Positions 1 through 64,000 of a stretch of 64,000 nt of DNA are shown here, piece after piece. The stretch comes from a virus, in IMG/VR virus record IMGVR_UViG_3300050821_018577, positions 1 to 64,000 of that record; one strand, 5' to 3'. A program made the position numbers and the translations under genes. Each line of letters starts with the position of its first letter. Positions within the stretch are counted from its first letter, which is position 1. The notes below the pieces were generated by a model that was not told where the DNA came from, did not search any database, and saw nothing but the letters and a program-made list of their open reading frames with translations.

Positions 1-46
1 TCGGCTACATGGGACCAGGCCGCGTACTCGTCTCGGTGGAACTGCG

Positions 47-250
47 ATGAGAGCCAAGCAAACGCCTGATTGGATTGTGGCTCGCGATAAAGGTGCGACC
101 GCTCTCTGCGAGCGATGCCGTGCCACGTTCACGCTGAAACTGCCGTGTCCGCTGTCCGTCTGGTGCACGGCCATGCAAGAGTTTTGCAAGATTCATTCCA
201 GATGTAAGGCAGCGTCGAGCCAAAATCGACGCAAGGGAGAAACAAAATGA
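47..250 (+). CDS. small Cys/His-rich hypothetical protein
   Basis: CxxC and HxxC pattern; stop overlaps ATG of ligase (ATGA). Confidence 0.6.
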   Translation: MRAKQTPDWIVARDKGATALCERCRATFTLKLPCPLSVWCTAMQEFCKIHSRCKAASSQNRRKGETK

Positions 251-1338
251 CCACGGTCAAGAGCACGGTTCTCTTCTTTTCAGATTTAGCAACCGGAGGA
301 ACTTCGGACAAGACCTACCAAATACAACTGACCAAAAACGGATCCGGTTACAACGTGCAATTCCAATACGGGCGCCGCGGTGGCACGCTCCAACCAGGCG
401 TCAAAGCCGAAAATGTATCGTTCGAAGAGGCAGAGCGTGAGTATCAACGCCTGGTCCGCGAGAAAACAAACAAGGGCTATGTCGGTGCCGAAGCGGAAAC
501 GACCGCCCAAGCACCGGCCATTCTTGCCAAGGATGCGAGCCACAGTCGTTATCCGGCAGAACTACTCGATGAAATTGACGAAGAAGAAGCGGAAGTCTTC
601 ATTAAGGATTCCCGCTACGGGATGCAGAAGAAATATGATGGTGAGCGCCGGCCTGCCGAGAAGCTGGCCGATGGGTCCGTCATTTCCTACAACAAGGAAG
701 GAAAGGCCAAGCCATTACCAGCCGAAGTTGCTGCGGAATTCGCCAAGCTATCGGACGGACCGTTGTACATCGATGGTGAACTGGTCGGAGCAACGTATAT
801 CTGTTTCGACCTGCTCGAACTGAATGGCGCTGTTTTTACGAAGTACGCCTACAAACTCCGTCTGAAATCTCTCCGGGCTCTAACCGCCAACACGACCATG
901 ACCGTTGCCGAGACTTGGCTGACGACCAAAGAAAAGCAGGGCCAGCTCGCCTTACTCAAAAAGAAGCGGGCAGAAGGCGCTTGTTTCAAGCTGATGGATG
1001 CTCCGTATGCGGCAGGCAGAAACGGCCAGCACAAAAAATTCAAATTCCTGAAATCCGCAACGTGCAAAGTCGTCGGCATGGGCCATAAGGGCCACAACAG
1101 CGCAACGCTTGCATTGCTCAAAGACGGAGACTGGCGAGAAGTTGGCCGGGTCAGCATGAACGGAAAAGATTCGCGTATCAAGATTGGATCGCTGGTCGAA
1201 ATCAAATTCCTGTATGTGGGTGCTGGCGGACGACTGTATCAGCCGCGTGTCAAGGAACTGCGTACCGATATACGAGAGTCGGAATGCACTTTTGACCAAC
1301 TTAAGAAGGCGTACAAAGAAGGCATCACAGCCGCCTGA
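247..1338 (+). CDS. WGR-domain ATP-dependent DNA ligase
   Basis: N-terminal WGR-like segment (DKTYQI..VQFQYGRRG..EKTNKGY), adenylation motif QKKYDG, EGACFK motif IV, C-terminal OB-like region. Confidence 0.88.
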   Translation: MTTVKSTVLFFSDLATGGTSDKTYQIQLTKNGSGYNVQFQYGRRGGTLQPGVKAENVSFEEAEREYQRLVREKTNKGYVGAEAETTAQAPAILAKDASHSRYPAELLDEIDEEEAEVFIKDSRYGMQKKYDGERRPAEKLADGSVISYNKEGKAKPLPAEVAAEFAKLSDGPLYIDGELVGATYICFDLLELNGAVFTKYAYKLRLKSLRALTANTTMTVAETWLTTKEKQGQLALLKKKRAEGACFKLMDAPYAAGRNGQHKKFKFLKSATCKVVGMGHKGHNSATLALLKDGDWREVGRVSMNGKDSRIKIGSLVEIKFLYVGAGGRLYQPRVKELRTDIRESECTFDQLKKAYKEGITAA

Positions 1339-1435
1339 GTTTGCCAGTGGTAGAGCAGTCGCGGGGCCGTTCTGCCCGACGGCAATGCAATACGGCAGCG
1401 GCGAGCCGGAATCGCCGCGCTTCTTTGGAGACAGC

Positions 1436-1555
1436 ATGTTAGCAAACATCGACAGCGCGGTAACGACACTGCTAATCCTGGGATCGATCGCGGCCATTGT
1501 CGGCTGTGCCACCCTGCTTGCCTGTCCCAAGGACAGGAGAAGGAAACCTCGATGA
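1436..1555 (+). CDS. small membrane protein
   Basis: GGAG RBS, one hydrophobic helix, ATGA overlap with next gene. Confidence 0.5.
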   Translation: MLANIDSAVTTLLILGSIAAIVGCATLLACPKDRRRKPR

Positions 1556-1752
1556 CCTTCGACAATGCTATAGACGAGTTACCGCTTTGCCTTGCTGGCG
1601 ATTACGACCCGCATCAGCACAAAACGCCAGAGGACCTGCGATTTTTGGCGCAGACCGTCTATGACCTATGGAAACAAAACGAACGCCAGCTTTCCGAGAG
1701 CGATGTCATTAGCCTTCGGAATTTCCTCTGTCTATTTGAGAGAGTGGCATGA
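1552..1752 (+). CDS. hypothetical protein
   Basis: coupled overlaps at both ends. Confidence 0.6.
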   Translation: MTFDNAIDELPLCLAGDYDPHQHKTPEDLRFLAQTVYDLWKQNERQLSESDVISLRNFLCLFERVA

Positions 1753-2330
1753 CCCTAGAGCTACCTCCAAACGGCCAGCTTGGAGAAGCATGTATCTCCG
1801 AGACTACGGTAACTTATAGCGACGTACTGGAATCTCTGATGGACTCTGCCAGCACCGGCTTCCCTTTCCACGTCCAAGAAGGAAAGTACAAACGCCTGCA
1901 TGTGCGCGGCGTCCTACAAATGAGCAACACGCGCATGGAACGCGTGACCAACTTACAATTTGTGCTTGAGGCTCGCGGAAAAGTGTTGGTCGCCGGGCTC
2001 GGGATGGGCTACGTGCTTACGCAGATTTTGCCGAAGCCGGAAGTCAAGCATGTCACCGTCATAGAAAAGTCCGCGGACGTTGTGAAATTGGTCGCCCCAC
2101 ATTTCGCTTGTGACAAATTGCGAGTGCTCATTGACGACATTCACCGTTGGCGGCCAAGCGAGAAATTTCACGTAATCTATTTCGATATTTGGCCAAACGT
2201 GAGCCTGAAAAATCTTCCGGAGATGGCCAAACTGCATCGCAGGTTCCGACAGTTTCTATTACCCGGCGGATACCTGAATTCGTGGAGCCGCGAAGGACTT
2301 CTCAAAATGAAGAAACGAGGGCTCGAATGA
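1749..2330 (+). CDS. class I SAM-dependent methyltransferase (spermidine-synthase-like)
   Basis: VLVAGLGMG motif I, VTVIEKS, YFDIW. Confidence 0.8.
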   Translation: MTLELPPNGQLGEACISETTVTYSDVLESLMDSASTGFPFHVQEGKYKRLHVRGVLQMSNTRMERVTNLQFVLEARGKVLVAGLGMGYVLTQILPKPEVKHVTVIEKSADVVKLVAPHFACDKLRVLIDDIHRWRPSEKFHVIYFDIWPNVSLKNLPEMAKLHRRFRQFLLPGGYLNSWSREGLLKMKKRGLE

Positions 2331-2686
2331 AACTGACGATTCAGCGGTCGAAGTGGTTGCACGGCGAAGGCAGCGACCAAAGTTTCCTCTTGCGCGAGTC
2401 GGATGGAAAGATGTGCTGTATGGGATTTTATCTCCGCGCGGTGGGCCTTACCGACGACCAAATCAGAGACAAGACGACCCCCGAAGATGTAGCCATGGCC
2501 ATCATCAATTCTCCTGCTTCCTGGCTATTGACTCCCAGATGGAATGGCGGGAGCGCGCTAGAAAACAGCATTGATTGCTCATTCTTGATAAACAAAAACG
2601 ACATTATAAACCTCAAGGTAGACCGAGAGGAGGCTATCGCCAAGTTGTTTGCCAAGCATGAAGTGGAAGTGGAATTCGTAGAGTAA
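2327..2686 (+). CDS. hypothetical protein
   Basis: ATGA overlap; GKMCCMGFY motif. Confidence 0.65.
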   Translation: MKLTIQRSKWLHGEGSDQSFLLRESDGKMCCMGFYLRAVGLTDDQIRDKTTPEDVAMAIINSPASWLLTPRWNGGSALENSIDCSFLINKNDIINLKVDREEAIAKLFAKHEVEVEFVE

Positions 2687-2724
2687 AGGCAGCGAAGCGC
2701 CTAAGTTTCGCAAGGGAGAAATAG

Positions 2725-4257
2725 ATGAGCACTGCAAGTCTGAAAAGTGTTGAAAGTAATACCATGGTCAAACTGGATCGGGTGCGGCAATCCCCATTCA
2801 ATCCACGTAAGACCTTCGACAAGGAAGCGATGAAGGACCTAATCGCTAGTATCGAGGAAAAGGGCATTCTCGTTCCACTATTAGTGCGCCCAACCTACGA
2901 CAATGATGTATTGGGCTACGAAGTCGTTGCCGGGGAGCGACGTTATCGCGCCGCACTGGCATTGGAACTTACCGACGTACCTGTGGTCATCCGGGAAATG
3001 ACCGATGAAGAAGCGCGAGAAGTCCAAATCATCGAAAATCTCCAGCGCCAGGACCTGCATCCGCTCGAGGAAGCCGATGGCTATCACACTCTACAACCGT
3101 TGACCGCCGAGCAAATTGCAAAGAAAGTGGGCAAATCAATCATCTATGTCACGCGTCGCCTGCAACTCCGGAACCTGATTGAGCCGATTCGGAAGCTGTT
3201 CTTCGAGAACAAAATCGGGTGGGCTCATGCTTTCTTGGCTGCGCGATTGGGCCCGGAACAGCAGAAAGAAAGCCTGCCCTGGCTGAAACGTGGCGACAGT
3301 CCGGAAGGATTCAAGAGCGAAATCGAGCGCCATTTCTTTCTGACTCTCAAGAATGCGCCGTTCGATACCGCCGACGCGAAGCTGGTTCCGAAGGCCGGCG
3401 CGTGCGTGGATTGTCCGAAGCGCACCGGATTCAACAAGATGTTGTTTGCGGAAATCAAGGACGCGGACATCTGTACGGATCCTCCATGCTTCGAGAACAA
3501 GACCAGGGCCTTCATCAAGATTCAAGTCGGCACGCACAGGGATGCCGTCCTGTTGAGCATTGCAGACCAGTTCGGCAGCAATCGGTTTCCGGCCAAGCAT
3601 CTGACAACTTGGGTGCCAGCCGGCGCTGAGAATTGCCCCGACACAAAGGAAGGTGTCATTGTCGAGCATTGCGCCTATCACGATTCGCCGCACAAGGTGG
3701 GTTCTCTGCTCAAGGTCTGCACGAATCCCAAGTGCAAGACGCATTACCCGAAGGAACCGCGTCCGGATTACAACTCGTCTACCGGCGGCAGCCGCAAAGC
3801 GGAGAAGGCCAGGAAGATTGAGCTCCGGCGCCGCGGTCTTGTGTTCAAGGAACTGGCCTCCGACCCGTTCACCATCGACAACAAAAAAGATTACCGCGAC
3901 GTGCTCGATTGGGCCATCAAACAATTGAATAACGATGAAGCGAGGGCTATCTGCAATGCCATGCAGTGGGAAATCGCGGCCGCCAAGTACGGTGGCAAAG
4001 ACTATACCGGAACCATCCAAAAGAAGCTGGCCAAGCTAGAACCTGCCGGCATTCATCAATGGCTCTATCTGGTCATGCTGGCCGGCACTGACCTGTGGTT
4101 CTACAACAATATCAATACCACGCCCAAGGCATTGCTACTCGAGGCCAAAGCAAGGATCGCCGGCGTTCCGCTGGCCGATATCGCCAAGCTGGCCAAGGAA
4201 ACCAAAGCCGACGCCAAGAAGCGCGAGAAACAGGCCGCTGCCAAGAGCAAAAAATGA
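2725..4257 (+). CDS. ParB/RepB/Spo0J family protein
   Basis: SPFNPRK, GILVPLLVR, VVAGERRYRA, IIENLQRQDL, HTH, Cys-rich C-terminal region. Confidence 0.9.
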   Translation: MSTASLKSVESNTMVKLDRVRQSPFNPRKTFDKEAMKDLIASIEEKGILVPLLVRPTYDNDVLGYEVVAGERRYRAALALELTDVPVVIREMTDEEAREVQIIENLQRQDLHPLEEADGYHTLQPLTAEQIAKKVGKSIIYVTRRLQLRNLIEPIRKLFFENKIGWAHAFLAARLGPEQQKESLPWLKRGDSPEGFKSEIERHFFLTLKNAPFDTADAKLVPKAGACVDCPKRTGFNKMLFAEIKDADICTDPPCFENKTRAFIKIQVGTHRDAVLLSIADQFGSNRFPAKHLTTWVPAGAENCPDTKEGVIVEHCAYHDSPHKVGSLLKVCTNPKCKTHYPKEPRPDYNSSTGGSRKAEKARKIELRRRGLVFKELASDPFTIDNKKDYRDVLDWAIKQLNNDEARAICNAMQWEIAAAKYGGKDYTGTIQKKLAKLEPAGIHQWLYLVMLAGTDLWFYNNINTTPKALLLEAKARIAGVPLADIAKLAKETKADAKKREKQAAAKSKK

Positions 4258-4457
4258 TTGCCGTTCCAGTCGGTAAGGCCAAGCTGCGCATCCACATCGA
4301 AGGTTGCCGCGACTGTGGAACGCTGTGGGCGCCAGCTTGGCACATCGTTGAAACCGTGGCAGTCACGACCTGGCGATTCAACCAACTGAGTCGGTCGACA
4401 AAGGTAGATGTGCCTGTTTGTCGCGATTGTTTCAAAAAACTCAAAAGGAGACGATGA
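4254..4457 (+). CDS. small Zn-finger-like protein
   Basis: two CxxC; coupled overlaps. Confidence 0.55.
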   Translation: MIAVPVGKAKLRIHIEGCRDCGTLWAPAWHIVETVAVTTWRFNQLSRSTKVDVPVCRDCFKKLKRRR

Positions 4458-4645
4458 TGAAAGCGGTTTCGATTGTCGGTCACGCCTTTGATTGCCTGCC
4501 CGGTCATGTGCAGATTACCGCTCGCGGCGTGGGCTCGGACCTCCGCGTTGCAATTTGTGATGCGGTTCGCGAAATGTTTCAAGATGAACGCCTCCACCGT
4601 AAACGCATCAAGGAATTCAAGTTGGCGGTGGTTGCCGACAAATGA
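4454..4645 (+). CDS. hypothetical protein
   Basis: AGGAG RBS, ATGA overlaps. Confidence 0.6.
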   Translation: MMKAVSIVGHAFDCLPGHVQITARGVGSDLRVAICDAVREMFQDERLHRKRIKEFKLAVVADK

Positions 4646-4983
4646 ACCAGATGCAAACACTGGCCGATGCCTGGGAGGAATTGTCCAAAGGCCCATTCGT
4701 TTGCTGGCAAGCTGCCGAAGTGACTCGGCAAATTGTCGGTGGCGTGCGGATGGGCTACTACGCCGAAGATAATCCAACCGCCGCGCTGGGCCGCGCCGAG
4801 GGTGGTCACGACTTCCTCATTGTCGATGACGAGTGGATCCTCGACTTTTGGGCCGCGGCCTATTACGGCGAAAGTCCTATTCATAGTCTGAAAACAGACG
4901 CCGCAGAAATCGCACGACTCTACGGCGACCGGAGCAAGTGGGAACGGTCGGAGGGAGAAACAGATGATGGTTACGCAACTTAG
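4642..4983 (+). CDS. hypothetical protein
   Basis: coupled ORF in operon. Confidence 0.6.
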   Translation: MNQMQTLADAWEELSKGPFVCWQAAEVTRQIVGGVRMGYYAEDNPTAALGRAEGGHDFLIVDDEWILDFWAAAYYGESPIHSLKTDAAEIARLYGDRSKWERSEGETDDGYAT

Positions 4984-5344
4984 ACCCACAGGAAACTATC
5001 TCAATCAGTGGATGGTCAGCAGCCATACCGACCCGGACAAAGAGTATAAGGTCAGCCAGACAGAAGATGGCGATTGGAAATGCTCCTGTCCGCGTTGGAT
5101 CTTTGGCAAGGCCCCCAAGCAGGACTGTAAACATATTATTGCCATCAAGGTGGAAGAGCCTGTCGACACCAAGAGGACGTCGCGCAGAGCGGCCGAGGCA
5201 TTTGCTCGCACGCGAATCGAATGGACGGACGCCCGCCTGTCGATGGGTAAGTCGAAAAAGAGTCCGGTTCCACCGACGCCATCGATTCCATCGGAACCTG
5301 TGTTCTTGTTGCAGACCCGCCGCAGCATCCAGCTGGTGGATTAA
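4964..5344 (+). CDS. SWIM zinc finger protein
   Basis: WKCSCP...DCKHI SWIM signature. Confidence 0.8.
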   Translation: MMVTQLRPTGNYLNQWMVSSHTDPDKEYKVSQTEDGDWKCSCPRWIFGKAPKQDCKHIIAIKVEEPVDTKRTSRRAAEAFARTRIEWTDARLSMGKSKKSPVPPTPSIPSEPVFLLQTRRSIQLVD

Positions 5345-5713
5345 ATGTCGCCATCAGACCCCACCATCTGGGCGCTAAAGGTCACCGGTATCATAGCTTG
5401 TGTCGCGTGTTTGCTAGTTTTCGTTATTGGAACAGTTCATTACCGCTGGAAAAGGCGATATGAACGAGCAATGCGGACATTCCATGCTCCGGAGCCTGAA
5501 AAGGAACCGTCGGGCACTTATACCGTATATTTTACTTGCCCGAATTGCGCCGAACGAACCCGCGTAGATATTCCGAGAGGCACACGCAAGGACGAAATGG
5601 AACCTTTCCCGTGTCGCAACTGCGGATGCCTATATCAGTTCACTAAAAATAATGATGAAGTTGGAGGCTTTGTGCTGGCTCCATCTCCGCGCAAGATTAG
5701 AGTAATTGACTAG
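5345..5713 (+). CDS. membrane-anchored Zn-ribbon protein
   Basis: N-terminal TM helix, CPNC and CRNC. Confidence 0.65.
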   Translation: MSPSDPTIWALKVTGIIACVACLLVFVIGTVHYRWKRRYERAMRTFHAPEPEKEPSGTYTVYFTCPNCAERTRVDIPRGTRKDEMEPFPCRNCGCLYQFTKNNDEVGGFVLAPSPRKIRVID

Positions 5714-5730
5714 CATTGCCGTTGTGTTAT

Positions 5731-5743
5731 CTTAGACCATAAG
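5731..5743. promoter_or_regulatory. operator-like palindrome CTTAG-ACC-ATAAG
   Basis: one mismatch to the CTTAG-N3-CTAAG consensus, intergenic. Confidence 0.5.
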
Positions 5744-5789
5744 TTTCGACAATCAAGTACAGGAGATTAGATACAGTAATGCAGAAAAA

Positions 5790-6173
5790 TTGCTTTGCCT
5801 GATGGTGCTCGATGACGGCGTTGTGCAGGACGTCATCGTTCCCGGAGCAAAGCCGGCGTTTTGGCGCGCCTTCATCGTACAGAACCGCGAGACAGGGATC
5901 GTCTCCTGCAAATATCGATTCAAACAGATTGACGCTACGAATTGGTACGAAATCACACCGAAAGAACAAAATGCCAACACAGTAAAAGTATTGCGCGAAA
6001 AAGTGGAAACTGTATTCCGCCTAGCCTCCGGTGCGTTCGGTGCCGACCCGAATAAAGCTATTCAATGTTTTTATCCACCCGATGACGGCGGCGACGGAGC
6101 TAAGACCATCATCTGGCTCGAAATGCAGGATCTTGCCGAAATCACGAAGGTCGTTAAATCCGATGAAACGTAA
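5790..6173 (+). CDS. hypothetical protein (start uncertain)
   Basis: open frame filling gap, overlaps next gene. Confidence 0.6.
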   Translation: MLCLMVLDDGVVQDVIVPGAKPAFWRAFIVQNRETGIVSCKYRFKQIDATNWYEITPKEQNANTVKVLREKVETVFRLASGAFGADPNKAIQCFYPPDDGGDGAKTIIWLEMQDLAEITKVVKSDET

Positions 6174-6504
6174 CCCATGGCAACCGCCATCCGACTTGGA
6201 CCCGGAGTGCCTTGCGCTCTGTGTGGCATTGAACAAGATGCCGGGCATCCAAACAACCGATTCTTGTTGCGGTCACGGTAAAAATCCATACTGGATTTTC
6301 TTTCAACCGACAAATTTGGCCTCGTTGCCGAGACTTCTTTATTGGTTCGATTCCTGTCACTGCGGCTGTAGAAATTGGCGTGTTATCGCCTATACCGATT
6401 GTTCCGCCGACAGAGCGCGATTCATGGTTGAGGGGCCGGTCGGGGCCTATGACGATGCCAAACACATTGCTGAGTTAATCGAAAAGGATTTGAAAGGAGC
6501 GTGA
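6163..6504 (+). CDS. hypothetical protein
   Basis: TTDSCCGHG motif; coupled. Confidence 0.65.
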   Translation: MKRNPWQPPSDLDPECLALCVALNKMPGIQTTDSCCGHGKNPYWIFFQPTNLASLPRLLYWFDSCHCGCRNWRVIAYTDCSADRARFMVEGPVGAYDDAKHIAELIEKDLKGA

Positions 6505-6507
6505 GAC

Positions 6508-6822
6508 ATGGAAATAGCCAAAGACCGTATCTTGGCGTTGGCGAACAACGTCAATTTCAAGTTCGGTAGAGATGTCGTCATCGCCGACGGCATACGGATC
6601 GGAGACTTGTTCGATTCCTACCGAGCGACCGTTTCAACCAAACCGGTCCGCATTATCATGGACGGCGGACTGATTGAAGAAGTCCAAAACGTTCCAGTCG
6701 GTCTCACCATCGAAGTCTACGACTACGACCTTTCGGATTCCGACCATCCGAACGTCATAAAAGACGAAGAAGGCACACTGGTGTTCCACAACATCTATAC
6801 GAGCGAGGGCCAGGTCAAGTGA
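6508..6822 (+). CDS. hypothetical protein
   Basis: AGGAG RBS; acidic IEVYDYD motif. Confidence 0.6.
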   Translation: MEIAKDRILALANNVNFKFGRDVVIADGIRIGDLFDSYRATVSTKPVRIIMDGGLIEEVQNVPVGLTIEVYDYDLSDSDHPNVIKDEEGTLVFHNIYTSEGQVK

Positions 6823-7718
6823 CGACAAAAGCCTTGCCGTTTCCTGAACCGCTCTACGAGAGATATAGACCAAAACGGATTGCGGATTTTATCGGCCTAG
6901 TAAAAGTAAAACGGATCATAGAACCTTTCGTCAAAGCGCCGTTTGAGTCCAACTGGCTGTTCCTGGGAGGCTCAGGCCTCGGCAAGACGACACTGGTGCA
7001 GGCTATTGCCGATGAAATCAATGCGGAGCTCCACGAGATTCCTTCCGCCGAGTGTGACCTTGAGCGCGTGCTTCACGTTACTGGTTTATGCACATATGGC
7101 GCATTCAACTTTGCCAAGGGCACGACGTCTGTCTGGCACGTCGTGGGAATTCACGAAGCTAATTGGATCACGCAAGCGGCTCAGAAATCTTTGGTTTCCA
7201 AGATGGATTCCACTAACCCGCCGCCAAAGACTATTTTCATTCTGACGGCCAACACCAAAGAAACCATCGAGCCTAAACTGCTAACGCGTCTGACCGAGAT
7301 TTCCTTCACCGAAGAATCGGTGGAGGATGAGCTTCCGGATTACCTAGCCAAGATTTACAAGAAAGAAGGTGGCCGGCATCCACTCGACTTCGCGGCAATT
7401 TCGAAACTTTGCAAGTACAACGTCCGGGACGCGCTGCTTAAATTGCAGGTTGAGCTCCTGATTGGCACCAATCGCAAAGGCCTGCCGACCGAGGATCTGA
7501 AAATCCTGCCAACCCATCAGCACGAATGCGAGAAGTGCAGGAAGCCGTGGAAATGCAGTCAACTGAAATGCAAGTTGCCGCATGTGAGCGTCTGTCCAGA
7601 GTGCGGCGGCTCGAGGACCGTTGGCCAGGAACGGGCCAAGAAAGCCTGGAAAACGATTCGCGACAATATTGCCGAAGAACTGAAACAGAAACCAAAGAAG
7701 AAAGGAAAGGCCGCATGA
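6819..7718 (+). CDS. clamp-loader/RarA-like AAA+ ATPase with C-terminal Zn ribbon
   Basis: LYERYRP (RFC box II-like), Walker A GGSGLGKTT, FILTAN sensor 1, variant Walker B GIHEA. Confidence 0.8.
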   Translation: MTTKALPFPEPLYERYRPKRIADFIGLVKVKRIIEPFVKAPFESNWLFLGGSGLGKTTLVQAIADEINAELHEIPSAECDLERVLHVTGLCTYGAFNFAKGTTSVWHVVGIHEANWITQAAQKSLVSKMDSTNPPPKTIFILTANTKETIEPKLLTRLTEISFTEESVEDELPDYLAKIYKKEGGRHPLDFAAISKLCKYNVRDALLKLQVELLIGTNRKGLPTEDLKILPTHQHECEKCRKPWKCSQLKCKLPHVSVCPECGGSRTVGQERAKKAWKTIRDNIAEELKQKPKKKGKAA

Positions 7719-8002
7719 CACATACGCCTGGACCATTTGAAATTATGGAGCTTGCCACTCCGCTAAAGGACTGGACGGGCGGGCGATTCATCATCGAGGC
7801 CCCTAGCGCACCGGGAGGCTTAGCCGTGACAATCGGTGGATTGGGCGAAGAAGAACGCGCCAATGCCAATTTGTTCAAGGCCGCGCCTAAACTGCTGCTC
7901 GCTTGCGAGCTTATGTTTCAGGTCATCGACCGTGAAAGATGGTACACCCCACGCCAGCGAGAAGAGATTAAAGCCGCCATCAATGAAGCGAGGGCCGCAT
8001 GA
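7715..8002 (+). CDS. hypothetical protein
   Basis: MTHTPGP...ANANLFKAAPKLL, a common phage small-protein pattern. Confidence 0.7.
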   Translation: MTHTPGPFEIMELATPLKDWTGGRFIIEAPSAPGGLAVTIGGLGEEERANANLFKAAPKLLLACELMFQVIDRERWYTPRQREEIKAAINEARAA

Positions 8003-8328
8003 ACATCAAATACGCCGATTTTTTTCATCTGGCGCCACAATTCGCGGACCGGTTCGAGCATCTTGCACCCGGCGAAGATGGCGTAATCGACCGCGATGAC
8101 AAGCGAGTCCTAGCCAAGTTTCGTCGGCTACTGGAGAAATTGCGACAGGATTTGCTTGCAGCGCCAAGTCGGACCAGTACGCCATTGGATGCCCAAGCTA
8201 TCGCCTTCGAGGTTCTCGGACACATCGACACGATGTATCCGGCGATGTGGAACGGAGTGCCCAAAACCGCGCGAGTCAGTTTGCGCAACACGATTGTCAG
8301 GGCAATCGCACGGCAGGAGAAATCATGA
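7999..8328 (+). CDS. hypothetical protein
   Basis: ATGA overlaps. Confidence 0.6.
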   Translation: MNIKYADFFHLAPQFADRFEHLAPGEDGVIDRDDKRVLAKFRRLLEKLRQDLLAAPSRTSTPLDAQAIAFEVLGHIDTMYPAMWNGVPKTARVSLRNTIVRAIARQEKS

Positions 8329-8651
8329 ACCGGACATGGCGCATCGAGCGCACTAGTTCACGGCCGGAGGAACTGTACAGCGTCGTGAACGAGAAGGGCG
8401 AGCACTCTAAGGTTCTATTGGTCTATGTGCCGGCGACGAAGAAAAATGCACAGTTACTCGCTGCGGCACCGAAGATGCTGGCGGCCCTCAAAGCGTTGAC
8501 TGGCTACTATTTGCCGAATGGTCCAGATGGATTTGTGGCTTGTGTTACGCCGAAAAGCGCAAGCAATCTTACGAAACGCCAACGCAGACAGAATACGTGC
8601 TGGAGCAAGTGGGATGCTGCGCTGGAAGCAATTGCCGAGGCAGAACGATGA
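8325..8651 (+). CDS. hypothetical protein
   Basis: NAQLLAAAPKML motif, similar to 7715..8002. Confidence 0.65.
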   Translation: MNRTWRIERTSSRPEELYSVVNEKGEHSKVLLVYVPATKKNAQLLAAAPKMLAALKALTGYYLPNGPDGFVACVTPKSASNLTKRQRRQNTCWSKWDAALEAIAEAER

Positions 8652-8851
8652 CTCAAGTCTTTATCCGCCAAAATCTGTTCCAGCGTTGGATCGTCGTGAC
8701 AGCCGAGAATATCGACGGCGAACTCGCTTGGAGCGGCTCGCAATGGGTGTCGTTCGACGGCGATGTCCAAATCTCGAATCTTGACACTTGGGAAGAGGCC
8801 GCAGCGTATGCAGAGAGTTTTGGATTCACTGTAATTGGGAGGCTCGAATGA
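8648..8851 (+). CDS. hypothetical protein
   Basis: ATGA overlaps. Confidence 0.6.
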   Translation: MTQVFIRQNLFQRWIVVTAENIDGELAWSGSQWVSFDGDVQISNLDTWEEAAAYAESFGFTVIGRLE

Positions 8852-9021
8852 AAATAGACCTTGGAAAGCTGACGCAAGAAGAATCTGCGGAACTGTTGAA
8901 GCGACTCATCACTGATGCTTTGACGGAGGAACAAGTGTTCTCTGCGTTGAACGAAGTACTTACTACGGAACAGAAGGAGGAATTGGGAGAAAGTTGGTTC
9001 AACTTAGGCAGGGAACGCTAA
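8848..9021 (+). CDS. hypothetical protein
   Basis: GGAGG RBS, ATGA overlap. Confidence 0.55.
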   Translation: MKIDLGKLTQEESAELLKRLITDALTEEQVFSALNEVLTTEQKEELGESWFNLGRER

Positions 9022-9028
9022 GGAAAAG

Positions 9029-9517
9029 GTGATGGAATACAAAACGATTCGCAAATTTGAAGCCTATCCGAGTCTGGGTATAGAAATTCGCGTTGCCCTG
9101 AATCGACCGATAACCGAAGAGGATGAACGCGCGGCCATGAAGGCGTGTAACGAACTGCAGGAAGCGTTAGAGCTTGAAACCGCACGCCTGGATCCGGACG
9201 CCGCACTGCATCGGGAACTGGAACGCCAGAATCTGCTCGGGCTATTTGCTAGCCATGTGATTTGGGCCGAAGAAATTCCGAACGGCTATTGCTCCAGGCC
9301 ATGTTGCTCACAAAAGCCGTGGTACATCGTGACGACGACGAAGGGTCGAATCACCTTGGGATGGCGGAAACGCGTCATTGAAATCACTTGGACGCCATCG
9401 GTCGGCGGCATGGCCAGCATCCTATTCCCGGGCGAGGACGTCACCAAACTCGAAAGGTCGATTCACGCCTGGGGCTACGACAAGGCGAAAGAATACATCC
9501 AGAGGTTGCTCGCATGA
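9029..9517 (+). CDS. hypothetical protein
   Basis: IPNGYC...ITLGWRKRVIEI...IHAWG pattern. Confidence 0.7.
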   Translation: MMEYKTIRKFEAYPSLGIEIRVALNRPITEEDERAAMKACNELQEALELETARLDPDAALHRELERQNLLGLFASHVIWAEEIPNGYCSRPCCSQKPWYIVTTTKGRITLGWRKRVIEITWTPSVGGMASILFPGEDVTKLERSIHAWGYDKAKEYIQRLLA

Positions 9518-9726
9518 ATAGTAAGACAAACGACGGCAAGAGTGACTACTGCGAGTGTGGACGACTCCGCACTGCTTGCGTTGGTGGGTTTACTAAAAAC
9601 CGTAACACTTTGCACGGCGACCGGGGCGAATTCCGCAATAAGCCTTTAGTGCCGGTGTTCGTTGTAGACCGCGAAGCCTACGACTTGAACCTGGAAGAAG
9701 GCAGTGCGCAACGGAGAATGAAATGA
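9514..9726 (+). CDS. hypothetical protein
   Basis: ATGA overlaps. Confidence 0.5.
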   Translation: MNSKTNDGKSDYCECGRLRTACVGGFTKNRNTLHGDRGEFRNKPLVPVFVVDREAYDLNLEEGSAQRRMK

Positions 9727-10310
9727 AGTTTGAGGACACAGTGCGCCGCTATGCCAAAGTGGCGCGGCAGGAAATTCTTCGTGACTTTAGAAGCGATTCT
9801 TGTATCGCTTCAACGCGCATCACCATCCGTGTCATGCGCGAGTTTGGGATCGCCGCGGAGCCGGTTAGTGTCAACTACATCGTCGGCAATCCCGAATGGG
9901 CGCGGCGGATAATCGACCAGCAAGAACCTTGGCCCGCCCGCGAAAGCCTTTTCAAGTGGTGCGAAACGACAGGCGCCTGGAGCGTTGGAGTGGGCAACGG
10001 AGAAGAACGCGAGGGCGGCTGGCCGGGACATCTGATAGCCTATTTACCGAAGCACCGTTTTTTAATCGACGCCAGTATCGACCAAGCCAATCGTCCAGCA
10101 AAAGGGATCGTTTTGCCGCCGGTACTGCTATCGCCGGATGTGCCGCCGCGATTTCTGACCGGAGAGATGTCTCTTGAAGCGCGCATTCAGGGAATGTACC
10201 TGCAATATGTTTGCGTCCCCAACGAGACATTCCGTAAGTCCAAGGACTGGACAGAATTTTCCAGAATCAAGCCGGTCGTCAAACGGATCGTAAAAGAGAT
10301 GGAAAGTTAA
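9723..10310 (+). CDS. hypothetical protein, possibly transglutaminase/papain-like fold
   Basis: N-terminal DSCIA, then GHL and LIDAS give a C/H/D spacing suggestive of a triad. Confidence 0.55.
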   Translation: MKFEDTVRRYAKVARQEILRDFRSDSCIASTRITIRVMREFGIAAEPVSVNYIVGNPEWARRIIDQQEPWPARESLFKWCETTGAWSVGVGNGEEREGGWPGHLIAYLPKHRFLIDASIDQANRPAKGIVLPPVLLSPDVPPRFLTGEMSLEARIQGMYLQYVCVPNETFRKSKDWTEFSRIKPVVKRIVKEMES

Positions 10311-10311
10311 C

Positions 10312-10614
10312 ATGGCGACTTGGGCTCTGTTCATTCACGTCCCGATGTTCGGGTCCGTCAACGTGGACTCCAAGCCAATTGTCTGCGCGCGGTGCGGACA
10401 GAATAAATGGCTTTGGGATAAAGGTCCGGCCGTAAATTCAGATGGCAACGAAGAAATCGCCTGTGCCGATTGCGGTCAAACGAACCTGATATTTTGGCCG
10501 GTACTTGAGCCTGACCACATTTCGACTTGGCTCAACTCCGAGTACTGTCCGCATAGTCTCTGCCGCATCAAGTACGCTGCGTTGTGTAGGGAAATGGAAT
10601 GGAAAGGACACTAA
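10312..10614 (+). CDS. Zn-ribbon hypothetical protein
   Basis: CARC, CADC. Confidence 0.55.
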   Translation: MATWALFIHVPMFGSVNVDSKPIVCARCGQNKWLWDKGPAVNSDGNEEIACADCGQTNLIFWPVLEPDHISTWLNSEYCPHSLCRIKYAALCREMEWKGH

Positions 10615-10796
10615 TGCGCTGCCCGCACTGTAAAACGCCAATGGGTTTGATTACCGAAATCCAGGGTGGCGCCCACGCTGACCTGCAACCTGGGGCGGCA
10701 GGCTTTTGTCCGATGTGCGACTGGAATCTGACTTGGGACGGCGAGAAATGGGTTGCTGGAGATAGAAACAAGAATTGGTGGGAGCGCACGCAATGA
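10614..10796 (+). CDS. Zn-ribbon hypothetical protein
   Basis: CPHC, CPMC; TAATG overlap. Confidence 0.55.
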   Translation: MRCPHCKTPMGLITEIQGGAHADLQPGAAGFCPMCDWNLTWDGEKWVAGDRNKNWWERTQ

Positions 10797-10872
10797 ATCG
10801 GAAAAGCCTATTGCGAACAGCTTTACTGTGCCTCGCCGTAGCCGGCCTGTTGCTCTGGATGGCGGTCAGCCG

Positions 10873-11049
10873 ATGAGAGAACGCATCATCCCGCGTAAAG
10901 AGCATCCCGACCGGGAATTGACCTGTCCTAAATGCCACGCGCTTCCGGGGCAGCCTTGCCGTTCTGTAGGTGGCATCGGCCTGAGAATTTACGGACGTTC
11001 CATGCCACAGTACAAAGTCCACAAATGCAGATTAAGAGTTGCACCTTGA
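10873..11049 (+). CDS. small Zn-finger protein
   Basis: CPKCHALPGQPC...HKCR. Confidence 0.55.
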   Translation: MRERIIPRKEHPDRELTCPKCHALPGQPCRSVGGIGLRIYGRSMPQYKVHKCRLRVAP

Positions 11050-11074
11050 AACTTATACTCAAAGATTCTATACT
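11046..11074 (+). promoter_or_regulatory. sigma70-type promoter with operator-like site in spacer
   Basis: TTGAAA-17-TATACT; CTTAT-ACT-CAAAG at 11052-11064. Confidence 0.65.
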
Positions 11075-11100
11075 GGCAACCGGCGCGAAGCCGACCCCAA

Positions 11101-11778
11101 ATGGGCGGCCAAGAAACAAAGCAGAGGAAACTAAACAGAATGGCGAAGCAAAAATTAAAGCTCCAGGGCGCGGCATTGGCTTTCTTCCAGCGAGTAGGCA
11201 GTAAGGGCGGCCGGATGCGCGCTCAAAACAACTCCAGGAAACAGCTCAAACGATGGGCGCGTCTTGGAGGGCGACCAGGGAGGTCATTGAAAGAAAGAGT
11301 CGCTGCCTTACGCAAGAAATTTGAACGGTCGCACGGATCCCGCCAGCGAAAGTTCGAGTCCTTGCAAGAGAAATTCTTCGTCATGCAGTCCGCTTTGCTG
11401 AGAGATTTTGAGGCGCAAATTGCCGCTTTCCAAAAAAAATTCGCAGAACGACAGCTAATGTTTGCGGAGTCTCATGGAGAGCGCCAGAAGAAATTCGAGA
11501 TGACACATATCCAGAGCGCCTCGGACCAACCTGCTTTCGAGAAGGCGCAAGCCAGCCGCCAGGAGGCTTTTGAGTTATTGCACATGGCGCGCCAGAAAAA
11601 ATTCGAAAAAGCGCAAGCCGGCCGGCAAAAAAGATTCGAGACGGCACACGCCTTCCGCCAGAAAAAATTCGAGACACGGGAACGGAACTTCAAGATAACC
11701 CAAGCGGAGTGGCAATCAGTGTTCGATGCACGGGTCGATGCTCTGCAAAAGACCATGCAGAAGAAACAAGCGGCTTAA
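11101..11778 (+). CDS. basic helical protein with 11-aa RQKKFE repeats
   Basis: N-terminal GSKGG motif; at least six xxxRQKKFExx units. Confidence 0.7.
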   Translation: MGGQETKQRKLNRMAKQKLKLQGAALAFFQRVGSKGGRMRAQNNSRKQLKRWARLGGRPGRSLKERVAALRKKFERSHGSRQRKFESLQEKFFVMQSALLRDFEAQIAAFQKKFAERQLMFAESHGERQKKFEMTHIQSASDQPAFEKAQASRQEAFELLHMARQKKFEKAQAGRQKRFETAHAFRQKKFETRERNFKITQAEWQSVFDARVDALQKTMQKKQAA

Positions 11779-11802
11779 GTGTAGTTCCCTGAGAAGGGAA
11801 AC

Positions 11803-12462
11803 ATGACGGTTCCAAGTCCGAAGCTGCGACTCAAGACGGACAATCATTCTCTGACAGATAAATGTAATCTGCGACGCTTGGTTATCGAGGAAGCGCACTT
11901 CGAGGAGTTGCGTGTACTGGATCTGTTTGCGGGGGAAGGGAATATCTGGCGAGAACTCCGCCGGCAATCCCGGGACCAGGAAGCGCCGCCACCATTGAAC
12001 GTTGTGACGTATACGCCTGTGGACTCCGCCATGAAACAGTCCGGACAGATTCGTTTCAAAATCACGCCACGGCTGATTGCCAGCCTTAATGGCGACGCGG
12101 ACGCGAACACTTTTACCGGGACGGATCTATCCCGTTACAACGTTGTGGACGTTGACACGTACGGCGACCCGTTCGGAATCTGGCGTGAATTGCTGTTTCG
12201 CATCAAGACGCCGACGGTGGTGTTTCTGACGCGAGGGAGAGTGACGTATGGCTCCGGCAAAATGCCGATTTCTAATCTGGCGAAACGAGTGATGGGCATC
12301 CCTGAGAGTTGGGATATTCCCGGCAAGATTGAAGTACTGGATTATTCCGACCGGTGCCAGCTTTTACAACCATGCCCGACAGCAAAGATTTCCTTCGGCA
12401 AGTGGATCAACGGCGCGCGGGTAGATTATTACGGCCTGTATGTTACGCCACAAGCCGCATAA
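11803..12462 (+). CDS. methyltransferase-like protein (possible DUF5131 partner)
   Basis: VLDLFAGEG motif I; VVDVDTYGDP. Confidence 0.6.
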   Translation: MTVPSPKLRLKTDNHSLTDKCNLRRLVIEEAHFEELRVLDLFAGEGNIWRELRRQSRDQEAPPPLNVVTYTPVDSAMKQSGQIRFKITPRLIASLNGDADANTFTGTDLSRYNVVDVDTYGDPFGIWRELLFRIKTPTVVFLTRGRVTYGSGKMPISNLAKRVMGIPESWDIPGKIEVLDYSDRCQLLQPCPTAKISFGKWINGARVDYYGLYVTPQAA

Positions 12463-12473
12463 ACGTTTCAACC

Positions 12474-12503
12474 TTGCAAATCTAAGGCCCTAAGTTATAT
12501 AAT
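12474..12503 (+). promoter_or_regulatory. sigma70-type promoter with operator
   Basis: TTGCAA-18-TATAAT; CTAAG-GCC-CTAAG at 12482-12494. Confidence 0.75.
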
Positions 12504-12538
12504 TTTGCGCTGAGCCTTGCGCGAAAGACAGGAGACGT

Positions 12539-13156
12539 ATGAATCTTAAAGCAGTCGGTGACAGTGTGAGTAAAGCCCTTTTCAAGCAAGAGGACCCGGT
12601 AAAGCGGCCGGTTGCTGCGGCGCCGGTACGAACAGTACCAGCACCGGATGGGGCGTTCCCTCGTCCATCGCAGCCCGTAACTTCCAGTAAAAACGCAGCC
12701 TATTCCACACTGTTGGAAAAGACGAATTTTGACACCACCAATGCCGGCGCAGCCTTAATGAAATACTTAGAACCTCTAAAGGCTTTACCAATTGACGAGC
12801 ACGCAAAATACAAGGCAGCGGCTGCGCAAGCCGCAGCGACAGCAGGCGTGACCGTAGTGGGGATTCTAGCCACCTTCGATGGACTTAAGCGCACTCTTCA
12901 AGAGGAGACGCGCCAGTTCGATGCCGAAGCCTCCAACACAGCCAATGAGCAAGTAGGCGATAAGCGTGCGCGGCGAAACGAAATCAGTACAGAAATCGCA
13001 GCCCTCCAGCGCGAGGATGAGCAGTTGCGCAAGGATATCGACGTCGCGCAAGCAAGGATCGACACCGCCAGAAAACAGTTTCAAGACGCAGTAGAACTAC
13101 GGGGCCAAGAACTCGACGGACAGAAGGCGGCTTTAACTCGCCTTCTGCAAGGATAA
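12539..13156 (+). CDS. coiled-coil protein, first gene of ABC/OmpA cassette
   Basis: AGGAG RBS; long heptad-rich C-terminal half. Confidence 0.8.
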   Translation: MNLKAVGDSVSKALFKQEDPVKRPVAAAPVRTVPAPDGAFPRPSQPVTSSKNAAYSTLLEKTNFDTTNAGAALMKYLEPLKALPIDEHAKYKAAAAQAAATAGVTVVGILATFDGLKRTLQEETRQFDAEASNTANEQVGDKRARRNEISTEIAALQREDEQLRKDIDVAQARIDTARKQFQDAVELRGQELDGQKAALTRLLQG

Positions 13157-13161
13157 AAACG

Positions 13162-14208
13162 ATGAGCAATTCACCGATGATTCCAGCAAGTCTAAGTGAT
13201 TCAGCGCAGTGGAAAACGTTCTGGTCCAAACCAGAAGGGAAGATGGGGATCGGTCTGCTTATACTTCTGGGCATCGGAGGAATCTGGGCCTGGGGAACCG
13301 TATCAGCATTTCTGGTAGCGATGCTGGCCGATACCGTACACATGGCCATGCTCGCCGGGCTGCTGTTTGCGATGGGATGGGTAGCGTTCAGCAAACGCTC
13401 TCACATGCTATTCCGACTTCTGAGTCGCTACTTGACCGGACTGATTATCAACGTGGATCCCATCGGAATTCTCGAGGACCATCTTCTGCAAATGAAAAAA
13501 CGCCGGGAACGTCTTGGCGAGCAAATCACCAATGTCGCCGGACAGAAACGGTACCTCGAAAGCGTGATTGAACAAAACAAACAGGACGCCAGTAAGAATA
13601 TGGCTTACGCCGCGCAGGCGCGAAAGATGGCGGACACCACCGACGCGCAAAAAAAACTACAGATGGAACTCCAGGTCCGCGCGAAAGCCAACAAGGCCGG
13701 CCGCCTGCAACAATCAAACGTTGGCTACCAACAGCTGCTCAACAAAATCACGGTCGTCTATGACCTGTTAGCGAAGTGGGCCATCAATATCGATTTTTTC
13801 ATCGAAGATACCGAGGATACGGTCAAGCAGGCAAAGACTCAGTACAAGGTCACAAGCGCAGCATTCAGCGCCATCAAAACCGGTATGGCAATCATCCGCG
13901 GCAATGCGGATGAAAACGACCTATACGACCGCACCATGGAGCATCTGGCCGAGGACGCTGGTCAAAAACTTGGCGCGATTGACGATTTCCAGCGCGTCGC
14001 GCAGAACTTCATGGATACCATCGACATCCAGAATGGCGCCATTGATACAGCGGCGCTCGACCAACTCAACCAATATGAACAAAAATTGCTCACCGCTGGC
14101 GACCAGGGTACAGCATTCCTGATTCCCGCGGTGACACAACAAGCAGTTCCGGTTCCGGTCGCCACTAAGGGTTCAAAAACAGGAACCTACGGCGACCTTC
14201 TTAAGTAG
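13162..14208 (+). CDS. membrane-anchored coiled-coil protein (PspA/TelA-like architecture)
   Basis: two N-terminal TM helices then long coiled coil. Confidence 0.75.
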   Translation: MSNSPMIPASLSDSAQWKTFWSKPEGKMGIGLLILLGIGGIWAWGTVSAFLVAMLADTVHMAMLAGLLFAMGWVAFSKRSHMLFRLLSRYLTGLIINVDPIGILEDHLLQMKKRRERLGEQITNVAGQKRYLESVIEQNKQDASKNMAYAAQARKMADTTDAQKKLQMELQVRAKANKAGRLQQSNVGYQQLLNKITVVYDLLAKWAINIDFFIEDTEDTVKQAKTQYKVTSAAFSAIKTGMAIIRGNADENDLYDRTMEHLAEDAGQKLGAIDDFQRVAQNFMDTIDIQNGAIDTAALDQLNQYEQKLLTAGDQGTAFLIPAVTQQAVPVPVATKGSKTGTYGDLLK

Positions 14209-14236
14209 TTAAATTCACAAAAAGGGAGAAACAAAA

Positions 14237-16057
14237 ATGCCAGCATTGAAAACAGGGCCAAAGGTGTTACTCATTGCGCTCGCAGCAGGGTCTTTAGTTC
14301 TCGGACTCCGCACGGCCGCAGAACGTGGTTGGATCCCAACGCCGGGAATCATGAAAGCGTTGATTCCCACCAGGGTAGTGCTTCCAGACGTTAAAGACGC
14401 TCTGGTAGCCAACGTTGAACCTCTGCCGTTGCCATCGGACACCCCTGCCAAGGTGGACGCTACGCCCATTGTCGGTGAGTTTTGGGAGTGGAACGCGCAG
14501 GCCAACATGATTCTCGCTAACGGCGGACCTTTCACCACGAAGGGTTCGTTAATGGAAAAGCACGGCGTGAACCTGCGTCTTGTCCGGCAAGACGACACAA
14601 AACAAATGGCGACCGATTTGGTGACCTGCGCGACTGCCATAGCAGGCGGAGCACCGTATTGCAATGGCGCAACGTCAGCATCGGAGCAGCCCGCTGGCGC
14701 TAATTTCGTTGTCATTATGGGCGACCAATCCGGCGCATTTTTTGCCGGTGTCACTCCATTATTGAAAAAACTGAGCCCCGGGTACATCGCTAAAGTCATC
14801 GGTGCCACCGGATACAGTCGCGGCGAAGATGCGTTCATGGCTCCGCCTGAAGTAAAGAATAATCCGCAGGCAGCGCGCGGAATCCTTGTTTCCGGTTCGC
14901 TGCGCGAAGGCGATTGGAATATCGCGTTGAAGTGGGAAGGCGACAACAGTATTCCAAACAATCCCGATGTGCACACCTACGACCCTGATGCCGTCAACTG
15001 GCTCGCAGTTGACGATTATCTGAAAGCCACCGAAGCCTATAATTCCAACCAATGCGAGGATCGCAAAGTCGTCAAAGACGGGCATCCTACCGGAGAGACG
15101 AAGCGCGTCTGCGTCAATGCCATCGTGACCTGGACCCCGGGTGACGTGAATGAAGCGCACGGCCGCGGCGGCCTCGTCAAAGTGGTCAGCACCAAGCAAT
15201 ATCGCTCGCAAATGCCCGCAGTCATCATTGGCCCACTTGCGTTCTTCCAGAAGAACCGTGATGAAATCAATGGCATGCTTGCGGCGACGCTCGAGGCTGG
15301 CGACCAAATGAAAGCCTACGACAAGGCACTGCGCAAAGCGGCGGCTATCTCCGCGAAAGTCTACAACGACCAGGATGAAGCCTACTGGTACAAGTATTTC
15401 AAGGGCGTGACTGAAACCGATACGCAGGGCGTGAAGATTGAGCTCGGCGGATCGGCAGTCAACAATCTGGACGACGAGAAAATCCTTTTCGGGCTCAAGC
15501 CCGGAACTGCCGACAATTTCAGGGCGACCTACACAATATTCGGTGGCATCTGCACGCAGCAATATCCTTTACTGTTCAAGGACACTCCGATTCCAACCGC
15601 ATCCGAGATTGAAGATAAATCCTTCGTTACCGGAGCCGAAGCCGTTATGAATGGTTCTGGTTCAGAAGCAGAAACGCCAAACTACACCGCCGAGGCTAGT
15701 GGCCCGACCGTCAGCAAGCGGTCCTGGCACATCAACTTCGATACCAATAAATCATCGTTTACACCCGATGGCGAAGCCACGATGCAGGAATTGCGAGATT
15801 CCCTGGTAATTACCGGTCTCTTCGTAAAAATCGATGGCCACACCGATGACCAAGGAAGTCACATCGTGAACGAAACGCTCTCGCGCGACAGAGCGAACGC
15901 AGTCAAGAACTGGCTGCAAAAGCACGCTCCAGCCAACTTCCCGAACAATCGATTCAAAATTGCCGGCCATGGTGCGGACCAGCCTGCCGCATCAAATTCC
16001 ACGCCAGAAGGCCGTGCAGCAAACCGCAGGGTGGAGATAACGCTTGTTGGGAATTAA
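14237..16057 (+). CDS. ABC substrate-binding protein fused to C-terminal OmpA-like domain
   Basis: N-terminal anchor; SsuA/NMT1-like region (YSRGEDA, GDWNIALKW); OmpA motifs INFDTNK, IDGHTD, LSRDRANAV, NRRVEI. Confidence 0.85.
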   Translation: MPALKTGPKVLLIALAAGSLVLGLRTAAERGWIPTPGIMKALIPTRVVLPDVKDALVANVEPLPLPSDTPAKVDATPIVGEFWEWNAQANMILANGGPFTTKGSLMEKHGVNLRLVRQDDTKQMATDLVTCATAIAGGAPYCNGATSASEQPAGANFVVIMGDQSGAFFAGVTPLLKKLSPGYIAKVIGATGYSRGEDAFMAPPEVKNNPQAARGILVSGSLREGDWNIALKWEGDNSIPNNPDVHTYDPDAVNWLAVDDYLKATEAYNSNQCEDRKVVKDGHPTGETKRVCVNAIVTWTPGDVNEAHGRGGLVKVVSTKQYRSQMPAVIIGPLAFFQKNRDEINGMLAATLEAGDQMKAYDKALRKAAAISAKVYNDQDEAYWYKYFKGVTETDTQGVKIELGGSAVNNLDDEKILFGLKPGTADNFRATYTIFGGICTQQYPLLFKDTPIPTASEIEDKSFVTGAEAVMNGSGSEAETPNYTAEASGPTVSKRSWHINFDTNKSSFTPDGEATMQELRDSLVITGLFVKIDGHTDDQGSHIVNETLSRDRANAVKNWLQKHAPANFPNNRFKIAGHGADQPAASNSTPEGRAANRRVEITLVGN

Positions 16058-16856
16058 CCGCAGCTACGCGCTTGTGCTAGATGCGTTCCTGCCCAACAAA
16101 GTCCTCAGCAAGAACGCCGTCCGCTTGATGGTCGGCGTTCAGTTGGCGGTGGTCTTGCTGCTGTGGACCTATTACCAGACCGTCTTTCTGCCCAAGCCGG
16201 GAGACATTCTACGGGCCTTGAATTTCCTCTGGACTCAGGAAGGGCTGGGAATCGAATTGCTCACCAGCTTCTTCCTGAATCTCGAGGCTATTGGGATCGC
16301 AACGGTAGTCTCACTGTTGCTGGCCTATTCTTCCTTGCTGCCGTTTTTCCGGCCCATCATCACAGTCTTGAGCAAGCTGCGATTCCTGTCCATGGTGGGC
16401 CTCACGTTTTTCTTTACGCTCATGGCTGCCAATGGCCATGCTCTACGGGTCGAGCTGCTGGTATTTTCCATTTCCGTGTTCTTCGTAACCGGCATGGCCA
16501 GCGTAATTGACAGTGCACCCAAGGAAAAATTTGACTTGGCACGCACGCTCGGAATGAACGAATGGCGGACATCGCTTGAGGTTGTCGTACTCGGCGAGAG
16601 CGACCAAGCATTAGACATGCTACGTCAAAATGCCGCGATGGGCTGGATGATGCTCACCATGGTCGAAGGCCTTTCGCGCGGCGGCGGCGGCATCGGAACG
16701 CTGCTGCTTGACAATTCCAAATACTTTCACCTGGACGCGGTATTCGCCATCCAGATAACCATTTTGCTTATCGGTCTCGGCCAAGATTATGCGATTGGGG
16801 CTCTGCGCAGAATGATTTGTCCCTGGGCGGATCTAACTCTTGAGAGGAGAACTTAG
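16044..16856 (+). CDS. ABC transporter permease (start may be GTG near 16074)
   Basis: about 6 TM helices; EAA-like loop DLARTLGM; MLTMVEGLSRGGGGIG. Confidence 0.85.
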   Translation: MLGINRSYALVLDAFLPNKVLSKNAVRLMVGVQLAVVLLLWTYYQTVFLPKPGDILRALNFLWTQEGLGIELLTSFFLNLEAIGIATVVSLLLAYSSLLPFFRPIITVLSKLRFLSMVGLTFFFTLMAANGHALRVELLVFSISVFFVTGMASVIDSAPKEKFDLARTLGMNEWRTSLEVVVLGESDQALDMLRQNAAMGWMMLTMVEGLSRGGGGIGTLLLDNSKYFHLDAVFAIQITILLIGLGQDYAIGALRRMICPWADLTLERRT

Positions 16857-17006
16857 ATGGATAGCAAAACAGCAAAAGCGTTCGACAAGGCACTTCTGAA
16901 ATTTGAAGCGGAGGTTGCGAAACTGAAATTGGTCGTAGCCGACGTACGGGCAGCCATCAAGAAACACTACGTAGCAAAGCCGAAGGCGAAGAATGGGCCC
17001 AACTAA
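16857..17006 (+). CDS. 49-aa basic helical protein
   Basis: AGGAGA RBS; MDSKTAKAFDKALLKFEAEV... translated by eye, below the ORF-track cutoff. Confidence 0.55.
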   Translation: MDSKTAKAFDKALLKFEAEVAKLKLVVADVRAAIKKHYVAKPKAKNGPN

Positions 17007-17802
17007 CTGCACGCTCGGCCCTACGCTCCTGAAAATCGATAACGTCTGCCTTTCCTACGGCGACAAAGTCGTCCTCAAGAACGTGAATGCCGAGATTCGG
17101 GAAATCCTGCGCAATCAGAGCAAGGGCCAGGTTCTCGGCTTCCTGGGGCCATCAGGCGTAGGCAAAACGCAATTATTCAGAATCATCGCCGGCCTGAACA
17201 AGCCGACCTCCGGACAAGTGACACTCAATGGCGGAACACCCGTTCATCCTGGGCTGGTAGGTGTCGTCGCGCAAAATTATCTATTGTTTGAACACCGCAC
17301 CGTACTCTCTAATCTCATGCTCGCGGCACGACGGAAGAATCACACCCAAACAGAAGTCGGTGCCTACCTGGAGGAATTCAGTCTGCATGATGTTCGCCAC
17401 CATTACCCGGCACAATTATCCGGCGGCCAGCGTCAGCGGGTAGCAATTTTGCAACAGATTCTCTGCTCGTCCCACTTTTTGTTAATGGACGAGCCATTCT
17501 CCGGACTTGACCTGCTCATGCTCGAAAAGACCGCCGCGCTGATTCAAAAAGTCGCCAACATGGATGAGCTCAACACTATCGTCATCGTTTCCCATGACGT
17601 GACCGCCGTGGCCAGTGTCAGCGACCACATCTGGATGCTTGGCCGCGACCGCGATGCGGAAGGCAATATCATTCCTGGCGCCAGAATCATGGAAGTCTAC
17701 GACCTAGTAGAACGCGACCTGTGCTGGCACCCAGACATCATAACGTCGCCCCGATTTATGTCTTTTGTTGCAGAAGTCAAAGAACGCTTCCGAACGCTTT
17801 AG
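16993..17802 (+). CDS. ABC transporter ATP-binding protein
   Basis: Walker A GPSGVGKT, signature LSGGQ, Walker B LLMDEPF, H-loop VSHD. Confidence 0.92.
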   Translation: MGPTNCTLGPTLLKIDNVCLSYGDKVVLKNVNAEIREILRNQSKGQVLGFLGPSGVGKTQLFRIIAGLNKPTSGQVTLNGGTPVHPGLVGVVAQNYLLFEHRTVLSNLMLAARRKNHTQTEVGAYLEEFSLHDVRHHYPAQLSGGQRQRVAILQQILCSSHFLLMDEPFSGLDLLMLEKTAALIQKVANMDELNTIVIVSHDVTAVASVSDHIWMLGRDRDAEGNIIPGARIMEVYDLVERDLCWHPDIITSPRFMSFVAEVKERFRTL

Positions 17803-17811
17803 AAATTCTTC

Positions 17812-17840
17812 TTTACAAAGCCTAGGCCCTAAGTTATAAT
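17812..17840 (+). promoter_or_regulatory. sigma70-type promoter with operator
   Basis: TTTACA-17-TATAAT; CCTAG-GCC-CTAAG at 17821-17833; near-copy of the 12474 promoter. Confidence 0.75.
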
Positions 17841-17856
17841 ACTTTGCTCACTCGGA

Positions 17857-18090
17857 GTGTATCAATTGAAAAAGACAGCGCCGCGTCAAGTAGAACCGCC
17901 CGGCAGGCCATCCAAACGACGCGCCGACGAATTGGCTGGAGCGCCACAAAAGACTCGCTGGTGGGAGTGCTCATTGTGCTACAACGTGTTTGGCACACAG
18001 CATCATGCTTGTCGCACCTGTGACGGTCGGACGCCGCACTCTTGTCCGTACTGTGGAATCCAGTTTGACGATTTGACGGAGTTTGCGTGA
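17857..18090 (+). CDS. Zn-finger hypothetical protein
   Basis: three CxxC pairs. Confidence 0.5.
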   Translation: MYQLKKTAPRQVEPPGRPSKRRADELAGAPQKTRWWECSLCYNVFGTQHHACRTCDGRTPHSCPYCGIQFDDLTEFA

Positions 18091-18113
18091 GTGTTTCTAT
18101 TGCGGAATGAGTA

Positions 18114-18653
18114 ATGGCACAGACTCACGAAGGCGCGATGAAAGTCTTAGCTCGCAAGACCGGCTTGTCTTTGCCTGAATTCCAGAATCATATCAAGCGT
18201 GGCCTGAAATGGTGTTATCGGTGCAGTGCTTGGAAGGACCGGCTCGCCTTTCAATTAGACCGAAGTAGGTACGATGGACGCGCCGCAATATGCAATCAGT
18301 GTAAACACGATAACCATAAAGGTCGATATGTTCCAAGGCCGCGCATTTCAAAGAAAGGTTCACGTTTTGCACCAGTTCGGGATGGCGATAAATTTCAAGC
18401 TCGGGCCAGAGTAAATCATCTCGTCGATATCGGATTACTTCCGGACCCGGATACTCTGCCGTGTGCAGATTGCGGCGACCGCAAGAAGCGTCACACGTAT
18501 GACCATTATCTTGGCTATGCAGCAGCGCATCAAGAGCACGTAGAACCAACCTGTTATAAATGCCACGACAAACGCTCAAGGCAACGCGGCGAACTAATTC
18601 AACGCCGCAATGCTAAAGGTAAATTCACGCAGAAGGACGCACATGGGAGATAA
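18114..18653 (+). CDS. HNH-like Zn-binding endonuclease
   Basis: CADCG...HTYDHY...CYKCH. Confidence 0.65.
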   Translation: MAQTHEGAMKVLARKTGLSLPEFQNHIKRGLKWCYRCSAWKDRLAFQLDRSRYDGRAAICNQCKHDNHKGRYVPRPRISKKGSRFAPVRDGDKFQARARVNHLVDIGLLPDPDTLPCADCGDRKKRHTYDHYLGYAAAHQEHVEPTCYKCHDKRSRQRGELIQRRNAKGKFTQKDAHGR

Positions 18654-19461
18654 TTCGCGTATTTCTTGGACAATGAAAACATGGAATCCATTTATTGGCT
18701 GTCGCAAAGTCAGCGCAGAGTGCGAACATTGTTATGCTGAATCAATGATAAATCGCTTGCGCGACACGCCTGAACAAAAGGCTGACGGCTACAAAGGGCT
18801 GCATGCTTTCGATACTGTCGTCCGAACAAAAACCATGCACGACCCAATTACTTGGCAGAAAAAGGCCGAAGCAGCCGGACGCTACGACCTAGTTTTCACT
18901 TGCTCGCTGTCTGATTTTTTCATCCAACAAGCTGACCAGTGGCGCCCGGAGATTTGGCGCATCATCAAAGCCACGCCGAATCTGATTTATCAGATTTTGA
19001 CCAAGCGCCCGGAACTAATTGAAAAACGCCTACCTCCCGATTGGGGCGTAAATGGGTATCCCAACTGTTGGCTAGGCACCAGTGTTGGCATGAAGAAATT
19101 TCTCAAACGCATGGACGTCCTTCGCAAGACTCCAGCGCATGTTCGCTTTGTTTCCGCAGAGCCACTCCTAGAGGATCTCTGTCCGGAACTGCAAGCGCAC
19201 ATCGACGGCTTCCACCAAATCATCGTGGGTGGCGAGAGCGGAAATAATTCCGACCTGTACCGTCCAATGGACCATAATTGGGCTCGGCGCATCTTGAAGA
19301 TTTGCCGCACGCATCATATCGCCTACTGGTTCAAGCAGAGTTCCGCCCGCAAAACAGAATTGGGCACGCAGTTGGCCGAAATTGAAGGCGCGGCCCCGCA
19401 AACGATTCAGGAATATCCGGCTGCGTATTTTGCGTACAAGGCCGCGCCGAAACTGTTTTAG
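18643..19461 (+). CDS. DUF5131 (Gp37/Gp68-like) protein
   Basis: ISWT..TWNPFIGCRKVSAECEHCYA, CSLSDFF, QILTKRP, FVSAEPLL, IVGGESG, YWFKQ. Confidence 0.9.
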   Translation: MGDNSRISWTMKTWNPFIGCRKVSAECEHCYAESMINRLRDTPEQKADGYKGLHAFDTVVRTKTMHDPITWQKKAEAAGRYDLVFTCSLSDFFIQQADQWRPEIWRIIKATPNLIYQILTKRPELIEKRLPPDWGVNGYPNCWLGTSVGMKKFLKRMDVLRKTPAHVRFVSAEPLLEDLCPELQAHIDGFHQIIVGGESGNNSDLYRPMDHNWARRILKICRTHHIAYWFKQSSARKTELGTQLAEIEGAAPQTIQEYPAAYFAYKAAPKLF

Positions 19462-19471
19462 GAGCAATGAT

Positions 19472-19657
19472 ATGAAACGCCCTGATTGGGCAGAACGTCA
19501 GGCACGTAAGTTTTGCGGCGACCATCAAGTTCCTCGTGGCTGTACCGATTCGTGCTGTCCCACGTGCGGTGATATTGTTCGCGCCCTGCGCCGTGCCGAG
19601 AAGCGGGGATATAGACGCGGGCTGACAGAAGGCGTGATGCACAAGACTGGAACATGA
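19472..19657 (+). CDS. hypothetical protein
   Basis: AGGAG RBS, Cys-rich. Confidence 0.5.
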   Translation: MKRPDWAERQARKFCGDHQVPRGCTDSCCPTCGDIVRALRRAEKRGYRRGLTEGVMHKTGT

Positions 19658-19965
19658 ACATCTGCATTCACGCGGAAGCCGACCTGTGCAAACCGGAAGA
19701 ATTGTTCTTTTTCGCCGTGCCGTACCTTGGTCAAGTGCTGGTCTGCCGCGAATGCCGACGGGAGCTTGCCTTGCGCACCGTGGAACGCCCGCATGGCCTT
19801 GTACCTGCCGACCTGGGACGGATCGGCTATCGGTGTTCCCGCTGCGGCGGCGACTACACCAGCACCGACGCGATGACTTGCCGATGCCCTGGACGGAAAG
19901 AACAGTGCGAACAAGCGAATCAGTTGGTCAATGAATGGATGACCTATCGAGAATTGGTGAGCTAA
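19654..19965 (+). CDS. Cys-rich hypothetical protein
   Basis: ATGA overlap. Confidence 0.55.
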   Translation: MNICIHAEADLCKPEELFFFAVPYLGQVLVCRECRRELALRTVERPHGLVPADLGRIGYRCSRCGGDYTSTDAMTCRCPGRKEQCEQANQLVNEWMTYRELVS

Positions 19966-20189
19966 TGCGCAGACAAACTGGCTACATAAGGCGTCAAGAG
20001 AGAATCTTTTCTGAATGGGGAGACACTCCGATTGGAACAGCGGTAACGGTAGAGAAAGATGACGGCACGGAAGTACAAACCAAGACACGTTCCAAAGCCT
20101 GGATGCTCGCTGGTCATACAGCCGTTGTTATGGTCGAAGGGATCACCGGCTGCTATGCGCTCGAACGAATCAAAAAGGAACAAAAATGA
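19965..20189 (+). CDS. hypothetical protein
   Basis: TKTRSKAWML.GHTAVVMVEGITGCYAL pattern. Confidence 0.65.
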   Translation: MRRQTGYIRRQERIFSEWGDTPIGTAVTVEKDDGTEVQTKTRSKAWMLAGHTAVVMVEGITGCYALERIKKEQK

Positions 20190-20545
20190 CACCCGGCGAA
20201 GTGCAAATGCAAGTCATCGTTGAATTGTCGCAAGGAGAAATGTGCAAGGTCCATGACTCCGTGGATCCGGACGCAACCGGCGGGGCAATCATCGCATTGC
20301 TCCAGATTCATGACCTGGGCCTGCGCGGTCCAAATATCCACATACTCTTCAAGGACGTCTGCCATTGCGAAGCTGCACGGTTTGTGATGCTTTTTCGCGC
20401 ATGGCAGCTTGGATTCCTTCCGAAAGCTGACCTGCTAGCGGCGTCTATCCGCCGCGGCTTAGTGCTGGACACCGATACCCTTTGGGAAAAAGTGTGCGCG
20501 GAACTGCCTCGCTTCCAGGCGCGTCCTGTCGTCAAGGAAAAGTAG
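20186..20545 (+). CDS. hypothetical protein
   Basis: LGLRGPNIHILFKDVC pattern; coupled. Confidence 0.65.
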   Translation: MTPGEVQMQVIVELSQGEMCKVHDSVDPDATGGAIIALLQIHDLGLRGPNIHILFKDVCHCEAARFVMLFRAWQLGFLPKADLLAASIRRGLVLDTDTLWEKVCAELPRFQARPVVKEK

Positions 20546-21498
20546 TGGACGACCACCAGAGGAAGTTCTTGAAAATCCTCAATGCCATTTCGTACAAGCA
20601 CTCCAGCCTGTTGAACGATTGGGCGGAAATGGCCGCTGTCTCTCTATCAAACGCCGTCATGCCGGATAACGCAGAGCGCCGCGACCGCGAGAACCGCTAT
20701 CTGGAACTGGCCAAACGCTACACTGGCGAAGAACTCAAAGGGATAGCCGAAATGCTCGCCTGTGTCGTAAATTCGCTCGATTCAAGCCACGGCGTTGCTG
20801 GTGCATTGGCGAAAAAAGACGCACCGGAATTGTCTCTGCACGATTGCCTAGGCGAACTGTACATGAATGAAGAGATGGCTTCGAAATGGGACACCGACGT
20901 AGCATTCACACCGTTTCACTTGGCCTATATGATGGCCCAAATGACATTCGCTGATTTCAAGTTGCCAGAAAAAGGCTGGTTTTCTGTTGGCGAGCCGGCC
21001 TGCGGAACCGGCGTCATGATAATCGCAGCGGCGCAAGCACTCAGGGATCTCGGCCTGAACTATCAGCGGGTGATGCACGCGACCCTGGTCGACATTCGAG
21101 CGCCATTGGCGCATATGTGCTATATCCAGATGTCGCTACTGCACATTCCAGCCGTGGTCATTCACGGTGATTCTCTAGCTCTGAAAGAGTGGTCGCATTG
21201 GCGCACGCCAGCCCACGTCCTAGGCTTTTGGGAAAGGCGAGCCGGTCAATCGATGCCACGACCTGTTATGCAGGACGATGCAGTTTCAGTTTCATGCACC
21301 AAGATGCAGGATGCCAAACCGCAGTTCACTTTCAATTTCGAGAAAGGAGACACGCATGAGGCGACCACCAGGTCCACGAGTCGGGCGGCCGTCCGACCTG
21401 CCGCCAGCGTTCGTACTCGGCCTTCGCCACAAACACGGCACAAAAATGCGGTATCTCGCAGGCTGCCGTTGCCGGCGTTGCCGCCGCGGAAACGCTGA
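20545..21498 (+). CDS. SAM-dependent DNA methyltransferase-like protein (type I M-subunit-like N-terminal part)
   Basis: AFTPFHLA, EPACGTGVM motif I, VIHGDSL; no NPPY/F seen. Confidence 0.7.
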   Translation: MDDHQRKFLKILNAISYKHSSLLNDWAEMAAVSLSNAVMPDNAERRDRENRYLELAKRYTGEELKGIAEMLACVVNSLDSSHGVAGALAKKDAPELSLHDCLGELYMNEEMASKWDTDVAFTPFHLAYMMAQMTFADFKLPEKGWFSVGEPACGTGVMIIAAAQALRDLGLNYQRVMHATLVDIRAPLAHMCYIQMSLLHIPAVVIHGDSLALKEWSHWRTPAHVLGFWERRAGQSMPRPVMQDDAVSVSCTKMQDAKPQFTFNFEKGDTHEATTRSTSRAAVRPAASVRTRPSPQTRHKNAVSRRLPLPALPPRKR

Positions 21499-22180
21499 AT
21501 ACGAAGCCCGTCTCAATCTCAATCGCAAGCTCTACGGTCCTAATGACCTAGTTTCCTCCGACCGCGTGCGTGACCATGTGAACTATCTACGAACCTTCGG
21601 CATGGGCCCAAAGACGATTGCCAAACATGCTCGCGTGGCTAAGACCAGCCTGCGAGAGATTCTTTATGATGGCAGGCAGCACGTCCGGCGCCGCAATGAA
21701 ACAAGGATCCTGGCGGTCCAGCCGTCGCTCGACACACTCCCGCGCAACGTCAACATCCCTGCCGGCGAGACGGTCACCAAAATCGAGCAAATGATTCGGT
21801 GGGGCTATCCCAAATCGCTCATCAACCGCGACGCTTTGGGTCATAATTGGCCAGGACTGCAAATCCACAAATACAAGAGTCCGAACACTACCGTCAGAAC
21901 CGCTGTGAACATCCGTAATTTTTACGCACTGGTCATCACCATGCGCCGCGTATGGCAGGAGAGACGAGGCTCAATTCCTCAGCGCCATTACGTGTACTGG
22001 AATATCCGCCGAGGCCGCAAGCCAACCGTACCGACTATCCGCAGATTGGAGCTTCGGCCGTTCGCAGTAACGTATGATTACAACTACATTTGGCCGAAAG
22101 AATTAAGAGAAGTCTCTAACCTGACCTGGAAACTCAGAAGATTGCATCGACAGAAATCTAAGGAGGCACATGGCAAATAA
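21356..22180 (+). CDS. Zn-finger/HTH DNA-binding protein
   Basis: HGT..RY..GCRCRRCRRGN; HTH-like MGPKTIAKHARVAKTSLREI; AGGAGA RBS. Confidence 0.7.
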   Translation: MRRPPGPRVGRPSDLPPAFVLGLRHKHGTKMRYLAGCRCRRCRRGNAEYEARLNLNRKLYGPNDLVSSDRVRDHVNYLRTFGMGPKTIAKHARVAKTSLREILYDGRQHVRRRNETRILAVQPSLDTLPRNVNIPAGETVTKIEQMIRWGYPKSLINRDALGHNWPGLQIHKYKSPNTTVRTAVNIRNFYALVITMRRVWQERRGSIPQRHYVYWNIRRGRKPTVPTIRRLELRPFAVTYDYNYIWPKELREVSNLTWKLRRLHRQKSKEAHGK

Positions 22181-22469
22181 AAATAGGCTGGGCGATTTGC
22201 GTGACCATCTGTTCGACCAGCTAGAGAGACTGAAAACCGCAGCGGACCCGGACCTGGAAATCCGTCGCTCGCAGGCAATGGCCAAGGTTGCCACACAGGT
22301 GATCAACTCGGTCAAAGTGCAGTTGCAATTCGTCAATACAATTGGGTCACCTGTACTCACGGAGCAAACAAGCGACTTTTTCCGCGATGAACTGCCGCCG
22401 CAAAAGGGACTGAATACCGGAAAACAGCTTGGCCCTCAGACCAATGGTCATGCGAACGCAAAAACCTAA
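22170..22469 (+). CDS. hypothetical protein
   Basis: NRLGDLRDHLFDQLERL...RSQAMAKVA pattern. Confidence 0.7.
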   Translation: MANKNRLGDLRDHLFDQLERLKTAADPDLEIRRSQAMAKVATQVINSVKVQLQFVNTIGSPVLTEQTSDFFRDELPPQKGLNTGKQLGPQTNGHANAKT

Positions 22470-22608
22470 GCGTTGCCTGGAATGCGGCGAAGTCCCGATT
22501 CCCAAACGCCGTATTCGCTGCAGGATTTGCGGTCGGTGCGTTTGCCGACTGTGCATCGCCATCACCGACCCGGATTCTGGTGGCCCGATTTGCAGAAAGT
22601 GTGATTGA
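22450..22608 (+). CDS. small Cys-rich protein
   Basis: four CxxC pairs, translated by eye. Confidence 0.5.
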   Translation: MRTQKPKRCLECGEVPIPKRRIRCRICGRCVCRLCIAITDPDSGGPICRKCD

Positions 22609-22610
22609 GT

Positions 22611-23798
22611 ATGGACCCGACGATAGGAAATCTAAAGCCAGGCGAACGAAACGTACTCCTCAAGCTTCGCGACGAGAAGAAGAAGGAACTATCTAAAGCC
22701 GACGAAGAGTTAAATGTGGCGCACGATAAGATTGTGGACATTTTGCGCGAAAGTCCAAGTGTTGCCGAAGAAATTCTGCTCAAACGCATAAATTCACGAA
22801 CACCTGGGACCGTAGACCTGCCCGACGAGATGGATGTCGAGAAATCCTTGATTGACCGGGGGATCTACAAACTCGGCACAGGGCCGCACCACATTACGCA
22901 AGTGAATAGTCCGTCGAGGCCATCACCGCTCGATTCCGTGCTTATTAAAATCCAGAACGTTCACGACTATTTCGTCGCGCACGCGAAGGAACACGGCTGG
23001 GAAGACCTAAACTCGTTTTTCGCCGTCCGCCCACCGTTCCCGAAGATGGTATTTTCGTACGATTCTAACTTCTTCAACCGTAGGCTCGGCAAGAAAATCG
23101 TCCGCCACGTCGATGTGATTATGACAGAGCGCGGCATGGACTATTTCGCGCACTACTTCAAGCACGAGGCGCACATTGCTGCCGACCAATGCGATGAACT
23201 GCAGGCGCTGGTGGTGCGGCTTCGACCGTTCCGGTTCCTGGAATTTCAGCTTGCGATGGATGGGAGCCGCGTTCCGGGCCGTTGGTTCGTGATGACAGAT
23301 GAGAAAGGGAAGGTGCTCACGGAAGCCAACATTGGCTGGGTGTTCGTGAAAGACCCGAAGGAAGACGCGCTTTTGAATAAGGCGACGCAGCTCGAAGGCA
23401 TCGACATGCAAGAGATGGTGCAGGATGCATTCGGCAGCCACGGTTCCTGCGCGCTTGCGGCGCTCCAATTCATGAACTGCAAAAACGTGGAGGTCGTGGA
23501 CAATCTTCCGACGCGCCAGCAGCGACGCTCCGCCGAGCGCGAGAACAAACGGCCGCCCGTGACCTACAAGACACTGATTATTCACCCGACGTGGAAGAAA
23601 AAACGCAATGTTTCGAGTTCTTCGACGGGGGTCGAGATGTCGTTGCACATTTGCCGAGGTCACTTCAAAGATTACCGCGAAGGTGATGGCCTGGGTAGAG
23701 CTCACGTCAAGGGCATGTGGTGGTGGTCGCCGCAAGTTCGTGGGTCTGCCGAACGAGGCCGGGTCGTTAAAGACTATGAAGTAGAAACCGAGCCATGA
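22611..23798 (+). CDS. hypothetical protein with C-terminal HxxRGH motif
   Basis: HICRGHFKDY...WWWSPQVRG. Confidence 0.75.
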   Translation: MDPTIGNLKPGERNVLLKLRDEKKKELSKADEELNVAHDKIVDILRESPSVAEEILLKRINSRTPGTVDLPDEMDVEKSLIDRGIYKLGTGPHHITQVNSPSRPSPLDSVLIKIQNVHDYFVAHAKEHGWEDLNSFFAVRPPFPKMVFSYDSNFFNRRLGKKIVRHVDVIMTERGMDYFAHYFKHEAHIAADQCDELQALVVRLRPFRFLEFQLAMDGSRVPGRWFVMTDEKGKVLTEANIGWVFVKDPKEDALLNKATQLEGIDMQEMVQDAFGSHGSCALAALQFMNCKNVEVVDNLPTRQQRRSAERENKRPPVTYKTLIIHPTWKKKRNVSSSSTGVEMSLHICRGHFKDYREGDGLGRAHVKGMWWWSPQVRGSAERGRVVKDYEVETEP

Positions 23799-24079
23799 GA
23801 GGGCATCCGAAGGAACCGCATCGCCTGCTGTGCATGGTCTACCGCGAGAATCGTTTTATCGGTTGGGTCATCGCCAGTGCCGATATTTTGCAGCTTCCAT
23901 TTCGCAAGTGTCCGGGCTATAGCGTTCGCGTCAGACTCACAACGGGAGATACAGCGCATGACCTGAACAATTTGTTCCGTCGCGCTCGTTGTTTACGGGA
24001 TTACGGCAATGAAAATTTTAGCCGTGCAGCCAAGCAGGCAAAGCAAAAGGAGAAACACAATGGGCTCAGGAAGGTATAA
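23795..24079 (+). CDS. hypothetical protein
   Basis: ATGA overlap. Confidence 0.5.
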   Translation: MRGHPKEPHRLLCMVYRENRFIGWVIASADILQLPFRKCPGYSVRVRLTTGDTAHDLNNLFRRARCLRDYGNENFSRAAKQAKQKEKHNGLRKV

Positions 24080-24995
24080 CGACGATACGTATCACAGGGC
24101 AGCAACTAGTAGAAGAATGACAGGAACGGATGATTTTGAATATTCTCGGACCGCCACAGCACTTCATCCGGACCTGAACCCGAAGCGGATCCGCAACAAG
24201 CCATTCGGTAAACTCGAAAGCCGGGACAGTTTGGAGCATCCCGAATCCAATGCGGTAGTTCTCTGCATCGACGTTACTGGCTCAAACATCGCGCGTGCAC
24301 GTGAGGCTCAAAAGAAATTACCGAATCTCATGGCCTTAGTTACGCGCTACCTGCCGCATCCCCAAGTGGCGGTCGCGGCCAATGATGATTACTACGTGCA
24401 AGCCGATAGGTCTTTGCAATTCTCAGACTTCGAATCGGATAACCGGATCGATGAGCACATCCGAAAATTACTGCTGACGAGCGACGGCGGCGGCAACCAG
24501 GGCGAATCCTACGACTTGGTCATGTATGCGGCCGCTCACAAGACCGTCTTGGACTGCTTTGAGAAGCGCGGACGCAAAGGCTACTTTTTCATGTATGCCG
24601 ATGAACCCATCTTCTCGACTTCTGCCAAGGAACAGGTCAATGACTTGTTTGGGGATGGCCTTACGCGTTCCATCCCGGTCGAGGAAACAATCCGGTCTCT
24701 CAAGGAGCTCTACCATGTGTTTGTTATGTGGCCAAACAAGAGCGCCTATCCGAACGCACGCGAACAGTACGTTCAACTCTTTGGGGACGATTGCGTTGTA
24801 ACTCTTCAAGACCCCAAGGTCATCTGCGAAGTCGCAGGCGGGCTCATCGGCATGACCGAAGGCCAACTCCATAACGAAACGGACGTCGTTAACGACCTGG
24901 TGGCTGCGGGCACTGACGCTGCGGACGCTGCCGCTATTAGCCGAGTCCTCTGGGGCGGTCGTAGGATCCACCTGGGTGGCACAGCAACGGCCTAA
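24060..24995 (+). CDS. vWA (MIDAS) domain protein
   Basis: LCIDVTGSN, GGGNQGESYDL, FFMYADEP; AGGAGA RBS. Confidence 0.85.
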   Translation: MGSGRYNDDTYHRAATSRRMTGTDDFEYSRTATALHPDLNPKRIRNKPFGKLESRDSLEHPESNAVVLCIDVTGSNIARAREAQKKLPNLMALVTRYLPHPQVAVAANDDYYVQADRSLQFSDFESDNRIDEHIRKLLLTSDGGGNQGESYDLVMYAAAHKTVLDCFEKRGRKGYFFMYADEPIFSTSAKEQVNDLFGDGLTRSIPVEETIRSLKELYHVFVMWPNKSAYPNAREQYVQLFGDDCVVTLQDPKVICEVAGGLIGMTEGQLHNETDVVNDLVAAGTDAADAAAISRVLWGGRRIHLGGTATA

Positions 24996-25056
24996 ACATG
25001 CGCCAGCCAACCAAGCCAAGGGAGAGCCGCTGTGCTCTCCCTTATAGCTTTCAGCT

Positions 25057-25242
25057 TTGGTCATGAAAGCGTGCGACGAATGCTTGGAGCGGGTTCTCCG
25101 TAGGAGGCCCTGTCCTGGTTGCCGAGCGATGCTTTGTTCTCACTGCTATCACGAACACCACATGGCCAGAGAATCTGGCGAGGGATGCTGGCTGCACACA
25201 ATGAACTTGCGGGATATGAGAAACAATCAGGAGCATAGATGA
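25057..25242 (+). CDS. Cys-rich small protein
   Basis: three CxxC; stop near next start. Confidence 0.4.
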   Translation: MVMKACDECLERVLRRRPCPGCRAMLCSHCYHEHHMARESGEGCWLHTMNLRDMRNNQEHR

Positions 25243-25604
25243 ACTACGACCAATTCCTGGAACGCGTCATCAACGACGGGGTCGAGGCCGCCAAAGCCGA
25301 CTACACAAAGCCGAGACAACAACCGCACTTGCATGGTTCGGTCGCGGGCTTCGAGGCCTGCCGATACAAAACGCCTGTGCAGCTTGCGGTCTTATTGCAA
25401 GAGGCAGAAACGGCCACAAGAGAATCACGCCACGCGAAGGACGAACCCGATACCTACTGGTTTAAACGCTGCTACGAATTGGAAATCGAATGGGTCTGCA
25501 ACGTAGTTTCCGCGATGCTCCACAACCAAGGCCAGACAGTTATCGTGCCCGTAACCGCTCGGGGAATGATGAAGGCCGCTGAAATCGTCGGAGTAAGGAC
25601 TTGA
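25239..25604 (+). CDS. hypothetical protein
   Basis: GSVAGFEACR...IEWVCNVVSA. Confidence 0.7.
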   Translation: MNYDQFLERVINDGVEAAKADYTKPRQQPHLHGSVAGFEACRYKTPVQLAVLLQEAETATRESRHAKDEPDTYWFKRCYELEIEWVCNVVSAMLHNQGQTVIVPVTARGMMKAAEIVGVRT

Positions 25605-25741
25605 GCCGCAAGCTGCGTACCGACATTCTGCGGCGCAAGCCAAAACCGCCAGCACTGAGCTACAACTGTAAGAACGGGTATTGCCGACAATGCGCAAAAC
25701 TGAATTGCACCTGTCCGTGCCACAAGGAAGGAACGGCATGA
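25601..25741 (+). CDS. small Cys-rich protein (TTG start)
   Basis: TTGA and ATGA overlaps at both ends. Confidence 0.45.
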   Translation: MSRKLRTDILRRKPKPPALSYNCKNGYCRQCAKLNCTCPCHKEGTA

Positions 25742-25998
25742 AATCTGAATGGCGTAAAACCGAAGAGACACTGGTCGATGTCTACGAAATCAACGGAGCC
25801 CGCTGCCATATTTGGATCGAGCAACGACCAGTCTATTGAGACCGTGGCAATTGGTTGGCACAGATAGAAGAAACTGTGCACGACCACAAACTGTCCCTGG
25901 ATGGGGCAGACCTATGGCCGCGGTACTATTTCGACTTGGACCGCGCAAAGCTAGAAATCGAGGCTTGGCTCAAAAAAAGAGGAGAGTGGCTGCCATGA
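25738..25998 (+). CDS. 86-codon protein with in-frame TGA at codon 34 (recoded or pseudogene)
   Basis: MKSEW...EQRPVY*DRGNWLAQ...EAWLKKRGEWLP; frame coupled by ATGA overlaps at both ends. Confidence 0.65.
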
Positions 25999-26480
25999 TT
26001 TGGGAGCTCATCAATCCGAGTGATGCAATCGTCTTTGAAACAGACAGCGTGGAATTGGCTGCATTGGCTGTGGCCGTAGTTGGTCGTGGCCAATACGGAG
26101 CCGAGGCTGACTGCACCGGCAAAAACGTGGAAATCCCAATGTTTGCATTTCAGTCCAGCGAAGAAACTGACAAATGGTTCATCGACTATTTCGGCGCTTC
26201 CTTGGAGCAATCTCTAAGCAGACGCAAAAGTGAACTTCCGGCTGTCTTACGGTCATTTACGCTAGGCCATCCCAAGGACCTGGAATCCTACAATCTCTCG
26301 CTTTCCTTTATCCCTCTGGAAAAGCACCAGGAATTCAAGTCCAAGTGGAAAGAACAACGTCGGTCTTCCATGAACGACATCTGCGGTTATGCCTGGCAAT
26401 GCGCTGACGAACTCGAAGGAACTGGAACACATCCGGCAAACATTCCTCCGCCGCAGACCCTATTCAGGGGCGCATCGTGA
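25995..26480 (+). CDS. hypothetical protein
   Basis: WELINPSDAIVF...SSMNDI; GGAG RBS. Confidence 0.7.
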   Translation: MIWELINPSDAIVFETDSVELAALAVAVVGRGQYGAEADCTGKNVEIPMFAFQSSEETDKWFIDYFGASLEQSLSRRKSELPAVLRSFTLGHPKDLESYNLSLSFIPLEKHQEFKSKWKEQRRSSMNDICGYAWQCADELEGTGTHPANIPPPQTLFRGAS

Positions 26481-26803
26481 ATTGCCCGAACTGCACTTCG
26501 ACGAATATCGCCACCCATACCGTCACCGAATGGATTCCTTACGGTGAGGATCAACAGGCCTTTCAGGCCACCTTCCCGGTCTACACCTGCAACGATTGCG
26601 AGTTTGGCTGGCGCGATTATCTTGCCGAAGAAGCTATCGCTACGGCCATGCAGGAATATCTTGCATCGTCCGCCGACGGACTCGAGGAACGAGTCGCTTT
26701 AGTTACGGGGAGGATCCGGGAACTGCTGACGGAAACGATTAAGCCTACCGACGAGAGAGAACCATTTCGCGAGGCGCTGCTGCTTTTGGCGGCGGAATTA
26801 TGA
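26477..26803 (+). CDS. YgiT/MqsA-type zinc finger protein
   Basis: MNCPNC...PVYTCNDCEF. Confidence 0.6.
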   Translation: MNCPNCTSTNIATHTVTEWIPYGEDQQAFQATFPVYTCNDCEFGWRDYLAEEAIATAMQEYLASSADGLEERVALVTGRIRELLTETIKPTDEREPFREALLLLAAEL

Positions 26804-27087
26804 AAACACATTTAATGTGGTCTCCGACGAAAGGCTTTACTGAGCGGGTCGTCGTGTCCGCGAGATTAGTCAAGCGCGGTGTCTGTTCTTGCGGATTCCC
26901 GACCGTTGCAGACCATGTGCCGACCGGAAAAGTCTACGATGCCGTGCCAGATTCGCCAGAGAGCATGACATTTGTCTGCGGTGGCTGTAAGCAGGAAATC
27001 ACTGTGCCGTCGATTCTGGTTCGGGATAGCACAGATACTTGTGCTTTCAAACGATTGCCGGTGGGTCTTTTTGAATTGGAGTCCTGA
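26800..27087 (+). CDS. hypothetical protein
   Basis: CSCG, CGGC; ATGA overlap. Confidence 0.6.
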   Translation: MKTHLMWSPTKGFTERVVVSARLVKRGVCSCGFPTVADHVPTGKVYDAVPDSPESMTFVCGGCKQEITVPSILVRDSTDTCAFKRLPVGLFELES

Positions 27088-27156
27088 CAATGCCGGTCAT
27101 CGGGAAAGACCTTTGTTGTCGACGCAAAGACCGCAAAGAGTGGCGCTGTCCTTCTG

Positions 27157-27390
27157 ATGGGCAATGAGATATTACAGTGCAAATTCTGCAAGTCCGAAAA
27201 CCTCGAACGGACCACCGAAGAATTTGCTTTCCTGGTGACGAAAAAGAAAGACGGAACGGTCGTGGACAGGGCTTTCAAAGGGATTATGTTCGCAGTGCAA
27301 TGCCTCGATTGCAAGGAACAATTCGCCGTATTGGACACGCCTAGAGATGAAAAGCATTGGCAGTCGCTCAAACGATGGGAGGAGCAATGA
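27157..27390 (+). CDS. Zn-ribbon protein
   Basis: CKFC, CLDC. Confidence 0.5.
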   Translation: MGNEILQCKFCKSENLERTTEEFAFLVTKKKDGTVVDRAFKGIMFAVQCLDCKEQFAVLDTPRDEKHWQSLKRWEEQ

Positions 27391-27521
27391 CGGAACGCAG
27401 AATCGCCAGAGCTTGGCGTTGGGTAAAGCATCGTCTCGGCATCGACAACTGGACCGAGCGCCGAGAGAAAGAGCGTCGAGCGAAATTGGAAAGGATAAGC
27501 CATGACAAGCGGTGTGATTAG

Positions 27522-28619
27522 ATGAAGCGCGCTTTCCTAGTTGCCGGGCTTGGCTGGGGTGACGAATCGAAAGGGGCAACGACTGATTTTTTGACCTGGA
27601 AGTATGGAGCTGGTCTTGTAGTTAGATATTCGGGCGGTTCCCAATGCGGCCATAATGTCGTGACTCCCGACGGCCGTCATCACACCTTCCAACAATTCGG
27701 CGCCGGCATGTTCCATCCAGGTATCCGGACGCATCTCTCGCGGTTCATGCTGATAAACCCGATGAACATGATGCGCGAGGAAGAACATTTGCGCGAAGTC
27801 GGCATCACCGATGCCTGGGAGCGGACGTCAGTGGATCCGCGCGCGTTAATCATCACGCCATTCCATCGAGAGCTGAATCGTGCGATGACGCCGGCAGGCA
27901 CGACCAGTTGCGGCCATGGAGTAGGTGTATGCCGCGAAATGCACCTGGCTTATGGCGACCGAGTTTTATTTGCCGGCGACCTGCTGGACAAAGAAAAGAC
28001 GATTACAAAATTGCAGTGGACCCAATTAAAATGCTTAGAAAAATTTGCAATCGAGTCAAGGGCGTGGCCCATACCAGAAGCCCTTAAAGACCTTCAAATG
28101 TCAGAACTCTGTTGGGACTGGTACAAAGACTGGCGCGAACTGGTTCAAATTCGCCATCTCACCGGAATGCTTGACCACGAAACCATCATCTTTGAAGGGG
28201 CCCAGGGCGTGCTGCTCGATGAAACCCACGGCGATGAAGGTTTCAACACTTGGACGGACACGACGTTCAACAATGCGAATACACTGCTCGATGAAGCCGG
28301 CTTCGATGGCCAACGCACCCGGGTTGGCGTCATCCGGACTTACTACACGCGGCACGGCGCCGGGCCGTTTCCGACCGAGGATCCGGCGTTAAACTATCCC
28401 GAACCGCACAACGAAGATTCCGGCTATCAGGGCAAGTTCCGCCGCGGCAAGTTCGATGATGCCCTGTTTCATAAGGCTCTAGACATTTGTGGTGGGATCG
28501 ATTGGCTGGCCGTGAACCATATAGACCGGTTCGATTTGAGTCCGGAGGGCTATTACAAGTGGCACAACATCTTCGGGTACGGCCCGACCTGTAAAGACCG
28601 CCAAGAGAGTTGGCGATGA
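27522..28619 (+). CDS. adenylosuccinate synthetase-like protein (PurA family)
   Basis: GLGWGDESKG, RYSGGSQCGHNV, SCGHGVG, FEGAQGVLLD, RTYYTRHGAGPFPTE. Confidence 0.88.
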   Translation: MKRAFLVAGLGWGDESKGATTDFLTWKYGAGLVVRYSGGSQCGHNVVTPDGRHHTFQQFGAGMFHPGIRTHLSRFMLINPMNMMREEEHLREVGITDAWERTSVDPRALIITPFHRELNRAMTPAGTTSCGHGVGVCREMHLAYGDRVLFAGDLLDKEKTITKLQWTQLKCLEKFAIESRAWPIPEALKDLQMSELCWDWYKDWRELVQIRHLTGMLDHETIIFEGAQGVLLDETHGDEGFNTWTDTTFNNANTLLDEAGFDGQRTRVGVIRTYYTRHGAGPFPTEDPALNYPEPHNEDSGYQGKFRRGKFDDALFHKALDICGGIDWLAVNHIDRFDLSPEGYYKWHNIFGYGPTCKDRQESWR

Positions 28620-28816
28620 AAGTAAGCGAGTGGCTTCGTAAATACCAGATTACCGGTGCAGTCCCAGATGAAAAAGGCCTGAGCATGGATTCCACCGACG
28701 CTGTCTTTGCCTTCTGGTGCGGCTGGCTCATGCGCGAAACAATGCTCACAAGGACTATAGACGACCAACTTGCGATGGCCATCAGGGCCGCCGAATTCAT
28801 CGAGGCACAGAAATGA
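28616..28816 (+). CDS. hypothetical protein
   Basis: ATGA overlaps. Confidence 0.5.
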   Translation: MKVSEWLRKYQITGAVPDEKGLSMDSTDAVFAFWCGWLMRETMLTRTIDDQLAMAIRAAEFIEAQK

Positions 28817-29022
28817 ATTTTCTAGTGAAAATCAATGGCGGAGTAAACGACGGCCGACAATTCATCGTCGAGAACAAAACCACCTGGGAAGAAGCCGGCG
28901 ATGAGATTTGCACCAAGCTTGGGCTGCGCCGCGACGACTACGACTTTCTGACGGTAATTCAGTTACCCTTAACTTCCGGCAAAGAATATGAGGTAAAAGG
29001 AGACTTAGATGCAATTCATTGA
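28813..29022 (+). CDS. hypothetical protein
   Basis: ATGA overlap. Confidence 0.5.
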   Translation: MNFLVKINGGVNDGRQFIVENKTTWEEAGDEICTKLGLRRDDYDFLTVIQLPLTSGKEYEVKGDLDAIH

Positions 29023-30190
29023 GAACATCCCTGTATGGGGCAAGCCCGACGATGGTGCGCTATCGCAGATTAAAACCTGCGCGCAAACAGCCGACAAGGT
29101 TGCACTGATGGCTGACCATCATCGTGGCTATGCCGTACCAATCGGCGGCGTCGTAGCCTACCGCGATTCCATCAGTCCGAGCGGCGTTGGATTTGACATC
29201 GCGTGCGGCAACAAAGCCGTGCTCACGGACATGCCCGGCGAAGCTCTGCGCAATAACATCCACGCGGTCATGGATGCCATCTGGAAAACCATCAGCTTCG
29301 GCGTAGGCGGCACAAACAACGAGCAGGTAGACCATTCGCTCTTTGCGCGTGATGCTCATCCCGGGTGGAATACGGATGCCGCCAAACCGTTGAAGCGGAT
29401 GGCGCAAGAGCAGCTCGGCACGGTCGGTTCGGGTAATCACTACGTCGATGTATTCACCGACGAACTGGACCGCGTGTGGGTCGGCGTGCACTTCGGCTCC
29501 CGCGGGCTAGGCCATAAAATCGCCACCTGGTTCCTGAACGCTGCCGGGGCAAAAGACGGCATGGACGTCGAGCCATGCGTCCTGAAAGCCGAATCGGATC
29601 TCGGAGCACAATACCTCTCGGCCATGGACCTGGCCGGAAAGTATGCCTATGCCGGCAGGGATTGGGTTTGCCAGCGCGTAGCGGCCATCCTGGGGGCCAA
29701 AGTCCTCGAGGAAGTCCATAACCACCATAACTTCGCTTGGCGCGAAATCCATGGCGGCGAGCACTATTGGGTCGTCCGCAAAGGGGCTACCCCGGCTTTT
29801 CCAGGGCAGAAAGGCTTTGTTGGCGGGACTATGGGCGAAATCTCCGTCATCCTCGAAGGCATAGAGAACGAAGCCGCGAAGTATTCGCTCTACAGCACCG
29901 TGCACGGCGCCGGCCGGGTCATGGGGCGGTCGGAAGCGAAAGGCAAGGTCGACCGCAAGACCGGGGAAGTAAAGCGAGTCGGAAAAGTCACCCAACAAAT
30001 GATGGACGGTTGGGTACAGCGTGCGAACATCGAACTGCGCGGCGCCGGCCTGGATGAATCACCAGACTGTTACAAACGCCTGCCGGATGTTTTGGCAGAG
30101 CACGGAGACAGCATCAGGATTTTACACACATTGACACCGGTTGGGGTAGCGATGGCGTCCGCTCACGAAAAAGACCCCCACAAGGACTAG
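29009..30190 (+). CDS. rtcB: RtcB family RNA ligase
   Basis: MADHH.GYAVPIGGV, GFDIACG, GTVGSGNHY, HFGSRG, HNHHN, RKGATP, HGAGR, DESPDCYK. Confidence 0.95.
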   Translation: MQFIENIPVWGKPDDGALSQIKTCAQTADKVALMADHHRGYAVPIGGVVAYRDSISPSGVGFDIACGNKAVLTDMPGEALRNNIHAVMDAIWKTISFGVGGTNNEQVDHSLFARDAHPGWNTDAAKPLKRMAQEQLGTVGSGNHYVDVFTDELDRVWVGVHFGSRGLGHKIATWFLNAAGAKDGMDVEPCVLKAESDLGAQYLSAMDLAGKYAYAGRDWVCQRVAAILGAKVLEEVHNHHNFAWREIHGGEHYWVVRKGATPAFPGQKGFVGGTMGEISVILEGIENEAAKYSLYSTVHGAGRVMGRSEAKGKVDRKTGEVKRVGKVTQQMMDGWVQRANIELRGAGLDESPDCYKRLPDVLAEHGDSIRILHTLTPVGVAMASAHEKDPHKD

Positions 30191-30702
30191 AGCTCTCTGA
30201 TTGCCTTGGCGAGCAATTCGCGGTCATACTGTGGCGAATGCTCCATCAGTTTCTCAATTTTCTGTGCCGCTTCTTCCAAGGTATCCTTTCGAGCTTTTTC
30301 CGCACGGTCATACTGCACACGCACAATTTGCTCAACGCAGCTGGTGGCGTCTCCGGGCCACGCCGCGACGCCTTCCTGGGTGAGCGCATCGAGTATCGCC
30401 AGCATGATTTCCGAAGGATCGCGCCGACACCCAGCCTTGCGCCACAACCACTGCAAGTTATTATCCAGGTCGGTTTCGGTCTGAGCGTCCTCTGACGGAA
30501 CAAATCCTTTGCGCAGTAGGTCCAGTTTCACTTGCTTGCGATAGTGTTGCTGGTAGGTATTGGTGTTGCGGTCCTGCAAAAGCGGCCGAAGGAAAGCCGC
30601 TGCTTCTTCATCGAGACGGATACCGTCGCGGCCATCGTGCGTCAGGAATGGGACAAGTTTGTCGCCAGCCCATCCATCTTCAATCTGCCAATTTTGTTCC
30701 AT
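30187..30702 (-). CDS. hypothetical protein
   Basis: GGAG RBS; convergent with rtcB. Confidence 0.55.
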   Translation of the reverse strand: MEQNWQIEDGWAGDKLVPFLTHDGRDGIRLDEEAAAFLRPLLQDRNTNTYQQHYRKQVKLDLLRKGFVPSEDAQTETDLDNNLQWLWRKAGCRRDPSEIMLAILDALTQEGVAAWPGDATSCVEQIVRVQYDRAEKARKDTLEEAAQKIEKLMEHSPQYDRELLAKAIREL

Positions 30703-30866
30703 CTTCGCCTCCCTGTCATGTAAACAAGAGATTTGACGTAACGGGCCTGAATGTGCTGGCCAGGAATCTCGCTAGGCAGCAAATCACAGGACCATGCGTC
30801 GTGCCCGCGTCGGCGGAAAGCCTCGCGCACTATTCCTGAAAACTCGCAGGCTACCAGCACCCTCAC
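30642..30866 (-). pseudogene. truncated phage DNA cytosine methyltransferase (N-terminal motif only)
   Basis: MRVLVACEFSGIVREAF..RGHDAWSCDLLPSE..GQHIQ, then unrelated sequence. Confidence 0.65.
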
Positions 30867-31120
30867 TTAGTCTCCTCCTCCGCTCGCAAGGAGCATTTCT
30901 TTATTACCGCCCGCGCCATTTTCATATATTGGTGATAGGCATAGGCCGTCGACGGATTGCCTTCAATGTCGCGTAATCCATCCCAATCAAAATCCCCTTG
31001 CGTATTGCACAGGACCTTGGCTATTTTCTCCACCAACGGCATTGGGAGCGGACCTCCGCGTCGCCGCAAAGAATCGCGTAAATTCTTACGGCTATTCAGC
31101 AATTTTGCTCTATCTATCAT
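30863..31120 (-). CDS. hypothetical protein
   Basis: GGAGG RBS before MIDRAK. Confidence 0.55.
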   Translation of the reverse strand: MIDRAKLLNSRKNLRDSLRRRGGPLPMPLVEKIAKVLCNTQGDFDWDGLRDIEGNPSTAYAYHQYMKMARAVIKKCSLRAEEETK

Positions 31121-32040
31121 TTGTCCTCCGCTCGCAAGGAAGCTGGGGGCGGGGCTGCACCAAAATCTTCTTGGCGCGGACTGGAGTAATGCTGGCCGCT
31201 GTGCCCAAACACTCGCTTGCAATTCCATGAATGCGAAACACCATTTATCCATCGCTCTACGCGATAATTGCAAACGGTGGAATTTTCAGCTTCCACCTGC
31301 GGCTCGGCGGCTGCCAGGGCGCGCAATTCCAGTGAACAATTCCGCGCCATTGCAATGCGCTGCGAATCATAACCTTGTGCTGCCGCCTCATCAGCATCAT
31401 CGTCCCATCGCCTTGCCAGAGCTAAAATCGCGTCAACTGGCACGTCGCGCTCCGCCCCTGCTGCTCGCGGGGCTGCGGCCAGCGCACGCTCTGCTATACA
31501 GCGATGGCAAGTTATCGGCTTATCATCCCGTTCGGCGGCAACTGCGTAGTTACCCGCACGCAGATTGCAGGTATGCTGCCATGCCAGCATCTTTTCGGCC
31601 CACACGTTCTGCGGCTCCCGTTCCGGCACCGCTGATGCGTCCAGCTTTAGGGCTTCAAATTGCGCTTTGGGAACCCCACCGTCATAACCGTTTCGTTCCA
31701 GTAACATTGGCTTATCATCTGGCACCGCTGGCTCGGCAGGGCGCTTATGCTCACGAATTGGACCTGTGTTTTCCTCGCCGCACCAGCAGGTGGTACCCGC
31801 GTTATAGGTATGCTTGCGCTCTGTGGGCGGCGGCGCTGGCGTGGGCGCAGGAGCGGCGGTATCGTCGTCTTTCCACCACGCTCCAAGTTCACCGAACGCT
31901 GTTCGTATCTCTGCCCAAGTTAAACTACCGTTTGCTGCATCTCCGCGAGCAACACACATTCGGTATAGTTGTGTCCTCAACGCTGTCACTCGCTCCCGCA
32001 GTTCCCGCTCCGGTGTCATGGCTTCCAGTTTATCGCGCAT
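31117..32040 (-). CDS. mosaic hypothetical protein with Pro/Ala linkers
   Basis: long open frame coupled at both ends. Confidence 0.6.
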   Translation of the reverse strand: MRDKLEAMTPERELRERVTALRTQLYRMCVARGDAANGSLTWAEIRTAFGELGAWWKDDDTAAPAPTPAPPPTERKHTYNAGTTCWCGEENTGPIREHKRPAEPAVPDDKPMLLERNGYDGGVPKAQFEALKLDASAVPEREPQNVWAEKMLAWQHTCNLRAGNYAVAAERDDKPITCHRCIAERALAAAPRAAGAERDVPVDAILALARRWDDDADEAAAQGYDSQRIAMARNCSLELRALAAAEPQVEAENSTVCNYRVERWINGVSHSWNCKRVFGHSGQHYSSPRQEDFGAAPPPASLRAEDK

Positions 32041-32155
32041 TACAGAAAATCCTTTCTATCAGCCAGAATATCAGGCCGACTCCAAACCCAAGCCATGCTG
32101 CAAATAGCTGCGTGTCACGGAAGCGGGCCGCTGGCTCCTTGGGATGGGCTTTCAT
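32030..32155 (-). CDS. small membrane protein
   Basis: one TM helix; overlaps neighbours; translated by eye. Confidence 0.4.
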   Translation of the reverse strand: MKAHPKEPAARFRDTQLFAAWLGFGVGLIFWLIERIFCNAR

Positions 32156-32469
32156 GGCGCTGCCTTCTTGTAATCGACTATTTCCACCTCACATCTCTCC
32201 GACCGAGAGGTGCAGTAAAAATTAACTATGATTAAGTCGCCGTCAGGAACTGGCTCAGCAAGTGAGCATGTGACCGTTATTTGATGGACGAACGAACACC
32301 ACATGTACTGGTTCAGATTTTGCGTCGAAGGTGGTGGAAGTTTTGGATTGGGAATTGTAGCCAGAACCTCATAATATTCGTACGGAGGAATGACCGGAAT
32401 CGCTCGCCAAACAAGCCATGAGCCAGTAACAATCACCACAAGCAACAATAGATTGACCGCGACCCTCAT
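32152..32469 (-). CDS. membrane-anchored/secreted hypothetical protein
   Basis: GGAGG RBS, N-terminal hydrophobic helix. Confidence 0.55.
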   Translation of the reverse strand: MRVAVNLLLLVVIVTGSWLVWRAIPVIPPYEYYEVLATIPNPKLPPPSTQNLNQYMWCSFVHQITVTCSLAEPVPDGDLIIVNFYCTSRSERCEVEIVDYKKAAP

Positions 32470-32470
32470 T

Positions 32471-32749
32471 TCACTTCCTCCCGTTTCCCGCCCCGCTGCC
32501 CGCGGACCATCTGACTTTACGCGGGTCTTTCTCGGCGTGGTGTGGTCCGCAAAGATGGACAAGGTTTTCGATCCTATCGTCGCGCCTCGGCCAGCGTTTG
32601 TTTATGTGATGCGGATCGCGGGCTGGCATGGAGCAGCGATATAAGGCTTCCTGCTCTCCATCCTCAATCCGCGGCATCAACTCCTCGCATCGCCCGCCTG
32701 AGCGTTTGGCCAGTTCCTCCACCCTGCGCTTCCAGTCCTTCCGAAACAA
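32471..32749 (-). CDS. HNH endonuclease-like protein (5' end probably disrupted)
   Basis: RCE...DPHHI...NLVHLCGPHH; frame stays open to about 32840 without a start. Confidence 0.65.
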   Translation of the reverse strand: MFRKDWKRRVEELAKRSGGRCEELMPRIEDGEQEALYRCSMPARDPHHINKRWPRRDDRIENLVHLCGPHHAEKDPRKVRWSAGSGAGNGRK

Positions 32750-33522
32750 GACCTCGGAGCCATCAACTCGTACATACGTCTTACGGTCGGTGTACCCACG
32801 CCGGCGCTTCTCGTCAGGATCGCGGAATAGATTTCAGGTAGGCCCGCCTCACCTAATTCACCGAGCACGGCATCGACCAGTGCGCGCCAGGTGTTTTTAC
32901 GTGCCACTCCGCCAGCAAGTATCTCTTTCGCAAATCCGGCCATCCGGTCGACCTGTACGGCTTGGTCGTATAAGGCGAAGCCTACCATGTCTCGGCGATG
33001 ATTCTTTTCAAAGAGCACGAACATGAGCGGCAGACGCAAACGAGGAAACAGGCGCCGCGGAATTATCTCCGCGCGCATCGACCAGTGGGCCCGCCAGCGT
33101 TCCACCGTGTTGTGTGTCTGCATCGCATAGGCCGGCAACAGCAGCCCGCATGTCCGGCAATCCGCCAGGTGCGTGATGCGCTGCAGGAACGCGCCGATAG
33201 TGCGTACGGCGAACGGGGGATTGCCCACCGCCGCGGTAATGCCCTCGGGTAGCTCCACGGACCTAAAATCGCCAGTAATGACCTTTCGTCCTGTGTTCTG
33301 CCGACAAGCTTCGGCGACGTCAGGGTCGAGCTCTACGCCAATAGCCGGGATCTCCCCTGGAATAGCCTTCAAAAACGCTCCCAGCCCGCAGGAAGGCTCA
33401 AGAACCAGGTCTGAGGCAGAGAGATGCGGGAAGAACTTTTCGACCAGTTCAATCGCCGCCCATTCGGGGGTCCAATACTGGTACTGCGCCGCGTTCAAGC
33501 GTTGGTCGAAATGAAGCTGCAT
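32677..33522 (-). CDS. N6-adenine DNA methyltransferase
   Basis: QYWTPEW, VLEPSCGLG motif I, GNPPF motif IV. Confidence 0.85.
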   Translation of the reverse strand: MQLHFDQRLNAAQYQYWTPEWAAIELVEKFFPHLSASDLVLEPSCGLGAFLKAIPGEIPAIGVELDPDVAEACRQNTGRKVITGDFRSVELPEGITAAVGNPPFAVRTIGAFLQRITHLADCRTCGLLLPAYAMQTHNTVERWRAHWSMRAEIIPRRLFPRLRLPLMFVLFEKNHRRDMVGFALYDQAVQVDRMAGFAKEILAGGVARKNTWRALVDAVLGELGEAGLPEIYSAILTRSAGVGTPTVRRMYELMAPRSCFGRTGSAGWRNWPNAQAGDARS

Positions 33523-33753
33523 TCACCAGGGCCTCGGCTTGAACATCATGTCCCACGCCCAATCCTGCGTGTACGGACAGAACGGGCAAATCCAACCATT
33601 CTCGGTCGCTACCAGCTTGCCTTCACCGTCCAGATGGTGCTCATCGGTGCGATTGCCGCTCCCGCAGGTGAACGGGTGCATCCAGCCTTCTTCCTGGAAG
33701 CGATTGAGCCCCTCAACTTGTTCCTTGGTCCAGGGCGCTTCGATTTTATTCAT
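33523..33753 (-). CDS. hypothetical protein
   Basis: MHPFTC...LVATENGWICP.CPYTQDWA pattern. Confidence 0.7.
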   Translation of the reverse strand: MNKIEAPWTKEQVEGLNRFQEEGWMHPFTCGSGNRTDEHHLDGEGKLVATENGWICPFCPYTQDWAWDMMFKPRPW

Positions 33754-33953
33754 GCTTTTGGCATCAACTTCCGGTCGTCCACAGCGATAAGTTCTCCGAA
33801 GCCGGTTGTTGGATCGACTTCGTATTCCATCTTGTGTTCATAGCCGAGGAATTTGGCCGCTTTCAACGCCTCGCCGGTCAAGCCGGCCTTTTCCGCTTCG
33901 TCGTAGGACTGCTCTTTTGAGGAATGGACGTAGATTGTGATTCGCATTGTCAA
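33750..33953 (-). CDS. hypothetical protein
   Basis: ATGA overlaps. Confidence 0.6.
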   Translation of the reverse strand: MTMRITIYVHSSKEQSYDEAEKAGLTGEALKAAKFLGYEHKMEYEVDPTTGFGELIAVDDRKLMPKA

Positions 33954-34183
33954 TCCGCAGCTTTCCTGTTTGGAGTCTTGCGCATGTCAAGCGCGTGCTC
34001 CAAAGCGTCGCGTAATTTGTCATCCGGAGCCGTTTCGATGTTCAGGTAAATCCAAAACGCCACGGTTGCCGCGGCCGTGCGGTCGTGGCCGACAAGCACA
34101 AACGTTTGCTCGCCGGCTTTTTCCGCATTGCCCAACAATCGCTTGGCTTCCGCCAGATGGTCACCACGTTCGACTTGACTCAT
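33950..34183 (-). CDS. hypothetical protein
   Basis: TFVLVGHDRTAAATVAFW; GGAGG RBS. Confidence 0.65.
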   Translation of the reverse strand: MSQVERGDHLAEAKRLLGNAEKAGEQTFVLVGHDRTAAATVAFWIYLNIETAPDDKLRDALEHALDMRKTPNRKAAD

Positions 34184-34599
34184 TAAACCTCCAAAATTCT
34201 CCGCATCATTGCCTGCGCTTCTTTTACGGTCATCCATTTTTCAGGTTTGCACCCGAAAGGACATCGCATATTTGGGTCGTCAATCATCCCCCACGTCCTG
34301 CACACGAACGGACGGTGTTCATAGACGCGGCATTTGCCGCTCGGATAGAGCATCGAACAATTTAGCGTTCCCGGCATCGGCGCAGTGGCCACCAATTTCT
34401 TTTTGGGCATCCATTGCCATCGGCGGTCCAATTGAACCGCATCTATCGAAGAAAGATTGAACACCGCTCCGGTCTTTTCGATTTGCACGTACTCGATACG
34501 CGGGATCAGTAGCGGCCCGCAGGATTCTTGGCACTTCCGCTTGCACTCCATCTTGGGCAGTTCGGCGTAAATTGCCTGCAATTGCTCGGCGGCTGTCAT
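34183..34599 (-). CDS. YkgJ family Cys-cluster (Fe-S/Zn) protein
   Basis: CKRKCQESCG...CSML..GKCRVYEHRPFVCRTWG. Confidence 0.8.
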   Translation of the reverse strand: MTAAEQLQAIYAELPKMECKRKCQESCGPLLIPRIEYVQIEKTGAVFNLSSIDAVQLDRRWQWMPKKKLVATAPMPGTLNCSMLYPSGKCRVYEHRPFVCRTWGMIDDPNMRCPFGCKPEKWMTVKEAQAMMRRILEV

Positions 34600-34976
34600 T
34601 CTGGTTCGACCACAATTACTTTGTTATCGCCAAACATTGCGCGGAGCTCTTCGACCGCATCGATATATGTCCAACGCTCTGGTGGTAACGGTGTGAGCGG
34701 CAACGTTTCCCCGTACCTTTTCTTCGCCAATTCAACAAACTTCGGCCAGTTTTTTCTGTTTATCTTGGAGTCGTCCCAATCGCGCAGTTGGGGAAGCTGC
34801 TCGAAAATCCACGGCTTTAGAATATCTTGAGCGCGCGGCAATTGATGCGTGTAAAGCTCATCGCCGGTTAGAAAGTTACAGATGTTGTAGACCTCGGTCA
34901 TCTCACAAAGCAGTTTATCGTGGCACACGCTGAGGACCACCACTGTCGGAAAGTATTTGACTTTGACTGTGCTCAT
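34596..34976 (-). CDS. hypothetical protein
   Basis: FLTGDELYTHQLPRA pattern. Confidence 0.7.
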   Translation of the reverse strand: MSTVKVKYFPTVVVLSVCHDKLLCEMTEVYNICNFLTGDELYTHQLPRAQDILKPWIFEQLPQLRDWDDSKINRKNWPKFVELAKKRYGETLPLTPLPPERWTYIDAVEELRAMFGDNKVIVVEPE

Positions 34977-35269
34977 AGCCGGTTGGCGGCCTCTACTGCG
35001 GCGGCTATCTCTTTACAAAATTCTTCGATGAGGACCGGCTGGACCTTGAGTACGGCGGCCTTGAGGGCCACGGCCGCTTCCAGAACGGTTTTGAGCGCCT
35101 CTGGCTTTTTTGAGTAGATATAATTCCTGTAGAGTGTCGGGTCCACAATGACTGCGATGTCCTCGGCGTGTTGCAGGTTTTTCACCCACTCTTCAAGCGG
35201 CATGGCCGCAATGCCGTTGGCGTGCTCGAAAAGCTCTCTGGTCAATTCCGTGTAGTTAAGTTCCGCCAT
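34973..35269 (-). CDS. hypothetical protein
   Basis: coupled ORF. Confidence 0.65.
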   Translation of the reverse strand: MAELNYTELTRELFEHANGIAAMPLEEWVKNLQHAEDIAVIVDPTLYRNYIYSKKPEALKTVLEAAVALKAAVLKVQPVLIEEFCKEIAAAVEAANRL

Positions 35270-35873
35270 GTGCTTGTTCCTCCAGGTCTTTCCTGTGGTG
35301 CTCGTCCCAATATGCTGGGCTGATTGGGCGATTAGCCTTCATATGGTCAAATTCTTCAAGACGACCCTGGGCTCGAGCCTTTTCCAAGTCTGCGAAAGTG
35401 ATGGCATTGTCCATCAGTTCCTGGTTTGTCTTTTGCAAATTCTCTACGGCCCGGCAGATTTCACAATAGGGCGCGCCGCGGTCATCGCCAACTTCATTAG
35501 CGCCGCGGTGCCCACACGGCAATTTCTCTTCAAGGTATCGCAGTTGACTGGAAAAAAGTCTCCATTCCTCAGCGCGAATAAAAGCGAACTGGATGGCTAG
35601 CACATCCGGGAATTGCACGCTGGCCCACCAGACCTTCCCCGGCTCAGTGGTCGCTTCTCCAGTAATGCGCTTTTGGAACGCAATGGCTTTGTCTCTGTCG
35701 GAGACTGGCTGTTTGTCTTTTATTGTAAACTTCGGTCCATGGTAGCTGGCTCCGTGAATAGTATTCATCGTTTCACAGGCTAACCACCATTCCATGATTT
35801 GGCGCGCGGCGTCGCCCTCGGCAAACCGGATATCGCCGTCGTCGTACTCAATTTCGATACGGATCGCCTTCAT
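35256..35873 (-). CDS. hypothetical protein
   Basis: coupled ORF. Confidence 0.6.
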   Translation of the reverse strand: MKAIRIEIEYDDGDIRFAEGDAARQIMEWWLACETMNTIHGASYHGPKFTIKDKQPVSDRDKAIAFQKRITGEATTEPGKVWWASVQFPDVLAIQFAFIRAEEWRLFSSQLRYLEEKLPCGHRGANEVGDDRGAPYCEICRAVENLQKTNQELMDNAITFADLEKARAQGRLEEFDHMKANRPISPAYWDEHHRKDLEEQAHGGT

Positions 35874-36289
35874 TTGCCCTTCTTTGGTTTACGTGCCCGA
35901 GACCGCGGCGGTTTATCGACGGTAAATGTGCCTTTGCGCACCAGGGCGGTATAGATTTCTACTACTTTAGCGTTGATGGCGGTCTGCGCCATGCGTTCGC
36001 TTGGCTGAGGCAAGCCTTTAGCAACGTGTTCCACGTACTGTTTTACGCTGGCATGCTCCTTTGACAGTCCAGTGATTCGCGTGAACTGGTCGTTTGCCCG
36101 TTTGGTCAACGTGTCGATACGCCGCTCGTGGTCTTCGCGGCGGAAATCGGTTGCCACTTGGTCTTTACGGAATTCAACTTTGAGCTCTCCTACCTCGCGG
36201 TTTAATCGGTTCGACCGGATATCTAGAATGATGTAGGCAACGAACAGCAACACAAAGAAAATTCCAAAACACCACAATGCTGGCGTCAT
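35870..36289 (-). CDS. membrane-anchored coiled-coil protein
   Basis: N-terminal TM helix. Confidence 0.6.
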   Translation of the reverse strand: MTPALWCFGIFFVLLFVAYIILDIRSNRLNREVGELKVEFRKDQVATDFRREDHERRIDTLTKRANDQFTRITGLSKEHASVKQYVEHVAKGLPQPSERMAQTAINAKVVEIYTALVRKGTFTVDKPPRSRARKPKKGK

Positions 36290-36300
36290 GGCACGCCCCC

Positions 36301-36903
36301 TTATTTACCTCTCGTGATTCCCGGTATCTTCATGCGGTCTTGATGCTCTACAGCGAAGGTGCGAAATCGGTCGAGCACGGCGTTGACCTGCTCGATGCGG
36401 TCCTCTGGCGTCCCAGCATCATACATGGCCTCGATATACGAACCGATGGCGTCGCACGAGGCATTGTCGCGACCACGCAAGATGAACAGCGGCTCATCAT
36501 CCGGTACGCGTTCGCCGTTGCTGGTCTTGACGAGGTAGCCTTCCGAATCGACGCTGAACATATCATTCAGCTTTCTCAATGCAGGAAGTATCGGCGGAAT
36601 GCGCTTGTCGGCATTGCCTTTGCCCAAACCAATCTCACATACGGAAACAATCTGCGTTCGCGGGTCAAGTGAACCACCGACGGCTGGATAGAGTCCGCCT
36701 ACAAAAAGATTCTCTAGGATTTCCAGGTCAGCGATGAATTTGTCTCCCTCTCTGCGTATCATTGCCTTTCCAACTGGATGTTGAAAATTTACGCTGACGC
36801 GAATCTGTTCGGCAATGGCTACGCGGTCCGCAAGAACTTTATCGCCATGCGCATCCTCTGTGCCGTCGGCGATTAGAACGAGCACGTCTTTGATGATTTT
36901 CAT
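36301..36903 (-). CDS. hypothetical protein
   Basis: DEPLFILRGRD motif in C-terminal half. Confidence 0.65.
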   Translation of the reverse strand: MKIIKDVLVLIADGTEDAHGDKVLADRVAIAEQIRVSVNFQHPVGKAMIRREGDKFIADLEILENLFVGGLYPAVGGSLDPRTQIVSVCEIGLGKGNADKRIPPILPALRKLNDMFSVDSEGYLVKTSNGERVPDDEPLFILRGRDNASCDAIGSYIEAMYDAGTPEDRIEQVNAVLDRFRTFAVEHQDRMKIPGITRGK

Positions 36904-37169
36904 ATCTGAATTCTCCGCCCGCCAAGGAATTGCTCTGGCGCCTCTTGGATAGATGCTAGCTTCGAAAGCCGGTCATCAATAACCTTTTGGCGGTAAGTGA
37001 GCATTACAAATCGGTCATCAAACCTTGCGCTCATCTCGCAGAACTTCTCATCGATGCGACGGATCTCCTCATCGATGCGACGGCTATCCCTCTCGAAGAA
37101 CCAAGCCAGTGCGGAGACTATACATCCCGCACTGGTGATAGCTATAACTAAAAGCGTGAGGTCGTTCAT
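36900..37169 (-). CDS. membrane-anchored protein ending GGRRIQI
   Basis: N-terminal TM helix; GGAG RBS. Confidence 0.65.
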   Translation of the reverse strand: MNDLTLLVIAITSAGCIVSALAWFFERDSRRIDEEIRRIDEKFCEMSARFDDRFVMLTYRQKVIDDRLSKLASIQEAPEQFLGGRRIQI

Positions 37170-37510
37170 AGCTGAATTCTCCGTCTCGCGTCCAGCACCA
37201 GCGCCGGAACCCACAGGTCTCTCTCGAACACTCCCTTGGTTTCCTCGTAGATTTGCTTGAACTCCCGGTAGGCGCGCTCGTAGCAATCGCAGTAATGAGG
37301 GCCGCCTTCGATTGCGTCTAGAATACCTTCGCGCGGGCCGTCATGTTCGGTGACGCCATCTTTATTGCGCCAGGAACGCACTGCATCGAAATCGTGCGCA
37401 GCCGCGTGGATCTCAAAGGCACGATGCCATATTCGCTCAAACTTGCGCGATTCCTCTTCGCTTGGCAGCGGGAAGCCTTCCGGGAGATGCTCGCGAGGCG
37501 TTTTCAGCAT
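37166..37510 (-). CDS. hypothetical protein ending RRRIQL
   Basis: ATGA overlap. Confidence 0.65.
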   Translation of the reverse strand: MLKTPREHLPEGFPLPSEEESRKFERIWHRAFEIHAAAHDFDAVRSWRNKDGVTEHDGPREGILDAIEGGPHYCDCYERAYREFKQIYEETKGVFERDLWVPALVLDARRRIQL

Positions 37511-37517
37511 GGGTCCG

Positions 37518-37721
37518 TCATGCGGCCATGCTCACAATCGGCATCTCCAGCAATTCGGCAAGAGGCACGGCGCCCACGCACAGCGAATTCGAGCAAAGAG
37601 TGTGGTCCAGGTCGAGCCAGGCACAGAATTCCTGGTGGTCCTCGTCCTCATAGCGGAGGACGCACGGATCTGTCTCGGTACAACCGCAAATTCTGCAGGT
37701 TCCAGGTGCGACGATTATCAT
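37518..37721 (-). CDS. Cys-rich protein
   Basis: GTCRICGCTETDPC...CAW...LCSNSLC. Confidence 0.65.
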   Translation of the reverse strand: MIIVAPGTCRICGCTETDPCVLRYEDEDHQEFCAWLDLDHTLCSNSLCVGAVPLAELLEMPIVSMAA

Positions 37722-38479
37722 GCGGCGAGCTCCAATGTTGCAGTTGCAGTGATAATCTCGTTCGCAGTCACGACAATCTCATCCGGAGTTACGTTTGGAG
37801 TTACCGGCATTGCTTTTGTTTCATTTGCCGTCCGGATGAACTCAGTTTCGTTGCTTTCGAGTAGGAGCTTCTGCGCCAGCGCCACGTCGTCGCTGGGGAG
37901 TCCATGCTCCGAGGCCGGGTGAATGCAGAAGTAACTTTGAATTGTCTTGGTCTGCGGATCGAGCCGTTCGACGCGGCAGCCCGGACGTACTCGGTACAGC
38001 CGGCTATTCACTTGCAGGTCGAAGTGTTGTTCTTTTTCAAGCTGGTCGCGCTGCGCCTCGGTCAGTACCGACAGCAAGGCTTCGCGGGCCCGCTTGCGGC
38101 GAGCATCGTCCTTGGCCTTCTCGTCGCGCTGGCGCTGCTCACGTTCGAGGCGCTGCTCTTCGGTTTCCGGCGGGAAGTCCGTCGCTGCTACCGTGAAACT
38201 TGTAATGTAGTTGGTGATGTAATTTCCAATTCCAGCAGCGATGTTGTTTGGATAGGTGACTGTTTGCGTGACGGCTGTTTGGTAGACCCACTGGTCTGGA
38301 TAGATAACCGTGTTCGATGTAATCGAGCCTGTCTGATAGCCGTAGTAGGTCATGGCTTCCTCAAGGTGGCGAATTTTCTTTTCGTATTTGTCGTATTTGT
38401 CGTATTTGCAACCGTAGAGGTGCTTTTTCCACTTGCAGTAATCGGTGTCGTACCAGTCGGCGAATTTCATCGTCATCAT
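37718..38479 (-). CDS. hypothetical protein (Tyr/Thr-rich N-terminus, conserved-looking C-terminal domain)
   Basis: RAREALLSVL..Q...FCIHP....LPSDDVALAQKLLLE..E.EF..TAN. Confidence 0.75.
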   Translation of the reverse strand: MMTMKFADWYDTDYCKWKKHLYGCKYDKYDKYEKKIRHLEEAMTYYGYQTGSITSNTVIYPDQWVYQTAVTQTVTYPNNIAAGIGNYITNYITSFTVAATDFPPETEEQRLEREQRQRDEKAKDDARRKRAREALLSVLTEAQRDQLEKEQHFDLQVNSRLYRVRPGCRVERLDPQTKTIQSYFCIHPASEHGLPSDDVALAQKLLLESNETEFIRTANETKAMPVTPNVTPDEIVVTANEIITATATLELAA

Positions 38480-38839
38480 TCATTCCTGCGGCGGCCAGGC
38501 ATCAGGGTCGGACGGCACGTACATCTCTTGCGCTACAACCGTGGTGAGAGCTCGGTCACGGCCGCGCGCATGCACCTTGCGGTAATAGACGCGGCGCTTG
38601 TCCGACGGCAGCTTCTCTTTTTCATCTTCGAAGATGTGGAAGCCGGCAGTATAGTTGCTGCCTTTGGCGGTTCCACCCTCGGCGACAAGCCATTCATCAA
38701 GTGGCACCGACCGGGAACCTTTGAGAGTGAAATTCTCAAACTTCGGCTTGCCAAGGAGTCCGCTATCGAATCGTTTCCAGCCGCTTTGGATCAGCGTCGT
38801 CGGCTTGCCGATTTGTTCGCTAACAGTTGCTAGGCACAT
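38480..38839 (-). CDS. hypothetical protein
   Basis: MCL...YTAGFHIF pattern. Confidence 0.65.
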   Translation of the reverse strand: MCLATVSEQIGKPTTLIQSGWKRFDSGLLGKPKFENFTLKGSRSVPLDEWLVAEGGTAKGSNYTAGFHIFEDEKEKLPSDKRRVYYRKVHARGRDRALTTVVAQEMYVPSDPDAWPPQE

Positions 38840-39036
38840 TCTTCACTCCTGGACTCCTTGAGTAATTTGGTTGCGGCCCTTACCAATTCAACGAAAGCAT
38901 CGTGACCTACCGGATGCCGACTGGCCATCTGACGCCTCACGACCGTAACAGCCTTTCTGAGCCGGTCGATTTGTTCTTTGGGCACGGTCACGTTTAAAAT
39001 CTCACCAACCGGCGATGAATGCGTAACTAACAGCAA
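38830..39036 (-). CDS. hypothetical protein
   Basis: open frame overlapping next gene. Confidence 0.45.
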   Translation of the reverse strand: MLLVTHSSPVGEILNVTVPKEQIDRLRKAVTVVRRQMASRHPVGHDAFVELVRAATKLLKESRSEECA

Positions 39037-39174
39037 CGAAATAAATGGAAACGAGAGCCGTCCAAAACTTCGGATGACGCGCCCAGATGTACAGGCCCAT
39101 CACGATTGCAAAGGTTTCCCAATCCGGACAGGCCTCTGCAATTATGCGCTCCTCTCGGGTCAGAAGCTGCATGT

Positions 39175-39399
39175 TCATCCCCCGACAAATTGTGGCACGA
39201 GGATCAATCGTTCGGCCGTAGCATCGAAGGCGTCAATCTGCTCGCCTTGGTTGCCGGCGCGATTGACTCGGAAGGCGGCATAGCCTTTGCTTTTGAGGTC
39301 ATTAAAACGCGAGCGGGCAGCTTCCACTTCATCGTGATTCCCGCTCCGCCATTGGATCCTAGTATCGCCAGTTCTGTCCAACACCATCAGTTCGCTCAT
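39175..39399 (-). CDS. 74-aa protein ending in Gly-Gly
   Basis: GGAG RBS; VLDRTGDTRIQW...KGYAAF...LILVPQFVGG. Confidence 0.75.
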   Translation of the reverse strand: MSELMVLDRTGDTRIQWRSGNHDEVEAARSRFNDLKSKGYAAFRVNRAGNQGEQIDAFDATAERLILVPQFVGG

Positions 39400-39435
39400 C
39401 GGTTTCTCCCTTTTCACATTAAATGTGCCCCATGG

Positions 39436-39681
39436 TCATGCAACTTTCCTCTGTCGAATGTCCTGTAGCCCGCGCGAGATTAGGGCTTCCATGAGCATCG
39501 CTGCATTACTACAGGCAAGGACGCCACCTTGTACGGCCTCTACAAGCCCATTGTTTGACACGCGCCACCGTTCGCCGCTCCAGGTAAAGCGCACTTCGGC
39601 TCCGTGAATGTCAATATCCCGAATCCGGTCAGGATACGGCAGCGTAGCAAGCGCAGCTTCCAATAATTCAGTGGCGGTCAT
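39436..39681 (-). CDS. hypothetical protein
   Basis: ORF in leftward block. Confidence 0.55.
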   Translation of the reverse strand: MTATELLEAALATLPYPDRIRDIDIHGAEVRFTWSGERWRVSNNGLVEAVQGGVLACSNAAMLMEALISRGLQDIRQRKVA

Positions 39682-39693
39682 AACGTAAACTTT

Positions 39694-39942
39694 TTAAGCT
39701 GCTGCAAATTCTGGAAGGATGAGCGACCATGCCCACCGGCCAGCTCGGTAAAACGCTCGCATCGCACTACGGAAGCCGGCGACCGCCACGATGATGAGCA
39801 CGACAAAAATCCAGACGCAAGGTTCGGTTGCGCTCACGTGCTCTGACATCGGGCATCGCGATTCGACGAGCATTACAAAAGGAAAACTGAAAACAGAATA
39901 GATGAACCATCCGGTGAGTGTGAACAGAATTTTCTTTGGCAT
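39694..39942 (-). CDS. two-TM membrane protein
   Basis: AGGAGA RBS; hydrophobic segments. Confidence 0.6.
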   Translation of the reverse strand: MPKKILFTLTGWFIYSVFSFPFVMLVESRCPMSEHVSATEPCVWIFVVLIIVAVAGFRSAMRAFYRAGRWAWSLILPEFAAA

Positions 39943-39964
39943 CCGATATCTCCTGCTTACTGGC

Positions 39965-40030
39965 CCAAGAGTCTAAGTAAACTCTCAGCGGATTGCAAGT
40001 ATTTTCTTACACTCTAAGTTGTGTTAAAAT
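39965..40030. promoter_or_regulatory. divergent promoter region with two operator-like sites
   Basis: minus: TTGCAA(39998-39993)-17-TAGACT; plus: TG-n-TAAAAT at 40022-40030; sites CCAAG-AGT-CTAAG 39965-39977 and CTTAC-ACT-CTAAG 40006-40018. Confidence 0.65.
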
Positions 40031-40036
40031 CCCGCC

Positions 40037-40252
40037 ATGCAAACGAATAGGCAGATGCAAATGCATAGCCGGTCCATCGGCAAGATGGAGGAGATGTTGG
40101 AGCGTATGCACGCCGCGCTCGAGGACGGCAAGGCCATGAGGATCGTCTGCCTTGACGCCCAACACGCAGCGAATCTTCGTGCTCGTTGGTTGAAGCAATA
40201 TCCGAAGGACAAAATTCCAGTGTTCACCATTCTACGGTCAGAGCAAGAATGA
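40037..40252 (+). CDS. hypothetical protein
   Basis: first ORF of rightward block. Confidence 0.5.
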   Translation: MQTNRQMQMHSRSIGKMEEMLERMHAALEDGKAMRIVCLDAQHAANLRARWLKQYPKDKIPVFTILRSEQE

Positions 40253-40485
40253 ACGACCAAGAATTTGTTTTGGCAAAATATCCACGCGCTGAATGCTTTG
40301 GACCAGTCAACCTATATTGGCCCGGACAGGGCACGCGTAGAAAGTATATTGTCACATCCGCGCCACATATGAGCAGGACAGAAGGTGAAGGCGATACGCC
40401 AGCAGAAGCGTGGACCAATGCGGCAGTGAGAATCAAAGCGGTCGCGGCCGCTAAAAAGATTCTTCCTGGGAAGAACGATGGGTAG
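40249..40485 (+). CDS. hypothetical protein
   Basis: VLAKYPRAEC...AEAWTNAA pattern. Confidence 0.65.
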   Translation: MNDQEFVLAKYPRAECFGPVNLYWPGQGTRRKYIVTSAPHMSRTEGEGDTPAEAWTNAAVRIKAVAAAKKILPGKNDG

Positions 40486-40870
40486 GCACGGACATGCTTC
40501 CATTCCGTTCGGCATCCACAAAGGCATCCGCGTACGCTTACTGCCCGACCCTTACCTGTCCTGGCTCACAACGACGTTCATTATGACTGCGCCAGAGTGG
40601 CGTTGGCTCAAGGACAGCGTCCTCAGTGAATTAAATTTCCGTGGACTGCGTTCCGATTTGGTCGACCTACATGTGAAGCCCGGCTGCCAGGCGGTGGTGC
40701 CGCCCTATTGGAATACGTTGCTGGAATGTACCAGCGAGACGTGCAACCGTCCGTTGCCGTGCACCATACATACGGTCGAGGAATCGGCGCAGACTAGGTT
40801 TGAGTTTGCGGAGGCCAAATTCCTACTGGAATCCAAGCGACGCATCCGTGTCGAAGGCGAGCGCACATGA
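40478..40870 (+). CDS. DUF3820-like protein ending KRRIRVE
   Basis: IPFGIHKG..VRLLPDPYLSWL. Confidence 0.7.
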   Translation: MGRHGHASIPFGIHKGIRVRLLPDPYLSWLTTTFIMTAPEWRWLKDSVLSELNFRGLRSDLVDLHVKPGCQAVVPPYWNTLLECTSETCNRPLPCTIHTVEESAQTRFEFAEAKFLLESKRRIRVEGERT

Positions 40871-41076
40871 ACAGGGATTGCAACGGAGATTACTGGCCAA
40901 CCTTGCGGCTTTATCGGTGCCTGCGCGATGGGTCTCTCATCAAAGCCAACGCCCGGCCAATGGAATGTGACAATTGTAAGCGGCGCGTGTCGGCGACGGT
41001 CCATCCAAAGACTGAGATGCGAACAATCAAACAGCTCAAGCACCCAACATTCGGATGGCTGGATATCATCCCGTGA
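40867..41076 (+). CDS. hypothetical protein
   Basis: ATGA overlap. Confidence 0.5.
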   Translation: MNRDCNGDYWPTLRLYRCLRDGSLIKANARPMECDNCKRRVSATVHPKTEMRTIKQLKHPTFGWLDIIP

Positions 41077-41366
41077 TTCGCCTTGTCCAATGGCTCTGTC
41101 CGCAGCGGCACTGCATCGTAGCGGTTGCCTACGACCCTGAACATCAGGACCATGATGCTGCCATTGCCCAGATGGAATCCTTTGTGGCCGCCGCTAATGT
41201 GCTGCCACACTGCGGTCTGTGCGGGTCGAAGTCACTGTTCTACGATGACCAGCCTACGAAATTTGAGACTATGCAACAGGCGCAAGCAACTCGCCAATCT
41301 CAGAACGCAGGAATATTTGAAGGCGTCGAGGAATTAAGAGATGCTCTCCCTGGTTCGAATCGATAG
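41073..41366 (+). CDS. hypothetical protein
   Basis: QWLCPQRHCIVAVAY...PHCGLCGS. Confidence 0.6.
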   Translation: MIRLVQWLCPQRHCIVAVAYDPEHQDHDAAIAQMESFVAAANVLPHCGLCGSKSLFYDDQPTKFETMQQAQATRQSQNAGIFEGVEELRDALPGSNR

Positions 41367-42168
41367 CGACATTCCTAACGGCATAAAGTATTTTGTGATA
41401 GCCGAGGAAAGTGTGCTTGCGGTCGCGCGTGAGTATATTAGCCCGGTGACCGGCCGCAGGATGCGCAGCGGCGTTCCCTCGGTTCGAAATATTGTGGTAG
41501 TACACCGCCCCGACGGGTGGGCCTGCCAAGCCTGTCAGCCGCCACCGTACCATCCCGTCTTGGCGCCACCCTGTGAACATATCCGGTTTGCAATTGAGCT
41601 ATATTTAACCAACGGCTACGCGACGACGGAGCGTGAAGAATACTTGCAAGAGTGCGCGAGGCAGAGCAGGGAAGCGGAAGCTCGAGGCGCACGCCGCATT
41701 GAAAACGCAAGTGACGTAGAGCTAGAGGACCGCGCTAATCATCCGGACTGGTTTATTCCACGAAACAGCATCACTGGCGAAGAAATAGATAGGGTGCGCG
41801 CGGAAGCATACACCGAAATGAATCACCGTCGCGCCAGGCGGCAGCACGAGAGGCTCACTCACGACCGCGCAATTGCCGAGCGACGCGCAAGGAACGCACA
41901 AATCGACCGCGAACGCGCACGATTTTCTTGGCAGTGGTTTGACAATTTGTTACCTGAATCGGAACAGGTCAAGGTCAGATGTTGTAATGCTCCTAACACC
42001 GATGGAAGTTACCGGTGCAATAAGGAACTTGGACATTCAGGCGACCATGTTCATAGTTTTATCCGCAATGGTGAGCGTGACTTTTATTGGTGGCCAGTGA
42101 AGCCGGCGCCTGAACCAATCGCCACCTTGGACCTCCACGCCAAGCGCAGGATCAGGGTCGAAGAGTAG
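41341..42168 (+). CDS. hypothetical protein with SWIM-like motif, ending KRRIRVEE
   Basis: WACQAC...PCEHI; C-terminal CxxxxGHSGDH. Confidence 0.6.
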   Translation: MLSLVRIDSDIPNGIKYFVIAEESVLAVAREYISPVTGRRMRSGVPSVRNIVVVHRPDGWACQACQPPPYHPVLAPPCEHIRFAIELYLTNGYATTEREEYLQECARQSREAEARGARRIENASDVELEDRANHPDWFIPRNSITGEEIDRVRAEAYTEMNHRRARRQHERLTHDRAIAERRARNAQIDRERARFSWQWFDNLLPESEQVKVRCCNAPNTDGSYRCNKELGHSGDHVHSFIRNGERDFYWWPVKPAPEPIATLDLHAKRRIRVEE

Positions 42169-42328
42169 GCTGCCGTCTAGATTTTTCAAATTCTAAAATT
42201 TTCCAATGGCACTTCCGGCAGCAGCGATAGACATGCTCAAGGCGGGTAAGCACTTCCTCCCACAAATCTGCGCGAATCACCATTGGAGGTCGATTAAGAG
42301 GACGCAGGATGACGAATTCATAATTCAT
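42152..42328 (-). CDS. small hypothetical protein
   Basis: coupled to upstream gene. Confidence 0.4.
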   Translation of the reverse strand: MNYEFVILRPLNRPPMVIRADLWEEVLTRLEHVYRCCRKCHWKILEFEKSRRQPTLRP

Positions 42329-42878
42329 GTATCGGAGCAAGGTCCTCTCCGATGATTCCCGCACGCTGAAATCCGTAAAAACTGTTGCTGTGCGGATGAC
42401 TGTACTTGATTCCCTTTTCGTCTTTTTCCCACTGAATATTGAAGATGGCCAGACTGAGCTCGGCGAATTGCGCAAACTCTTCCGGCGTCGCGTCTGTTAG
42501 GTGCGTGTTGTAGAACTTGAAATGTAAACGTTTCCGCGTGCCGAGGATCGGTCGGCTCCAATAGCCGGTGACGCCGCGCTCTTTTGGACAAGCGCAATCT
42601 GCTCGATGGTGCGCAAAGCAGGTCCAATAATCTCCAGCACCAAAATCCACCACGCCATCTGGTAGTGATTCCGAGCCAATTTCTACAATCTTGTCGGCTT
42701 CTGGGTTTGGCGGCTCGATATACACCTTGTGGGGCCACCCATATTTTTGGTCTGCGCCGCTGAATCGTGTGCCAGGAGTTTTCAGGAATCGGATTGCATC
42801 AGCGACGCTGATAGACCCGCAATAGGAACAGTGTTTGGTTCCAGCTTCGCCGTCGCGATATGTTCCGCTACAGCTCAT
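42318..42878 (-). CDS. hypothetical protein
   Basis: CSYCGSI...DQKYGWPHKVY...FKFYNTHL. Confidence 0.7.
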   Translation of the reverse strand: MSCSGTYRDGEAGTKHCSYCGSISVADAIRFLKTPGTRFSGADQKYGWPHKVYIEPPNPEADKIVEIGSESLPDGVVDFGAGDYWTCFAHHRADCACPKERGVTGYWSRPILGTRKRLHFKFYNTHLTDATPEEFAQFAELSLAIFNIQWEKDEKGIKYSHPHSNSFYGFQRAGIIGEDLAPIHEL

Positions 42879-42900
42879 TTCTGAAAATGGATTTTAGCAC

Positions 42901-42942
42901 AAAAAGCCCGGCTCCTTTTAGGCAAAGAACCGGGCTAGTTTT
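42901..42942. terminator. putative bidirectional intrinsic terminator
   Basis: AAAAA-AGCCCGG...CCGGGCT-AGTTTT inverted repeat. Confidence 0.55.
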
Positions 42943-42959
42943 CTGTCAGGCTTGAGCGT

Positions 42960-43226
42960 TTATGGCTGGTAGCCGCACTGATTACAACGCACGATTACCC
43001 TCGGGCTGCCCTGTGCCACGAATGTGTCCGCAATCGTCAAGGCTGTACTACGGCATTTCGGACATGCCAGTCCGGCCAGCACCAGGTTCTCTCTCGCGAC
43101 CCGCGCCAATTCCACAGCCTTGGCCAAAAGAACAGCGGCCGCTTTTTTGATTACGTCTTTAGATTCTTTCTTTGGCGCCTTCTTCGGCGCTTTCTTTGCT
43201 ACTCGTTTCGCAGAAGTTTTTGCCAT
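42960..43226 (-). CDS. Lys/Ala-rich N-terminus plus Zn ribbon
   Basis: GGAGG RBS; KKAPKKAPKK; CPKC, CNQC. Confidence 0.65.
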   Translation of the reverse strand: MAKTSAKRVAKKAPKKAPKKESKDVIKKAAAVLLAKAVELARVARENLVLAGLACPKCRSTALTIADTFVAQGSPRVIVRCNQCGYQP

Positions 43227-43294
43227 TGGGAACCTCCCAAATAGTACGCTATCACCATTTAGTTCCGGTTGGTCTGTATAAAATAGGACACTAC

Positions 43295-44269
43295 TTACTT
43301 TTTGGCTTTTACGGCCTCTTGTTCTTCGGCGAGCGTCGAGGCCGGAAACACCGCGGACTTGAGCCCGGTGAAAGCGCCGGTGCCGGCGACGTCGGCTTCG
43401 TCTTTGTCTTTCATGCCAAACCACGGCCCTGTGTAAGTCTCGCTGGTGGCTGGCTTCGGTACTTTTTTGCCAGTGATTTCCTCGAAGGCTTCGGCGTTCA
43501 CCAGATACATGGCAAACGTTGCGGCCGGCTTCTCCTGCCAAACCTCGAGGCCGTGTGGATCCGAATAGACCTTTTGGATGATTTTCCCGCCGCGACCGAC
43601 GCCCATTTCACCCATGGACTGGCCGCGCGCTCCGCTTCGCTTAACGAGACTCGCGCTCGGCGCTAGGTGGCTGGTAGCTATGAGCGAATGACTGCCGTAA
43701 GACAAATTTGCGCCCATTGGATAGTTGAATTCGTCGCTGTCGAGGTCCGAGGCCCAGCCTTCATGCGGCAGGATCTTCGACTTGAGCTTGCTCGGATCCG
43801 TAGGTTCGAACAACGCGATGCCGATGGCGCCTGTCTTTGACTCTTCGCCGAGCAGCTGCTCGGCGACAGAGATGCCTTTGCCCTTCTGGTACGGCGTGGC
43901 CACAAATTGATAGACCGTGCCGTCCTGGTCTTTCCAGCCATCAAGCCACGGCTGCGGCGGCGTGACGAGGTAGTTGTCTTTGGCGAGCGTAGTGCCGAGT
44001 TTGTCGCCAGTGAGTGCGTTGATGCCGCCAGCGCCGATGAGCAAAGCGACCGGATGCTTGGTTGAAAAACTCATCCACAACGCTTCGGTGTCATGGAGCG
44101 CGACAAAGCACGCTTCGGCTTCCCAGGTGGATGGGCATTTATCCGCGTAGTCTTTTACGCGGAACACTTCCATTCTTCCGAGGCTTGGCGGCAGGTTTGA
44201 CGGTTTTCTTCCGTCCGGGACTCTTACGGTTCGATGAAACGTTACTTCTAACGATGGACTGATTCTCAT
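43295..44269 (-). CDS. conserved hypothetical protein (family I recall from actinobacteria and fungi)
   Basis: TFHRTVRVPD..NLPPSLG, EALWMSF, NYLVTPPQPWLDG, QFVA; AAGGAG RBS. Confidence 0.8.
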   Translation of the reverse strand: MRISPSLEVTFHRTVRVPDGRKPSNLPPSLGRMEVFRVKDYADKCPSTWEAEACFVALHDTEALWMSFSTKHPVALLIGAGGINALTGDKLGTTLAKDNYLVTPPQPWLDGWKDQDGTVYQFVATPYQKGKGISVAEQLLGEESKTGAIGIALFEPTDPSKLKSKILPHEGWASDLDSDEFNYPMGANLSYGSHSLIATSHLAPSASLVKRSGARGQSMGEMGVGRGGKIIQKVYSDPHGLEVWQEKPAATFAMYLVNAEAFEEITGKKVPKPATSETYTGPWFGMKDKDEADVAGTGAFTGLKSAVFPASTLAEEQEAVKAKK

Positions 44270-44393
44270 GGCGTCTCCTTTTGTTCCAGGTTCTTCGTTT
44301 GCATTGCGGACACCGGTCGGGGAAAAACATCGTGGACCAATTGTGTCCACACCATTCACAGTGGCAGCCGAATGCTTCGAGTAGCCGGTACAT
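44139..44393 (-). CDS. Zn-ribbon protein
   Basis: CEWCGHNW...PDRCPQCK..TWN; tail overlaps next gene. Confidence 0.5.
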   Translation of the reverse strand: MYRLLEAFGCHCEWCGHNWSTMFFPDRCPQCKRRTWNKRRRHENQSIVRSNVSSNRKSPGRKKTVKPAAKPRKNGSVPRKRLRG

Positions 44394-44461
44394 AGCGGTA
44401 CAACTATACCATAGAACCTTGACTTTACTGGTGCAAATGTACCATAATCCCGGAATCGTTT

Positions 44462-45169
44462 ATGCGCCAAGACATGAAAGACCTGTTGGTGAACACTGGC
44501 CGGTCCGGAGACTATGCCAAAAGCCGGCGTGCGCGTTTCAAGCACGCGGATCCGGAGCTTTTGCCTCGCCGTATCAGTCAGGCCACGTTTGGTTGGTATG
44601 CGAGAAGCCAGGGCGACCGGCTGGCGCCGCTTCGCCGGTTCCTCGAAGTGAACTGCGGCCGGCCCTGGGCGGACATCTACTCCGAAATCTGCGCGGTGTC
44701 GGACGCCAGAACCATTCGCGGATACCATCTCCGCGAGCATGTCCACCAATACGTTCGCCAATACGAACATGACCTTGGCCAACGCGCTTGGGGATCGTTC
44801 TTTGTCGGCGCGGATGGCATCCTGCACCAAGAGTCTAGGCTGACGAACGCGGAACGTGCCGCCCGCTGGAAGAACAGTTTGCAGTGGGACCCAAAAGAAA
44901 AAAAATGGAAACTGCCCAAGCCGCCCAATCCTAAAGTCACAGACAACGCAGACCGCTGGTGGGAAAAGATTGAAGGCTATTGGTACGAGTTCACTGTGAC
45001 TCACATCAAGACCACTTACCCAGTTGAATGGCTCATCGACCGCGGAAATAATGTGGTGGATATCGGTCGCGAATTAAAAGAAAGAATCTTTGATAAGACC
45101 ATCAAGCGCCAGGTGGATTCCAAGACCATCAAAAAACTCGAAGCGATGCTGCGGTCGAAGGTCGCATGA
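44462..45169 (+). CDS. hypothetical protein
   Basis: LAPLRRFLEVNCGRPWADIYSEIC pattern. Confidence 0.75.
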   Translation: MRQDMKDLLVNTGRSGDYAKSRRARFKHADPELLPRRISQATFGWYARSQGDRLAPLRRFLEVNCGRPWADIYSEICAVSDARTIRGYHLREHVHQYVRQYEHDLGQRAWGSFFVGADGILHQESRLTNAERAARWKNSLQWDPKEKKWKLPKPPNPKVTDNADRWWEKIEGYWYEFTVTHIKTTYPVEWLIDRGNNVVDIGRELKERIFDKTIKRQVDSKTIKKLEAMLRSKVA

Positions 45170-45381
45170 AGATACGCTCAATCGTCGGCAAGACCATCAA
45201 ATCCGCTGAGGCCACAACTCACGAAGCTTCGGATAGTTGTGTATTTGCAACCATTGAATTCAGGTTCACCGATGGCTCGATGTACAGTTTATGTCTGCAA
45301 GCTCTACCTCAAGTCCATGGAATGCTTTTCAAGAGCGATAACGATGACAACGCTACGGAAGTGGAGTTGGTCAAGCCGTGA
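45166..45381 (+). CDS. hypothetical protein
   Basis: ATGA overlaps. Confidence 0.6.
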   Translation: MKIRSIVGKTIKSAEATTHEASDSCVFATIEFRFTDGSMYSLCLQALPQVHGMLFKSDNDDNATEVELVKP

Positions 45382-46103
45382 AGCCGGCAAACTTTCTTCG
45401 CACCGTAGGATTCAAAGACCTCAAGAAAAACAAGCTAACTGTCATTTCCCTGTTCAGTGGCTGCGGCGGCATGGATCTCGGCTGTATGCAAGCGGGCCTC
45501 GAAGTGCGGGTGATGATTGACAACGAGAAAACCTGCTGCGAGACGCTATACGAGAATTTTGTCAAACGGTCTTTATATCGAAAGCGGGCTCCGGTTCCGG
45601 CCATCCTGCACCGGGACATTTGCCAAACGCCCACGTCGATGATACTCGATGCGGCTAAGCTGCAGGTCGGTGAAGCGGGCGTAGTGACCGCAGGATTCCC
45701 TTGCACGGGATTCAGCTTGGCTGGCAAGCGCAGAATCGATGACCCACGCAACAAACTCTACTTGGAATGTGTGCGGGTCATACGTGAGGCGCTACCGCGG
45801 TTCTTCATTTTAGAGAATGTCCCAGGACTTATCTCCATGGACAAGGGCCGGATCATCGACCGCATTTGCCGGGATCTCGCCTGCTGCGGCTACGATGTGC
45901 ACTGGCAGAAGCTGAATGCCGCGGACTACGGCGTGCCGCAGAATCGCATCCGCGTTTTCTTCATCGGCCAGCGCGTCGATATGCTCTATTGGAACGGCAA
46001 AGACAATCCGCAATTGCACATGGGCTGCGGAGGCCGCTACAAGCATCCGGAATTTTTCGAGAAGAAGTACAAAATCGAATCGTATTGGCCGGAGGCGGCG
46101 TGA
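45378..46103 (+). CDS. DNA (cytosine-5) methyltransferase, N-terminal half only
   Basis: ISLFSGCGG (I), GFPCTGFS (IV), ENV (VI), QNRIRVF (VIII); no TRD or motifs IX/X. Confidence 0.85.
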   Translation: MKPANFLRTVGFKDLKKNKLTVISLFSGCGGMDLGCMQAGLEVRVMIDNEKTCCETLYENFVKRSLYRKRAPVPAILHRDICQTPTSMILDAAKLQVGEAGVVTAGFPCTGFSLAGKRRIDDPRNKLYLECVRVIREALPRFFILENVPGLISMDKGRIIDRICRDLACCGYDVHWQKLNAADYGVPQNRIRVFFIGQRVDMLYWNGKDNPQLHMGCGGRYKHPEFFEKKYKIESYWPEAA

Positions 46104-46441
46104 TGCGCCTATGGCTCGACGATATTCGAGAGCCATGGAAGCACGGCTGTGTCGGTTGGGATTGGGCCAAGACCGCCGAGGAAGCTATCGCATTTCTGCG
46201 CACCGGCACGGTCACCATCGCTTCGCTCGACCATGACCTAACTCCAGAGCAAACGCTTGGTGGAATCTACGGCGTAATTAAGACGGACGGCCAGAAGTCA
46301 GGATACGACGTTGTGGTGTGGCTTGAAGAACATCCAGAATTCTGGCCTGCGGACGGTGTTCGCGTGCATTCGATGAATCCCGCCGGCCGCAAACGGATGC
46401 TGCAGGTGATTGAACGTCATTACAATGAGCGCACCGGCTAG
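46103..46441 (+). CDS. cyclic-phosphate processing receiver domain protein
   Basis: LWLDDIRE, SLDHDL, SGYDVVVW, VHSMNPAGR. Confidence 0.85.
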   Translation: MRLWLDDIREPWKHGCVGWDWAKTAEEAIAFLRTGTVTIASLDHDLTPEQTLGGIYGVIKTDGQKSGYDVVVWLEEHPEFWPADGVRVHSMNPAGRKRMLQVIERHYNERTG

Positions 46442-46752
46442 GATTCCGCCCTGTCACCTAGCGTTAGAGGCTTATTCTCCCCGTATCCCTTGCGACCGAG
46501 CTCGGTTAGGGGGCCCTAGTGCCATTTCGGGCCGATGAAGGGCTTGCCTCCGCCTGTTGGCACCGTCAGAGCAGCAAGGTCAATTCCTTTTCAGCCAGCC
46601 GCGTGCTGCCGTTTAAGGCGACGCGATTGCGCTGTCACGCTCTGCAAAGCTTCGAAGGTGTCCGGGATCGTTTCACTCGGTCCCCGCCTTGACTTCAAAC
46701 GGGAGATGCGTCTCTGCCCGGCACACGGTGCGCTCGCGCGGAGTATACACCT

Positions 46753-46801
46753 AAAAAGACCGGCGCGGGAAGAGGTCGGAGTTCTTCGGAACCGCGCCGG
46801 T
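46753..46801 (-). terminator. putative intrinsic terminator
   Basis: 10-bp stem ACCGGCGCGG/CCGCGCCGGT followed by CTTTTT on minus. Confidence 0.55.
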
Positions 46802-46837
46802 ACGTTGTGTCCCTCTTGGAGCAACAGATTGACAGAA

Positions 46838-46867
46838 ATCCTATTGCAAACTTACAGGCTAAGTCAA
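46838..46867 (-). promoter_or_regulatory. candidate promoter with operator
   Basis: TTGACT-18-TAGGAT on minus; CTTAC-AGG-CTAAG at 46851-46863. Confidence 0.55.
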
Positions 46868-46870
46868 GCC

Positions 46871-46908
46871 AAAATAAAAGGCCGACTCTCCGTGAGGAAG
46901 CCGGCCTT
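46871..46908 (-). terminator. terminator downstream of tRNA cluster
   Basis: AAGGCCG/CGGCCTT-type stem followed by TTTTATTTT on minus. Confidence 0.6.
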
Positions 46909-47037
46909 GAGTGGTTGAAGTTGAGTTTGGGAGCTTCGAAGTGTGTTTAACGCGACGGTCGAACCGCCAAAGGCACCAAACATTCCGAAGCCAAGCAAAG
47001 AGATTTTGGCAGCCAAATGCACCACCGTCAAGGAATT

Positions 47038-47115
47038 TGGAGCGCCTGACGGGATTCGAACCCGCAACCCTTCGCCCTAGGAGACGAATGCTCTGCGCAG
47101 TTGAGCTACAGGCGC
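47038..47115 (-). tRNA. atypical tRNA (Arg-CCT-like) with 8-nt anticodon loop CUCCUAGG
   Basis: GCGCCTG/CAGGCGC acceptor, T73, encoded CCA, T-loop TTCGAAT, anticodon stem TTCGT/GCGAA, D-loop lacks GG. Confidence 0.75.
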
Positions 47116-47166
47116 TCGGAGGAATATTTTTTATTCTTATAGGAACAAAAAATATTCCTGAAAACT

Positions 47167-47219
47167 TGGCGCCGGAGTCCCACTTAAGGGCACGCAGCAC
47201 TAGCAGCCGCGCCTCCGGC
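47167..47219 (-). ncRNA. 53-nt CCA-ended D-armless tRNA-like element
   Basis: GCCGGAG/CTCCGGC stem + G + CCA; 7-bp hairpin with loop TGCTAGT; short CCC-TTAAGT-GGG hairpin. Confidence 0.45.
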
Positions 47220-47723
47220 ACTGGCTCGCCCGGTGTGACTTGAACACACATCGTCAGCTTTAGAGGCTGCTGCACTGGCCGGTTGTGCTACAGGCGAACT
47301 GAAATCTGGAGCCGCTGGCAGATTACGAGTCTGCGGCCTCTCGGTTAAAACCGAGTGCTCTTTATCGGAAGAAACTTCCGGTCGATGCTGAGCTACAGCG
47401 GCGTGGTTGTAAACTCGATAGTTGGCCAGCGCCTTGCGCTGCTCGCCGGCGATCGGGCTCGTCGCAATTGCGGTGAGCTCGTCATTGAAGTCAGGCTCGT
47501 GCCAAGAAAAATGCGGGATGTTATTGGCGCATAGCTTTGCTTCCGCGCGGCGAAGCGACGCCAAGTGCGGCAGGCCAATCAAAACCATATTGGGAATTCC
47601 TTCTTCACAACGAAGCGAGGCAACGTGGAAGGAGGCATGAGCGGTCTGAATAATTTGCGCAGGGATGGGGATGTCGGTTCGAACGAACAGGAAAACGTAG
47701 CGGTCGTCGCTTATCTATGTCAT
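47184..47723 (-). CDS. PTH2-like (peptidyl-tRNA hydrolase) protein with in-frame TAG at codon 3; frame runs into tRNAs
   Basis: ATG ACA TAG ATA...YVFLFVRTDIPIPAQIIQTAHAS...WHEPDFNDELTAIA; in frame with track ORF 47184..47588. Confidence 0.65.
47222..47297 (-). tRNA. amber suppressor tRNA (anticodon CTA)
   Basis: 76 nt cloverleaf: TCGCCTG/CGGGCGA, D-arm GCAC/GTGC with GG, loop CT-CTA-AA, T-arm GTGTG-TTCAAGT-CACAC, G73, CCA. Confidence 0.88.
47307..47402 (-). tRNA. degenerate Lys(TTT)-like tRNA with enlarged D-loop
   Basis: GCCGCTG/CAGCGGC + T + CCA; 6-nt loop TTTTAA; D-loop carries extra CGGAAG/CTTCCG hairpin; T-loop CTCGTAA. Confidence 0.55.
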
Positions 47724-47729
47724 GGTCAA

Positions 47730-47759
47730 ACTGTGCCAGAACTGCGGATTCGGTGTCAA
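47730..47759 (-). promoter_or_regulatory. candidate promoter giving a leaderless PTH2-like/tRNA transcript
   Basis: TTGACA-18-(TGn)CACAGT, 6 nt before ATG 47723; no SD. Confidence 0.45.
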
Positions 47760-47761
47760 CT

Positions 47762-47797
47762 AAAAACCGAAGCGCCGTTCACACGCGGCGCCTCGGT
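47762..47797 (-). terminator. terminator after terminase gene
   Basis: ACCGAGGCGCCG/CGGCGCTTCGGT stem then TTTT on minus. Confidence 0.6.
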
Positions 47798-47914
47798 CAT
47801 TACTTCCTATCCCCGCAGAGAGTCTATCATGGAACCTTCCAATTTTCGAACGGTTGCTCTTGCGCTCGCGGCCACCAGCGGACACGCAAACCGCGGAAGC
47901 CAGGGATCACGAAC

Positions 47915-48078
47915 GGCATGGCGTGGCAAGTTAAGGTACGGCGGGGTGCGGCATGGCTGCGAGTGGACAAGGAGCGGCGTGAGAAGGCGGGCGCGGTGCG
48001 GTCCCGCAAGGCATGGCAAGGCCGGGCGAGTAATGGCCTGGTGAGGCAAGGCGGGCATGGTGTGGCGTGGCGTGGTTA
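47915..48078 (+). repeat. GGY-NN pentamer array (about 30 units)
   Basis: ggcat ggcgt ggcaa gttaa ggtac ggcgg ggtgc ggcat ggctg ... ggcat ggcaa ggccg ggcga gtaat ggcct ggtga ggcaa ... ggcat ggtgt ggcgt ggcgt ggtta. Confidence 0.85.
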
Positions 48079-49749
48079 TTATTTTTCCAATTGAATTCGT
48101 CTGCCGCCGAGCGGTCGCTGAATTACTTGCGTGCAATCATAATTTTGACCGCAATGATTACAGTGACGGGAATTTGCAATGGTGACCTGCATCGTGACTT
48201 CATTGCAGTTCGGGCACCTCGGCGTTTGGTCGTTGGTCATGACAGCGGCCAATGATGTCGCGCCAGCCACTTTTTCAAGCGACGTGGTCTTTCCGGTCAC
48301 GGTGTTAGTAAAAGTGACCCGGCCAACCAGCGGCGGAGCATCATCGCCATTGCGAACCGGTGTTCTTGGTATTGGTTGACGTCCCATCATTTTCTCCGCG
48401 CGTCCGGACTTAAACAAATCGAGCAGCCCTAGGGCCCCGGCGCCGGAGAGCTCCGTTCCTACCCAGACCATGGCGTCAAGTCGGTTCGGCGATTTTTGTC
48501 CTGGCTGTGCGCAATAGCTGACCAATTCTTCTTCGAGCGCAGAAAACTCGGTACATTGAGGCTTGCCGCAACTGCAAACCAGGTGCATTTTGTTTTGCTG
48601 GAACAGCGCAAGGATCGGCTCGGCGCGCACCAGCTTGCCGCGGGATGCGCTCACATCATGGTAAGAGACGTTTTCATCCACATTGCGGATGGTCTCTTCA
48701 ACCATGTCCCCACCGTAGTTTCTCTCAGCGATGATGCGGTCAGCTGCGTAGCCGTAGTAGGTGCGGATGGCCGTGGTCGCCCAATCCCGCGGCCGCGCTG
48801 CGCGCATGGAATCGTCGTGGAGAATGTAGATATGCCCGTCCTCGCCTTCACCGCCGGTCATGATGCCTACTTCGGTCATGTTGCCGCCAGAAGGATCGAT
48901 GCCCACTACGATGCGCCGCAAACGAATCTCCTGGTCGCTGGTCAACAATGAGCCGGCATTGTAGCTGGCGGTCACGCGGCTATCCTCGATAATTTTCCGC
49001 GTCCACAACGCACCGGGAATCTCTTCGGTGTCCTCGGCCAGAATTTCTTGCCGATAGGCCAGCGAACTCATGTTGTGGGTGACTTCCTCGAGGCCTTCTT
49101 TTGAAAGATGTGGATTGGCGGAACTCGGGAAATGCAGGCACAGCCACAATGGGTCGTTCTTGTACTTCTTGAACATCTTGGCGGCGTGCTGCGGATCTCG
49201 GGCTTTGCTGGCGCTGCGCGTCTCAAGCGATGGTGGCGTGTAAATGAACACCACGTCGCCGTTGTTATCAATCAGCATGGGCGCGCCGACTTCGGTCCAT
49301 GCCGTTTCATCCATCATCTGGTATTCATCGAGAATCAAAAGGTCGGCATAATCACCGCGAAGCGTTTCGGCGTTGAACGCGGTCTTTGCCCGTATTCTGC
49401 GGTCGGTGCCGCGCTGTTCGATGATGTGTTCGGTTTCGTTTTTATACAGCCGGCCAAAGGCGATTGGTTCATCGAGAGCCAGCAGCACTTCTTTCCAGAA
49501 TTTCTTCACCTGGTCGATCGTGGGCGCGGCGTAGAGCACGCGCTTGCCTTTGAGAAATTGTTCCACAGCAAGGATTGCTGAACCAGTCGTCTTTCCAGAG
49601 CGTCTTCCAGCGCGAATGATTTTTCGTTTAAGTGGCGACCGGCAAAATCGCAACTGATATGGATTGTCCGCGGGATTGCGCAGATTGATTTTGAACTGCT
49701 GGGGCTTTGGCGCTTCGGCGTCTGGCGGAATTATGGGATTGGAAGCCAT
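48079..49749 (-). CDS. terL: terminase large subunit with C-terminal Zn-ribbon extension
   Basis: Walker A AGRRSGKT, Walker B LILDEY, nuclease VVGIDPSG, SPNRLDAMVW. Confidence 0.9.
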   Translation of the reverse strand: MASNPIIPPDAEAPKPQQFKINLRNPADNPYQLRFCRSPLKRKIIRAGRRSGKTTGSAILAVEQFLKGKRVLYAAPTIDQVKKFWKEVLLALDEPIAFGRLYKNETEHIIEQRGTDRRIRAKTAFNAETLRGDYADLLILDEYQMMDETAWTEVGAPMLIDNNGDVVFIYTPPSLETRSASKARDPQHAAKMFKKYKNDPLWLCLHFPSSANPHLSKEGLEEVTHNMSSLAYRQEILAEDTEEIPGALWTRKIIEDSRVTASYNAGSLLTSDQEIRLRRIVVGIDPSGGNMTEVGIMTGGEGEDGHIYILHDDSMRAARPRDWATTAIRTYYGYAADRIIAERNYGGDMVEETIRNVDENVSYHDVSASRGKLVRAEPILALFQQNKMHLVCSCGKPQCTEFSALEEELVSYCAQPGQKSPNRLDAMVWVGTELSGAGALGLLDLFKSGRAEKMMGRQPIPRTPVRNGDDAPPLVGRVTFTNTVTGKTTSLEKVAGATSLAAVMTNDQTPRCPNCNEVTMQVTIANSRHCNHCGQNYDCTQVIQRPLGGRRIQLEK

Positions 49750-49787
49750 CCGGACAATAATCCTCTGCCGTTACCCCAGATGCAAGC

Positions 49788-49976
49788 CTAATGGAGATAT
49801 TGATGGGCCCAGAGGTCCGCGAAGGTAGCGGCCGAGAGAGCCGCGATGATAGCGCCGACATGGCCGCCCATGACCACTGCCAGAATCACGATGATGGCCA
49901 AGCTGTAGTAGACGTGCCCTTTGCCGCTTAGAACACAATCCCACACCGGATCCGGACCTTGAAGCTCAGGATCCAT
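49788..49976 (-). CDS. small two-TM membrane protein
   Basis: two hydrophobic helices. Confidence 0.45.
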   Translation of the reverse strand: MDPELQGPDPVWDCVLSGKGHVYYSLAIIVILAVVMGGHVGAIIAALSAATFADLWAHQYLH

Positions 49977-50394
49977 TGAATTTCTCCCAGGTCTTGTTCA
50001 GACCAAAATTTATCAGCTTACGGTAACCGAAACTTAATGCCTCGGCCATGGCTACTTGCTTCGGCCACTTGCACACCGCTACGCGATAGGCCGCAATCAC
50101 CAGCCCCGTACGGTCCTGCCCATGCTGGCAGTGTACCAGCAACGGTTTTGGTTCCACTTCGATGAATTGCAGAATTGCCGCAAGCGCCTCCTGGCTGATT
50201 CCGGTTACGTAAATTTGCCACGGCGAGATGGGGCGAGAAATAATCCGAACGGGTTGCAGTTCGAGAATTTCTTTTACATCTTCATCCGCTCCCTCAAGAC
50301 TGAGTACAGTGGCAAACTCTGCCTTGATGGCGGCGAAGTCCGCAGGTTCAGGACGCGGACCACGCGACACTCCATTCCCGACGAAGGTAATCAT
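49966..50394 (-). CDS. dual-specificity/tyrosine phosphatase family protein
   Basis: SRGPRP, VHCQHGQDRTG P-loop; GGAT-like spacing before MITF start. Confidence 0.85.
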   Translation of the reverse strand: MITFVGNGVSRGPRPEPADFAAIKAEFATVLSLEGADEDVKEILELQPVRIISRPISPWQIYVTGISQEALAAILQFIEVEPKPLLVHCQHGQDRTGLVIAAYRVAVCKWPKQVAMAEALSFGYRKLINFGLNKTWEKFNGS

Positions 50395-50522
50395 CGGACC
50401 GCCAAATAAATGAGGATCAAAGTGGCCACGAGCGCGCTGCCGAAAAATCCGATACTCAAGCCGACCGCGCAGAACACCAGGAAACGATAGAAGTCCGGCA
50501 TGTGTTTGATGACACTGTTCAT
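50391..50522 (-). CDS. small membrane protein
   Basis: one TM helix; ATGA overlaps. Confidence 0.5.
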   Translation of the reverse strand: MNSVIKHMPDFYRFLVFCAVGLSIGFFGSALVATLILIYLAVR

Positions 50523-50707
50523 GGTGCACCTCTGGCGCTTGGGCAGGTTCGCACGCACGCGCACAATGCCTTGTTGCATTGAATGTCGCAAGTCCTGGTT
50601 TGAAACTGGTCCAGGTCGCGCAATTTACCGACAATGGCAATCAGTAATAGCGCAATACATACGGTGACGAGCCCGGCCAGTATGCGTAGACGAATTTTCC
50701 TCATCAT
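50519..50707 (-). CDS. membrane-anchored Cys-rich small protein
   Basis: N-terminal TM helix, four Cys. Confidence 0.5.
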   Translation of the reverse strand: MMRKIRLRILAGLVTVCIALLLIAIVGKLRDLDQFQTRTCDIQCNKALCACVRTCPSARGAP

Positions 50708-50713
50708 TCACGA

Positions 50714-50926
50714 TTACTTCTTGCCAGGCTTGATGGCACCGTCTTTTACGGAATCTATCGGATGCGTGACCATGTGCTTGCCTGTGTGGAAGACTTTGGT
50801 AATGACCGCCTTTGGCGCTTTGTAGAAGGCAGCTTTGGCGCCAACGCCTACACCCTTTGCTACCGTGGCACCGCCTATCACCATCAGCGTGGCCGCCGCT
50901 ACGACAAGGATTTGCTGTGGATTCAT
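50714..50926 (-). CDS. small secreted basic protein
   Basis: GGAGG RBS, signal-peptide-like N-terminus. Confidence 0.6.
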   Translation of the reverse strand: MNPQQILVVAAATLMVIGGATVAKGVGVGAKAAFYKAPKAVITKVFHTGKHMVTHPIDSVKDGAIKPGKK

Positions 50927-51003
50927 GGTGGCCTCCTTTAAGGCTGAAATCTTCGCGCGCTTTTAGTTTCACGGTCAACTCCCAATTTATTCCAACCAGA
51001 GAC

Positions 51004-53595
51004 TCATGGATGGCACGCATATTTTTGCTGCGGTATGGTAGCGCGCAGGCCGGTCGAGGCATCAAGCTCTGTCAGTGTTTCCAAACAGACTGGAGTGACA
51101 CTGACCCCGGTTCCGGATAGAGGCGCGTTGTTCGGGCTGGTCGAAGCGTTCGTCGTGAAAATCAAGTTCGCGTTGTGCACCCCAGGCGTTGTCGGATTGA
51201 AGGTGACGCTCACAATGCAATTATTTCCGATGGCCAAGGTTGCGCCACAGGTGTTCGCCGAAATCGCGTAGTTGGTCGCGTCGCTCGGGGCGATGCTGGT
51301 GATGTTCAGTGTCGCCGTGCCTGTGTTGGTCAACGTCACGGTCTGCGCAGCGGAAACCTTTCCAACGTTCACCGCACCGAAGCTCAAACTCGTTGGATTC
51401 AAGGAGACCACTGGCGCGTTTGGCGGTGGAACTGTTCCCCACACCGGCCCCGCATCCGTAATGGTCATGCTCTCCACGGTGGTTGCCAACGTAGTCGTGG
51501 CGCCGGCCGCTTTCACCGTTCCGCCGGTTGAAGCCGTCCCCTTGAAAATTGTCGCTACGTCGTTGGCGTCAAGGGTAACCGTCCAGTTCGTCCCGTTGTC
51601 TACGATGCTCGGCGTGAGCGCGACGAATCCGGAAATGTCTCCGAGCTGAATTGCGTTGACCTGGTAGCTGACCACGTTTCCGGGGTTGGTATTGTTCGAT
51701 TCGATGCGGTACTGCCACTCTCCTGTAGCGATGACAGGCGTCGGTCCGGAGGAGCTCACGTTCTCCGCGAAGGTGGAAATAGTCGGCGCCGTAGGAAGTA
51801 ATGCCGTGTAGAGCGCCCGCTGCGTGCCATCGTTGCAGGTGACTTGCGCGCCGCTGACGGATGGACTTGTTTCGCAGTGAGTTACGAAAGTCGTGCTGGT
51901 GCCCGAGGCCGTAGTTTGGATGCGGTCCACGACCAGCAGGACGTTGATGCCGCGGAAGTAGAGATATTCCCTGACGACCGAAACGACGTTCTGATTCTGG
52001 CGTGTGGGATTGCCAGCGTCGCAGACGTGGTTCTGATAGACCAACGTGAGGTCGGTTACGGCGTAGGCGTAGTTGGTCTGCGATTCGAGCCGCTTGATGA
52101 TTCCAGGACCGTCCGAGCAACCTTGTGAAATGTTCTGTGCTTGCCCGCCGACGAAGGGGATGTTATGCGCGAAACCTTCGTATACGTTCGCACAGCCCCC
52201 GGACAGGCACGCGCCGCCGTATCCGGCAACCGTTTCCGAGTAACCCATCGTTTCACGGATAATGTTCACGCCCTTGCGCGAGCACTGAAAGGTTCCAGCA
52301 TCCCAGTGCGAGTGTCCACTACCCCATGCCTGCGCTCCTGGATTAGTGCCCTTGGTGACCCCCATTTGCAAAAGGCAGGTGGTACCCGTCGACGTCCAAG
52401 TATCGTGTAGGTACAGATAGTTTGCACCCGATGCGTAGTAGTCGAGCGGAAGATTCGAGAACGCCAAAGAGGAGCCGCCCGGATCTACGGAGCGGAACAT
52501 CGGTCCGACTGCGGGCTTCACCGTCCCAAGCCACTGACGCGCGTACTTTCCTATATTCGTTGCGGCGTATTCGCCCGCCGCAGCGGTCATAAAGTCGCCG
52601 TAATACTGAGACTCCATCATGCAACCGCCGGTGGCGTTGGCGTTTCCGGTGGAGTTATGGCTCTGAAAGGCACAGGTATCCGCAGCAACCCACTGCTCAT
52701 CATCAGACGCCGTGAACCCATCCCATACCGACCGCGGTGAGGCCGTCCGCTGCAGCACGGTGTTGTAAATCGTAGTTAGTACGCCCGACTTGAAGGCAGT
52801 CGTTTCGTTCCACAGGTCACGGCCCAAAAGCGCCGAGGAAGCGAGCGCGGCGGCATAATAGTCGAGCGAGTAGCGGCCATATTCCGCGGCACCCTCTTGG
52901 TTGTGAAAGGCGTAGCCGTAGGCGCCGTTTCTTCCTGTTCCGGTCGGAGAATCGAAGTTCAGCAGGTCTACCCATCGACTGTTCATCGCGTACTGGAGAT
53001 TTGCATCCGCGCTGGCATTGGTGATGTAGCTGGCGATTCCGAAAGTGAAGTCATTACGGAACTGGCCAGCGAAATAATTACTTGCCGGCATCCCCACGTT
53101 GCCCCAAGTCTGCGTTACGGTATCTTGGCCGTTCTGCCAGGTGTTCCAGTTCGTTTCCAGAGTGGTGACCTGTCCAGCCGTGAGGCACGCCGCAAGACCA
53201 CATCCGGGCGCGAGCCAGTCGCGGATGAGCAACATCATCTCGCCTTGTACGCGCATGGCATCGCAGCCCGGCCCGGTGTAGCAGCCCGAGGAAGGCGCGA
53301 ACCCGGTGGTGTCAGTGATGGCCTGGGCGCACGCGGCCGCTTGTGCACTCGGTGGCCCGTTGATGCAGGTAAACGCGATATCGTAATCGTCAAGGTTGCG
53401 CGTGTTGGCGGTTTGGCCAAGATAGCCAGTGCTCGTCACCCACGCCTTGGCAGTCGTGATGCGCGCGGGAGTCCAGAACAGGCGAGGATGCGCGTTTGGA
53501 AAAGTTAATCCATAGGCGGTAGTGGTTTGCGAATACCCCGTATTGGCGAACAGAAGAGTGACAGCGGTGACGCAAATGAGAACGCGCAGTCTCAT
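51004..53595 (-). CDS. secreted heparinase II/III-like (polysaccharide lyase-type) protein with C-terminal ASPM/choice-of-anchor-D Ig domain
   Basis: Sec signal; HPRLF N-terminal motif; GHSHWDAGTFQ; C-terminal LNPTSLSFG...VTLTNTGTATLNI. Confidence 0.7.
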   Translation of the reverse strand: MRLRVLICVTAVTLLFANTGYSQTTTAYGLTFPNAHPRLFWTPARITTAKAWVTSTGYLGQTANTRNLDDYDIAFTCINGPPSAQAAACAQAITDTTGFAPSSGCYTGPGCDAMRVQGEMMLLIRDWLAPGCGLAACLTAGQVTTLETNWNTWQNGQDTVTQTWGNVGMPASNYFAGQFRNDFTFGIASYITNASADANLQYAMNSRWVDLLNFDSPTGTGRNGAYGYAFHNQEGAAEYGRYSLDYYAAALASSALLGRDLWNETTAFKSGVLTTIYNTVLQRTASPRSVWDGFTASDDEQWVAADTCAFQSHNSTGNANATGGCMMESQYYGDFMTAAAGEYAATNIGKYARQWLGTVKPAVGPMFRSVDPGGSSLAFSNLPLDYYASGANYLYLHDTWTSTGTTCLLQMGVTKGTNPGAQAWGSGHSHWDAGTFQCSRKGVNIIRETMGYSETVAGYGGACLSGGCANVYEGFAHNIPFVGGQAQNISQGCSDGPGIIKRLESQTNYAYAVTDLTLVYQNHVCDAGNPTRQNQNVVSVVREYLYFRGINVLLVVDRIQTTASGTSTTFVTHCETSPSVSGAQVTCNDGTQRALYTALLPTAPTISTFAENVSSSGPTPVIATGEWQYRIESNNTNPGNVVSYQVNAIQLGDISGFVALTPSIVDNGTNWTVTLDANDVATIFKGTASTGGTVKAAGATTTLATTVESMTITDAGPVWGTVPPPNAPVVSLNPTSLSFGAVNVGKVSAAQTVTLTNTGTATLNITSIAPSDATNYAISANTCGATLAIGNNCIVSVTFNPTTPGVHNANLIFTTNASTSPNNAPLSGTGVSVTPVCLETLTELDASTGLRATIPQQKYACHP

Positions 53596-53981
53596 CGGTG
53601 ATTTTCCTCTGCGCGTTTGATGGCCGCATTGTGCGTGTGGAAGTAAGCCTGGCCGGGATAATCCTCGCCGGCTGGTTTTAATTGCCGAATGTACTCCGAG
53701 GATTCAAAGATTTCGAGACGATTTTTGAGCAGCAGCTTGGCGCGTTCGATTTGCGGATTGCGGGGATCGAAGCGGATGAGCTCCTCGGCCAGCGCCCACA
53801 TGCAGTTTTCTAGCTCGGTGACCCGGGCGACTACTTGCGGCGCAGAACTTTGCGCGATGGCCACTTTGTCGAATTCGAGCAGGTCCGCACGTTGGTCCAT
53901 TTCGGTAACCGCAGCTGTGCCATCGTTTTTGGGATGTGTGACCGAAGGAAGTTGCGATAGAGGCGCATCGCTCATCGGCAA
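53592..53981 (-). CDS. hypothetical protein
   Basis: coupled ORF. Confidence 0.55.
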   Translation of the reverse strand: MPMSDAPLSQLPSVTHPKNDGTAAVTEMDQRADLLEFDKVAIAQSSAPQVVARVTELENCMWALAEELIRFDPRNPQIERAKLLLKNRLEIFESSEYIRQLKPAGEDYPGQAYFHTHNAAIKRAEENHR

Positions 53982-54202
53982 ATCCTATCGTATCGGTCAA
54001 GCGACGGACAGTGCCCAAGCGTAAGGATCCGGCCTTCATCTTTGAAGCCGTATAGTTCATAGGACGTCGTGATGGCTTGTTCGTGATACGCCAACTGCAA
54101 GCGGTCGTGTAAGCATTCAACGCGGTCGCGTAAAGCGTGCAAACCTATCAGGATTTTAGCCAGCTCCACGTCGGTCAATTTTCTTCTCTGGGTGTTTGCC
54201 AT
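53972..54202 (-). CDS. hypothetical protein
   Basis: open frame coupled to next gene. Confidence 0.5.
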   Translation of the reverse strand: MANTQRRKLTDVELAKILIGLHALRDRVECLHDRLQLAYHEQAITTSYELYGFKDEGRILTLGHCPSLDRYDRICR

Positions 54203-54329
54203 TGATGTGCGCTCGCAATCCAGCTTCGGCTCTTTTCTTAAGCGGCATCTTGTTCTTAATCTTGGTGGACAAATCCTCCGGTTCTTTATACTCGCCAACC
54301 CAAGGACAATAGGGACATTGGACCCTCAT
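54156..54329 (-). CDS. C2H2-like Zn-finger protein
   Basis: CPYC...LRAHINGKH. Confidence 0.55.
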   Translation of the reverse strand: MRVQCPYCPWVGEYKEPEDLSTKIKNKMPLKKRAEAGLRAHINGKHPEKKIDRRGAG

Positions 54330-54877
54330 CGCACCAGCACTACAGGATTGAAAGTGGGACGCACGATGGCTATGCTCTGGATTGTCGGCGCGCGCACGCC
54401 AAACAGGTCCGGCGCTTGGCCTTTGCCGGCCAGTAGCACCCACAGGTCGCGCGGATCGATGCGCATGACTGGAATGTCTTTGGGTAATACGACGATGCCG
54501 GCTAGCTCGAGGCCGCGGGCATCAAGCTCGCTGCAAAACCAGGCGTCGGGCAAACGCCAGTCCCGGTTCCCCATGCCGAATGCGAGAATCGCCCGCCAGT
54601 CATATGGTTTGCCGTCCTGGGCAGTGAGGAACTGCCAGAAGCGCGTGTATTGTTCCGCAGCGACCGGGATCTGTACCGTTTGATAAGCGGTAGCTTGCCG
54701 ATAGCACTTGTCGGCCAGGAGGCGCCATTTGACGCCGCCGCGCAATTGCGCACCAAAGGTTTTCTGGCCATCCTCGGACAATGCTTCCGTGTGACTCCAG
54801 CGGCATCTTGTCGTGTAACGGATGACCTTGGAGTCCCAGCCGCCACCTTCGACAAAGCGTAGTTGAATGGTAGGCAT
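54326..54877 (-). CDS. permuted papain-like (YiiX/NlpC-P60-like) amidase
   Basis: RWSHT...GKPYDW...WFCSEL order (His before Cys). Confidence 0.75.
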   Translation of the reverse strand: MPTIQLRFVEGGGWDSKVIRYTTRCRWSHTEALSEDGQKTFGAQLRGGVKWRLLADKCYRQATAYQTVQIPVAAEQYTRFWQFLTAQDGKPYDWRAILAFGMGNRDWRLPDAWFCSELDARGLELAGIVVLPKDIPVMRIDPRDLWVLLAGKGQAPDLFGVRAPTIQSIAIVRPTFNPVVLVR

Positions 54878-54982
54878 TTGTCGGCATTTTGCTCCGAGTT
54901 TTCTCCAAAGTCTATCAGAATCCTTCGTTTACTCCAGAGTACCGCTAGTATACTACTCGCCACTAGCACGTTGACATTCTTA

Positions 54983-55011
54983 TTGACTAAACTTAGCCCC
55001 TATGTTACAAT
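54983..55011 (+). promoter_or_regulatory. sigma70-type promoter with operator
   Basis: TTGACT-17-(TGn)TACAAT; CTTAG-CCC-CTATG at 54992-55004. Confidence 0.7.
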
Positions 55012-55074
55012 CAGTTAAGAAGTAAGACGTTAGAGCGCAGCACGAACCAAGCGCAGAACAAAGGAGAAAAGGAA

Positions 55075-55200
55075 TTGAACCTGACCATCACGCAAGCCGT
55101 ATGGACGCTGGCGATTCTGCTGTGCTTCACGCTCGGCTGCATCGCCATGCTGTGGATTCGAGAAGCGGGCCAAATTCAAGAAAAAGGAGAAGGAGAATGA
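55075..55200 (+). CDS. small membrane protein (TTG start)
   Basis: AGGAG RBS; one TM helix. Confidence 0.45.
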   Translation: MNLTITQAVWTLAILLCFTLGCIAMLWIREAGQIQEKGEGE

Positions 55201-55486
55201 AACTCTCTGCATATCAGTCAAGCGATGCGCCGCAATGAAGTGGAACTACTAGCGCATCTTCGCCGCTATCGCATTGGCATTCCAACGCTGTTCAGTATGG
55301 CTTGGCACAAGGCGCTTGACCGTCTTATGGATGCCGGGATGGTCCGTTACAAAAAGAGCAGGGCTCGCTTCGGCATGGGGCACTATGTGGTCCAGCCTGG
55401 GGCCCGTCACTGCTCGGATTCGGAAGTAATCGGTTCCGCCGCAGCACGACACAAGCGGCGACCGTTCGGAAAAGGAGAAAATCGAA

Positions 55487-55723
55487 ATGGCTACCGTCCC
55501 TGTTTTTATTCTCTGTCAACAATGCCAGTTCTACCACGAAGCGCAACAGTCTCCGGCAACGGAGCGGCCCGTCAAATGGAACCGCTACACCCGCTTGGAA
55601 CTCGATGCCTTGCACGGTGGGGGGTGGATTCAGAGCGTTACGACCATGACCGCTTGCCCGTCGGGCGCTGGGCCTGTGGTGAAAGTCAAACCTGTGGTGA
55701 AGGGCAAAAGGAGGGCCGCGTGA
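55487..55723 (+). CDS. hypothetical protein
   Basis: AGGAG RBS; CQQC. Confidence 0.55.
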   Translation: MATVPVFILCQQCQFYHEAQQSPATERPVKWNRYTRLELDALHGGGWIQSVTTMTACPSGAGPVVKVKPVVKGKRRAA

Positions 55724-55962
55724 AGCGCCGGGTAGCAGTGCCGCGCAAGCGGAAACGGATCTCCAAACGCGAATCGCAAAGCATCGCGAGACGGAAAGTC
55801 TATCGGCCCAACGCAATACTGCGCAAGGTCATTCGCCGGAAGTTGGCGCAACGCCAAGTCATTCTCTATCGTTTGCGCGTCAATGGCGCCGGCTCGTTCC
55901 AGATGGCCGACCCGAATTCGCGACAGCGGCATTGGGAGCCGCTGGTAAAGAGCATGGCATGA
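55720..55962 (+). CDS. very basic small protein
   Basis: GGAGG RBS, GTGA overlap; Arg/Lys-rich. Confidence 0.5.
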   Translation: MKRRVAVPRKRKRISKRESQSIARRKVYRPNAILRKVIRRKLAQRQVILYRLRVNGAGSFQMADPNSRQRHWEPLVKSMA

Positions 55963-56138
55963 TGTGGGACATTCTCCAGTTCGTGATTTTGATGAGCCAA
56001 GCGGTGTATTGGTTCCATCTGCGCAACCCAAAGCGCGATGAGGTCGTTTGGCTCGCCTGCGTTTATCCTGGGTCAAGTACTCCGGAGAAACTTCCGGACA
56101 TCTCACAAAAGGGAGAACAACCGAAATGGCTAAACTGA
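55959..56138 (+). CDS. small membrane protein
   Basis: ATGA overlap; hydrophobic N-terminus. Confidence 0.4.
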   Translation: MMWDILQFVILMSQAVYWFHLRNPKRDEVVWLACVYPGSSTPEKLPDISQKGEQPKWLN

Positions 56139-56389
56139 CGAAAGGAAATGTCGTGGCGAAGCCGAGCTATGAAGAATTGAAAGCGCGGCTGGCCGAACTG
56201 GAAAAGCAGAACGGTCCGCGGGACCTCGAATTTCGCGTGGCTGCCAAAGGCGGGGTCAGCGTCTATGGACTTGGCCGCTTTCCTGTCAGCTTATATTACG
56301 AGCAGTGGATTCGCGTTCTCGACAAGGCGACGGAGCTGCGAGCTTTCTTGGAAGCCAACAAGAAACGCCTCAAGCTACGTGCCGCATAA
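56126..56389 (+). CDS. conserved hypothetical protein
   Basis: KGGVSVYGLGRFPVSLYYEQW motif; GGGAG RBS. Confidence 0.8.
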   Translation: MAKLTKGNVVAKPSYEELKARLAELEKQNGPRDLEFRVAAKGGVSVYGLGRFPVSLYYEQWIRVLDKATELRAFLEANKKRLKLRAA

Positions 56390-56406
56390 ATAATCCAACT
56401 GGAACG

Positions 56407-56438
56407 GGCCGGAGCCTTCGGGTTCCGGCCTTTTTTTT
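56407..56438 (+). terminator. intrinsic terminator
   Basis: GGCCGGAGCC-TTCG-GGTTCCGGCC followed by T8. Confidence 0.85.
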
Positions 56439-56444
56439 GTTTTG

Positions 56445-56642
56445 TTAGTGATGAATTCTCGGAACGTTTCCCAAGTCCATGTTGAACACGCCGAACACGC
56501 TCAATAGCCACAGGACGACCAGAATGATGGCCACCACATTCAGGATTTGTTTGATTTTGGCGTCCATTGGAATATAGGAATTTACAAGCCAGAGCAGCAC
56601 TCCCACAACGACCAGGACAACAAGCACGCTAATTATGGGCAT
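56445..56642 (-). CDS. two-TM membrane protein (Thivi_2564-like)
   Basis: LLWLVNSYIPMDAKIKQILNVVAII; GGAGG RBS. Confidence 0.75.
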   Translation of the reverse strand: MPIISVLVVLVVVGVLLWLVNSYIPMDAKIKQILNVVAIILVVLWLLSVFGVFNMDLGNVPRIHH

Positions 56643-56704
56643 AAGGCCTCCCAACCATGATGCTATCTTGTTTTCCCCGATTGGTCCTGTTCTTTTTTGG
56701 ACAC

Positions 56705-56941
56705 TCAATTGGGCGCCGGTCCAACCTTGACCCACACGGTTTTGTCTACCGGCCCTTTGCCGCGGTCGATTACGCAAATTCCCGGAAACCGCTCTTTGAG
56801 TTTCCGGATGTAGCGTTCCGCCTTGCCTTCTTCATCGTCGGTGATGAACGACACGGTCTTCTTGTGGACCATCGCCTGGTGGCCTATCATTTCGATTCTG
56901 CGGTCCTCGTCATGGTCGGCAACATCCATAAAAACCGTCAT
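56705..56941 (-). CDS. hypothetical protein
   Basis: ATGA overlap with upstream gene. Confidence 0.6.
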   Translation of the reverse strand: MTVFMDVADHDEDRRIEMIGHQAMVHKKTVSFITDDEEGKAERYIRKLKERFPGICVIDRGKGPVDKTVWVKVGPAPN

Positions 56942-57507
56942 GGGTTCTCCGCTTTCGCTGGTGTCAGCTTGCCGAACGCTCGCATGTGTTCCATCCACAC
57001 GCGCACTTTGCTTTTCCCCGGCGGCAACGGATCGACGGCAACGAAATAATAAAATATCGACATTCCAAAGGAAAAGAATATCGTGGAAACCAAGTCCGCA
57101 AACCAGTAAGGACCGCGGCGCGGCGGTAGCACAATTAGGAATACCGTGTCCCACAAAAGCATCCCCAGCCACAGGAGTCTCCACCACACATTGAACCAGC
57201 CAACGGTGAAAGCCATAAGCTCGCGCGGTTTGATTCCGGAGCCTAAGTGTTCCTCCGCTTTGGTAAGGAAAAACGTGCGCCTGTAGAAATCCACCAGTAT
57301 GATGAGTTGCAGCAGCATTAGGCTCAAAGGCGTCTTATGACGCAGAAACTGATGCAGGTAATTAAGCAGTTGGACGCCAATGTCCACCGCAGCCAAGGCA
57401 ATCCCGATTTTGGCGATGAAATAGCTGGTCAACCCTATGGCACGCTGCGTCGCGTGACTGATTTTGGTGCACACCGCCAATAGGATGGCATCGAATTCGC
57501 GAATCAT
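56938..57507 (-). CDS. multi-TM membrane protein
   Basis: four hydrophobic segments; AGGAG RBS. Confidence 0.65.
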   Translation of the reverse strand: MIREFDAILLAVCTKISHATQRAIGLTSYFIAKIGIALAAVDIGVQLLNYLHQFLRHKTPLSLMLLQLIILVDFYRRTFFLTKAEEHLGSGIKPRELMAFTVGWFNVWWRLLWLGMLLWDTVFLIVLPPRRGPYWFADLVSTIFFSFGMSIFYYFVAVDPLPPGKSKVRVWMEHMRAFGKLTPAKAENP

Positions 57508-57803
57508 TTCGGTTCTTGCTCCTTCTGCGCCGCTCGAAACCGCGCTTGCGTGAGTATTTCGCGCATCTTGCGCAAAGACCGCTGGCCGTAGAGTTTCGCG
57601 CTGTCCTCGAGGTCCTGGTCGGTCAGCTCGATATGAAACCATTTTTTGAAAAAGGCACGCCGGCGTGTGAGTCTGCATGGCATACATCTGCAGGCGAAGT
57701 GGATCCGCCACACGTGAGAGCCAAACCACAGCTGGTACGCGTAATAGTCCAGGCGCTCGAGGCGATATTGTTTTGGCTGGCCAGCCCAATGATAGAGTTT
57801 CAT
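57504..57803 (-). CDS. hypothetical protein
   Basis: ATGA overlaps. Confidence 0.55.
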   Translation of the reverse strand: MKLYHWAGQPKQYRLERLDYYAYQLWFGSHVWRIHFACRCMPCRLTRRRAFFKKWFHIELTDQDLEDSAKLYGQRSLRKMREILTQARFRAAQKEQEPK

Positions 57804-58213
57804 CGCCGGTCTGGACCAGTTATCTGCGCCGTCCCGGTATGTTGCCAATCCTGTGCATTACAGCTGGCGTCATCGATGATGGAAAGCATACCGTTGGTGT
57901 AGAGGGCGCACACTGCGTCCTTTCCCGGATACCAGCCAAAATCTCCGTTTTTGGCGTTGACGGTATCAAGCCAAATCGATACCGCCGGCTTTGTTTTCGC
58001 TTGATGGTTCTTGGCCTGCTTACCGAGCAGCGGTGTTCCAATGGTTACGTGATTCGCCGCGTTCCAGCCATTATCGAACATCTCCTGCACGATGGTTTTT
58101 TCTTCGCTGGCGTACCAGCGGTCCGCGGCGTGCTTGCCCAAACCGTAGCCTATCCCCAAGCCGCTGACCCACAATCCAAACAGGATCAGGAACCAACGCA
58201 GAGTTTCTTTCAT
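57800..58213 (-). CDS. membrane-anchored hypothetical protein
   Basis: N-terminal TM helix. Confidence 0.6.
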   Translation of the reverse strand: MKETLRWFLILFGLWVSGLGIGYGLGKHAADRWYASEEKTIVQEMFDNGWNAANHVTIGTPLLGKQAKNHQAKTKPAVSIWLDTVNAKNGDFGWYPGKDAVCALYTNGMLSIIDDASCNAQDWQHTGTAQITGPDRR

Positions 58214-58503
58214 GGCTTCTCCCTTTGCTTGGCGACTTGTTCTTCTATCGCAGTTACCATGCGGTCCACACCGGTCAGCGCCTCTAACGATTGCCGTAGG
58301 GTAATGCCTGGCTTCAATAAATCTTTGTCGGCATGAAATCCCGCCCGGTAGAATTTATTCATGCGTTGCCGGAATTCTTCCCGTATCGGTTGGTTGAGGT
58401 CGACTTCGGTCACCGTGAATCCGCAGCCGGAACAGACATGCGCTTGGCCATCAGCTGCCAACACCAGCGATTGGTCGCAGTTTGGACAGTTCATGGCCAG
58501 CAT
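58210..58503 (-). CDS. Zn-ribbon protein
   Basis: CPNC, CSGC. Confidence 0.55.
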   Translation of the reverse strand: MLAMNCPNCDQSLVLAADGQAHVCSGCGFTVTEVDLNQPIREEFRQRMNKFYRAGFHADKDLLKPGITLRQSLEALTGVDRMVTAIEEQVAKQREKP

Positions 58504-58600
58504 CCTAGCACAAACTTGGCGTCTATGTTACAGTTTGCCGGAGGGTCTACCAACGCCAGAATGGGGCAGCAGAATATCATGCGCTGTTCGCGGAGCAAAA

Positions 58601-58831
58601 ATGAGCGAACGCATCGATGCTATAAAGAAATTAGTGGACCAGTTTCCACCTGGCAATCTCAACCGTAAGTTGTGGGTGCTCGTGATTGCCGAACTGGAGG
58701 ATTTACGCCATCCTGGAGAGCAAAGAATCAAGCGATGCAGCTACCGTTTCAGTGGAAGCGGTAATCAGTGCCAACGTGACGAGCACAGCGACAGTCATCA
58801 TTCCTGGAAGCAGGCCGCGGAGCCGAAATGA
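58601..58831 (+). CDS. hypothetical protein
   Basis: GGAG RBS; ATGA overlap. Confidence 0.5.
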   Translation: MSERIDAIKKLVDQFPPGNLNRKLWVLVIAELEDLRHPGEQRIKRCSYRFSGSGNQCQRDEHSDSHHSWKQAAEPK

Positions 58832-59133
58832 TGGACAGGATCTCCGACCGCGACCGCGCATTGCGTCTACTGGCGGCGTTGTTTGGCCTGACCGTGGAGC
58901 AGCTGCGAAAAGAATTCAGCGCCGCCAACATTGATGCCGACCTGGAAACCATCATGGCGGAATTTCAAGAATTGGCGGTAGAGGGATGGACCGACGGCTA
59001 TGAAGCTGGCATCGATGTGGAAGCTATGCGCCGCGACCATCCCGAGGAATACCATCGCCAGGCGCAGGACGTCAAAGGAATCCTGATGAAAGCCGTGGAC
59101 GACTGGAAGCGCAGACGGCTGGGAGTGAACTAA
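58828..59133 (+). CDS. hypothetical protein
   Basis: GGAG RBS. Confidence 0.55.
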   Translation: MMDRISDRDRALRLLAALFGLTVEQLRKEFSAANIDADLETIMAEFQELAVEGWTDGYEAGIDVEAMRRDHPEEYHRQAQDVKGILMKAVDDWKRRRLGVN

Positions 59134-59146
59134 CAATCCGTGCGTC

Positions 59147-59830
59147 CTACCTGGGCTTGAAACTCATCGTGAACTGACACCAGTTCACCGGACTGCTATA
59201 GGTCACTTTGCTGGTGACCTCGCCGCTCGCGGTTGCGACCATATCTTCGATGAACGCGTTGGCGTGGTCGCGGAGTGTGAAGCCGCCGTCACCGATTATT
59301 CCAGGAAGGCCGGTGGTGTGGTTGGATCCGATGCCGATAACCAGTTCGCCCGCTTCCGCCAGTACTGGCGCGCTCCAGCCGTACTCGCTCACGACATTGA
59401 ACGTTTCTGGAGATACTTGGACTGGCGTCAACGCGCCTGCGTACACGGCGAAGATGACCTCTTCCCAGCAAGGTAAATTGTTAGGGCACGTCACGGTGAT
59501 TGTGTCCGTGCCGCTCGCGCAGGAATTGCTGTACAGCAGCCGCAAGTCAGATTGTCCGGTGGCCACCTCGAATGAATTGCCTTGTGAATCTTTAATGGTG
59601 CCGTAGTTCAACTGGTCTGCCGACGCCACCATGATGGTGCACGGAGCAACCAGGGGCTGCTTGAACGTGAACGTGTAGCTGGCTGCCTGGGCCCAGTAGT
59701 TGGCCCAGTCGTTGACAATCAATATTCCGCCTTGCGTGTAGCCCACGGCCTGGGGCGCGACGTAGTTGCTGCCGCCGCCGCAACCGCACAAAACAAAGGC
59801 AACACAGACCCAGGGAATCAATTTTCGCAT
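59147..59830 (-). CDS. putative lipoprotein
   Basis: lipobox-like VLCGC followed by GGGS; beta-rich body. Confidence 0.65.
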   Translation of the reverse strand: MRKLIPWVCVAFVLCGCGGGSNYVAPQAVGYTQGGILIVNDWANYWAQAASYTFTFKQPLVAPCTIMVASADQLNYGTIKDSQGNSFEVATGQSDLRLLYSNSCASGTDTITVTCPNNLPCWEEVIFAVYAGALTPVQVSPETFNVVSEYGWSAPVLAEAGELVIGIGSNHTTGLPGIIGDGGFTLRDHANAFIEDMVATASGEVTSKVTYSSPVNWCQFTMSFKPR

Positions 59831-60159
59831 ACGTCCTCCAGATTACTGTCCCGCGCTTCGTCCAACAGCCTATAGGTTTCCTCATCGCCTAAAATTCCGC
59901 AAAGCAATTCCACCAGGATTTTCGAATGGTCGTACAGGAAGGCGATGAATTTTTCATCATTGCCGATATACACGTAGCCGTTTTCATCGCTGCAAGCCAC
60001 CATGGCCACCCAGGTACACAGCCGGCTCCAGCGTGTCAGCGGATCGATCGTGGCATCCGCGGCTAACGACTGGACGCATTTGTGGAATTCCGTGCTGGCG
60101 CGCACCATGTCGAGGCCGGCGTGACGAAACCGTAATCGCTGTTTGCGGATTCTATTCAT
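59818..60159 (-). CDS. hypothetical protein
   Basis: open frame coupled to lipoprotein gene. Confidence 0.5.
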   Translation of the reverse strand: MNRIRKQRLRFRHAGLDMVRASTEFHKCVQSLAADATIDPLTRWSRLCTWVAMVACSDENGYVYIGNDEKFIAFLYDHSKILVELLCGILGDEETYRLLDEARDSNLEDVCEN

Positions 60160-60292
60160 CGTTGGAACCGGCCCCACAGTTTCACAAACCACGGAAACAC
60201 CGGCGAGTTTATCAGTTGTATTATAAGAATAGTCAGCAACACTATCAGCCCGACGCCCAGGAGCAGGCTGAAACAGATGAACAGCAAGGTCT

Positions 60293-61196
60293 TCACGGCA
60301 GCAGCAACCCTTTCACCTGCGCACTCTCGAATGGTTCGACCATCTGCGTCACCAGGTTGAACCGGTCAAAGCACAGTCCCAGGGCCATCGCGCAGTTTAT
60401 CGGAACCGGCCCATCGAAACACGCCGTTAAACTCAGGAATGAAATCCACGTTGCATTGCGGGCACCAGAGATGTCCCTGGTACTCCGACCAATCGGGATC
60501 TGTGTGGCCGCAGCCGTGAAAGGCAATCTCGTATTGCCGCGGCCGTTGTAGGTAGACCCAGGTACGTTTTTCGAGTTTCATGACGATGATTTGAATTGGG
60601 GATGTGAGACGCCGCTTTTCGGGCATTTGCGCGCCCATTCCAACGGCTTGCTCCACGAAGAAATAATACCCAGGTCCCGGACTATTCACGGTAGAGAGAA
60701 TTCTCCAGTATGTTTCCGGTTCGCTCATGCGCCTAAAAATATCGCCTTGGCGCAGGTCGTCCCACTCAACTGACTCCCATTCGCGTCGGCGAATCACCAC
60801 GCGCTCGAACTGTTCATCAAGCGGTTTGTGTCCTGCGGCTGGATGTGCGACCGTGTACAAATCGCCGCAGGAGTTAGGAACAACTTGCACCACGACTGCG
60901 GTTCCAATGTGCCACAGGCGCTCGTAAGGATCGAAAGCCATTTGCCCGGGCTCGAGCGATGTGTCGTATTCCCAACGCACCGTGCGCCGCGCGCGTTCAA
61001 AACATACTTCGGTATGGGTGTAACAGACCGGAACTTCGAGCAACGCTACCGAGTGGTCCCCGCACAGATGGCAATGATTTTCATCCATCGGCGCGTAAAC
61101 CCAGCGTGGCCTCGCTTGTGTTGCAGGCGCAAAATGCAGCGCCCAAAAGCCGGCAGCCGCTTTGGCGATCGAGGTGAAAAAGCTACGGCGTTTCAT
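60293..61196 (-). CDS. mosaic ORF with Tat-like N-terminus and apparent +1 frameshift near the 3' end
   Basis: MKRRSFF start at 61196; frame stops at 60366; +1 shift at GTG TTT CGA gives ..NGVFDGPVPINCAMALGLCFDRFNL to 60293. Confidence 0.5.
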
Positions 61197-61384
61197 GGTC
61201 CAGTCCTTATGCCGCACCCAGCCCGTAATTTCCAGAGCGTGTACGGCGTGAAAAGAAGCGCGGCGGCCCTTTGCCACTTCTGCCGCGCTGTCCATGCAGG
61301 CATCTCGTCGTTGAGGCGAGAAAAACAAAATATCCCGGAGCTGACTGCCATTTGAAGCCACAAGAAAATTGCTAGGTATTTCAT
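61193..61384 (-). CDS. small membrane protein
   Basis: hydrophobic; ATGA overlaps. Confidence 0.5.
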   Translation of the reverse strand: MKYLAIFLWLQMAVSSGIFCFSRLNDEMPAWTARQKWQRAAALLFTPYTLWKLRAGCGIRTGP

Positions 61385-61635
61385 GGTTTCGCCGCTTTTT
61401 TCCACCCGACGATTTGTGGATCGCTGATTCCAGCCTTGGCGAAACCGTCCAGTTGCTCCTGCAATTTCCCGCGCACCCGCGCCAGCTCGTCTGCGGTCGT
61501 GCATGTATTCCGACATGCGGAATGTGCTCGACTACTTTGAACATGCCAACTGGATGTTTTCGCTTCGCCCGGAGTGTTGGCGATTCTGTCGAAGATGGCG
61601 TTGTCAGGTTCGCGTTCAAATCGTGCTTCGCTCAT
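61381..61635 (-). CDS. hypothetical protein
   Basis: GGAGG RBS; ATGA overlaps. Confidence 0.55.
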   Translation of the reverse strand: MSEARFEREPDNAIFDRIANTPGEAKTSSWHVQSSRAHSACRNTCTTADELARVRGKLQEQLDGFAKAGISDPQIVGWKKAAKP

Positions 61636-61940
61636 GGTTGCGCCTCCGAATGCCGTACCCCAGCCCGGTACAACTCCGCGCGTATGCTCTGGAAATGTTG
61701 GTAGCGGTGCGCATCCGGCTCGGTTCGTTCCACTTGCTCCAGAGCCTCAAGGGCAAAATCGGTCCGCTCAATTCCCTCGGCTTTTAGTTCCTCAAGGCAT
61801 TCTAAAATTAACCCAGCCATCTCCGCCGGCGTCAATACCACCTTGGGCCGAAACAACGGACACCACCGGTCCAGCCATATCAGGAATTTCACTTCCCATC
61901 TGGCTAATCGCTGGTAATAAAATCTCCACCGCTCGGTCAT
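61632..61940 (-). CDS. hypothetical protein
   Basis: ORF coupled to next gene. Confidence 0.55.
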   Translation of the reverse strand: MTERWRFYYQRLARWEVKFLIWLDRWCPLFRPKVVLTPAEMAGLILECLEELKAEGIERTDFALEALEQVERTEPDAHRYQHFQSIRAELYRAGVRHSEAQP

Positions 61941-61948
61941 AAAATTAC

Positions 61949-63787
61949 CTATGGCGCCAACTGAGTGAGCAGTTGCCCTAATTTTGTTTTGGCCGCTTCG
62001 AGCAACGCTGGACTGTGGTTCCAGTTTTTCCAGTTTCCGGCAATCGGTTGTAGGGTGGCATTGAGAAACGCGCTTTGCCCCAAGCGGTTTAGGATGGCTG
62101 CATATTCATAATCCTGGATGCCGTCGCGAATGGCTTTTAAGCGAATGCCGGGAGCGGATTCGGTCGACCCGATAGGCCCTGGCGGGTAGAGGAAGATGCC
62201 ATCGCCGGGCCGGCTATTGCTGCCGCAGGTGGTTTCATTCACATTGTCCCAGCTAGCTTGCGCGTTGCCGTTGGTCCAGCCATCCGCGCGATAGTACAGG
62301 ATCCCGGTGGCGCCTTCGGCCCAATTCAAAAACCCTGCCTGCAGGCGCTCGTTGATGGGCGGATAGTCCACCATCCATTCTGGAGTGTTGCCGAATCCGG
62401 TGTTGCAGCTGGTGTAGCTCCACAAATCGCCGCCTGCGGTAAACGGCAAAGCCGGCCACTGCTCGAGGGCATCGAGCAGCACCCAATGGTCGACCGCGCC
62501 GTACAGGTTGGCGTCCGGGGCGTTGATGGTGAGTATCGTTTTGACGCCCGCAGAGTGCGCGTCGGCCGCCATGGTTTTTAGCGCCGGATAGGCTGCCGGA
62601 CACCCATTTAATTCATCGCCTACATAAAAATCTAACGCCACTCCGGCGGGATAGTTTCCAGCGGCTGCGGAAATTTGCGTTGCGGTCGGCGAGCTGCTCG
62701 AGGAGCCGTTACACTGAATGCCGATAAAGTAGTAGCCATCTAAGCCTGACCGGTTCAGCCCGAAGTTGGCGACGTCAAAGGCCGCGTTGGCTGCCGCGTC
62801 ATACCGGCTCATCACCTTGTTGCGCATCAGCGCATCCGCCAGGCTGGTTACGGTGTTTCCCGAAGCCGGATTCCAAAGCGTCCATTCGGAAAGCTCCGTG
62901 GGCTTGAGCGGCAGCTCGAAATTCCATACCGTCAGGCTGACCGGCACCAACACCGTGCCTTGCGTGGCAGTGACAGAAATGGTTCCCGTGTAGACGCCTG
63001 GCGGCGCTGCCAAGCCTCGCGGGATCGCAATATCAATCCAATACGGCTGGTTTTTTCCCGCCGCTACGGTGGCGTTGCAAGCCTTGAGCGTGGCTGTCGT
63101 TGCACACAGCGGCGAGCCCGTTTCCGGGTCAGTGAAAGGGATCAGCGGCTCCGCGTACGTTCCTGAACCGAGTGGCGGATTGCTGCCGCCGCCGTAATTG
63201 TTGGTTCCCGTCACGGTCAGGAAATATTCGCGATAGACTGTGACGGCGGAAGCGGGGATCGTTGCTGGCCCGGTTAACGCCGAAGCTGTCAGATTCACAT
63301 TGCCCACTGGACCTGCCACAGCAATTTGTGCGTCCACGGTTTCTCCGCGTCCGCCCGATACAGTAATCCCCGATACGGTCCCTGGGCTGTCCACCAATCC
63401 CACGCGCGAGGTGCCATCTACAACCCACACCGGATAGGCCGCTGGTGGCGGAGGAGGCGGCACCGTTTGCCGGAATATCGAAACGGTGAATGCCCCTGTT
63501 TGTGGAAATTGCACCACCGCCGTCAGCGTCGTCGAATTCAGGAAAGTCGTGGTCCAATTGGTCGGCGTTATACACGGTGTCGCACAAGTTTCCACTATGT
63601 CCCCGGGTAAAAAACCCAAACCCGTTACCGTCAGCGTCACGCTCGTTGCCGCCGCCACCGTCCCAGGAGTAACACCGCTCACCGTTGGGTTGGCCACTAC
63701 CGTCACTGTTTGACCGAACGTTGCTGGGGCTAGTAAGCATAAAAAAGCAAAACATAAAACGGACCGGGATCTCGAATGAATGGTCAT
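61949..63787 (-). CDS. secreted DUF4091/GH123-like protein with N-terminal Ig-like domain
   Basis: signal peptide; LTVWNFELP; GILYY; GDGIFLYP...IRLKAIRDGIQDYEY. Confidence 0.75.
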   Translation of the reverse strand: MTIHSRSRSVLCFAFLCLLAPATFGQTVTVVANPTVSGVTPGTVAAATSVTLTVTGLGFLPGDIVETCATPCITPTNWTTTFLNSTTLTAVVQFPQTGAFTVSIFRQTVPPPPPPAAYPVWVVDGTSRVGLVDSPGTVSGITVSGGRGETVDAQIAVAGPVGNVNLTASALTGPATIPASAVTVYREYFLTVTGTNNYGGGSNPPLGSGTYAEPLIPFTDPETGSPLCATTATLKACNATVAAGKNQPYWIDIAIPRGLAAPPGVYTGTISVTATQGTVLVPVSLTVWNFELPLKPTELSEWTLWNPASGNTVTSLADALMRNKVMSRYDAAANAAFDVANFGLNRSGLDGYYFIGIQCNGSSSSSPTATQISAAAGNYPAGVALDFYVGDELNGCPAAYPALKTMAADAHSAGVKTILTINAPDANLYGAVDHWVLLDALEQWPALPFTAGGDLWSYTSCNTGFGNTPEWMVDYPPINERLQAGFLNWAEGATGILYYRADGWTNGNAQASWDNVNETTCGSNSRPGDGIFLYPPGPIGSTESAPGIRLKAIRDGIQDYEYAAILNRLGQSAFLNATLQPIAGNWKNWNHSPALLEAAKTKLGQLLTQLAP

Positions 63788-63792
63788 AAAAA

Positions 63793-63972
63793 TTATCTGT
63801 GTTCCTCGGTGAACTTAATGGATAACTCCACAACGCACAGCGCCCCGTAAACATTTGCCAGGCACCGCAGCCTGTCGCTGCCCGCTACCGGTTTCGGTTC
63901 GTCTATCAACACAATTCCCGGTCGAATTTCAACCCCGTCTATCTTCGGAAGAATCATCTCACCGGTAACCAT
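63793..63972 (-). CDS. small hypothetical protein
   Basis: 59-aa frame translated by eye. Confidence 0.4.
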   Translation of the reverse strand: MVTGEMILPKIDGVEIRPGIVLIDEPKPVAGSDRLRCLANVYGALCVVELSIKFTEEHR

Positions 63973-64000
63973 CGCCGCACTCTACTCCCGCTCCTGTGCC

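Follow-up and report, generated by a model that had tools for sequence, protein, structure and literature searches.

An Arg-x-Φ-x-Φ terminal peptide shared by unrelated proteins of a soil phage is linked to a phage AAA ATPase module

The window analyzed here is a stretch of 64,000 nt (positions 1 to 64,000 of the IMG/VR record IMGVR_UViG_3300050821_018577). It is part of a 179-kb soil phage genome (178,858 bp, 235 called proteins). Eight genes in the window code for proteins with the same short motif at or near the C-terminus. The initial annotation had quoted these eight C-termini, and all of them are found in the sequence. The genes are listed below, the last two lines being possible further carriers.

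4964..5344, + strand: SWIM zinc-finger protein (Pfam SWIM), 126 aa; tail VFLLQTRRSIQLVD encoded at 5300-5341, the ORF ending in ..FLLQTRRSIQLVD
5345..5713, + strand: membrane-anchored Zn-ribbon protein, 122 aa; tail FVLAPSPRKIRVID encoded at 5669-5710
24009..24995, + strand: phrog_2971 protein, 328 aa; tail VLWGGRRIHLGGTATA encoded at 24945-24992
36900..37169, - strand (ORF 36900-37286, likely start ATG at 37169): small membrane and coiled-coil protein, 89 aa; tail QFLGGRRIQI encoded at 36903-36932
37166..37510, - strand: 114 aa protein; tail LVLDARRRIQL encoded at 37169-37201
40478..40870, + strand: 130 aa protein; tail FLLESKRRIRVEGERT encoded at 40820-40867
41341..42168, + strand: 275 aa protein with a SWIM-like CxC..CxH pattern; tail LDLHAKRRIRVEE encoded at 42127-42165
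48079..49749, - strand: terminase large subunit (TerL), 556 aa, with a C-terminal Zn ribbon (Pfam Terminase_6N/6C); tail PLGGRRIQLEK encoded at 48082-48114
34183..34599, - strand: possible carrier, 138 aa, ending in ..AQAMMRRILEV, a fit to R-x-Φ-x-Φ at the very C-terminus with a low PSSM score
58828..59133, + strand: possible carrier, 101 aa, ending in ..DDWKRRRLGVN, a weak rule-based match

The SWIM protein belongs to a family (fam11, tailed in all eight members) which in other phages is found directly after the AAA gene described below. The Zn-ribbon assignment of its neighbor corresponds to weak Pfam matches, and its hydrophobic N-terminal helix was read from the sequence. The protein at 24009..24995 had been called vWA, a name which is at best putative: no match is seen in Pfam or among PDB sequences, and phrog_2971 is the only family to which it corresponds. 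The stop codon of the gene for the 89 aa protein overlaps the start of its neighbor, for which GGAGA in the tail codons forms a Shine-Dalgarno-like site. In fact, CGG AGA lies about 9 nt ahead of the overlapping ATG of the next gene both at 36903 and at 37169, so this double use, already pointed out in the initial annotation, is correct for these two copies; it is not found in the remaining ones.

The motif was searched in the whole genome with the pattern [RK][RK].?I[QRHVIN][LVI], scored within the last 15 residues, with 2000 residue shuffles as control. It is present in 13 of the 235 proteins, while shuffled sequences give an average of 0.21 (maximum 3); eight terminal copies were thus an understatement. 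Internal matches amount to only 4 in the whole genome, 2 of them at extreme N-termini. Besides the eight carriers in the window, five are found elsewhere (genome coordinates 76382-76660, 133945-134433, 145238-145759, 169206-169589 and 171710-172762). The same residues are not coded by the same codons: codon identity in 423 same-residue position pairs is 0.36, and 0.32 is expected from the codon usage of the genome. Since codons match no more than codon usage predicts, the signal is at the protein level, as first proposed.

The peptide has the form Arg-x-Φ-x-Φ-acidic, preceded by a hydrophobic patch and a Gly/Pro/Lys turn and followed by 0 to about 20 residues after the core. Lys replaces the core Arg in some carriers. 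A low-complexity linker, described earlier as usual, precedes the motif in some copies only. The bodies of the carriers are indeed unrelated, the sole exception being a weak match between the proteins at 4964 and 169206. When a PSSM is built from tails of other phages alone, the carriers rank at the top of the proteome of this phage; the three best sites are in 37166-37510, 171710-172762 and 133945-134433. In confident AlphaFold models the tails are disordered, and in the monomer models no tail is docked in cis. Versions of the motif at the N-terminus are kept between orthologues, as expected of a peptide which docks as a strand and does not need a free carboxylate.

Tails are conserved in orthologues while linkers diverge. 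For example, the orthologues in genome G001 of the SWIM protein, the phrog_2971 protein (72% identity) and the 130 aa protein end in ..FLLQTTRSIVLQD, ..ILWGGRKINLGTSATA and ..FPLDGIRAIRLEAE. The TerL tail is kept in G001 (..GSRRIQLEK), G003 (..GSRRITLEK), G004 (..PIGGRRIIDLHKYR) and G005 (..PIGGRRAIDLRK); shorter TerL relatives, with about 50% identity, lack it. In each of the complete relatives G004 to G008, the rule finds 7 to 13 carriers.

The same peptide is the conserved tail of two proteins of a four-gene module (AAA, DUF1257, DUF2997, DUF3150), which is the new element in our results. In this phage the module is found at the following genome coordinates:

167584-169203: Ycf46-like tandem AAA ATPase, with tail ..PKGRKINIGD..
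169858-170247: DUF1257-like protein, itself without a PF06868 match; the cut-off is reached by 4 of 5 relatives from its BLAST family
170594-170779: DUF2997 protein (PF11211, E 5.1e-18)
171710-172762: DUF3150 protein, itself without a PF11348 match; it aligns with 60 relatives, 26 of them matching PF11348 (best E 1.5e-11), and its nearest Atlas clusters are DUF3150

The AAA and DUF3150 genes both lie outside the window. A second DUF1257 subfamily (fam2) is homologous according to hhalign (probability 94%). The module is seen in at least 148 loci, mostly from soil phages and from prophages in assemblies labelled Acidobacteriota, and the AAA family has 2488 database matches at E ≤ 1e-10. Around the AAA gene, 63 of 68 IMG/VR loci also have DUF3150, and genes resembling DUF1257 and DUF2997 lie between the two. 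The same arrangement is found in the best 80 of 214 matching genome-assembly loci, mostly MAGs labelled Acidobacteriota, and in cultured phages of Tunturiibacter (Tunturi_3), Mycobacterium (cluster O, Firecracker) and Agrobacterium (JP1). Synteny with the module extends to Ku, even in mycobacteriophages of cluster O, and in some phages Ku has the motif ahead of a Lys-rich end (..PKRKITLDEE.., ..NKRKFRVEERG).

In most of these loci the AAA ATPase and DUF3150 are tailed, and in many phages a few small neighboring proteins are tailed too. Most of 120 AAA homologues in the databases end in ..G-R-x-[IL]-x-Φ-x-[DE] behind a variable linker, and the Arg of the tail is invariant in 29/29 aligned AAA proteins and 61/61 DUF3150 proteins. 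The terminase is tailed in at least four lineages, and untailed in most phages with the module. Tunturi_3 has the module and only about three carriers, so the module alone does not bring a large network. In the lineage of the phage studied here, a dozen further proteins have acquired the tail, including the phrog_2971 protein, the terminase, and two SWIM and two membrane proteins.

Tails also vary together. In non-homologous proteins, identity at the non-defining positions -1, +1 and +3 is 23.4% within genomes and 8.6% between genomes (0/5000 permutations). The AAA and DUF3150 tails of one locus agree at position +3 in 44% of the cases, compared with 24% when shuffled (0/5000), in a test across loci which ignores phylogeny. 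Tails in one genome share a flavor particular to their lineage, which points to a single co-evolving receptor. Part of this flavor could come from copying of tails between genes, or from undetected paralogy of small proteins.

The ATPase has a match to the classical AAA family PF00004 (E 1.2e-12, residues 316-369), and a phmmer search of PDB gives p97, Cdc48 and VAT. Foldseek aligns the whole of its AlphaFold model (pLDDT 87), over 540-590 columns, with Rix7, p97 D1D2 and 55LCC, with E about 1e-13. D1 is degenerate, with no P-loop in the sequence. The model thus indicates a type II D1-D2 ATPase of the p97/Cdc48/Rix7 kind, with a degenerate D1 and a predicted active D2. No N-terminal domain for substrate or cofactor binding is present; the model starts directly at the D1-like alpha/beta domain. 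Among the PADLOC defence models, the AAA ATPase matches IetA, locally at the P-loop, and nothing else; the eight other proteins tested have no match.

The motif is real, enriched at termini, selected at the protein level, conserved, linked to the module and co-varying within genomes. These features suggest that the short peptide probably tethers all its carriers to one partner, a component of the AAA module being the most likely candidate receptor. We lean, with a little better than even confidence, towards a terminal docking peptide on a disordered linker, all copies of which would bind one co-evolving receptor site and gather clients to the ATPase of the module. The peptide, usually C-terminal and sometimes N-terminal, would bind as an extended strand through its Arg-x-Φ-x-Φ core and the acidic residues after it. 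As they carry the tail themselves, the AAA ATPase and DUF3150 are not obvious receptors; the site would most probably be on the DUF1257/DUF2997 pair, or on the AAA ring itself. Clients and ATPase would be gathered in one assembly, and the clients may then be handed to the ATPase for remodelling. A wider and more tentative proposal is that phages encode, in this module, a p97-like hub for remodelling, which clients would reach through a portable address tag. A tail of 10-15 residues would make any protein a client, and different lineages would have repeatedly rewired early, DNA-end and packaging proteins (Ku, SWIM, terminase) onto the hub, while tag and receptor co-evolve.

The docking motif proposed in the initial annotation, which would bring diverse proteins, terminase included, to one partner, is strongly supported by terminal enrichment, conservation in orthologues, disordered tails in the models and co-variation within genomes. 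Nothing speaks for the sorting, scaffold and clamp roles suggested with it, and no beta clamp gene is found in four complete genomes. An AAA+ enzyme was the closest of the suggested partners: the motif is a hallmark of the phage AAA ATPase and DUF3150, but the ATPase is tailed itself and may not be the receptor.

Other explanations have to be considered. The tail might instead be a degron-like signal engaged by the pore or entry face of the AAA ring, so that tagged proteins (Ku rings trapped on DNA, terminase, membrane proteins) would be extracted or unfolded at a set time. In eukaryotes, p97 removes Ku from DNA. The link to a p97-like ATPase, the disordered terminal tails and the tagged, syntenic Ku all suit this reading, but it would make the ATPase and its constant partner DUF3150 target themselves. 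The motif is also found at N-termini, or separated from the C-terminal end by a few residues, and these phages encode no ClpP, 20S or other peptidase, so we regard it as possible but doubtful. We give somewhat less credit to mimicry of a host motif, by which phage proteins would dock on a conserved host machine, such as the ClpX N-domain, DnaK, the clamp or the groove of a PPP-type phosphatase. Several basic-hydrophobic docking peptides resemble the tail: SspB ..RPALRVVK, MuA ..RRKKAI, HslU ..EDLSRFIL and the RVxF motif of PP1. The DUF3150 consensus R-x-I-x-F fits the RVxF-like [RK]-x-[VI]-x-[FW], and phages of Acidobacteriota, Actinomycetota and Alphaproteobacteria have the same core, as for a universal host target. 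A conserved target would nevertheless leave the different flavors of related phages unexplained, and the clamp consensus QL[SD]LF does not fit. The motif is always tied to one phage module, and cellular Ycf46 homologues also have a short Arg-Ile tail, which suggests a partner within the Ycf46 system.

A receptor domain would not be required if the tails recognized one another, forming pairs of short beta strands in which Arg is opposite Asp or Glu, the carriers clustering around the six tails of an AAA hexamer or around DUF3150 oligomers. Every conserved hub candidate carries the tail, its basic-first, acidic-last charges suit antiparallel pairing, and self-recognition would also produce flavors particular to each genome. 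A pair of five-residue strands is too weak by itself, however, there are no repeats or amyloid-like lengths, and some copies stop right behind the core (..RRIQL, ..RRIQI), without the acidic half; we find such pairing improbable. Docking on the portal or procapsid, a role which the C-terminus of terminase has in lambda, P22 and T3, would agree with the repeated tailing of terminase noted above. It is very unlikely: carriers are mostly early or non-structural, two of them being membrane proteins, most terminases of phages with the module are untailed, and the Corndog AAA ATPase was detected in infected cells only, not in virions (PMC4351075). An artefact of overlapping DNA signals (ribosome-binding site or repeat) or of chance has practically no probability. 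CGG AGA stands before a start codon in two copies, but eleven others have no such overlap, and the motif is conserved across hundreds of genomes. The random-level codon identity and the count of 13 against 0.21 refute it.

Literature searches found no published description of this peptide, in agreement with the initial annotation. Clamps, proteasomes and ClpX offer known cases of shared docking peptides at protein termini; a network of clients throughout a phage, based on a single peptide and tied to a phage AAA ATPase, is undescribed. If real, it would give a lead on the function of this AAA family, DUF3150, DUF1257 and DUF2997, which are present in cluster O mycobacteriophages as well as in a large group of soil phages. 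It would also predict that in large Acidobacteriota phages the terminase, Ku, SWIM proteins and membrane proteins are physically linked, and it offers a simple testable rule, one Arg and two hydrophobic residues. Direct tests are possible in the cultivable phages Tunturi_3, Corndog or Firecracker, and JP1.

The proposed docking peptide may be compared with several known systems. The beta-clamp-binding motif, or PIP box, is likewise a short terminal motif on many unrelated proteins of one genome; the phage tails do not match QL[SD]LF, QLxLxL or Qxx[LIM]xx[FY][FY] and have no conserved Gln. The HbYX/GQYL tails, by which PAN, Rpt subunits, Mpa, archaeal Cdc48 and unrelated activators or chaperones bind the 20S proteasome, are also one short C-terminal peptide on a flexible tail, common to a ring AAA ATPase and unrelated proteins, which share it because they use the same receptor pockets. 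Unlike HbYX, with Hydrophobic-Tyr-X at the extreme C-terminus, the phage tail has no Tyr, is not fixed at the end and is also found at N-termini. The XB peptide of SspB is another basic-hydrophobic peptide behind a disordered linker, common to unrelated adaptors and substrates of one AAA+ machine; its binding to the zinc-binding N-domain of ClpX is thought to be a strand addition. ClpX has no XB peptide of its own, whereas the phage ATPase has no N-domain and is tailed.

The p97/Cdc48 ATPases share with the phage protein the tandem D1-D2 architecture, a disordered C-terminal tail, which in the phage too would be an interaction element, and a network of motif-bearing partners, putative in the phage. 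They have their own elements: the cofactor motifs VIM, VBM and SHP, and a C-terminal tail bound by PUB/PUL domains. The phage D1 is degenerate, the N-domain is missing and identity is about 14%. Partners of p97 carry motifs which bind the ATPase, while phage partners carry the motif of the ATPase tail itself. The other relative is the Ycf46/Ycf35 (DUF1257)/DUF2997 set of cyanobacteria and plastids. With the phage AAA profile (A3), 41 out of a sample of 61 Cyanobacteriota genomes show matching ORFs of about 500-580 aa (best E 6e-27); judging from size and phylum, these are presumably Ycf46. DUF2997 is matched in the phage genome and DUF1257 in its relatives, and a DUF2997-ycf35 gene cluster is listed in PMC4284462. 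DUF3150 and the client network distinguish the phage versions, and cyanobacterial tails (..SSRIQRQLQ, ..QRMLISDN) are only loosely like those of phages. The core of the machine is homologous, and the phage receptor, if the proposal is true, would be the first handle on these long-unexplained genes.

The G000 genome (IMG/VR record IMGVR_UViG_3300050821_018577, a soil phage) is a single contig of 178,858 bp, with a CheckV completeness of 100%; the window corresponds to its first 64 kb. We have called genes over its entire length, using our own heuristic score based on codon usage, and searched the last 15 residues of each protein for the pattern [RK][RK].?I[QRHVIN][LVI]. The initial annotation had described a common C-terminal motif in eight proteins, and all eight quoted C-termini are found in the open reading frames that it named. 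The scan detects other proteins with this tail beyond the window.

Proteins of G000 ending in the tail (carriers)
4964-5344, SWIM zinc-finger protein
5345-5713, carrier
24009-24995, phrog_2971 protein
36900, 37166, 40478 and 41341 (lower coordinates), carriers
48079-49749, terminase (TerL)
76382-76660, carrier beyond the window
133945-134433, carrier beyond the window
145238-145759, carrier beyond the window
169206-169589, carrier beyond the window
171710-172762, carrier beyond the window

The motif is concentrated at C-termini: 13 of the 235 G000 proteins match, compared with a mean of 0.21 and a maximum of 3 in 2000 per-protein residue shuffles. Just four matches are found inside proteins, over some 46,000 positions. 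Two of these four correspond to extreme N-termini, MSLNRRIVLDD (88346) and MERRIQLQN (138423); the first is conserved as MALDRRIVLED in a related phage's orthologue. The eight carriers first described had been called unrelated proteins; the bodies of the carriers have no BLASTP similarity to each other, with the exception of one weak match.

The shared residues are encoded by differing codons in different copies. Codon identity at motif positions with the same residue is 36% (423 cases), close to the 32% expected from codon usage, so the signal is in the protein and not in the DNA, as first proposed. Differing codons and a codon identity near expectation rule out a ribosome binding site or a DNA repeat as the origin of the motif. 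The overlap with a ribosome binding site reported for two copies (36900 and 37166) is real, it is absent from all the others. Pattern or context also led us to set aside encapsulin cargo peptides, Tat signals, MAPK D-motifs, RHIM motifs and amyloid motifs.

The tail is conserved in related phages. G001, a syntenic IMG/VR contig of 91.8 kb with about 60-70% protein identity to G000, keeps it in the orthologues of TerL, the phrog_2971 protein, the SWIM protein and the carriers at 40478, 169206 and 171710, while the linkers which precede the tails diverge. Two more carriers are found in G002 and G003, fragments from close relatives of G001. Terminases which lack the C-terminal extension (about 50% identity) have no tail; it is present in the TerL of more distant phages which retain the Zn-ribbon extension, G004 (..PIGGRRIIDLHKYR) and G005 (..PIGGRRAIDLRK). 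In G000 TerL, the Zn ribbon immediately precedes the tail.

A second portable C-terminal module, a Zn knuckle of the form ..GMAGGMxxCNQCG.., ends four otherwise different G000 proteins outside the window (90757-92274, 94209-94922, 158020-158289 and 162458-162793). Terminases of more distant relatives (loci L017-L020), which are without the R-x-I-x-L tail, have this module at their ends too. Two tRNA-type genes are detected by ARAGORN just downstream of TerL:

47038-47297, minus strand, first gene: tRNA with a CUA (amber) anticodon, labelled tRNA-Pyl
47038-47297, minus strand, second gene: tRNA-like, with a four-base anticodon loop, ccta

One of the carrier genes of G000 directly follows the gene for an AAA ATPase, whose own C-terminus is ..VGMIQPKGRKINIGD... 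We have compared 68 IMG/VR loci around this gene, and the best 80 of 214 matching loci in genome assemblies, by clustering the neighbouring genes. A conserved module is found, to which the small fam6 protein of G000 (170776-171048) is also assigned.

Members of the conserved module
AAA ATPase; G000 167584-169203, PF00004, phrog_8638
Protein of about 110-160 aa, DUF1257 or homologous to DUF1257; G000 169858-170247
Protein of about 60-75 aa, DUF2997; G000 170594-170779
Third small protein, a frequent extra member
Protein of about 300-400 aa, DUF3150, in 63 of 68 loci; PF11348 matched by 26 of 61 members

A search of 5.8 billion proteins detects 2488 relatives of the ATPase at E ≤ 1e-10. In most of the best 120 of these, a conserved GRFISASxPGVY block and a variable linker lead into a G-R-x-[IL]-x-Φ-x-[DE] ending (for example GRAITLEE, GRRISMEA and RRNIRLDEP), and the tail arginine is invariant among 29 diverse aligned members. 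The DUF3150 protein of G000 is the carrier at 171710-172762. All 61 aligned sequences of this family share the arginine without exception, and their consensus ending is M-V-V-D-K-P-x-R-[KRA]-[IF]-x-[FLM]-[DE]-[DE]. Scored with a position matrix derived from the tails of other phages alone, the G000 carriers come out highest in their own proteome; the motif of the initial annotation is therefore the same object as the AAA and DUF3150 tail. The tail is also frequent on small proteins adjoining the ATPase, most clearly in a SWIM zinc-finger family which includes the 4964-5344 protein of the window and is tailed in 8 of 8 members. In some phages a neighbouring Ku bears the motif ahead of its Lys-rich end.

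AlphaFold monomer models were obtained for both large module proteins. That of the ATPase (pLDDT 87) has two AAA-fold domains in tandem, gives full-length alignments with Rix7, p97/VCP D1-D2 and 55LCC, and is disordered in the tail from residue 494. That of DUF3150, built from the 61-sequence alignment (pLDDT 91), has its last nine residues disordered. The tails thus act as free peptides attached by flexible linkers, which is what a short linear motif would look like. The terminal peptide has two hydrophobic positions besides its single arginine, invariant in both alignments, and is under selection at the protein level. Comparison of DUF3150 with the PDB by Foldseek and VIA-align gave only uninformative, generic helical bundles; PDB relatives of DUF1257 were not found, and an NCBIfam search gave no names. 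A known anti-phage defence system was discarded, as PADLOC gave no match. In the active AAA domain, a Walker-B-like strand, DE(IEK) (around residue 280), precedes the Walker A P-loop (around residue 320) in the sequence, and no strand separates beta-2 from the sensor-1 strand in the model. The Walker B strand looks rewired.

A Cupriavidus plasmid has a DUF3150-like gene without a tail, flanked by genes for a MoxR-like ATPase and a VWA-like protein. AAA-type ATPases thus accompany DUF3150 in two settings, and the tail is a specific feature of the phage module rather than of DUF3150 in general. The Cupriavidus locus (NZ_CP017753.1, 19.8-38.6 kb) adjoins a PRTRC (ThiF/ParB-related) cassette and SbcCD genes.

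The arrangement recurs in cultured phages.

Tails and associated genes in cultured phages
Tunturiibacter phage Tunturi_3: gp103 ..EEDGRIIR; gp96 ..MVQDAPDRKFHLEGEEF; gp131 ..VRKIRLDNE
Mycobacterium phage Firecracker: gp100 ..TKVRVLDL; gp99 ..GRAIDFE..ALDFEEVV; Ku nearby
Agrobacterium phage JP1: 048 and 049; DUF1257-like and DUF2997 genes alongside

Tunturi_3 gp96 (PP885686.1, 67395-68354) is a tailed protein homologous to DUF3150 (tblastn E 3e-37, 95% coverage); its annotation as an HNH endonuclease looks wrong. Firecracker gp99 and JP1 049 are linked to DUF3150 only by synteny, size and tail, hhalign comparisons with it not being significant. Cluster O mycobacteriophages (Corndog group; NC_023712.1, 54.5-62.2 kb) keep the order AAA ATPase, tailed 266-aa protein, MPCDT.. 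(DUF1257-like), ParB-like and Ku, so the module predates the Acidobacteriota phage group by far. The best 80 of the 214 genome-assembly loci are mostly labelled as Bryobacteraceae, Terriglobia and Solibacteraceae MAGs; those in contigs of 2-7 Mb suggest prophages. These labels and the host of Tunturi_3 support an Acidobacteriota host for this phage group. No consistent host was obtained from the prophage flanks of terminase relatives in genome assemblies. The best terminase match is Methanosarcina virus MetMV; an archaeal virus was nevertheless dropped, since relatives of the ATPase, DUF3150 and the terminase are found in Acidobacteriota assemblies and in Tunturi_3.

Five further genomes of this group were analyzed: G004, G006 and G007 are complete according to CheckV, G005 is 81% complete and G008 86%, its first 140 kb being covered. 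Each has 7-13 carriers by a fixed loose rule, counts which include some false positives. Every genome has its own flavour.

Tail flavours
G000: ..[KR]-R-R-I-[QR]-[LV]
G005: ..R-R-x-I-x-L
G006: ..R-I-[LF]-[ST]-L
G007: mostly ..L-R-A-I-E-L
G008: ..E-R-E-[IV]-R-[LF]-E-D

Four small proteins of G007 (106 kb; 9558-9839, 29099-29479, 33455-33697 and 34272-34589) end in nearly identical ..(P)PKLRAIEL. Positions -1, +1 and +3 are outside the search rule; leaving out pairs with detectably homologous bodies, tail identity there is 0.234 within genomes and 0.086 between them (0/5000 label permutations; kinship ignored). Within a locus, the AAA and DUF3150 tails have the same residue at +3 44% of the time, compared with 24% when shuffled (73 distinct loci; 0/5000; kinship ignored). 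Phylogeny and possible copying of tails between genes are left in both statistics. Tails of unrelated proteins within one phage change together, which is what a common binding site predicts. The same peptide is thus common to the ATPase, to DUF3150 and to a variable set of clients, and co-varies within genomes.

The tail is proposed to bind a single groove as an extended strand, with the arginine and the two hydrophobic side chains facing one way and the flavour positions adding contacts. Other explanations are an unfoldase tag, a host hub, a homotypic zipper or docking to the portal. A receptor which varies among related phages is easier to explain if the phage encodes it than if it is a conserved protein of the host, and the four module genes are the only phage genes which accompany the tail throughout. 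A phage-encoded beta clamp or ClpP was rejected as the hub, as neither is found in four complete genomes. The homologous ATPase of Corndog was detected in infected cells only, not in virions (PMC4351075), which speaks against targeting to the capsid.

A module component would then be the receptor, the candidates being the DUF1257/DUF2997 pair and the AAA ring. The ATPase as a simple receptor is weakened: it is itself a carrier, and its model has neither a separate N-domain nor a tail docked in cis. Docking would gather clients and ATPase for remodelling, or for assembly in a single place. The clients in the G000 lineage are the terminase, SWIM proteins, the Ku neighbourhood and membrane proteins; speculatively, this list suggests a role around phage DNA ends, in replication or packaging.

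Homologues of the ATPase in Cyanobacteriota, presumably Ycf46, end in a short Arg-Ile tail after an equivalent block (..GRARLAS...SSRIQRQLQ or ..QRMLISDN). Such endings hint weakly that tail and partner may be old features of a Ycf46/Ycf35/DUF2997 system.

A literature search gave no description of these families or of shared phage motifs of this kind, in agreement with the initial annotation, and for DUF3150 a single unrelated preprint. We rate the motif, the module and the client network as new. Clamp motifs have defining features which the tail lacks, and the same is true of HbYX, the proteasome-docking C-terminal tail, although the logic is alike. The motifs of p97 cofactors follow a similar logic, and so may the XB peptide, which tethers to ClpX.

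Follow-up and report, generated by a model that had tools for sequence, protein, structure and literature searches.

Operons in which ABC transporter genes accompany genes for PspA-type or membrane-anchored ESCRT-III-like proteins have been described as a class by Ravi et al. (Ravi et al., 2024, mSystems; PMC11237479, section 18, Table S3; e.g. OGG56892.1), who state that such operons "may" include a tandem (inactive plus active) AAA+ ATPase. In huge phages, the main text of a more recent report counts 15 PspA genes beside complete ABC systems, and membrane stabilisation is proposed there as the role of phage PspA (Yuan & Chen, 2026, bioRxiv 10.64898/2026.10.24.761521). The operon type has hence already been noted in two papers, in both cases by computation. 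The cassette described here is such a module, carried by a soil phage; it is not peculiar to phages and belongs to a bacterial operon class that is present in the literature.

The carrier is a virus record of 178,858 bp. The window, i.e. the whole stretch of 64,000 nucleotides that was analysed (IMGVR_UViG_3300050821_018577:1-64000), encodes terminase, clamp loader, ParB, RtcB and DUF5131 and is clearly of phage origin, and phage genes flank the cassette on both sides. Six tightly packed open reading frames on the plus strand (g1 to g6) are all present at 12474–17802, with spacers of 5 nt behind g1 and 28 nt behind g2, overlaps of 14 nt between g3 and g4 and between g5 and g6, and no gap (0 nt) between g4 and g5 (Table 1). 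The 15-nt motif AGGCCCTAAGTTATA within the upstream promoter candidate recurs exactly at 17824, and degenerate copies are found at about four further promoter-like sites of the 179-kb genome. Between the two promoter candidates of Table 1, the plus strand displays no further promoter-like site, and the downstream one opens the next transcription unit, thereby setting the 3' limit of the cassette. ORF coordinates and promoter-site scan thus agree with the preliminary description, which had one promoter driving six co-oriented genes and a complete ABC cassette; binding protein, permease and ATPase are all there. Since five of the six genes (all but g5) have homologues in conserved order in dozens of loci, the genes are considered real.

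Table 1. Predicted features of the cassette and its borders (positions counted from the first nucleotide of the window).
Feature	Nucleotides	Strand	Residues	Remarks
Sigma-70-like promoter candidate	12474..12503	+		TTGCAA-N18-TATAAT; includes the 15-nt phage motif AGGCCCTAAGTTATA
g1, soluble coiled-coil partner	12539..13156	+	205 aa	
g2, membrane-anchored divergent PspA/IM30 (ESCRT-III superfamily) protein	13162..14208	+	348 aa	
g2, transmembrane hairpin (two helices)	13243-13389		~aa 28-76	
g2, PspA-like region	13399-13911		~aa 80-250	DPIGIL motif at start
g3, wall-tethered binding protein	14237..16057	+	606 aa	
g3, N-terminal hydrophobic helix	14252-14323		aa 6-29	
g3, TauA/SsuA/CmpA/NrtA-fold binding domain	14450-15646		~aa 72-470	
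g3, OmpA_C peptidoglycan-binding domain	15704-16051		~aa 490-605	
g4, divergent TauC/SaoP-like BPD_transp_1 permease	16044..16856	+	270 aa	TTG start uncertain; stop TAG
g5, putative Lys/Ala-rich helical ORF	16857..17006	+	49 aa	own ribosome-binding site
g6, ABC ATPase	16993..17802	+	269 aa	
Second promoter candidate, same type	17812..17840	+		TTTACA-N17-TATAAT; just past g6

The g3 protein joins an N-terminal helix, a binding domain and an OmpA-like domain in one polypeptide, as in the operon class of Ravi et al. Pfam assigns OmpA_C (PF00691) to its C-terminus with 64.4 bits (cut-off 27.2). The sequence GHTDDQG...LSRDRA...NRRVEI contains the conserved Asp/Arg motif for contact with diaminopimelate, residues D537, R552 and N596-V599 are nearly invariant across the family, and the domain model matches TagL and OmpA with Z of about 18 and an rmsd of 1.4–1.6. 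Sequence searches of Pfam and PDB yield no match for the binding domain. In the AlphaFold model (pLDDT 86.9), every one of its nearest folds is that of a nutrient receptor, namely TauA (6ssy; Z 26.9, 291 residues aligned), CmpA (Z 25.0), NrtA (Z 23.2), SsuA (Z 22.9) and ThiY. The earlier designation as an SsuA/NMT1-like protein is therefore correct at the level of the fold, and so is the proposed fusion to a peptidoglycan-binding OmpA domain.

The g4 protein scores 17.7 bits against PF00528 (BPD_transp_1), under the cut-off of 26.4; an EAA-like loop (DLARTLG) is readable. Its nearest named relatives are SaoP (E 1.4e-6) and TauC (E 4.6e-5), both far under their own cut-offs, and the gene adjoins g3 and g6 in every related locus. 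The small ORF g5 begins in frame straight after the g4 stop codon, behind a good ribosome-binding site (GAGAGGAG). In spite of this site g5 remains putative, because no homologue is found in any related locus examined, which makes it an orphan; related phages have small ORFs at this position that are unrelated to g5. The g6 protein matches ABC_tran with 93.6 bits (Pfam cut-off 25), and Walker A (GPSGVGKT), Q-loop, signature (LSGGQRQR), Walker B (LLMDEP) and H-loop (VSHD) are all intact, as the preliminary description had read them. Its closest relatives are ATPases of sulfate, phosphonate, taurine and nitrate importers.

The g2 protein had been described as a 2-TM coiled-coil protein with PspA-like character. 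Alone, g2 has no match to PF04012 at E <= 0.01. When the entire phage genome is scanned in six frames with PF04012, g2 (10.7 bits, cut-off 33.9) and one true PspA are the only matches. Profile comparison by hhalign of 48 diverse g2-family members with a PspA alignment gives a probability of 88.3% (E 2.9e-6, 135 columns), pairing g2 aa 99-250 with PspA aa 22-162, and the register holds from the DP motif onward and across the helical hairpin; with a smaller g2 profile the probability is 72.5% (E 3.2e-5), and the alignment then also covers the helix preceding this motif. PF04012 is matched by 13/48 members at E <= 0.05 (best E 7e-8), and any other Pfam family by at most three of the 48, among the 25 of 68 families listed. 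The top seven Foldseek matches of g2 are Vipp1/PspA structures, with weak E values (1e-3 to 2e-2) and a moderate model (pLDDT 63). In VIA, the model scores Z 12.7 against Vipp1, a value that unrelated long-helix proteins reach as well (about 12). The slot between the g1-like gene and the binding-protein gene holds a canonical PspA in three loci of Acidobacteriota (L002, L003, L005), and in L065 a canonical PspA immediately follows the g1-like gene. Judged from these comparisons, g2 is a divergent, membrane-anchored relative of PspA/IM30, which is new in the present analysis; profile comparison, family-wide Pfam matches and operon position agree with the earlier assignment, and the top fold matches may point the same way. 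Unlike PspA, with helix H0 and PspB/C, g2 carries an N-terminal two-helix membrane anchor, it stays under the Pfam threshold, and its C-terminal third, which ends in a conserved DY.DLL tail, has no assigned structure.

The g1 protein has a short conserved motif at its N-terminus and a coiled coil at its C-terminus, together with a Pro-rich linker and a small helical domain. A Pfam search assigns no family to it and PspA homology is not detectable, so the proposed PspA-like character does not extend to g1. Nor did the suggested likeness to TelA hold: neither g1 nor g2 matches TelA in Pfam at E <= 0.01, and TelA is absent among the 25 of 68 families listed for the 48 g2-family members and among the 25 of 84 families listed for 24 g1-family members.

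The canonical PspA of this phage sits elsewhere in the genome, and with it present it is not obvious why the phage would require g2 for stabilisation.

A survey of gene neighbourhoods, as proposed in the preliminary description, revealed that the set g1-g2-g3-g4-g6 is shared by soil bacteria and large phages. About 45 soil metagenome loci retain this order, and some of them lie on contigs of 330–555 kb with housekeeping flanks, i.e. soil bacterial chromosomes. Other carriers of the five-gene set are IMG/VR phages and LR756500.1, a phage of 462 kb; large phages with the set have at least three different TerL types, and TerL relatedness was seen in one of the five records searched. Among 40 well-flanked loci, 34 have a g1-like gene no more than 8 kb from the gene for the binding protein, and in 34, too, the transporter trio is accompanied both by a g1-like gene and by a helical protein with a membrane anchor.

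These data may suggest that the cassette acts early in infection, stabilising the membrane in a way that is coupled to the import of a solute, and that it is a mobile bacterial envelope operon which serves the phage as an accessory unit. We assign this reading a probability of roughly 0.55. The PspA-like nature of g2 favours such an envelope role over plain nutrient uptake. The horizontally mobile operon would be expressed early and would act in two halves. Host RNA polymerase would read the sigma-70-like phage promoter, and it is the consensus match of this promoter from which early expression is suggested. In the importer half, g4 and g6 would be the permease and ATPase of a type I ABC importer resembling the NitT/TauT family, and the g3 receptor would be held in the inner membrane by its hydrophobic helix and pinned to peptidoglycan by its OmpA-like domain. 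In the repair half, the two-helix hairpin of g2 would lie in the inner membrane with the PspA-like domain toward the cytoplasm, and g1 would be its soluble coiled-coil partner; g2 and g1 may assemble on the cytoplasmic membrane face, limiting proton leak and damage during phage replication. The wall-tethered importer may bring in a small polar solute for envelope or osmotic homeostasis, and both halves together would maintain the energised state of the infected cell up to the completion of assembly.

Alternatively, the trio may simply be an auxiliary metabolic importer for a nutrient (of the sulfonate, taurine, nitrate, bicarbonate or pyrimidine-precursor type) that boosts host metabolism for phage production, with the coiled-coil proteins as mere regulators or scaffolds. 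The nutrient-receptor folds closest to g3 and the importers of the same classes closest to g6 and g4 speak for this explanation, and single binding proteins, PstS among them, are known from phages. However, in 34–37 of the 40 well-flanked loci the trio is found together with PspA-type proteins or helical proteins with a membrane anchor; it is not accompanied by catabolic or assimilation genes, and the flanks vary among loci. A receptor pinned to peptidoglycan is also unusual for nutrient scavenging, and the g3 binding-protein gene is an accessory trait, as only 5/401 sampled genomes of Acidobacteriota have it. Plain uptake appears unlikely.

A wall and membrane complex could also guard the envelope, sensing or blocking incoming phages and so excluding competitors. 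Patchy distribution and movement of the module among bacteria and several phage lineages are consistent with this idea, exclusion-type functions for phage envelope proteins were raised in the preliminary description and in the report of Yuan & Chen, and the OmpA-type domain occurs in ZorB and MotB as well. There is a loose architectural likeness to Zorya, i.e. a peptidoglycan-anchored stator with a long cytoplasmic coiled coil. However, PADLOC returns generic OmpA and ABC domain matches only, for superinfection exclusion as well as for the toxin or bacteriocin immunity considered earlier, the cassette has no nuclease or other effector, and the flanks examined show no consistent defence-island context, which makes a defence function rather improbable.

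It is more doubtful still that g6 and g4 drive assembly or disassembly of a g2/g1 polymer, as an ABC-powered ESCRT-III machine in place of a Vps4-type AAA+ ATPase. The same operon class does occur with a tandem AAA+ ATPase, and how PspA homologues without an AAA+ ATPase regulate assembly is unknown (Ravi et al., 2024; PMC11237479, section 18). Pfam and NCBIfam assign no AAA+ ATPase to the six cassette genes or to two ORFs on each side, the only AAA-named match being a sub-threshold AAA_21 inside g6, yet an ABC ATPase is always beside the PspA-like gene; the DY.DLL tail of g2 and the N-terminal motif of g1 could, speculatively, be docking peptides. Against this, permease and binding protein show ordinary importer architecture, including the EAA-like loop.

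Finally, a misjoining of bacterial DNA into the phage contig, as close homologues on bacterial chromosomes might suggest, is hardly credible, since the cassette is bordered on either side by phage genes and by the promoter motif of the phage itself, its GC (0.536, genome 0.541) and GC3 equal those of the phage, a GC match that holds in every other carrier too and excludes contamination, the nearest bacterial copies are just 54–67% identical, and further complete phage records carry the set as well. The two objections anticipated in the preliminary description fall away: the locus is not host contamination, and none of the homologous cassettes is a characterised importer.

Compared with known systems, the cassette resembles NitT/TauT importers (TauABC, SsuABC, NrtABCD, CmpABCD) in the fold of the g3 receptor (Z 23–27) and in the nearest named relatives of ATPase and permease. 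It departs from these importers in its receptor, which exceeds TauA by about 100 residues, carries the OmpA_C fusion, lacks a Pfam match at sequence level and has no assigned ligand. As in the phages of Yuan & Chen, a PspA-type gene adjoins binding protein, permease and ATPase in a large-genome phage. However, the genome here, at 179 kb, lies below the 200-kb limit of that report, and g2, the PspA-like gene of the operon, is too divergent for Pfam; the main text of that report gives counts only and mentions neither an OmpA fusion nor a g1 partner. Compared with the class of Ravi et al. (PMC11237479), anchor and PspA-like domain are merged in g2 with no separate "TM+Snf7" gene, a tandem AAA+ ATPase is absent, g1 is an extra constant partner, and the carrier is a phage. 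With its 2-TM anchor and PspA-like domain, g2 is nevertheless a PspA/membrane-anchored ESCRT-III-like protein in the sense of these authors. The cassette shares with their class the gene for a binding-protein/OmpA fusion followed by permease and ABC ATPase, the PspA-type and membrane-anchored helical proteins within the same operon, and the proposed coupling of solute transport to membrane remodelling.

The virus record has a length of 178,858 bp, of which the window is the first 64 kb; this part encodes a large terminase, a clamp loader, ParB, a PurZ-like enzyme, RtcB and a DUF5131 protein. A 365-aa protein in the window matches PHROG 1211, a family of PurZ-type adenylosuccinate-synthetase-like proteins (E 8.7e-56), which hints at a possible modified purine metabolism. 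The preliminary description of the cassette as six co-oriented genes behind one promoter is accurate: six plus-strand open reading frames (g1 to g6) follow each other with gaps of 5 nt, 28 nt, -14 nt, 0 nt and -14 nt, and neither a plus-strand promoter-like site nor a convincing terminator was found within the cassette. The promoter-like site ahead of the genes (TTGCAA-N18-TATAAT) and a near-identical one beyond the last stop codon have the 15-mer AGGCCCTAAGTTATA in common, and about six such sites exist in the whole genome. They form a phage-specific promoter family with conserved spacer (a TTGACA-like element followed by a CTTAGGCCCTAAGTTATAAT-like one); exact copies of the motif occur twice, once on each side of the cassette. 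As a consensus host-type promoter sits in the early-gene region, this suggests that the cassette may be transcribed soon after infection. The coordinates of these and other features are listed in the table.

Features of the cassette, of the carrier phage and of related loci (window positions unless marked; L-numbers denote the loci compared)
Feature	Location	Strand	Remark
Cassette, g1 to g6	12474-17802	+	
Promoter-like site	12474-12503	+	ahead of cassette genes
Near-identical promoter-like site	17812-17840	+	beyond last cassette stop codon
Phage promoter family members	12485, 17824, 54995; genome 65438, 163402, 172779		
g5	16854-17006	+	range includes the TAG stop codon of g4; g5 in the same frame
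PHROG 1211 match	27522-28619		
tRNA-like gene	47038-47115		four-base anticodon ccta
Amber-suppressor tRNA	47222-47297		anticodon CTA
Second PspA	genome 139232-139939 (L159:1462-2169)		outside window
Acyl-carrier-protein gene	L159:2166-2423		directly 3' of second PspA
Junction small ORFs, related phages	L067:11823-12224, L068:3192-3671, L073:11941-12492, L069:13236-13454, L174:9696-9971		
OmpA-less binding-domain copies	L015:6697-7956, L029:4580-5860, L026:4701-5948, L010:6466-7875		Myxococcota
T4 gp30.3 homologue	L061:11504-11965		Armatimonadota chromosome

PspA-type proteins are the main effectors of membrane repair in bacteria. The second gene of the cassette, g2, encodes a 348-aa protein which alone displays no Pfam match. 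From a conserved K.FW..PEGK motif at its N-terminus the protein continues into two hydrophobic helices and then an amphipathic one; the DPIGIL motif comes next, ahead of long helices, and the C-terminus is a DY.DLL tail. Exhaustive profile search yields a family of 1,487 representative clusters, nearly all of 320-370 aa. Among 48 diverse members, 13 match PF04012 (PspA_IM30; best E 7e-8), while every other Pfam family is matched by at most 3. Comparison of the 48 members with an alignment of bona fide PspA by hhalign gives a probability of 88% (E 2.9e-6, 135 columns; 72.5% for a smaller g2 profile), and the alignment begins at the DP motif, which likewise opens helix 1 of PspA. The best Foldseek matches of the g2 model (pLDDT 63, moderate) are Vipp1 and PspA; taken alone this fold evidence is weak, because long helical hairpins give equal scores against unrelated proteins. 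A six-frame scan of the whole phage with PF04012 returns two matches only, namely g2 (sub-threshold) and a true PspA elsewhere in the genome. Gene order gives additional support. The slot of g2 in the phage is taken, in Acidobacteriota loci of Bryobacteraceae type, by a canonical PspA that exceeds the Pfam cut-off and lies exactly between the g1-like and binding-protein genes; a canonical PspA is likewise the gene directly after the g1-like one in a Thermoanaerobaculia locus (L065). Profiles, Pfam matches within the family, fold, genome scan and operon position together lead us to the conclusion that g2 is a divergent PspA/IM30 relative with a membrane anchor.

The true PspA of this phage, a canonical protein of 235 aa, matches PF04012 above cut-off (48.9 bits), so that the phage carries two PspA-type genes; an acyl-carrier-protein gene (PP-binding, E 2.7e-14) adjoins it. 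The PspA-like nature that had been proposed for both coiled-coil partners holds for g2, while the homology test of g1 against PspA was negative. g1 (205 aa) belongs to no Pfam family; behind a short motif at its N-terminus come a Pro-rich linker, then a small helical domain and finally a coiled coil.

The transporter half consists of g3, g4 and g6. The 606-aa protein g3 carries an OmpA domain at residues 501-597 (Pfam, 64.4 bits), upstream of which there is no Pfam match; PDB sequence searches with its binding domain, g1, g2 and their profiles returned nothing meaningful. A confident AlphaFold model from 38 homologues (pLDDT 86.9, pTM 0.84) starts with a helix (aa 6-29), from which a disordered linker leads to a binding domain of two lobes, with the OmpA domain at the C-terminal end. 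Comparison of the modelled binding domain with known structures (TauA, Z 26.9 over 291 residues, rmsd 3.2; CmpA, 25.0; NrtA, 23.2; SsuA, 22.9) places it firmly in the TauA/SsuA/NrtA/CmpA class, in agreement with the SsuA/NMT1-like, OmpA-fused binding protein seen before. The C-terminal domain resembles the peptidoglycan binders TagL and OmpA (Z ~18), and its motif GHTD..G...LS..RA...NRRVEI is complete and almost invariant across the family. Many Trp, Asp and Glu residues of the binding domain are invariant, which would be compatible with a small ligand of cationic or zwitterionic nature. g4 (270 aa) is a divergent permease with PF00528 below cut-off, weak matches to SaoP and TauC, and an EAA-like loop. 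The 269-aa ABC ATPase g6 (93.6 bits) has the complete motif set, as the preliminary description had stated.

By homology, g4 and g6 would form a type I importer with g3 as its receptor, fixed between the inner membrane and peptidoglycan. The PspA-like domain of g2 would lie in the cytoplasm, because basic residues precede the first helix and follow the second; together with g1 it could, like PspA, form a stabilising coat on the membrane. We favour this combination of membrane stabilisation and solute import with a probability of roughly 55%. Plain nutrient uptake, to be considered for an ATPase whose nearest relatives serve sulfate, phosphonate, taurine and nitrate importers, appears possible but rather unlikely. 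Exclusion or defence, which the earlier interpretation had named beside membrane stabilisation, is doubtful: PADLOC reported generic OmpA/MotB and ABC domain matches only, and no defence system. That interpretation is partly correct, while the underlying factual description is correct. To our knowledge, it is not yet clear how PspA-type proteins are recruited and regulated without PspB/C/F or an AAA+ partner. A speculative and improbable alternative is a self-contained, ABC-powered ESCRT-like machine for envelope repair, in which ATPase and permease would energise or gate the assembly of a polymer of membrane-anchored, ESCRT-III-like g2 with g1 in place of a Vps4-type AAA+ ATPase, and the wall-pinned g3 would report the state of periplasm or peptidoglycan. 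If this were true, large phages would carry a portable, ATP-driven membrane-repair device.

In bacteria, the trio g3-g4-g6 occurs at 42-57% identity in 65 loci of Myxococcota, Acidobacteriota and Armatimonadota genomes, inclusive of the complete Minicystis rosea chromosome. Most of these loci contain a g1-like gene, and most carry a different membrane-anchored helical protein of 285 aa (g2b), which replaces g2 in most Myxococcota and Armatimonadota loci, the one of Minicystis rosea DSM 24000 (CP016211.1, L043) among them. Homology of g2b was detected neither with g2 (probability 21%) nor with PspA, and it has no Snf7 or PspA Pfam match; the label "divergent Snf7" (Ravi et al., PMC11237479) is therefore unconfirmed for g2b, which we equate by assumption with the TM+Snf7 protein of these authors. 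Of the 40 loci that have 3 kb or more on either side, 34 combine the trio with both a g1-like gene and a helical protein anchored in the membrane (g2 type in 8, an additional PspA in 4). In some Myxococcota loci the fused gene is immediately preceded by a second copy of the binding domain that lacks the OmpA domain, and in the module on one Armatimonadota chromosome the genes for the ABC ATPase and the membrane-anchored helical protein are separated by a homologue of phage T4 gp30.3 (PF08010, E 3.5e-54).

A neighbourhood survey, as the preliminary description had proposed, finds g1-g2-g3-g4-g6, exactly the gene order of this phage apart from g5, in about 45 soil metagenome loci and in phages. 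Identities in soil are ~38% (g1), 54% (g2), 67% (g3), 65% (g4) and 67% (g6). Some of these loci lie on contigs of 330-555 kb, flanked by genes for dihydroxy-acid dehydratase, glucuronate isomerase, glycoside hydrolases and an MFS transporter; these contigs are bacterial chromosomes. The source names of the soil loci point to Acidobacteriota, specifically Candidatus Sulfotelmatobacter. Since g2 was not found in 401 sampled Acidobacteriota genomes (nor in five cassette-bearing genomes) and g3 is found in only 5 of the 401, the ~67% identical bacterial copies come from a lineage outside this sample.

The same ordered set is present in six IMG/VR contigs (43-177 kb) and in the 462-kb phage LR756500.1; a blastn search with the cassette matched none of 50,697 phage records, and a pattern scan of viral contigs with g2 alone found no relatives. 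A 152-kb record with terminal repeats is the nearest carrier, its TerL being 50% identical to that of this phage, and no TerL match was detected in the complete 177-kb carrier or the 462-kb phage, so that phages with at least three different terminases carry the module. In the g3 tree the window copy pairs with that of the 152-kb phage, and these phage copies are united with a tight cluster from soil bacteria in a clade with full support, outside of which the g2-type copies of Polyangiaceae are placed. A "viral" contig of 478,840 bp (IMGVR_UViG_3300044957_000763) holds the bacterial g2b-type version, and its binding protein groups very closely in the tree with that of the Armatimonadota MAG L061; rather than a phage, the contig may be bacterial or prophage-bearing. 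In every carrier the cassette has the GC content of the genome in which it resides (0.536 vs 0.541 in this phage, 0.476 vs 0.473 in the 152-kb phage), which indicates long residence and excludes host contamination. The set recurs in other phages, and an assembly artefact is very unlikely.

Bacterial copies are compact at the g3|g4 and g4|g6 junctions, where phage copies have unrelated small ORFs inserted and which are insertion hot spots in related phages; several of these ORFs have signal peptides, lipoprotein-like starts or transmembrane segments. The putative 49-aa ORF g5, with a good ribosome-binding site and no homologue in the related loci compared, is the version of this phage. g4 ends with TAG and g5 starts at the next codon; reading the TAG as a residue gives a permease of 320 aa whose tail is helical and rich in Lys and Ala. 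The phage encodes an amber-suppressor tRNA, adjoined by a tRNA-like gene (ARAGORN), and g2 and g6 also end with TAG. Amber read-through fusing g4 to g5 was considered and rejected, as the in-frame arrangement is expected in 1 of 3 cases by chance and has no other support.

The module is real and well preserved. That both bacteria and unrelated large phages keep it intact suggests a selectable function during infection. Being compact, with five genes in about 5.3 kb, it is a tractable test case for how phages handle the membrane energetics of their hosts, and for what the transporter half contributes. Its PspA-like gene represents a large family (about 1,500 representative clusters) overlooked by standard annotation.

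Our literature search found no experimental work on any member of this operon class, for which a link of membrane remodelling to solute transport has been suggested (Ravi et al., PMC11237479). A study on huge phages reports 189 pspA genes, 15 of which adjoin complete ABC systems, and proposes that phage PspA preserves membrane energetics during infection (Yuan & Chen, bioRxiv 10.64898/2026.10.24.761521). The cassette, in which an ABC transporter tethered to the wall is combined with a PspA relative, thus joins an operon class known from computation, and PspA beside ABC systems in huge phages is already reported; the value added by this locus is modest and, besides the overlooked family of its PspA-like gene, lies in displaying the module in a soil phage of less than 200 kb.

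What the first reader, a model, noticed from the sequence alone, without database searches (positions are those of the whole stretch)
47038..47759. Amber-gated PTH2-like gene in one transcript with its own suppressor tRNA: candidate translational switch
Seen: on the minus strand a terminator (47762-47797) is followed by TTGACA-18-TGnCACAGT and, 6 nt later, ATG ACA TAG ATA AGC GAC... The frame after the TAG (47715-47717) reads YVFLFVRTDIPIPAQIIQTAHAS...HEPDFNDELTAIA, which has the N-terminal beta-strand and Q-x-x-H-A pattern of PTH2-type hydrolases, so the track ORF (start 47588) lacks the family's N-terminus. The domain has no stop of its own: it reads on through three tRNA-like elements to 47184, one of which is an intact CUA tRNA. 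TAG is otherwise an ordinary stop in this window. Established: two-codon minigenes cause peptidyl-tRNA drop-off that Pth relieves, and RNase P cleavage at a tRNA 5' end inside a CDS would leave a non-stop mRNA. Inference: full-length hydrolase is made only when the co-transcribed suppressor is mature, giving a feedback circuit that couples tRNA processing, amber readthrough and ribosome rescue.
Basis: partly seen in the sequence, partly recalled or inferred. Interest (0 to 1): 0.88.

Follow-up and report, generated by a model that had tools for sequence, protein, structure and literature searches.

The report
Amber-gated hydrolase gene beside suppressor tRNA
In a 179-kb soil phage that otherwise uses the normal genetic code, a small enzyme gene related to peptidyl-tRNA hydrolase carries a stop codon (TAG) as its third codon and runs straight into the phage's own TAG-reading tRNA; about 75 related phages share this layout, so it looks like a natural switch in which the tRNA controls synthesis of the enzyme.

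Summary
On the minus strand a terminator and a TTGACA-type promoter are followed directly by ATG ACA TAG. The same frame then encodes a 102-residue domain that folds as PTH2 (pLDDT 90.5; TM 0.72-0.77 to archaeal Pth2 and human Bit1). The domain has no stop of its own. The frame runs through a 96-nt aberrant tRNA-like element, a canonical tRNA(CUA) and a 53-nt mini-tRNA, and ends at a TAA inside the mini-tRNA.

Comparison with related phages settles most of the interpretation:
- In 75 of 77 distinct loci the first in-frame upstream stop is TAG.
- 73 have an in-frame ATG 1-8 codons before the TAG, served by a leaderless-type promoter or by a Shine-Dalgarno site.
- The base after TAG is a purine in 75 of 75.
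- 50 of 75 have no ordinary start codon before the invariant N-terminal strand.
- 54 of 65 loci with enough flank carry a tRNA(CUA) downstream on the same strand.
- One of the two distinct loci without a TAG has tRNA-Arg(UCU) there instead; the other lacks enough flank to tell.

The phage genome itself uses the standard code.

Best reading: an amber-gated PTH2-like enzyme co-transcribed with its own suppressor. Its substrate, the purpose of the missing stop codon and any feedback loop remain inference. I found no prior description. The scan's earlier notes on this stretch are first-reader notes only.

The parts
47765..47798 (-). Intrinsic-terminator-like hairpin plus T-run that closes the upstream terminase transcript
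   Evidence: 13 pairs, 9 G-C, T-run. The terminase large subunit ORF 48079-49749(-) matches phrog_2 at 2.6e-29.
47730..47759 (-). Sigma-70-type promoter: -35 TTGACA (47759-47754), 18-nt spacer, extended -10 TGnCACAGT (47738-47730). The ATG starts 7 nt after the -10, with no Shine-Dalgarno site, which implies a leaderless mRNA.
   Evidence: Sequence. In 39 of 70 homologous loci a TTGAC box lies 34-41 nt upstream of the equivalent ATG. The transcription start itself was not measured.
47715..47723 (-). ATG ACA TAG: start codon, Thr codon and in-frame amber codon (the gate), followed by A (ATA)
   Evidence: TAG is conserved in 75 of 77 distinct loci, ATG lies 1-8 codons upstream in 73 of 75, codon 2 is Thr in 48 of 56, and the +4 base is a purine in 75 of 75.
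47409..47714 (-). PTH2-like domain, 102 codons from ISDDRYVFLFVRTD to ANYRVY, with no stop codon at its end
   Evidence: AF2 pLDDT 90.5, pTM 0.84. Foldseek top hits are Pth2/Bit1 at TM 0.72-0.77. 14 of 21 members hit Pfam PTH2 weakly. Invariant residues F10, R12, Q23 and H26 lie upstream of any canonical start.
47184..47408 (-). Continuation of the same reading frame through the RNA genes to the first in-frame stop, TAA 47186-47184
   Evidence: In the close subfamily, homologs likewise read 20-100 codons into the downstream tRNAs.
47307..47402 (-). 96-nt tRNA-like element with a perfect acceptor stem and CCA, a hairpin inserted in the D-loop, and a 6-nt anticodon-type loop UUUUAA
   Evidence: Sequence and fold. 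Neither ARAGORN nor Rfam calls it. The homologous element in L002 has loop UUCUAA and scores 39 bits as tRNA.
47222..47297 (-). Canonical tRNA with anticodon CUA (amber suppressor), with encoded CCA, U1:A72 and G73
   Evidence: ARAGORN, Rfam 57.8 bits, cloverleaf MFE fold.
47167..47219 (-). 53-nt mini-tRNA without a D-arm: 7-bp acceptor stem, 7-bp hairpin with loop UGCUAGU (CUA centred), 3-bp hairpin with loop UUAAGU that contains the ORF's TAA, then NCCA
   Evidence: Present in 24 distinct loci, and the ORF stop lies in it in 18. RNAalifold finds compensatory changes in 13 of 13 pairs.
47120..47160 (-). AT-rich 12-bp hairpin between the mini-tRNA and the last tRNA. It has no T-run and its role is unknown.
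   Evidence: Sequence. It appeared only as a sub-threshold Rfam hit.
47038..47115 (-). tRNA with an 8-nt anticodon loop CU-CCUA-GG
   Evidence: ARAGORN and Rfam 54.2 bits. A similar 8-nt loop (UCUA) occurs in L016.

Best explanation
This is a short, probably leaderless transcript in a standard-code phage. It is both the precursor of amber-suppressor tRNA(s) and the mRNA of a PTH2-fold enzyme.

Translation starts at the 5'-terminal AUG and meets UAG at codon 3. If release factor 1 acts, only Met-Thr is made. If a tRNA(CUA) decodes the UAG, the ribosome goes on to make the whole domain. That tRNA is encoded a few nucleotides after the domain on the same transcript. The enzyme is therefore produced only once mature, charged suppressor tRNA has built up. 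In circuit terms this is a coherent feed-forward AND gate, and a built-in read-out of the balance between suppressor and RF1.

What is shown: the anatomy, its conservation, the fold, and the link between TAG and CUA tRNAs.

What is inferred:
- The tRNA really reads this UAG.
- The enzyme cleaves an ester bond on a tRNA. The most likely substrate is peptidyl- or N-blocked aminoacyl-tRNA generated during suppression or drop-off, possibly the suppressor tRNA itself.
- In the subfamily without its own stop codon, translation into the tRNA genes competes with tRNA excision on the same RNA molecule.
For: (1) Conservation of the gate. TAG is the upstream in-frame stop in 75 of 77 distinct loci, never replaced by TAA or TGA where a CUA tRNA is present. 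An in-frame ATG lies 1-8 codons upstream in 73 of 75, even though the intervening peptides differ (MT, MKPER, MRPDR, MIHDL and others).

(2) That ATG is the real start. Close members have TTGAC 34-41 nt upstream and no Shine-Dalgarno site. Many of the more distant members have AGGAG 6-9 nt upstream of the same ATG.

(3) Readthrough is required. 50 of 75 loci have no ATG, GTG or TTG between the TAG and the invariant strand F-x-R-x-D, and the invariant residues F10, R12, Q23 and H26 lie there.

(4) Sequence context. The +4 base is a purine in 75 of 75 loci, including non-start codons (ACT, ACC, GAC, AAC, GGC, GCT). From my own knowledge (Bossi 1983; Miller and Albertini 1983), a 3' purine favours amber suppression.

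(5) Link to the decoder. A tRNA(CUA) lies downstream on the same strand in 54 of 65 loci with at least 300 nt of flank, and it starts -1 to +13 nt from the domain end in 26. L020/L089 has no TAG and carries tRNA-Arg(UCU) at that position.

(6) Not general recoding. Coding density under code 11 is 90% and there is no excess of TAG-split genes. My scan for N-terminal gates of this layout found no TAG candidate in the 179-kb genome, but its coding-score filter also failed to recover this gene.

(7) PTH2 fold.
Against: - No expression data exist.
- 25 of 75 loci have a canonical start after the TAG, and in 7 of them it is ATG or GTG immediately after. Those members could bypass the gate by reinitiation.
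- The codon after TAG is AUN or GUN in 68 of 75 loci, which also fits a weak start codon.
- The catalytic Lys of Pth2 is not conserved (it aligns with H, A or Q) and Pfam PTH2 scores are below threshold, so hydrolase activity is unproven.
- The CUA tRNAs have mixed acceptor identity, so the inserted amino acid is unknown.
- A distant member (P0122/L107) has no TAG yet still lies near a CUA tRNA. The enzyme-tRNA link therefore does not depend on the gate.
Confidence: 0.72

Rival explanations
1. Mini-ORF with reinitiation. AUG-ACA-UAG is a separate two-codon upstream ORF (a bar-like minigene or ribosome-loading site). The enzyme is made by ribosomes that terminate at UAG and restart at the adjacent AUU, AUC, AUA, AUG or GUN codon, independently of any suppressor.
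For: The codon after TAG is AUN or GUN in 68 of 75 loci, and is ATG or GTG in 7. Two-codon ORFs dominate (56 of 75). From my own knowledge, adjacent stop-start coupling is common in bacteria.
Against: Reinitiation works with any stop codon, yet TAG is used in 75 of 77 loci against about 24% expected. Non-start codons follow the TAG in at least 7 loci, and GTA or GTT in 7 more. All that these codons share is a purine at +4. The model does not explain the CUA tRNA in 54 of 65 loci, or its absence in the one locus without a TAG. Conservation of Thr at codon 2 across all four Thr codons fits a residue of the final protein.
Confidence: 0.12
2. Suppressor homeostat. The gate works as negative feedback rather than as an on-switch. 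When suppressor is abundant, ribosomes read through the UAG and, finding no stop, run into the tRNA genes. This blocks tRNA folding and RNase P/Z processing on that transcript. The enzyme produced may also deacylate or recycle the suppressor. Amber readthrough is thereby held at a level that spares the phage's own 61 TAG-terminated genes.
For: In the close subfamily the tRNA 5' end lies -1 to +13 nt from the last domain codon in 26 loci, and no stop intervenes. The first stop lies in a conserved loop of the mini-tRNA in 18 of 24 loci that carry one. TAG is a normal stop for about 23% of the phage's ORFs, so uncontrolled suppression would be costly. The enzyme stays associated with CUA tRNAs even in a member without the gate.
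Against: This is pure inference, with no data on processing or on the enzyme's substrate. Distant members have their own stop codon and a tRNA about 600 nt away, often with another gene in between. Ribosome invasion therefore cannot be the function of the whole family.
Confidence: 0.1
3. Decaying or incidental ORF. The region is only a leader of a tRNA precursor, or a pseudogene inactivated by a nonsense mutation, or the TAG is an assembly error.
For: No canonical start for the full domain and no stop codon. Pfam gives no significant hit for the window's copy.
Against: 17 columns are invariant and mean column identity is 49% across 21 members that are 42-64% identical to the window's copy. The fold prediction is confident. 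The profile search finds 860 representative clusters at E<=1e-10. The same TAG is present in 75 independent assemblies.
Confidence: 0.02
4. The phage, or a block of it, uses code 15 (TAG = Gln), and this gene is simply one recoded gene among many.
For: CUA tRNAs are present, and one pipeline called a homolog under TAG=Q (P0030).
Against: Coding density under code 11 is 90%, against 91% with TAG read as sense. 61 of 261 ORFs end in TAG. TAG-split coding pairs are not enriched, and the gate scan returned no TAG candidate.
Confidence: 0.03

Closest known systems
Pth2 / PTRH2 (Bit1), the archaeal and eukaryotic peptidyl-tRNA hydrolase 2 (Pfam PF01981)
   Same: Same small alpha/beta fold (TM 0.72-0.77 to 3erj, 2zv3, 1q7s, 1wn2 and 1xty). 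Shared signature R-x-D-L ... Q-x-x-H-A at the N-terminus. A conserved acidic residue (E-P-D) aligns with the D-A-G Asp in the profile alignment to 24bt. The domain ends at the same point as Pth2.
   Different: Scores are below the Pfam threshold (best E 0.0022). The Lys reported as catalytic in Sulfolobus Pth2 (own knowledge) is not conserved. The family is almost entirely phage-borne, with only 2 MAG hits among 185,579 genomes. It is amber-gated and physically fused to tRNA genes. Activity is untested.
Stop-codon-recoded (code 15) phages with suppressor tRNAs (bioRxiv 10.1101/2021.08.26.457843; 10.1101/2022.01.06.475225; PMC10879173)
   Same: A phage-encoded tRNA(CUA), in-frame TAG in a phage gene, and the idea that the suppressor times gene expression.
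   Different: In those phages many (late) genes are recoded and TAG stops acting as a stop. Here the genome uses the standard code and a single small gene next to the tRNA carries one TAG at codon 3-10. The habitat also differs: the related contigs carry soil and peat metagenome names, and some sit in binned MAG records, including a palsa Gemmatimonadetes MAG.
Jumbo phage XacN1 and similar standard-code phages with orphan CUA suppressor tRNAs (PMC5852040)
   Same: Standard code, a large tRNA set, two tRNA(CUA) genes and a peptidyl-tRNA hydrolase gene in one genome. The authors found no target for the suppressors.
   Different: No gate or adjacency was reported there. This finding offers a candidate target that in-silico readthrough of annotated stop codons would miss, because the TAG sits upstream of the annotated start.
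prfB (RF2) autoregulatory in-frame UGA
   Same: An early in-frame stop codon inside a translation-related gene acts as a sensor of how efficiently that stop codon is read (own knowledge).
   Different: prfB escapes by +1 frameshifting and senses a release factor. Here escape would be by a suppressor tRNA in the zero frame, and the product is not the decoder itself.
Lambda bar minigenes and Pth (own knowledge); synthetic amber-gated feed-forward circuits (PMC7969014)
   Same: The two-codon ORF AUG-NNN-stop is the classic producer of peptidyl-tRNA drop-off that Pth resolves. The synthetic 'leak dampener' uses the same logic, with the target gene carrying amber codons and the suppressor tRNA co-induced.
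   Different: bar minigenes are free-standing and end in UAA or UGA. Here the minigene is in frame with a hydrolase ORF and always ends in UAG. The circuit is natural and both parts sit on one transcript.
Mitochondrial tRNA punctuation
   Same: An ORF abuts a tRNA 5' end with no complete stop codon, so tRNA excision defines the mRNA 3' end (own knowledge).
   Different: No partial T or TA stop is available for completion by polyadenylation (the mRNA would end in ...AAC CAC). This is a bacterial-type system, where a non-stop mRNA would recruit tmRNA.

Membership tests
PTH2 (PF01981) peptidyl-tRNA hydrolase 2 | Pth2 alpha/beta fold | tested here: met
   AF2 model with pLDDT 90.5. The ten best Foldseek PDB hits are Pth2/Bit1 chains or the related Atu0240, with probability 1.00 and TM 0.61-0.77.
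PTH2 (PF01981) peptidyl-tRNA hydrolase 2 | Sequence match above the Pfam gathering score | tested here: not met
   No hit for the window's protein. 14 of 21 members give weak hits, best E 0.0022. The PDB profile hit to a peptidyl-tRNA hydrolase has E 0.036.
PTH2 (PF01981) peptidyl-tRNA hydrolase 2 | Catalytic residues (Lys and Asp of Sulfolobus Pth2; own knowledge) | tested here: inconclusive
   The invariant E73/D75 (E-P-D) aligns with the D-A-G Asp. The Lys position aligns with a variable H, A or Q, next to a near-invariant Gln. No residue-level structural superposition was available.
PTH2 (PF01981) peptidyl-tRNA hydrolase 2 | Hydrolysis of peptidyl-tRNA | not testable with these tools
   Needs an enzyme assay.
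Code-15 (TAG=Gln) recoded phage | Suppressor tRNA(CUA) encoded by the phage | tested here: met
Code-15 (TAG=Gln) recoded phage | Many genes with in-frame TAG, and poor coding density under code 11 | tested here: not met
   Density is 0.903 under code 11 and 0.913 with TAG read as sense. 61 of 261 ORFs end in TAG, and there is no excess of TAG-split pairs.
Leaderless mRNA | Transcript 5' end at the A of the AUG, with no Shine-Dalgarno site | tested here: inconclusive
   Promoter geometry fits: the -10 ends 6 nt before the ATG, TTGAC lies 34-41 nt upstream in 39 of 70 loci, and 50 of 70 have no SD-like motif. The transcription start was not measured.
Two-codon minigene (lambda bar type) | AUG, one sense codon, then a stop | tested here: met
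   56 of 75 loci fit; the remainder have 2-8 sense codons.
Two-codon minigene (lambda bar type) | Causes peptidyl-tRNA drop-off and toxicity when Pth is limiting | not testable with these tools
   Needs genetics.

The most novel reading that the evidence does not exclude
The cassette is a self-contained translational homeostat for nonsense suppression. One RNA carries a UAG sensor at codon 3, an effector enzyme that acts on acylated suppressor tRNA or on drop-off products, and the suppressor tRNA genes themselves. Ribosomes that pass the sensor then invade those tRNA genes, because the ORF has no stop codon. Translation and tRNA maturation of the same molecule are therefore mutually exclusive. 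This would let a standard-code phage keep a fixed, sub-lethal level of amber readthrough, for example to corrupt host termination or to evade a defence, without wrecking its own TAG-terminated genes. The mini-tRNA and the tRNAs with 6-nt or 8-nt loops would act as further decoys or substrates.
Probability: 0.15. Interest if true: 0.93.

Novelty: new variant of a known kind. Interest (0 to 1): 0.82.

Why it matters
Suppressor tRNAs are often found in phages that use the standard code, and their purpose has been unclear. The XacN1 authors, for example, could find no target gene (PMC5852040). Here there is a conserved, specific client gene, and it sits where annotation pipelines cannot see it: upstream of any callable start. 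About a third of the database calls for this family are N-terminally truncated.

If confirmed, this would be a natural single-gene amber gate wired to its own tRNA on one transcript. Synthetic biologists built this same logic independently (PMC7969014). It would also tie a PTH2-fold enzyme functionally to nonsense suppression in bacteria-infecting viruses.

The finding gives a directly testable system for several questions:
- how phages tune the competition between release factor and suppressor;
- what happens when an ORF is fused to a tRNA without a stop codon;
- what the D-armless mini-tRNAs do.

The family is large (860 clusters at E<=1e-10) and almost entirely viral.

Tried and rejected
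- **General TAG recoding of the phage.** Tested and rejected. ORF density, stop-codon usage and codon-usage scoring of stop-separated in-frame pairs gave no signal.
- **Other amber-gated genes in the 179-kb genome.** My scan for ATG within 10 codons upstream of a stop, followed by a long start-less coding frame, found 0 TAG, 2 TAA and 2 TGA candidates. The scan is crude, and its coding-score filter also missed the PTH2-like gene itself because that frame runs through tRNAs.
- **Pfam and PHROG naming.** Pfam gave nothing for the window's protein. PHROGs gave only phrog_34073, of unknown function.
- **Literature.** Three full-text searches found no paper describing an amber-gated PTH2-like gene next to a suppressor tRNA. 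This does not prove that none exists.
- **Which amino acid the tRNA(CUA) inserts.** The window's tRNA has U1:A72, G73, G3:C70 and G10, which look Gln-like (own knowledge of GlnRS identity). However, it is not especially similar to the phage's own tRNA-Gln. Across loci the 1:72 and 73 positions are heterogeneous, so I make no call.
- **A sigma-54 reading of the TGGCA motif before the ATG.** Only a few closely related loci fit it, and all of those also have TTGACA at sigma-70 spacing. Dropped.
- **Quadruplet decoding of UAGA or UAGG at the gate by the 8-nt-loop tRNAs.** The anticodons do not match their own gates (window: CCUA against UAGA; L016: UCUA against UAGG), and the frame would be lost. 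Dropped.
Full report
**1. What is in the window**

The window is the first 64 kb of a complete 178,858-bp phage record. It carries 34 tRNA matches, most of them in an array at 134-161 kb.

On the minus strand the terminase large-subunit gene (48079-49749; phrog_2, 2.6e-29) is followed by a terminator-like hairpin at 47798-47765. After that come, in order:
- TTGACA at 47759-47754, then 18 nt;
- TGnCACAGT at 47738-47730, then six nt;
- ATG ACA TAG at 47723-47715.

The frame behind the TAG is open for 176 codons, to TAA at 47186-47184. The only ORF in it with a canonical start begins at 47588, 42 codons into the frame.

ARAGORN and Rfam find a canonical tRNA(CUA) at 47222-47297 and a tRNA with an 8-nt loop (CCUA) at 47038-47115. 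By sequence and folding there are two more elements:
- a 96-nt tRNA-like element at 47307-47402, with a hairpin in its D-loop and a 6-nt loop UUUUAA;
- a 53-nt CCA-ended mini-tRNA at 47167-47219, which contains the ORF's TAA.

**2. The protein**

Pfam gives no hit for the window's copy. Even so, the 102 residues from just after the TAG to ...ANYRVY align with 20 phage homologs, giving 17 invariant columns. Several of these (F10, R12, Q23, H26) lie upstream of the first canonical start.

- AlphaFold2 on that alignment gives pLDDT 90.5 and pTM 0.84.
- The best Foldseek matches in the PDB are archaeal Pth2 proteins and human Bit1/PTRH2, with TM 0.72-0.77 and probability 1.00.
- A profile search of PDB sequences finds a peptidyl-tRNA hydrolase at E 0.036. 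It aligns the R-T-D-L...Q-x-x-H-A signature, and places the family's invariant E-P-D on the D-A-G motif.
- 14 of 21 members hit Pfam PTH2 weakly.
- The nearest ESM Atlas clusters are viral, with PTH2 annotated on 23-60% of their members.

The fold claim holds. Formal Pfam membership and the catalytic Lys do not, so enzymatic activity is plausible but unproven.

**3. The amber gate is the hallmark of the family**

I fetched 22 viral, 80 metagenomic and 2 MAG loci using peptide patterns that lie inside the domain, so the sampling is blind to the N-terminus. I analysed the 102 viral and metagenomic loci together with the window's own copy. After removing duplicates, 77 distinct loci remain.

- The first in-frame stop upstream of the domain is TAG in 75 of 77, against about 24% expected from the genome's stop-triplet counts.
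- An in-frame ATG lies one codon (56 loci) or 2-8 codons (17 loci) before the TAG. The intervening peptides differ between lineages, so selection is acting on the TAG and not on a fixed nucleotide motif.
- Close relatives have TTGAC 34-41 nt upstream of that ATG and no Shine-Dalgarno site. Many of the more distant relatives have AGGAG 6-9 nt upstream of the same ATG. In both cases this identifies the ATG as the initiation codon.
- 50 of 75 loci have no ATG, GTG or TTG between the TAG and the conserved first strand.
- The base after the TAG is a purine in 75 of 75 (A in 64, G in 11). This includes codons that cannot serve as starts (ACT, ACC, GAC, AAC, GGC, GCT, GTA, GTT). To my knowledge a 3' purine is the classic context for efficient amber suppression.
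- Codon 2 is Thr in 48 of 56 loci, spread over all four Thr codons. That fits a residue of the finished protein.

**4. The link to CUA tRNAs**

Of 65 TAG-gated loci with at least 300 nt of downstream sequence, 54 have an ARAGORN tRNA(CUA) on the same strand downstream, and many have two. In 26 loci it begins -1 to +13 nt after the last codon of the domain. Some of the remaining loci carry aberrant CUA-containing loops, or a CUA tRNA upstream.

The only well-sampled locus without a TAG (L020 = L089) has tRNA-Arg(UCU) at that position.

The association goes beyond gating. A distant member with a normal 36-residue N-terminal extension and no TAG still has a CUA tRNA 850 nt downstream.

A database protein beginning 'MTQI' turned out to be a TAG=Q gene call. 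Another 'MTQ' protein has ATG ACA TAG directly upstream of its ATG.

**5. This is not genome-wide recoding**

Under code 11 a greedy ORF set covers 90% of the genome, and 61 of 261 ORFs end in TAG. Reading TAG as sense raises coverage by only 1%. In-frame coding pairs separated by a single stop are no more common for TAG (5) than for TAA (3) or TGA (4). A scan for further N-terminally gated genes found none with TAG, although its coding-score filter also failed to recover this gene itself. On this evidence the PTH2-like gene is the only recognisable client of the suppressor in this phage.

**6. The missing stop codon**

In the close subfamily (about 43% identity or more) the frame continues 20-100 codons into the RNA genes. 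The tRNA 5' end usually sits directly after the last domain codon, so RNase P cleavage would leave an mRNA that ends at the domain boundary with no stop codon.

The first in-frame stop lies in the UUGAGU or UUAAGU loop of the mini-tRNA in 18 of the 24 loci that have this element.

The mini-tRNA is a genuine structured RNA, with compensatory changes in all 13 predicted pairs.

Distant members (41% identity or less) have their own stop codon at about 103-115 codons, and their CUA tRNA lies about 600 nt downstream. In several of them a conserved unknown gene of about 160 residues sits in between, and homing-endonuclease genes are inserted in others. The missing stop is therefore a subfamily trait. 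Its function, whether competition between translation and tRNA maturation, tmRNA-mediated turnover, or simple tolerance, remains open.

**7. Mechanism and rivals**

The best-supported model is an amber-gated enzyme whose synthesis depends on the suppressor tRNA made from the same transcript.
- Reinitiation after a two-codon mini-ORF explains the frequent AUN codon. It does not explain the exclusive use of TAG, the universal purine at +4, or the CUA tRNAs.
- Pseudogene, assembly error and code-15 explanations are contradicted by the conservation and coding statistics.
- A negative-feedback homeostat version is attractive but is inference only.

**8. Novelty**

Three full-text searches found recoded gut phages, theta ribozymes next to suppressor tRNAs, a synthetic amber feed-forward circuit, and a jumbo phage whose CUA tRNAs had no identifiable target. 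None described this arrangement.

The family is large: 2036 representative clusters at E<=1e-3 and 860 at E<=1e-10. It is nearly absent from bacterial genomes, with 2 MAG hits.

The earlier notes of this scan on the same stretch are first-reader notes, with no follow-up.

Noticed in passing
47167-47219 (-), and 23 other loci (e.g. L004:3379-3431, L006:3388-3440): A conserved 50-57-nt mini-tRNA without a D-arm: acceptor stem, a hairpin whose 7-nt loop centres CUA (or a GGCA tetraloop variant), a stub T-arm and NCCA. All 13 predicted pairs show compensatory changes. Its function is unknown; it could be a decoy, a processing signal or a minihelix substrate.
   Followed up: partly
47038-47115 (-); L016:3450-3523; L019:3516-3590: The downstream tRNAs of the cassette vary in anticodon-loop size around a CUA core. 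Loops of 8 nt (CCUA, UCUA) and 6 nt occur in several phages.
   Followed up: partly
L002:3536-3632, L003:3449-3551, L004:3443-3538: tRNAs of 96-103 nt carrying two tandem anticodon-type arms, each preceded by AGAGCA. The first arm has a CUA loop and the second a UUA-type or other loop. Rfam scores them at 56-62 bits as tRNA. The window's 96-nt element (47307-47402) looks like a degenerate relative.
   Followed up: no
47120-47160: A perfect 12-bp AT-rich hairpin in a 54% GC genome, between the mini-tRNA and the last tRNA. There is no T-run on either strand. It may be a processing site.
   Followed up: no
Same genome outside the window, G000:C1:134529-134602 (+): A tRNA-like gene with anticodon UCA (opal type), its own TTGACA promoter and an unpaired acceptor stem (Rfam matches only model positions 5-66). 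The phage thus carries elements whose loops could address UAG, UGA and, through the UUUUAA loop element, UAA.
   Followed up: partly
L096:482-967, L087:765-1250, L086:639-1106, L093:1559-2119, L088:1232-1642: In the distant subfamily a conserved protein of about 135-185 residues (motif SRWGFHPC...) sits between the gated PTH2-like gene and the next tRNA, which is CUA where ARAGORN called one. The two copies scanned (L096, L093) have no Pfam or PHROG family. It is a possible functional partner.
   Followed up: partly
L094:1808-2449, L091:670-1119: HNH and endonuclease VII genes (homing-endonuclease type) are inserted directly after the PTH2-like gene in some loci.
   Followed up: no
46838-46867 and 47003-47031 (-): Two further sigma-70-like promoters lie downstream of the cassette on the same strand, leading into a stretch without a convincing ORF (46442-46867). 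Rfam found nothing there at E<=1.
   Followed up: no
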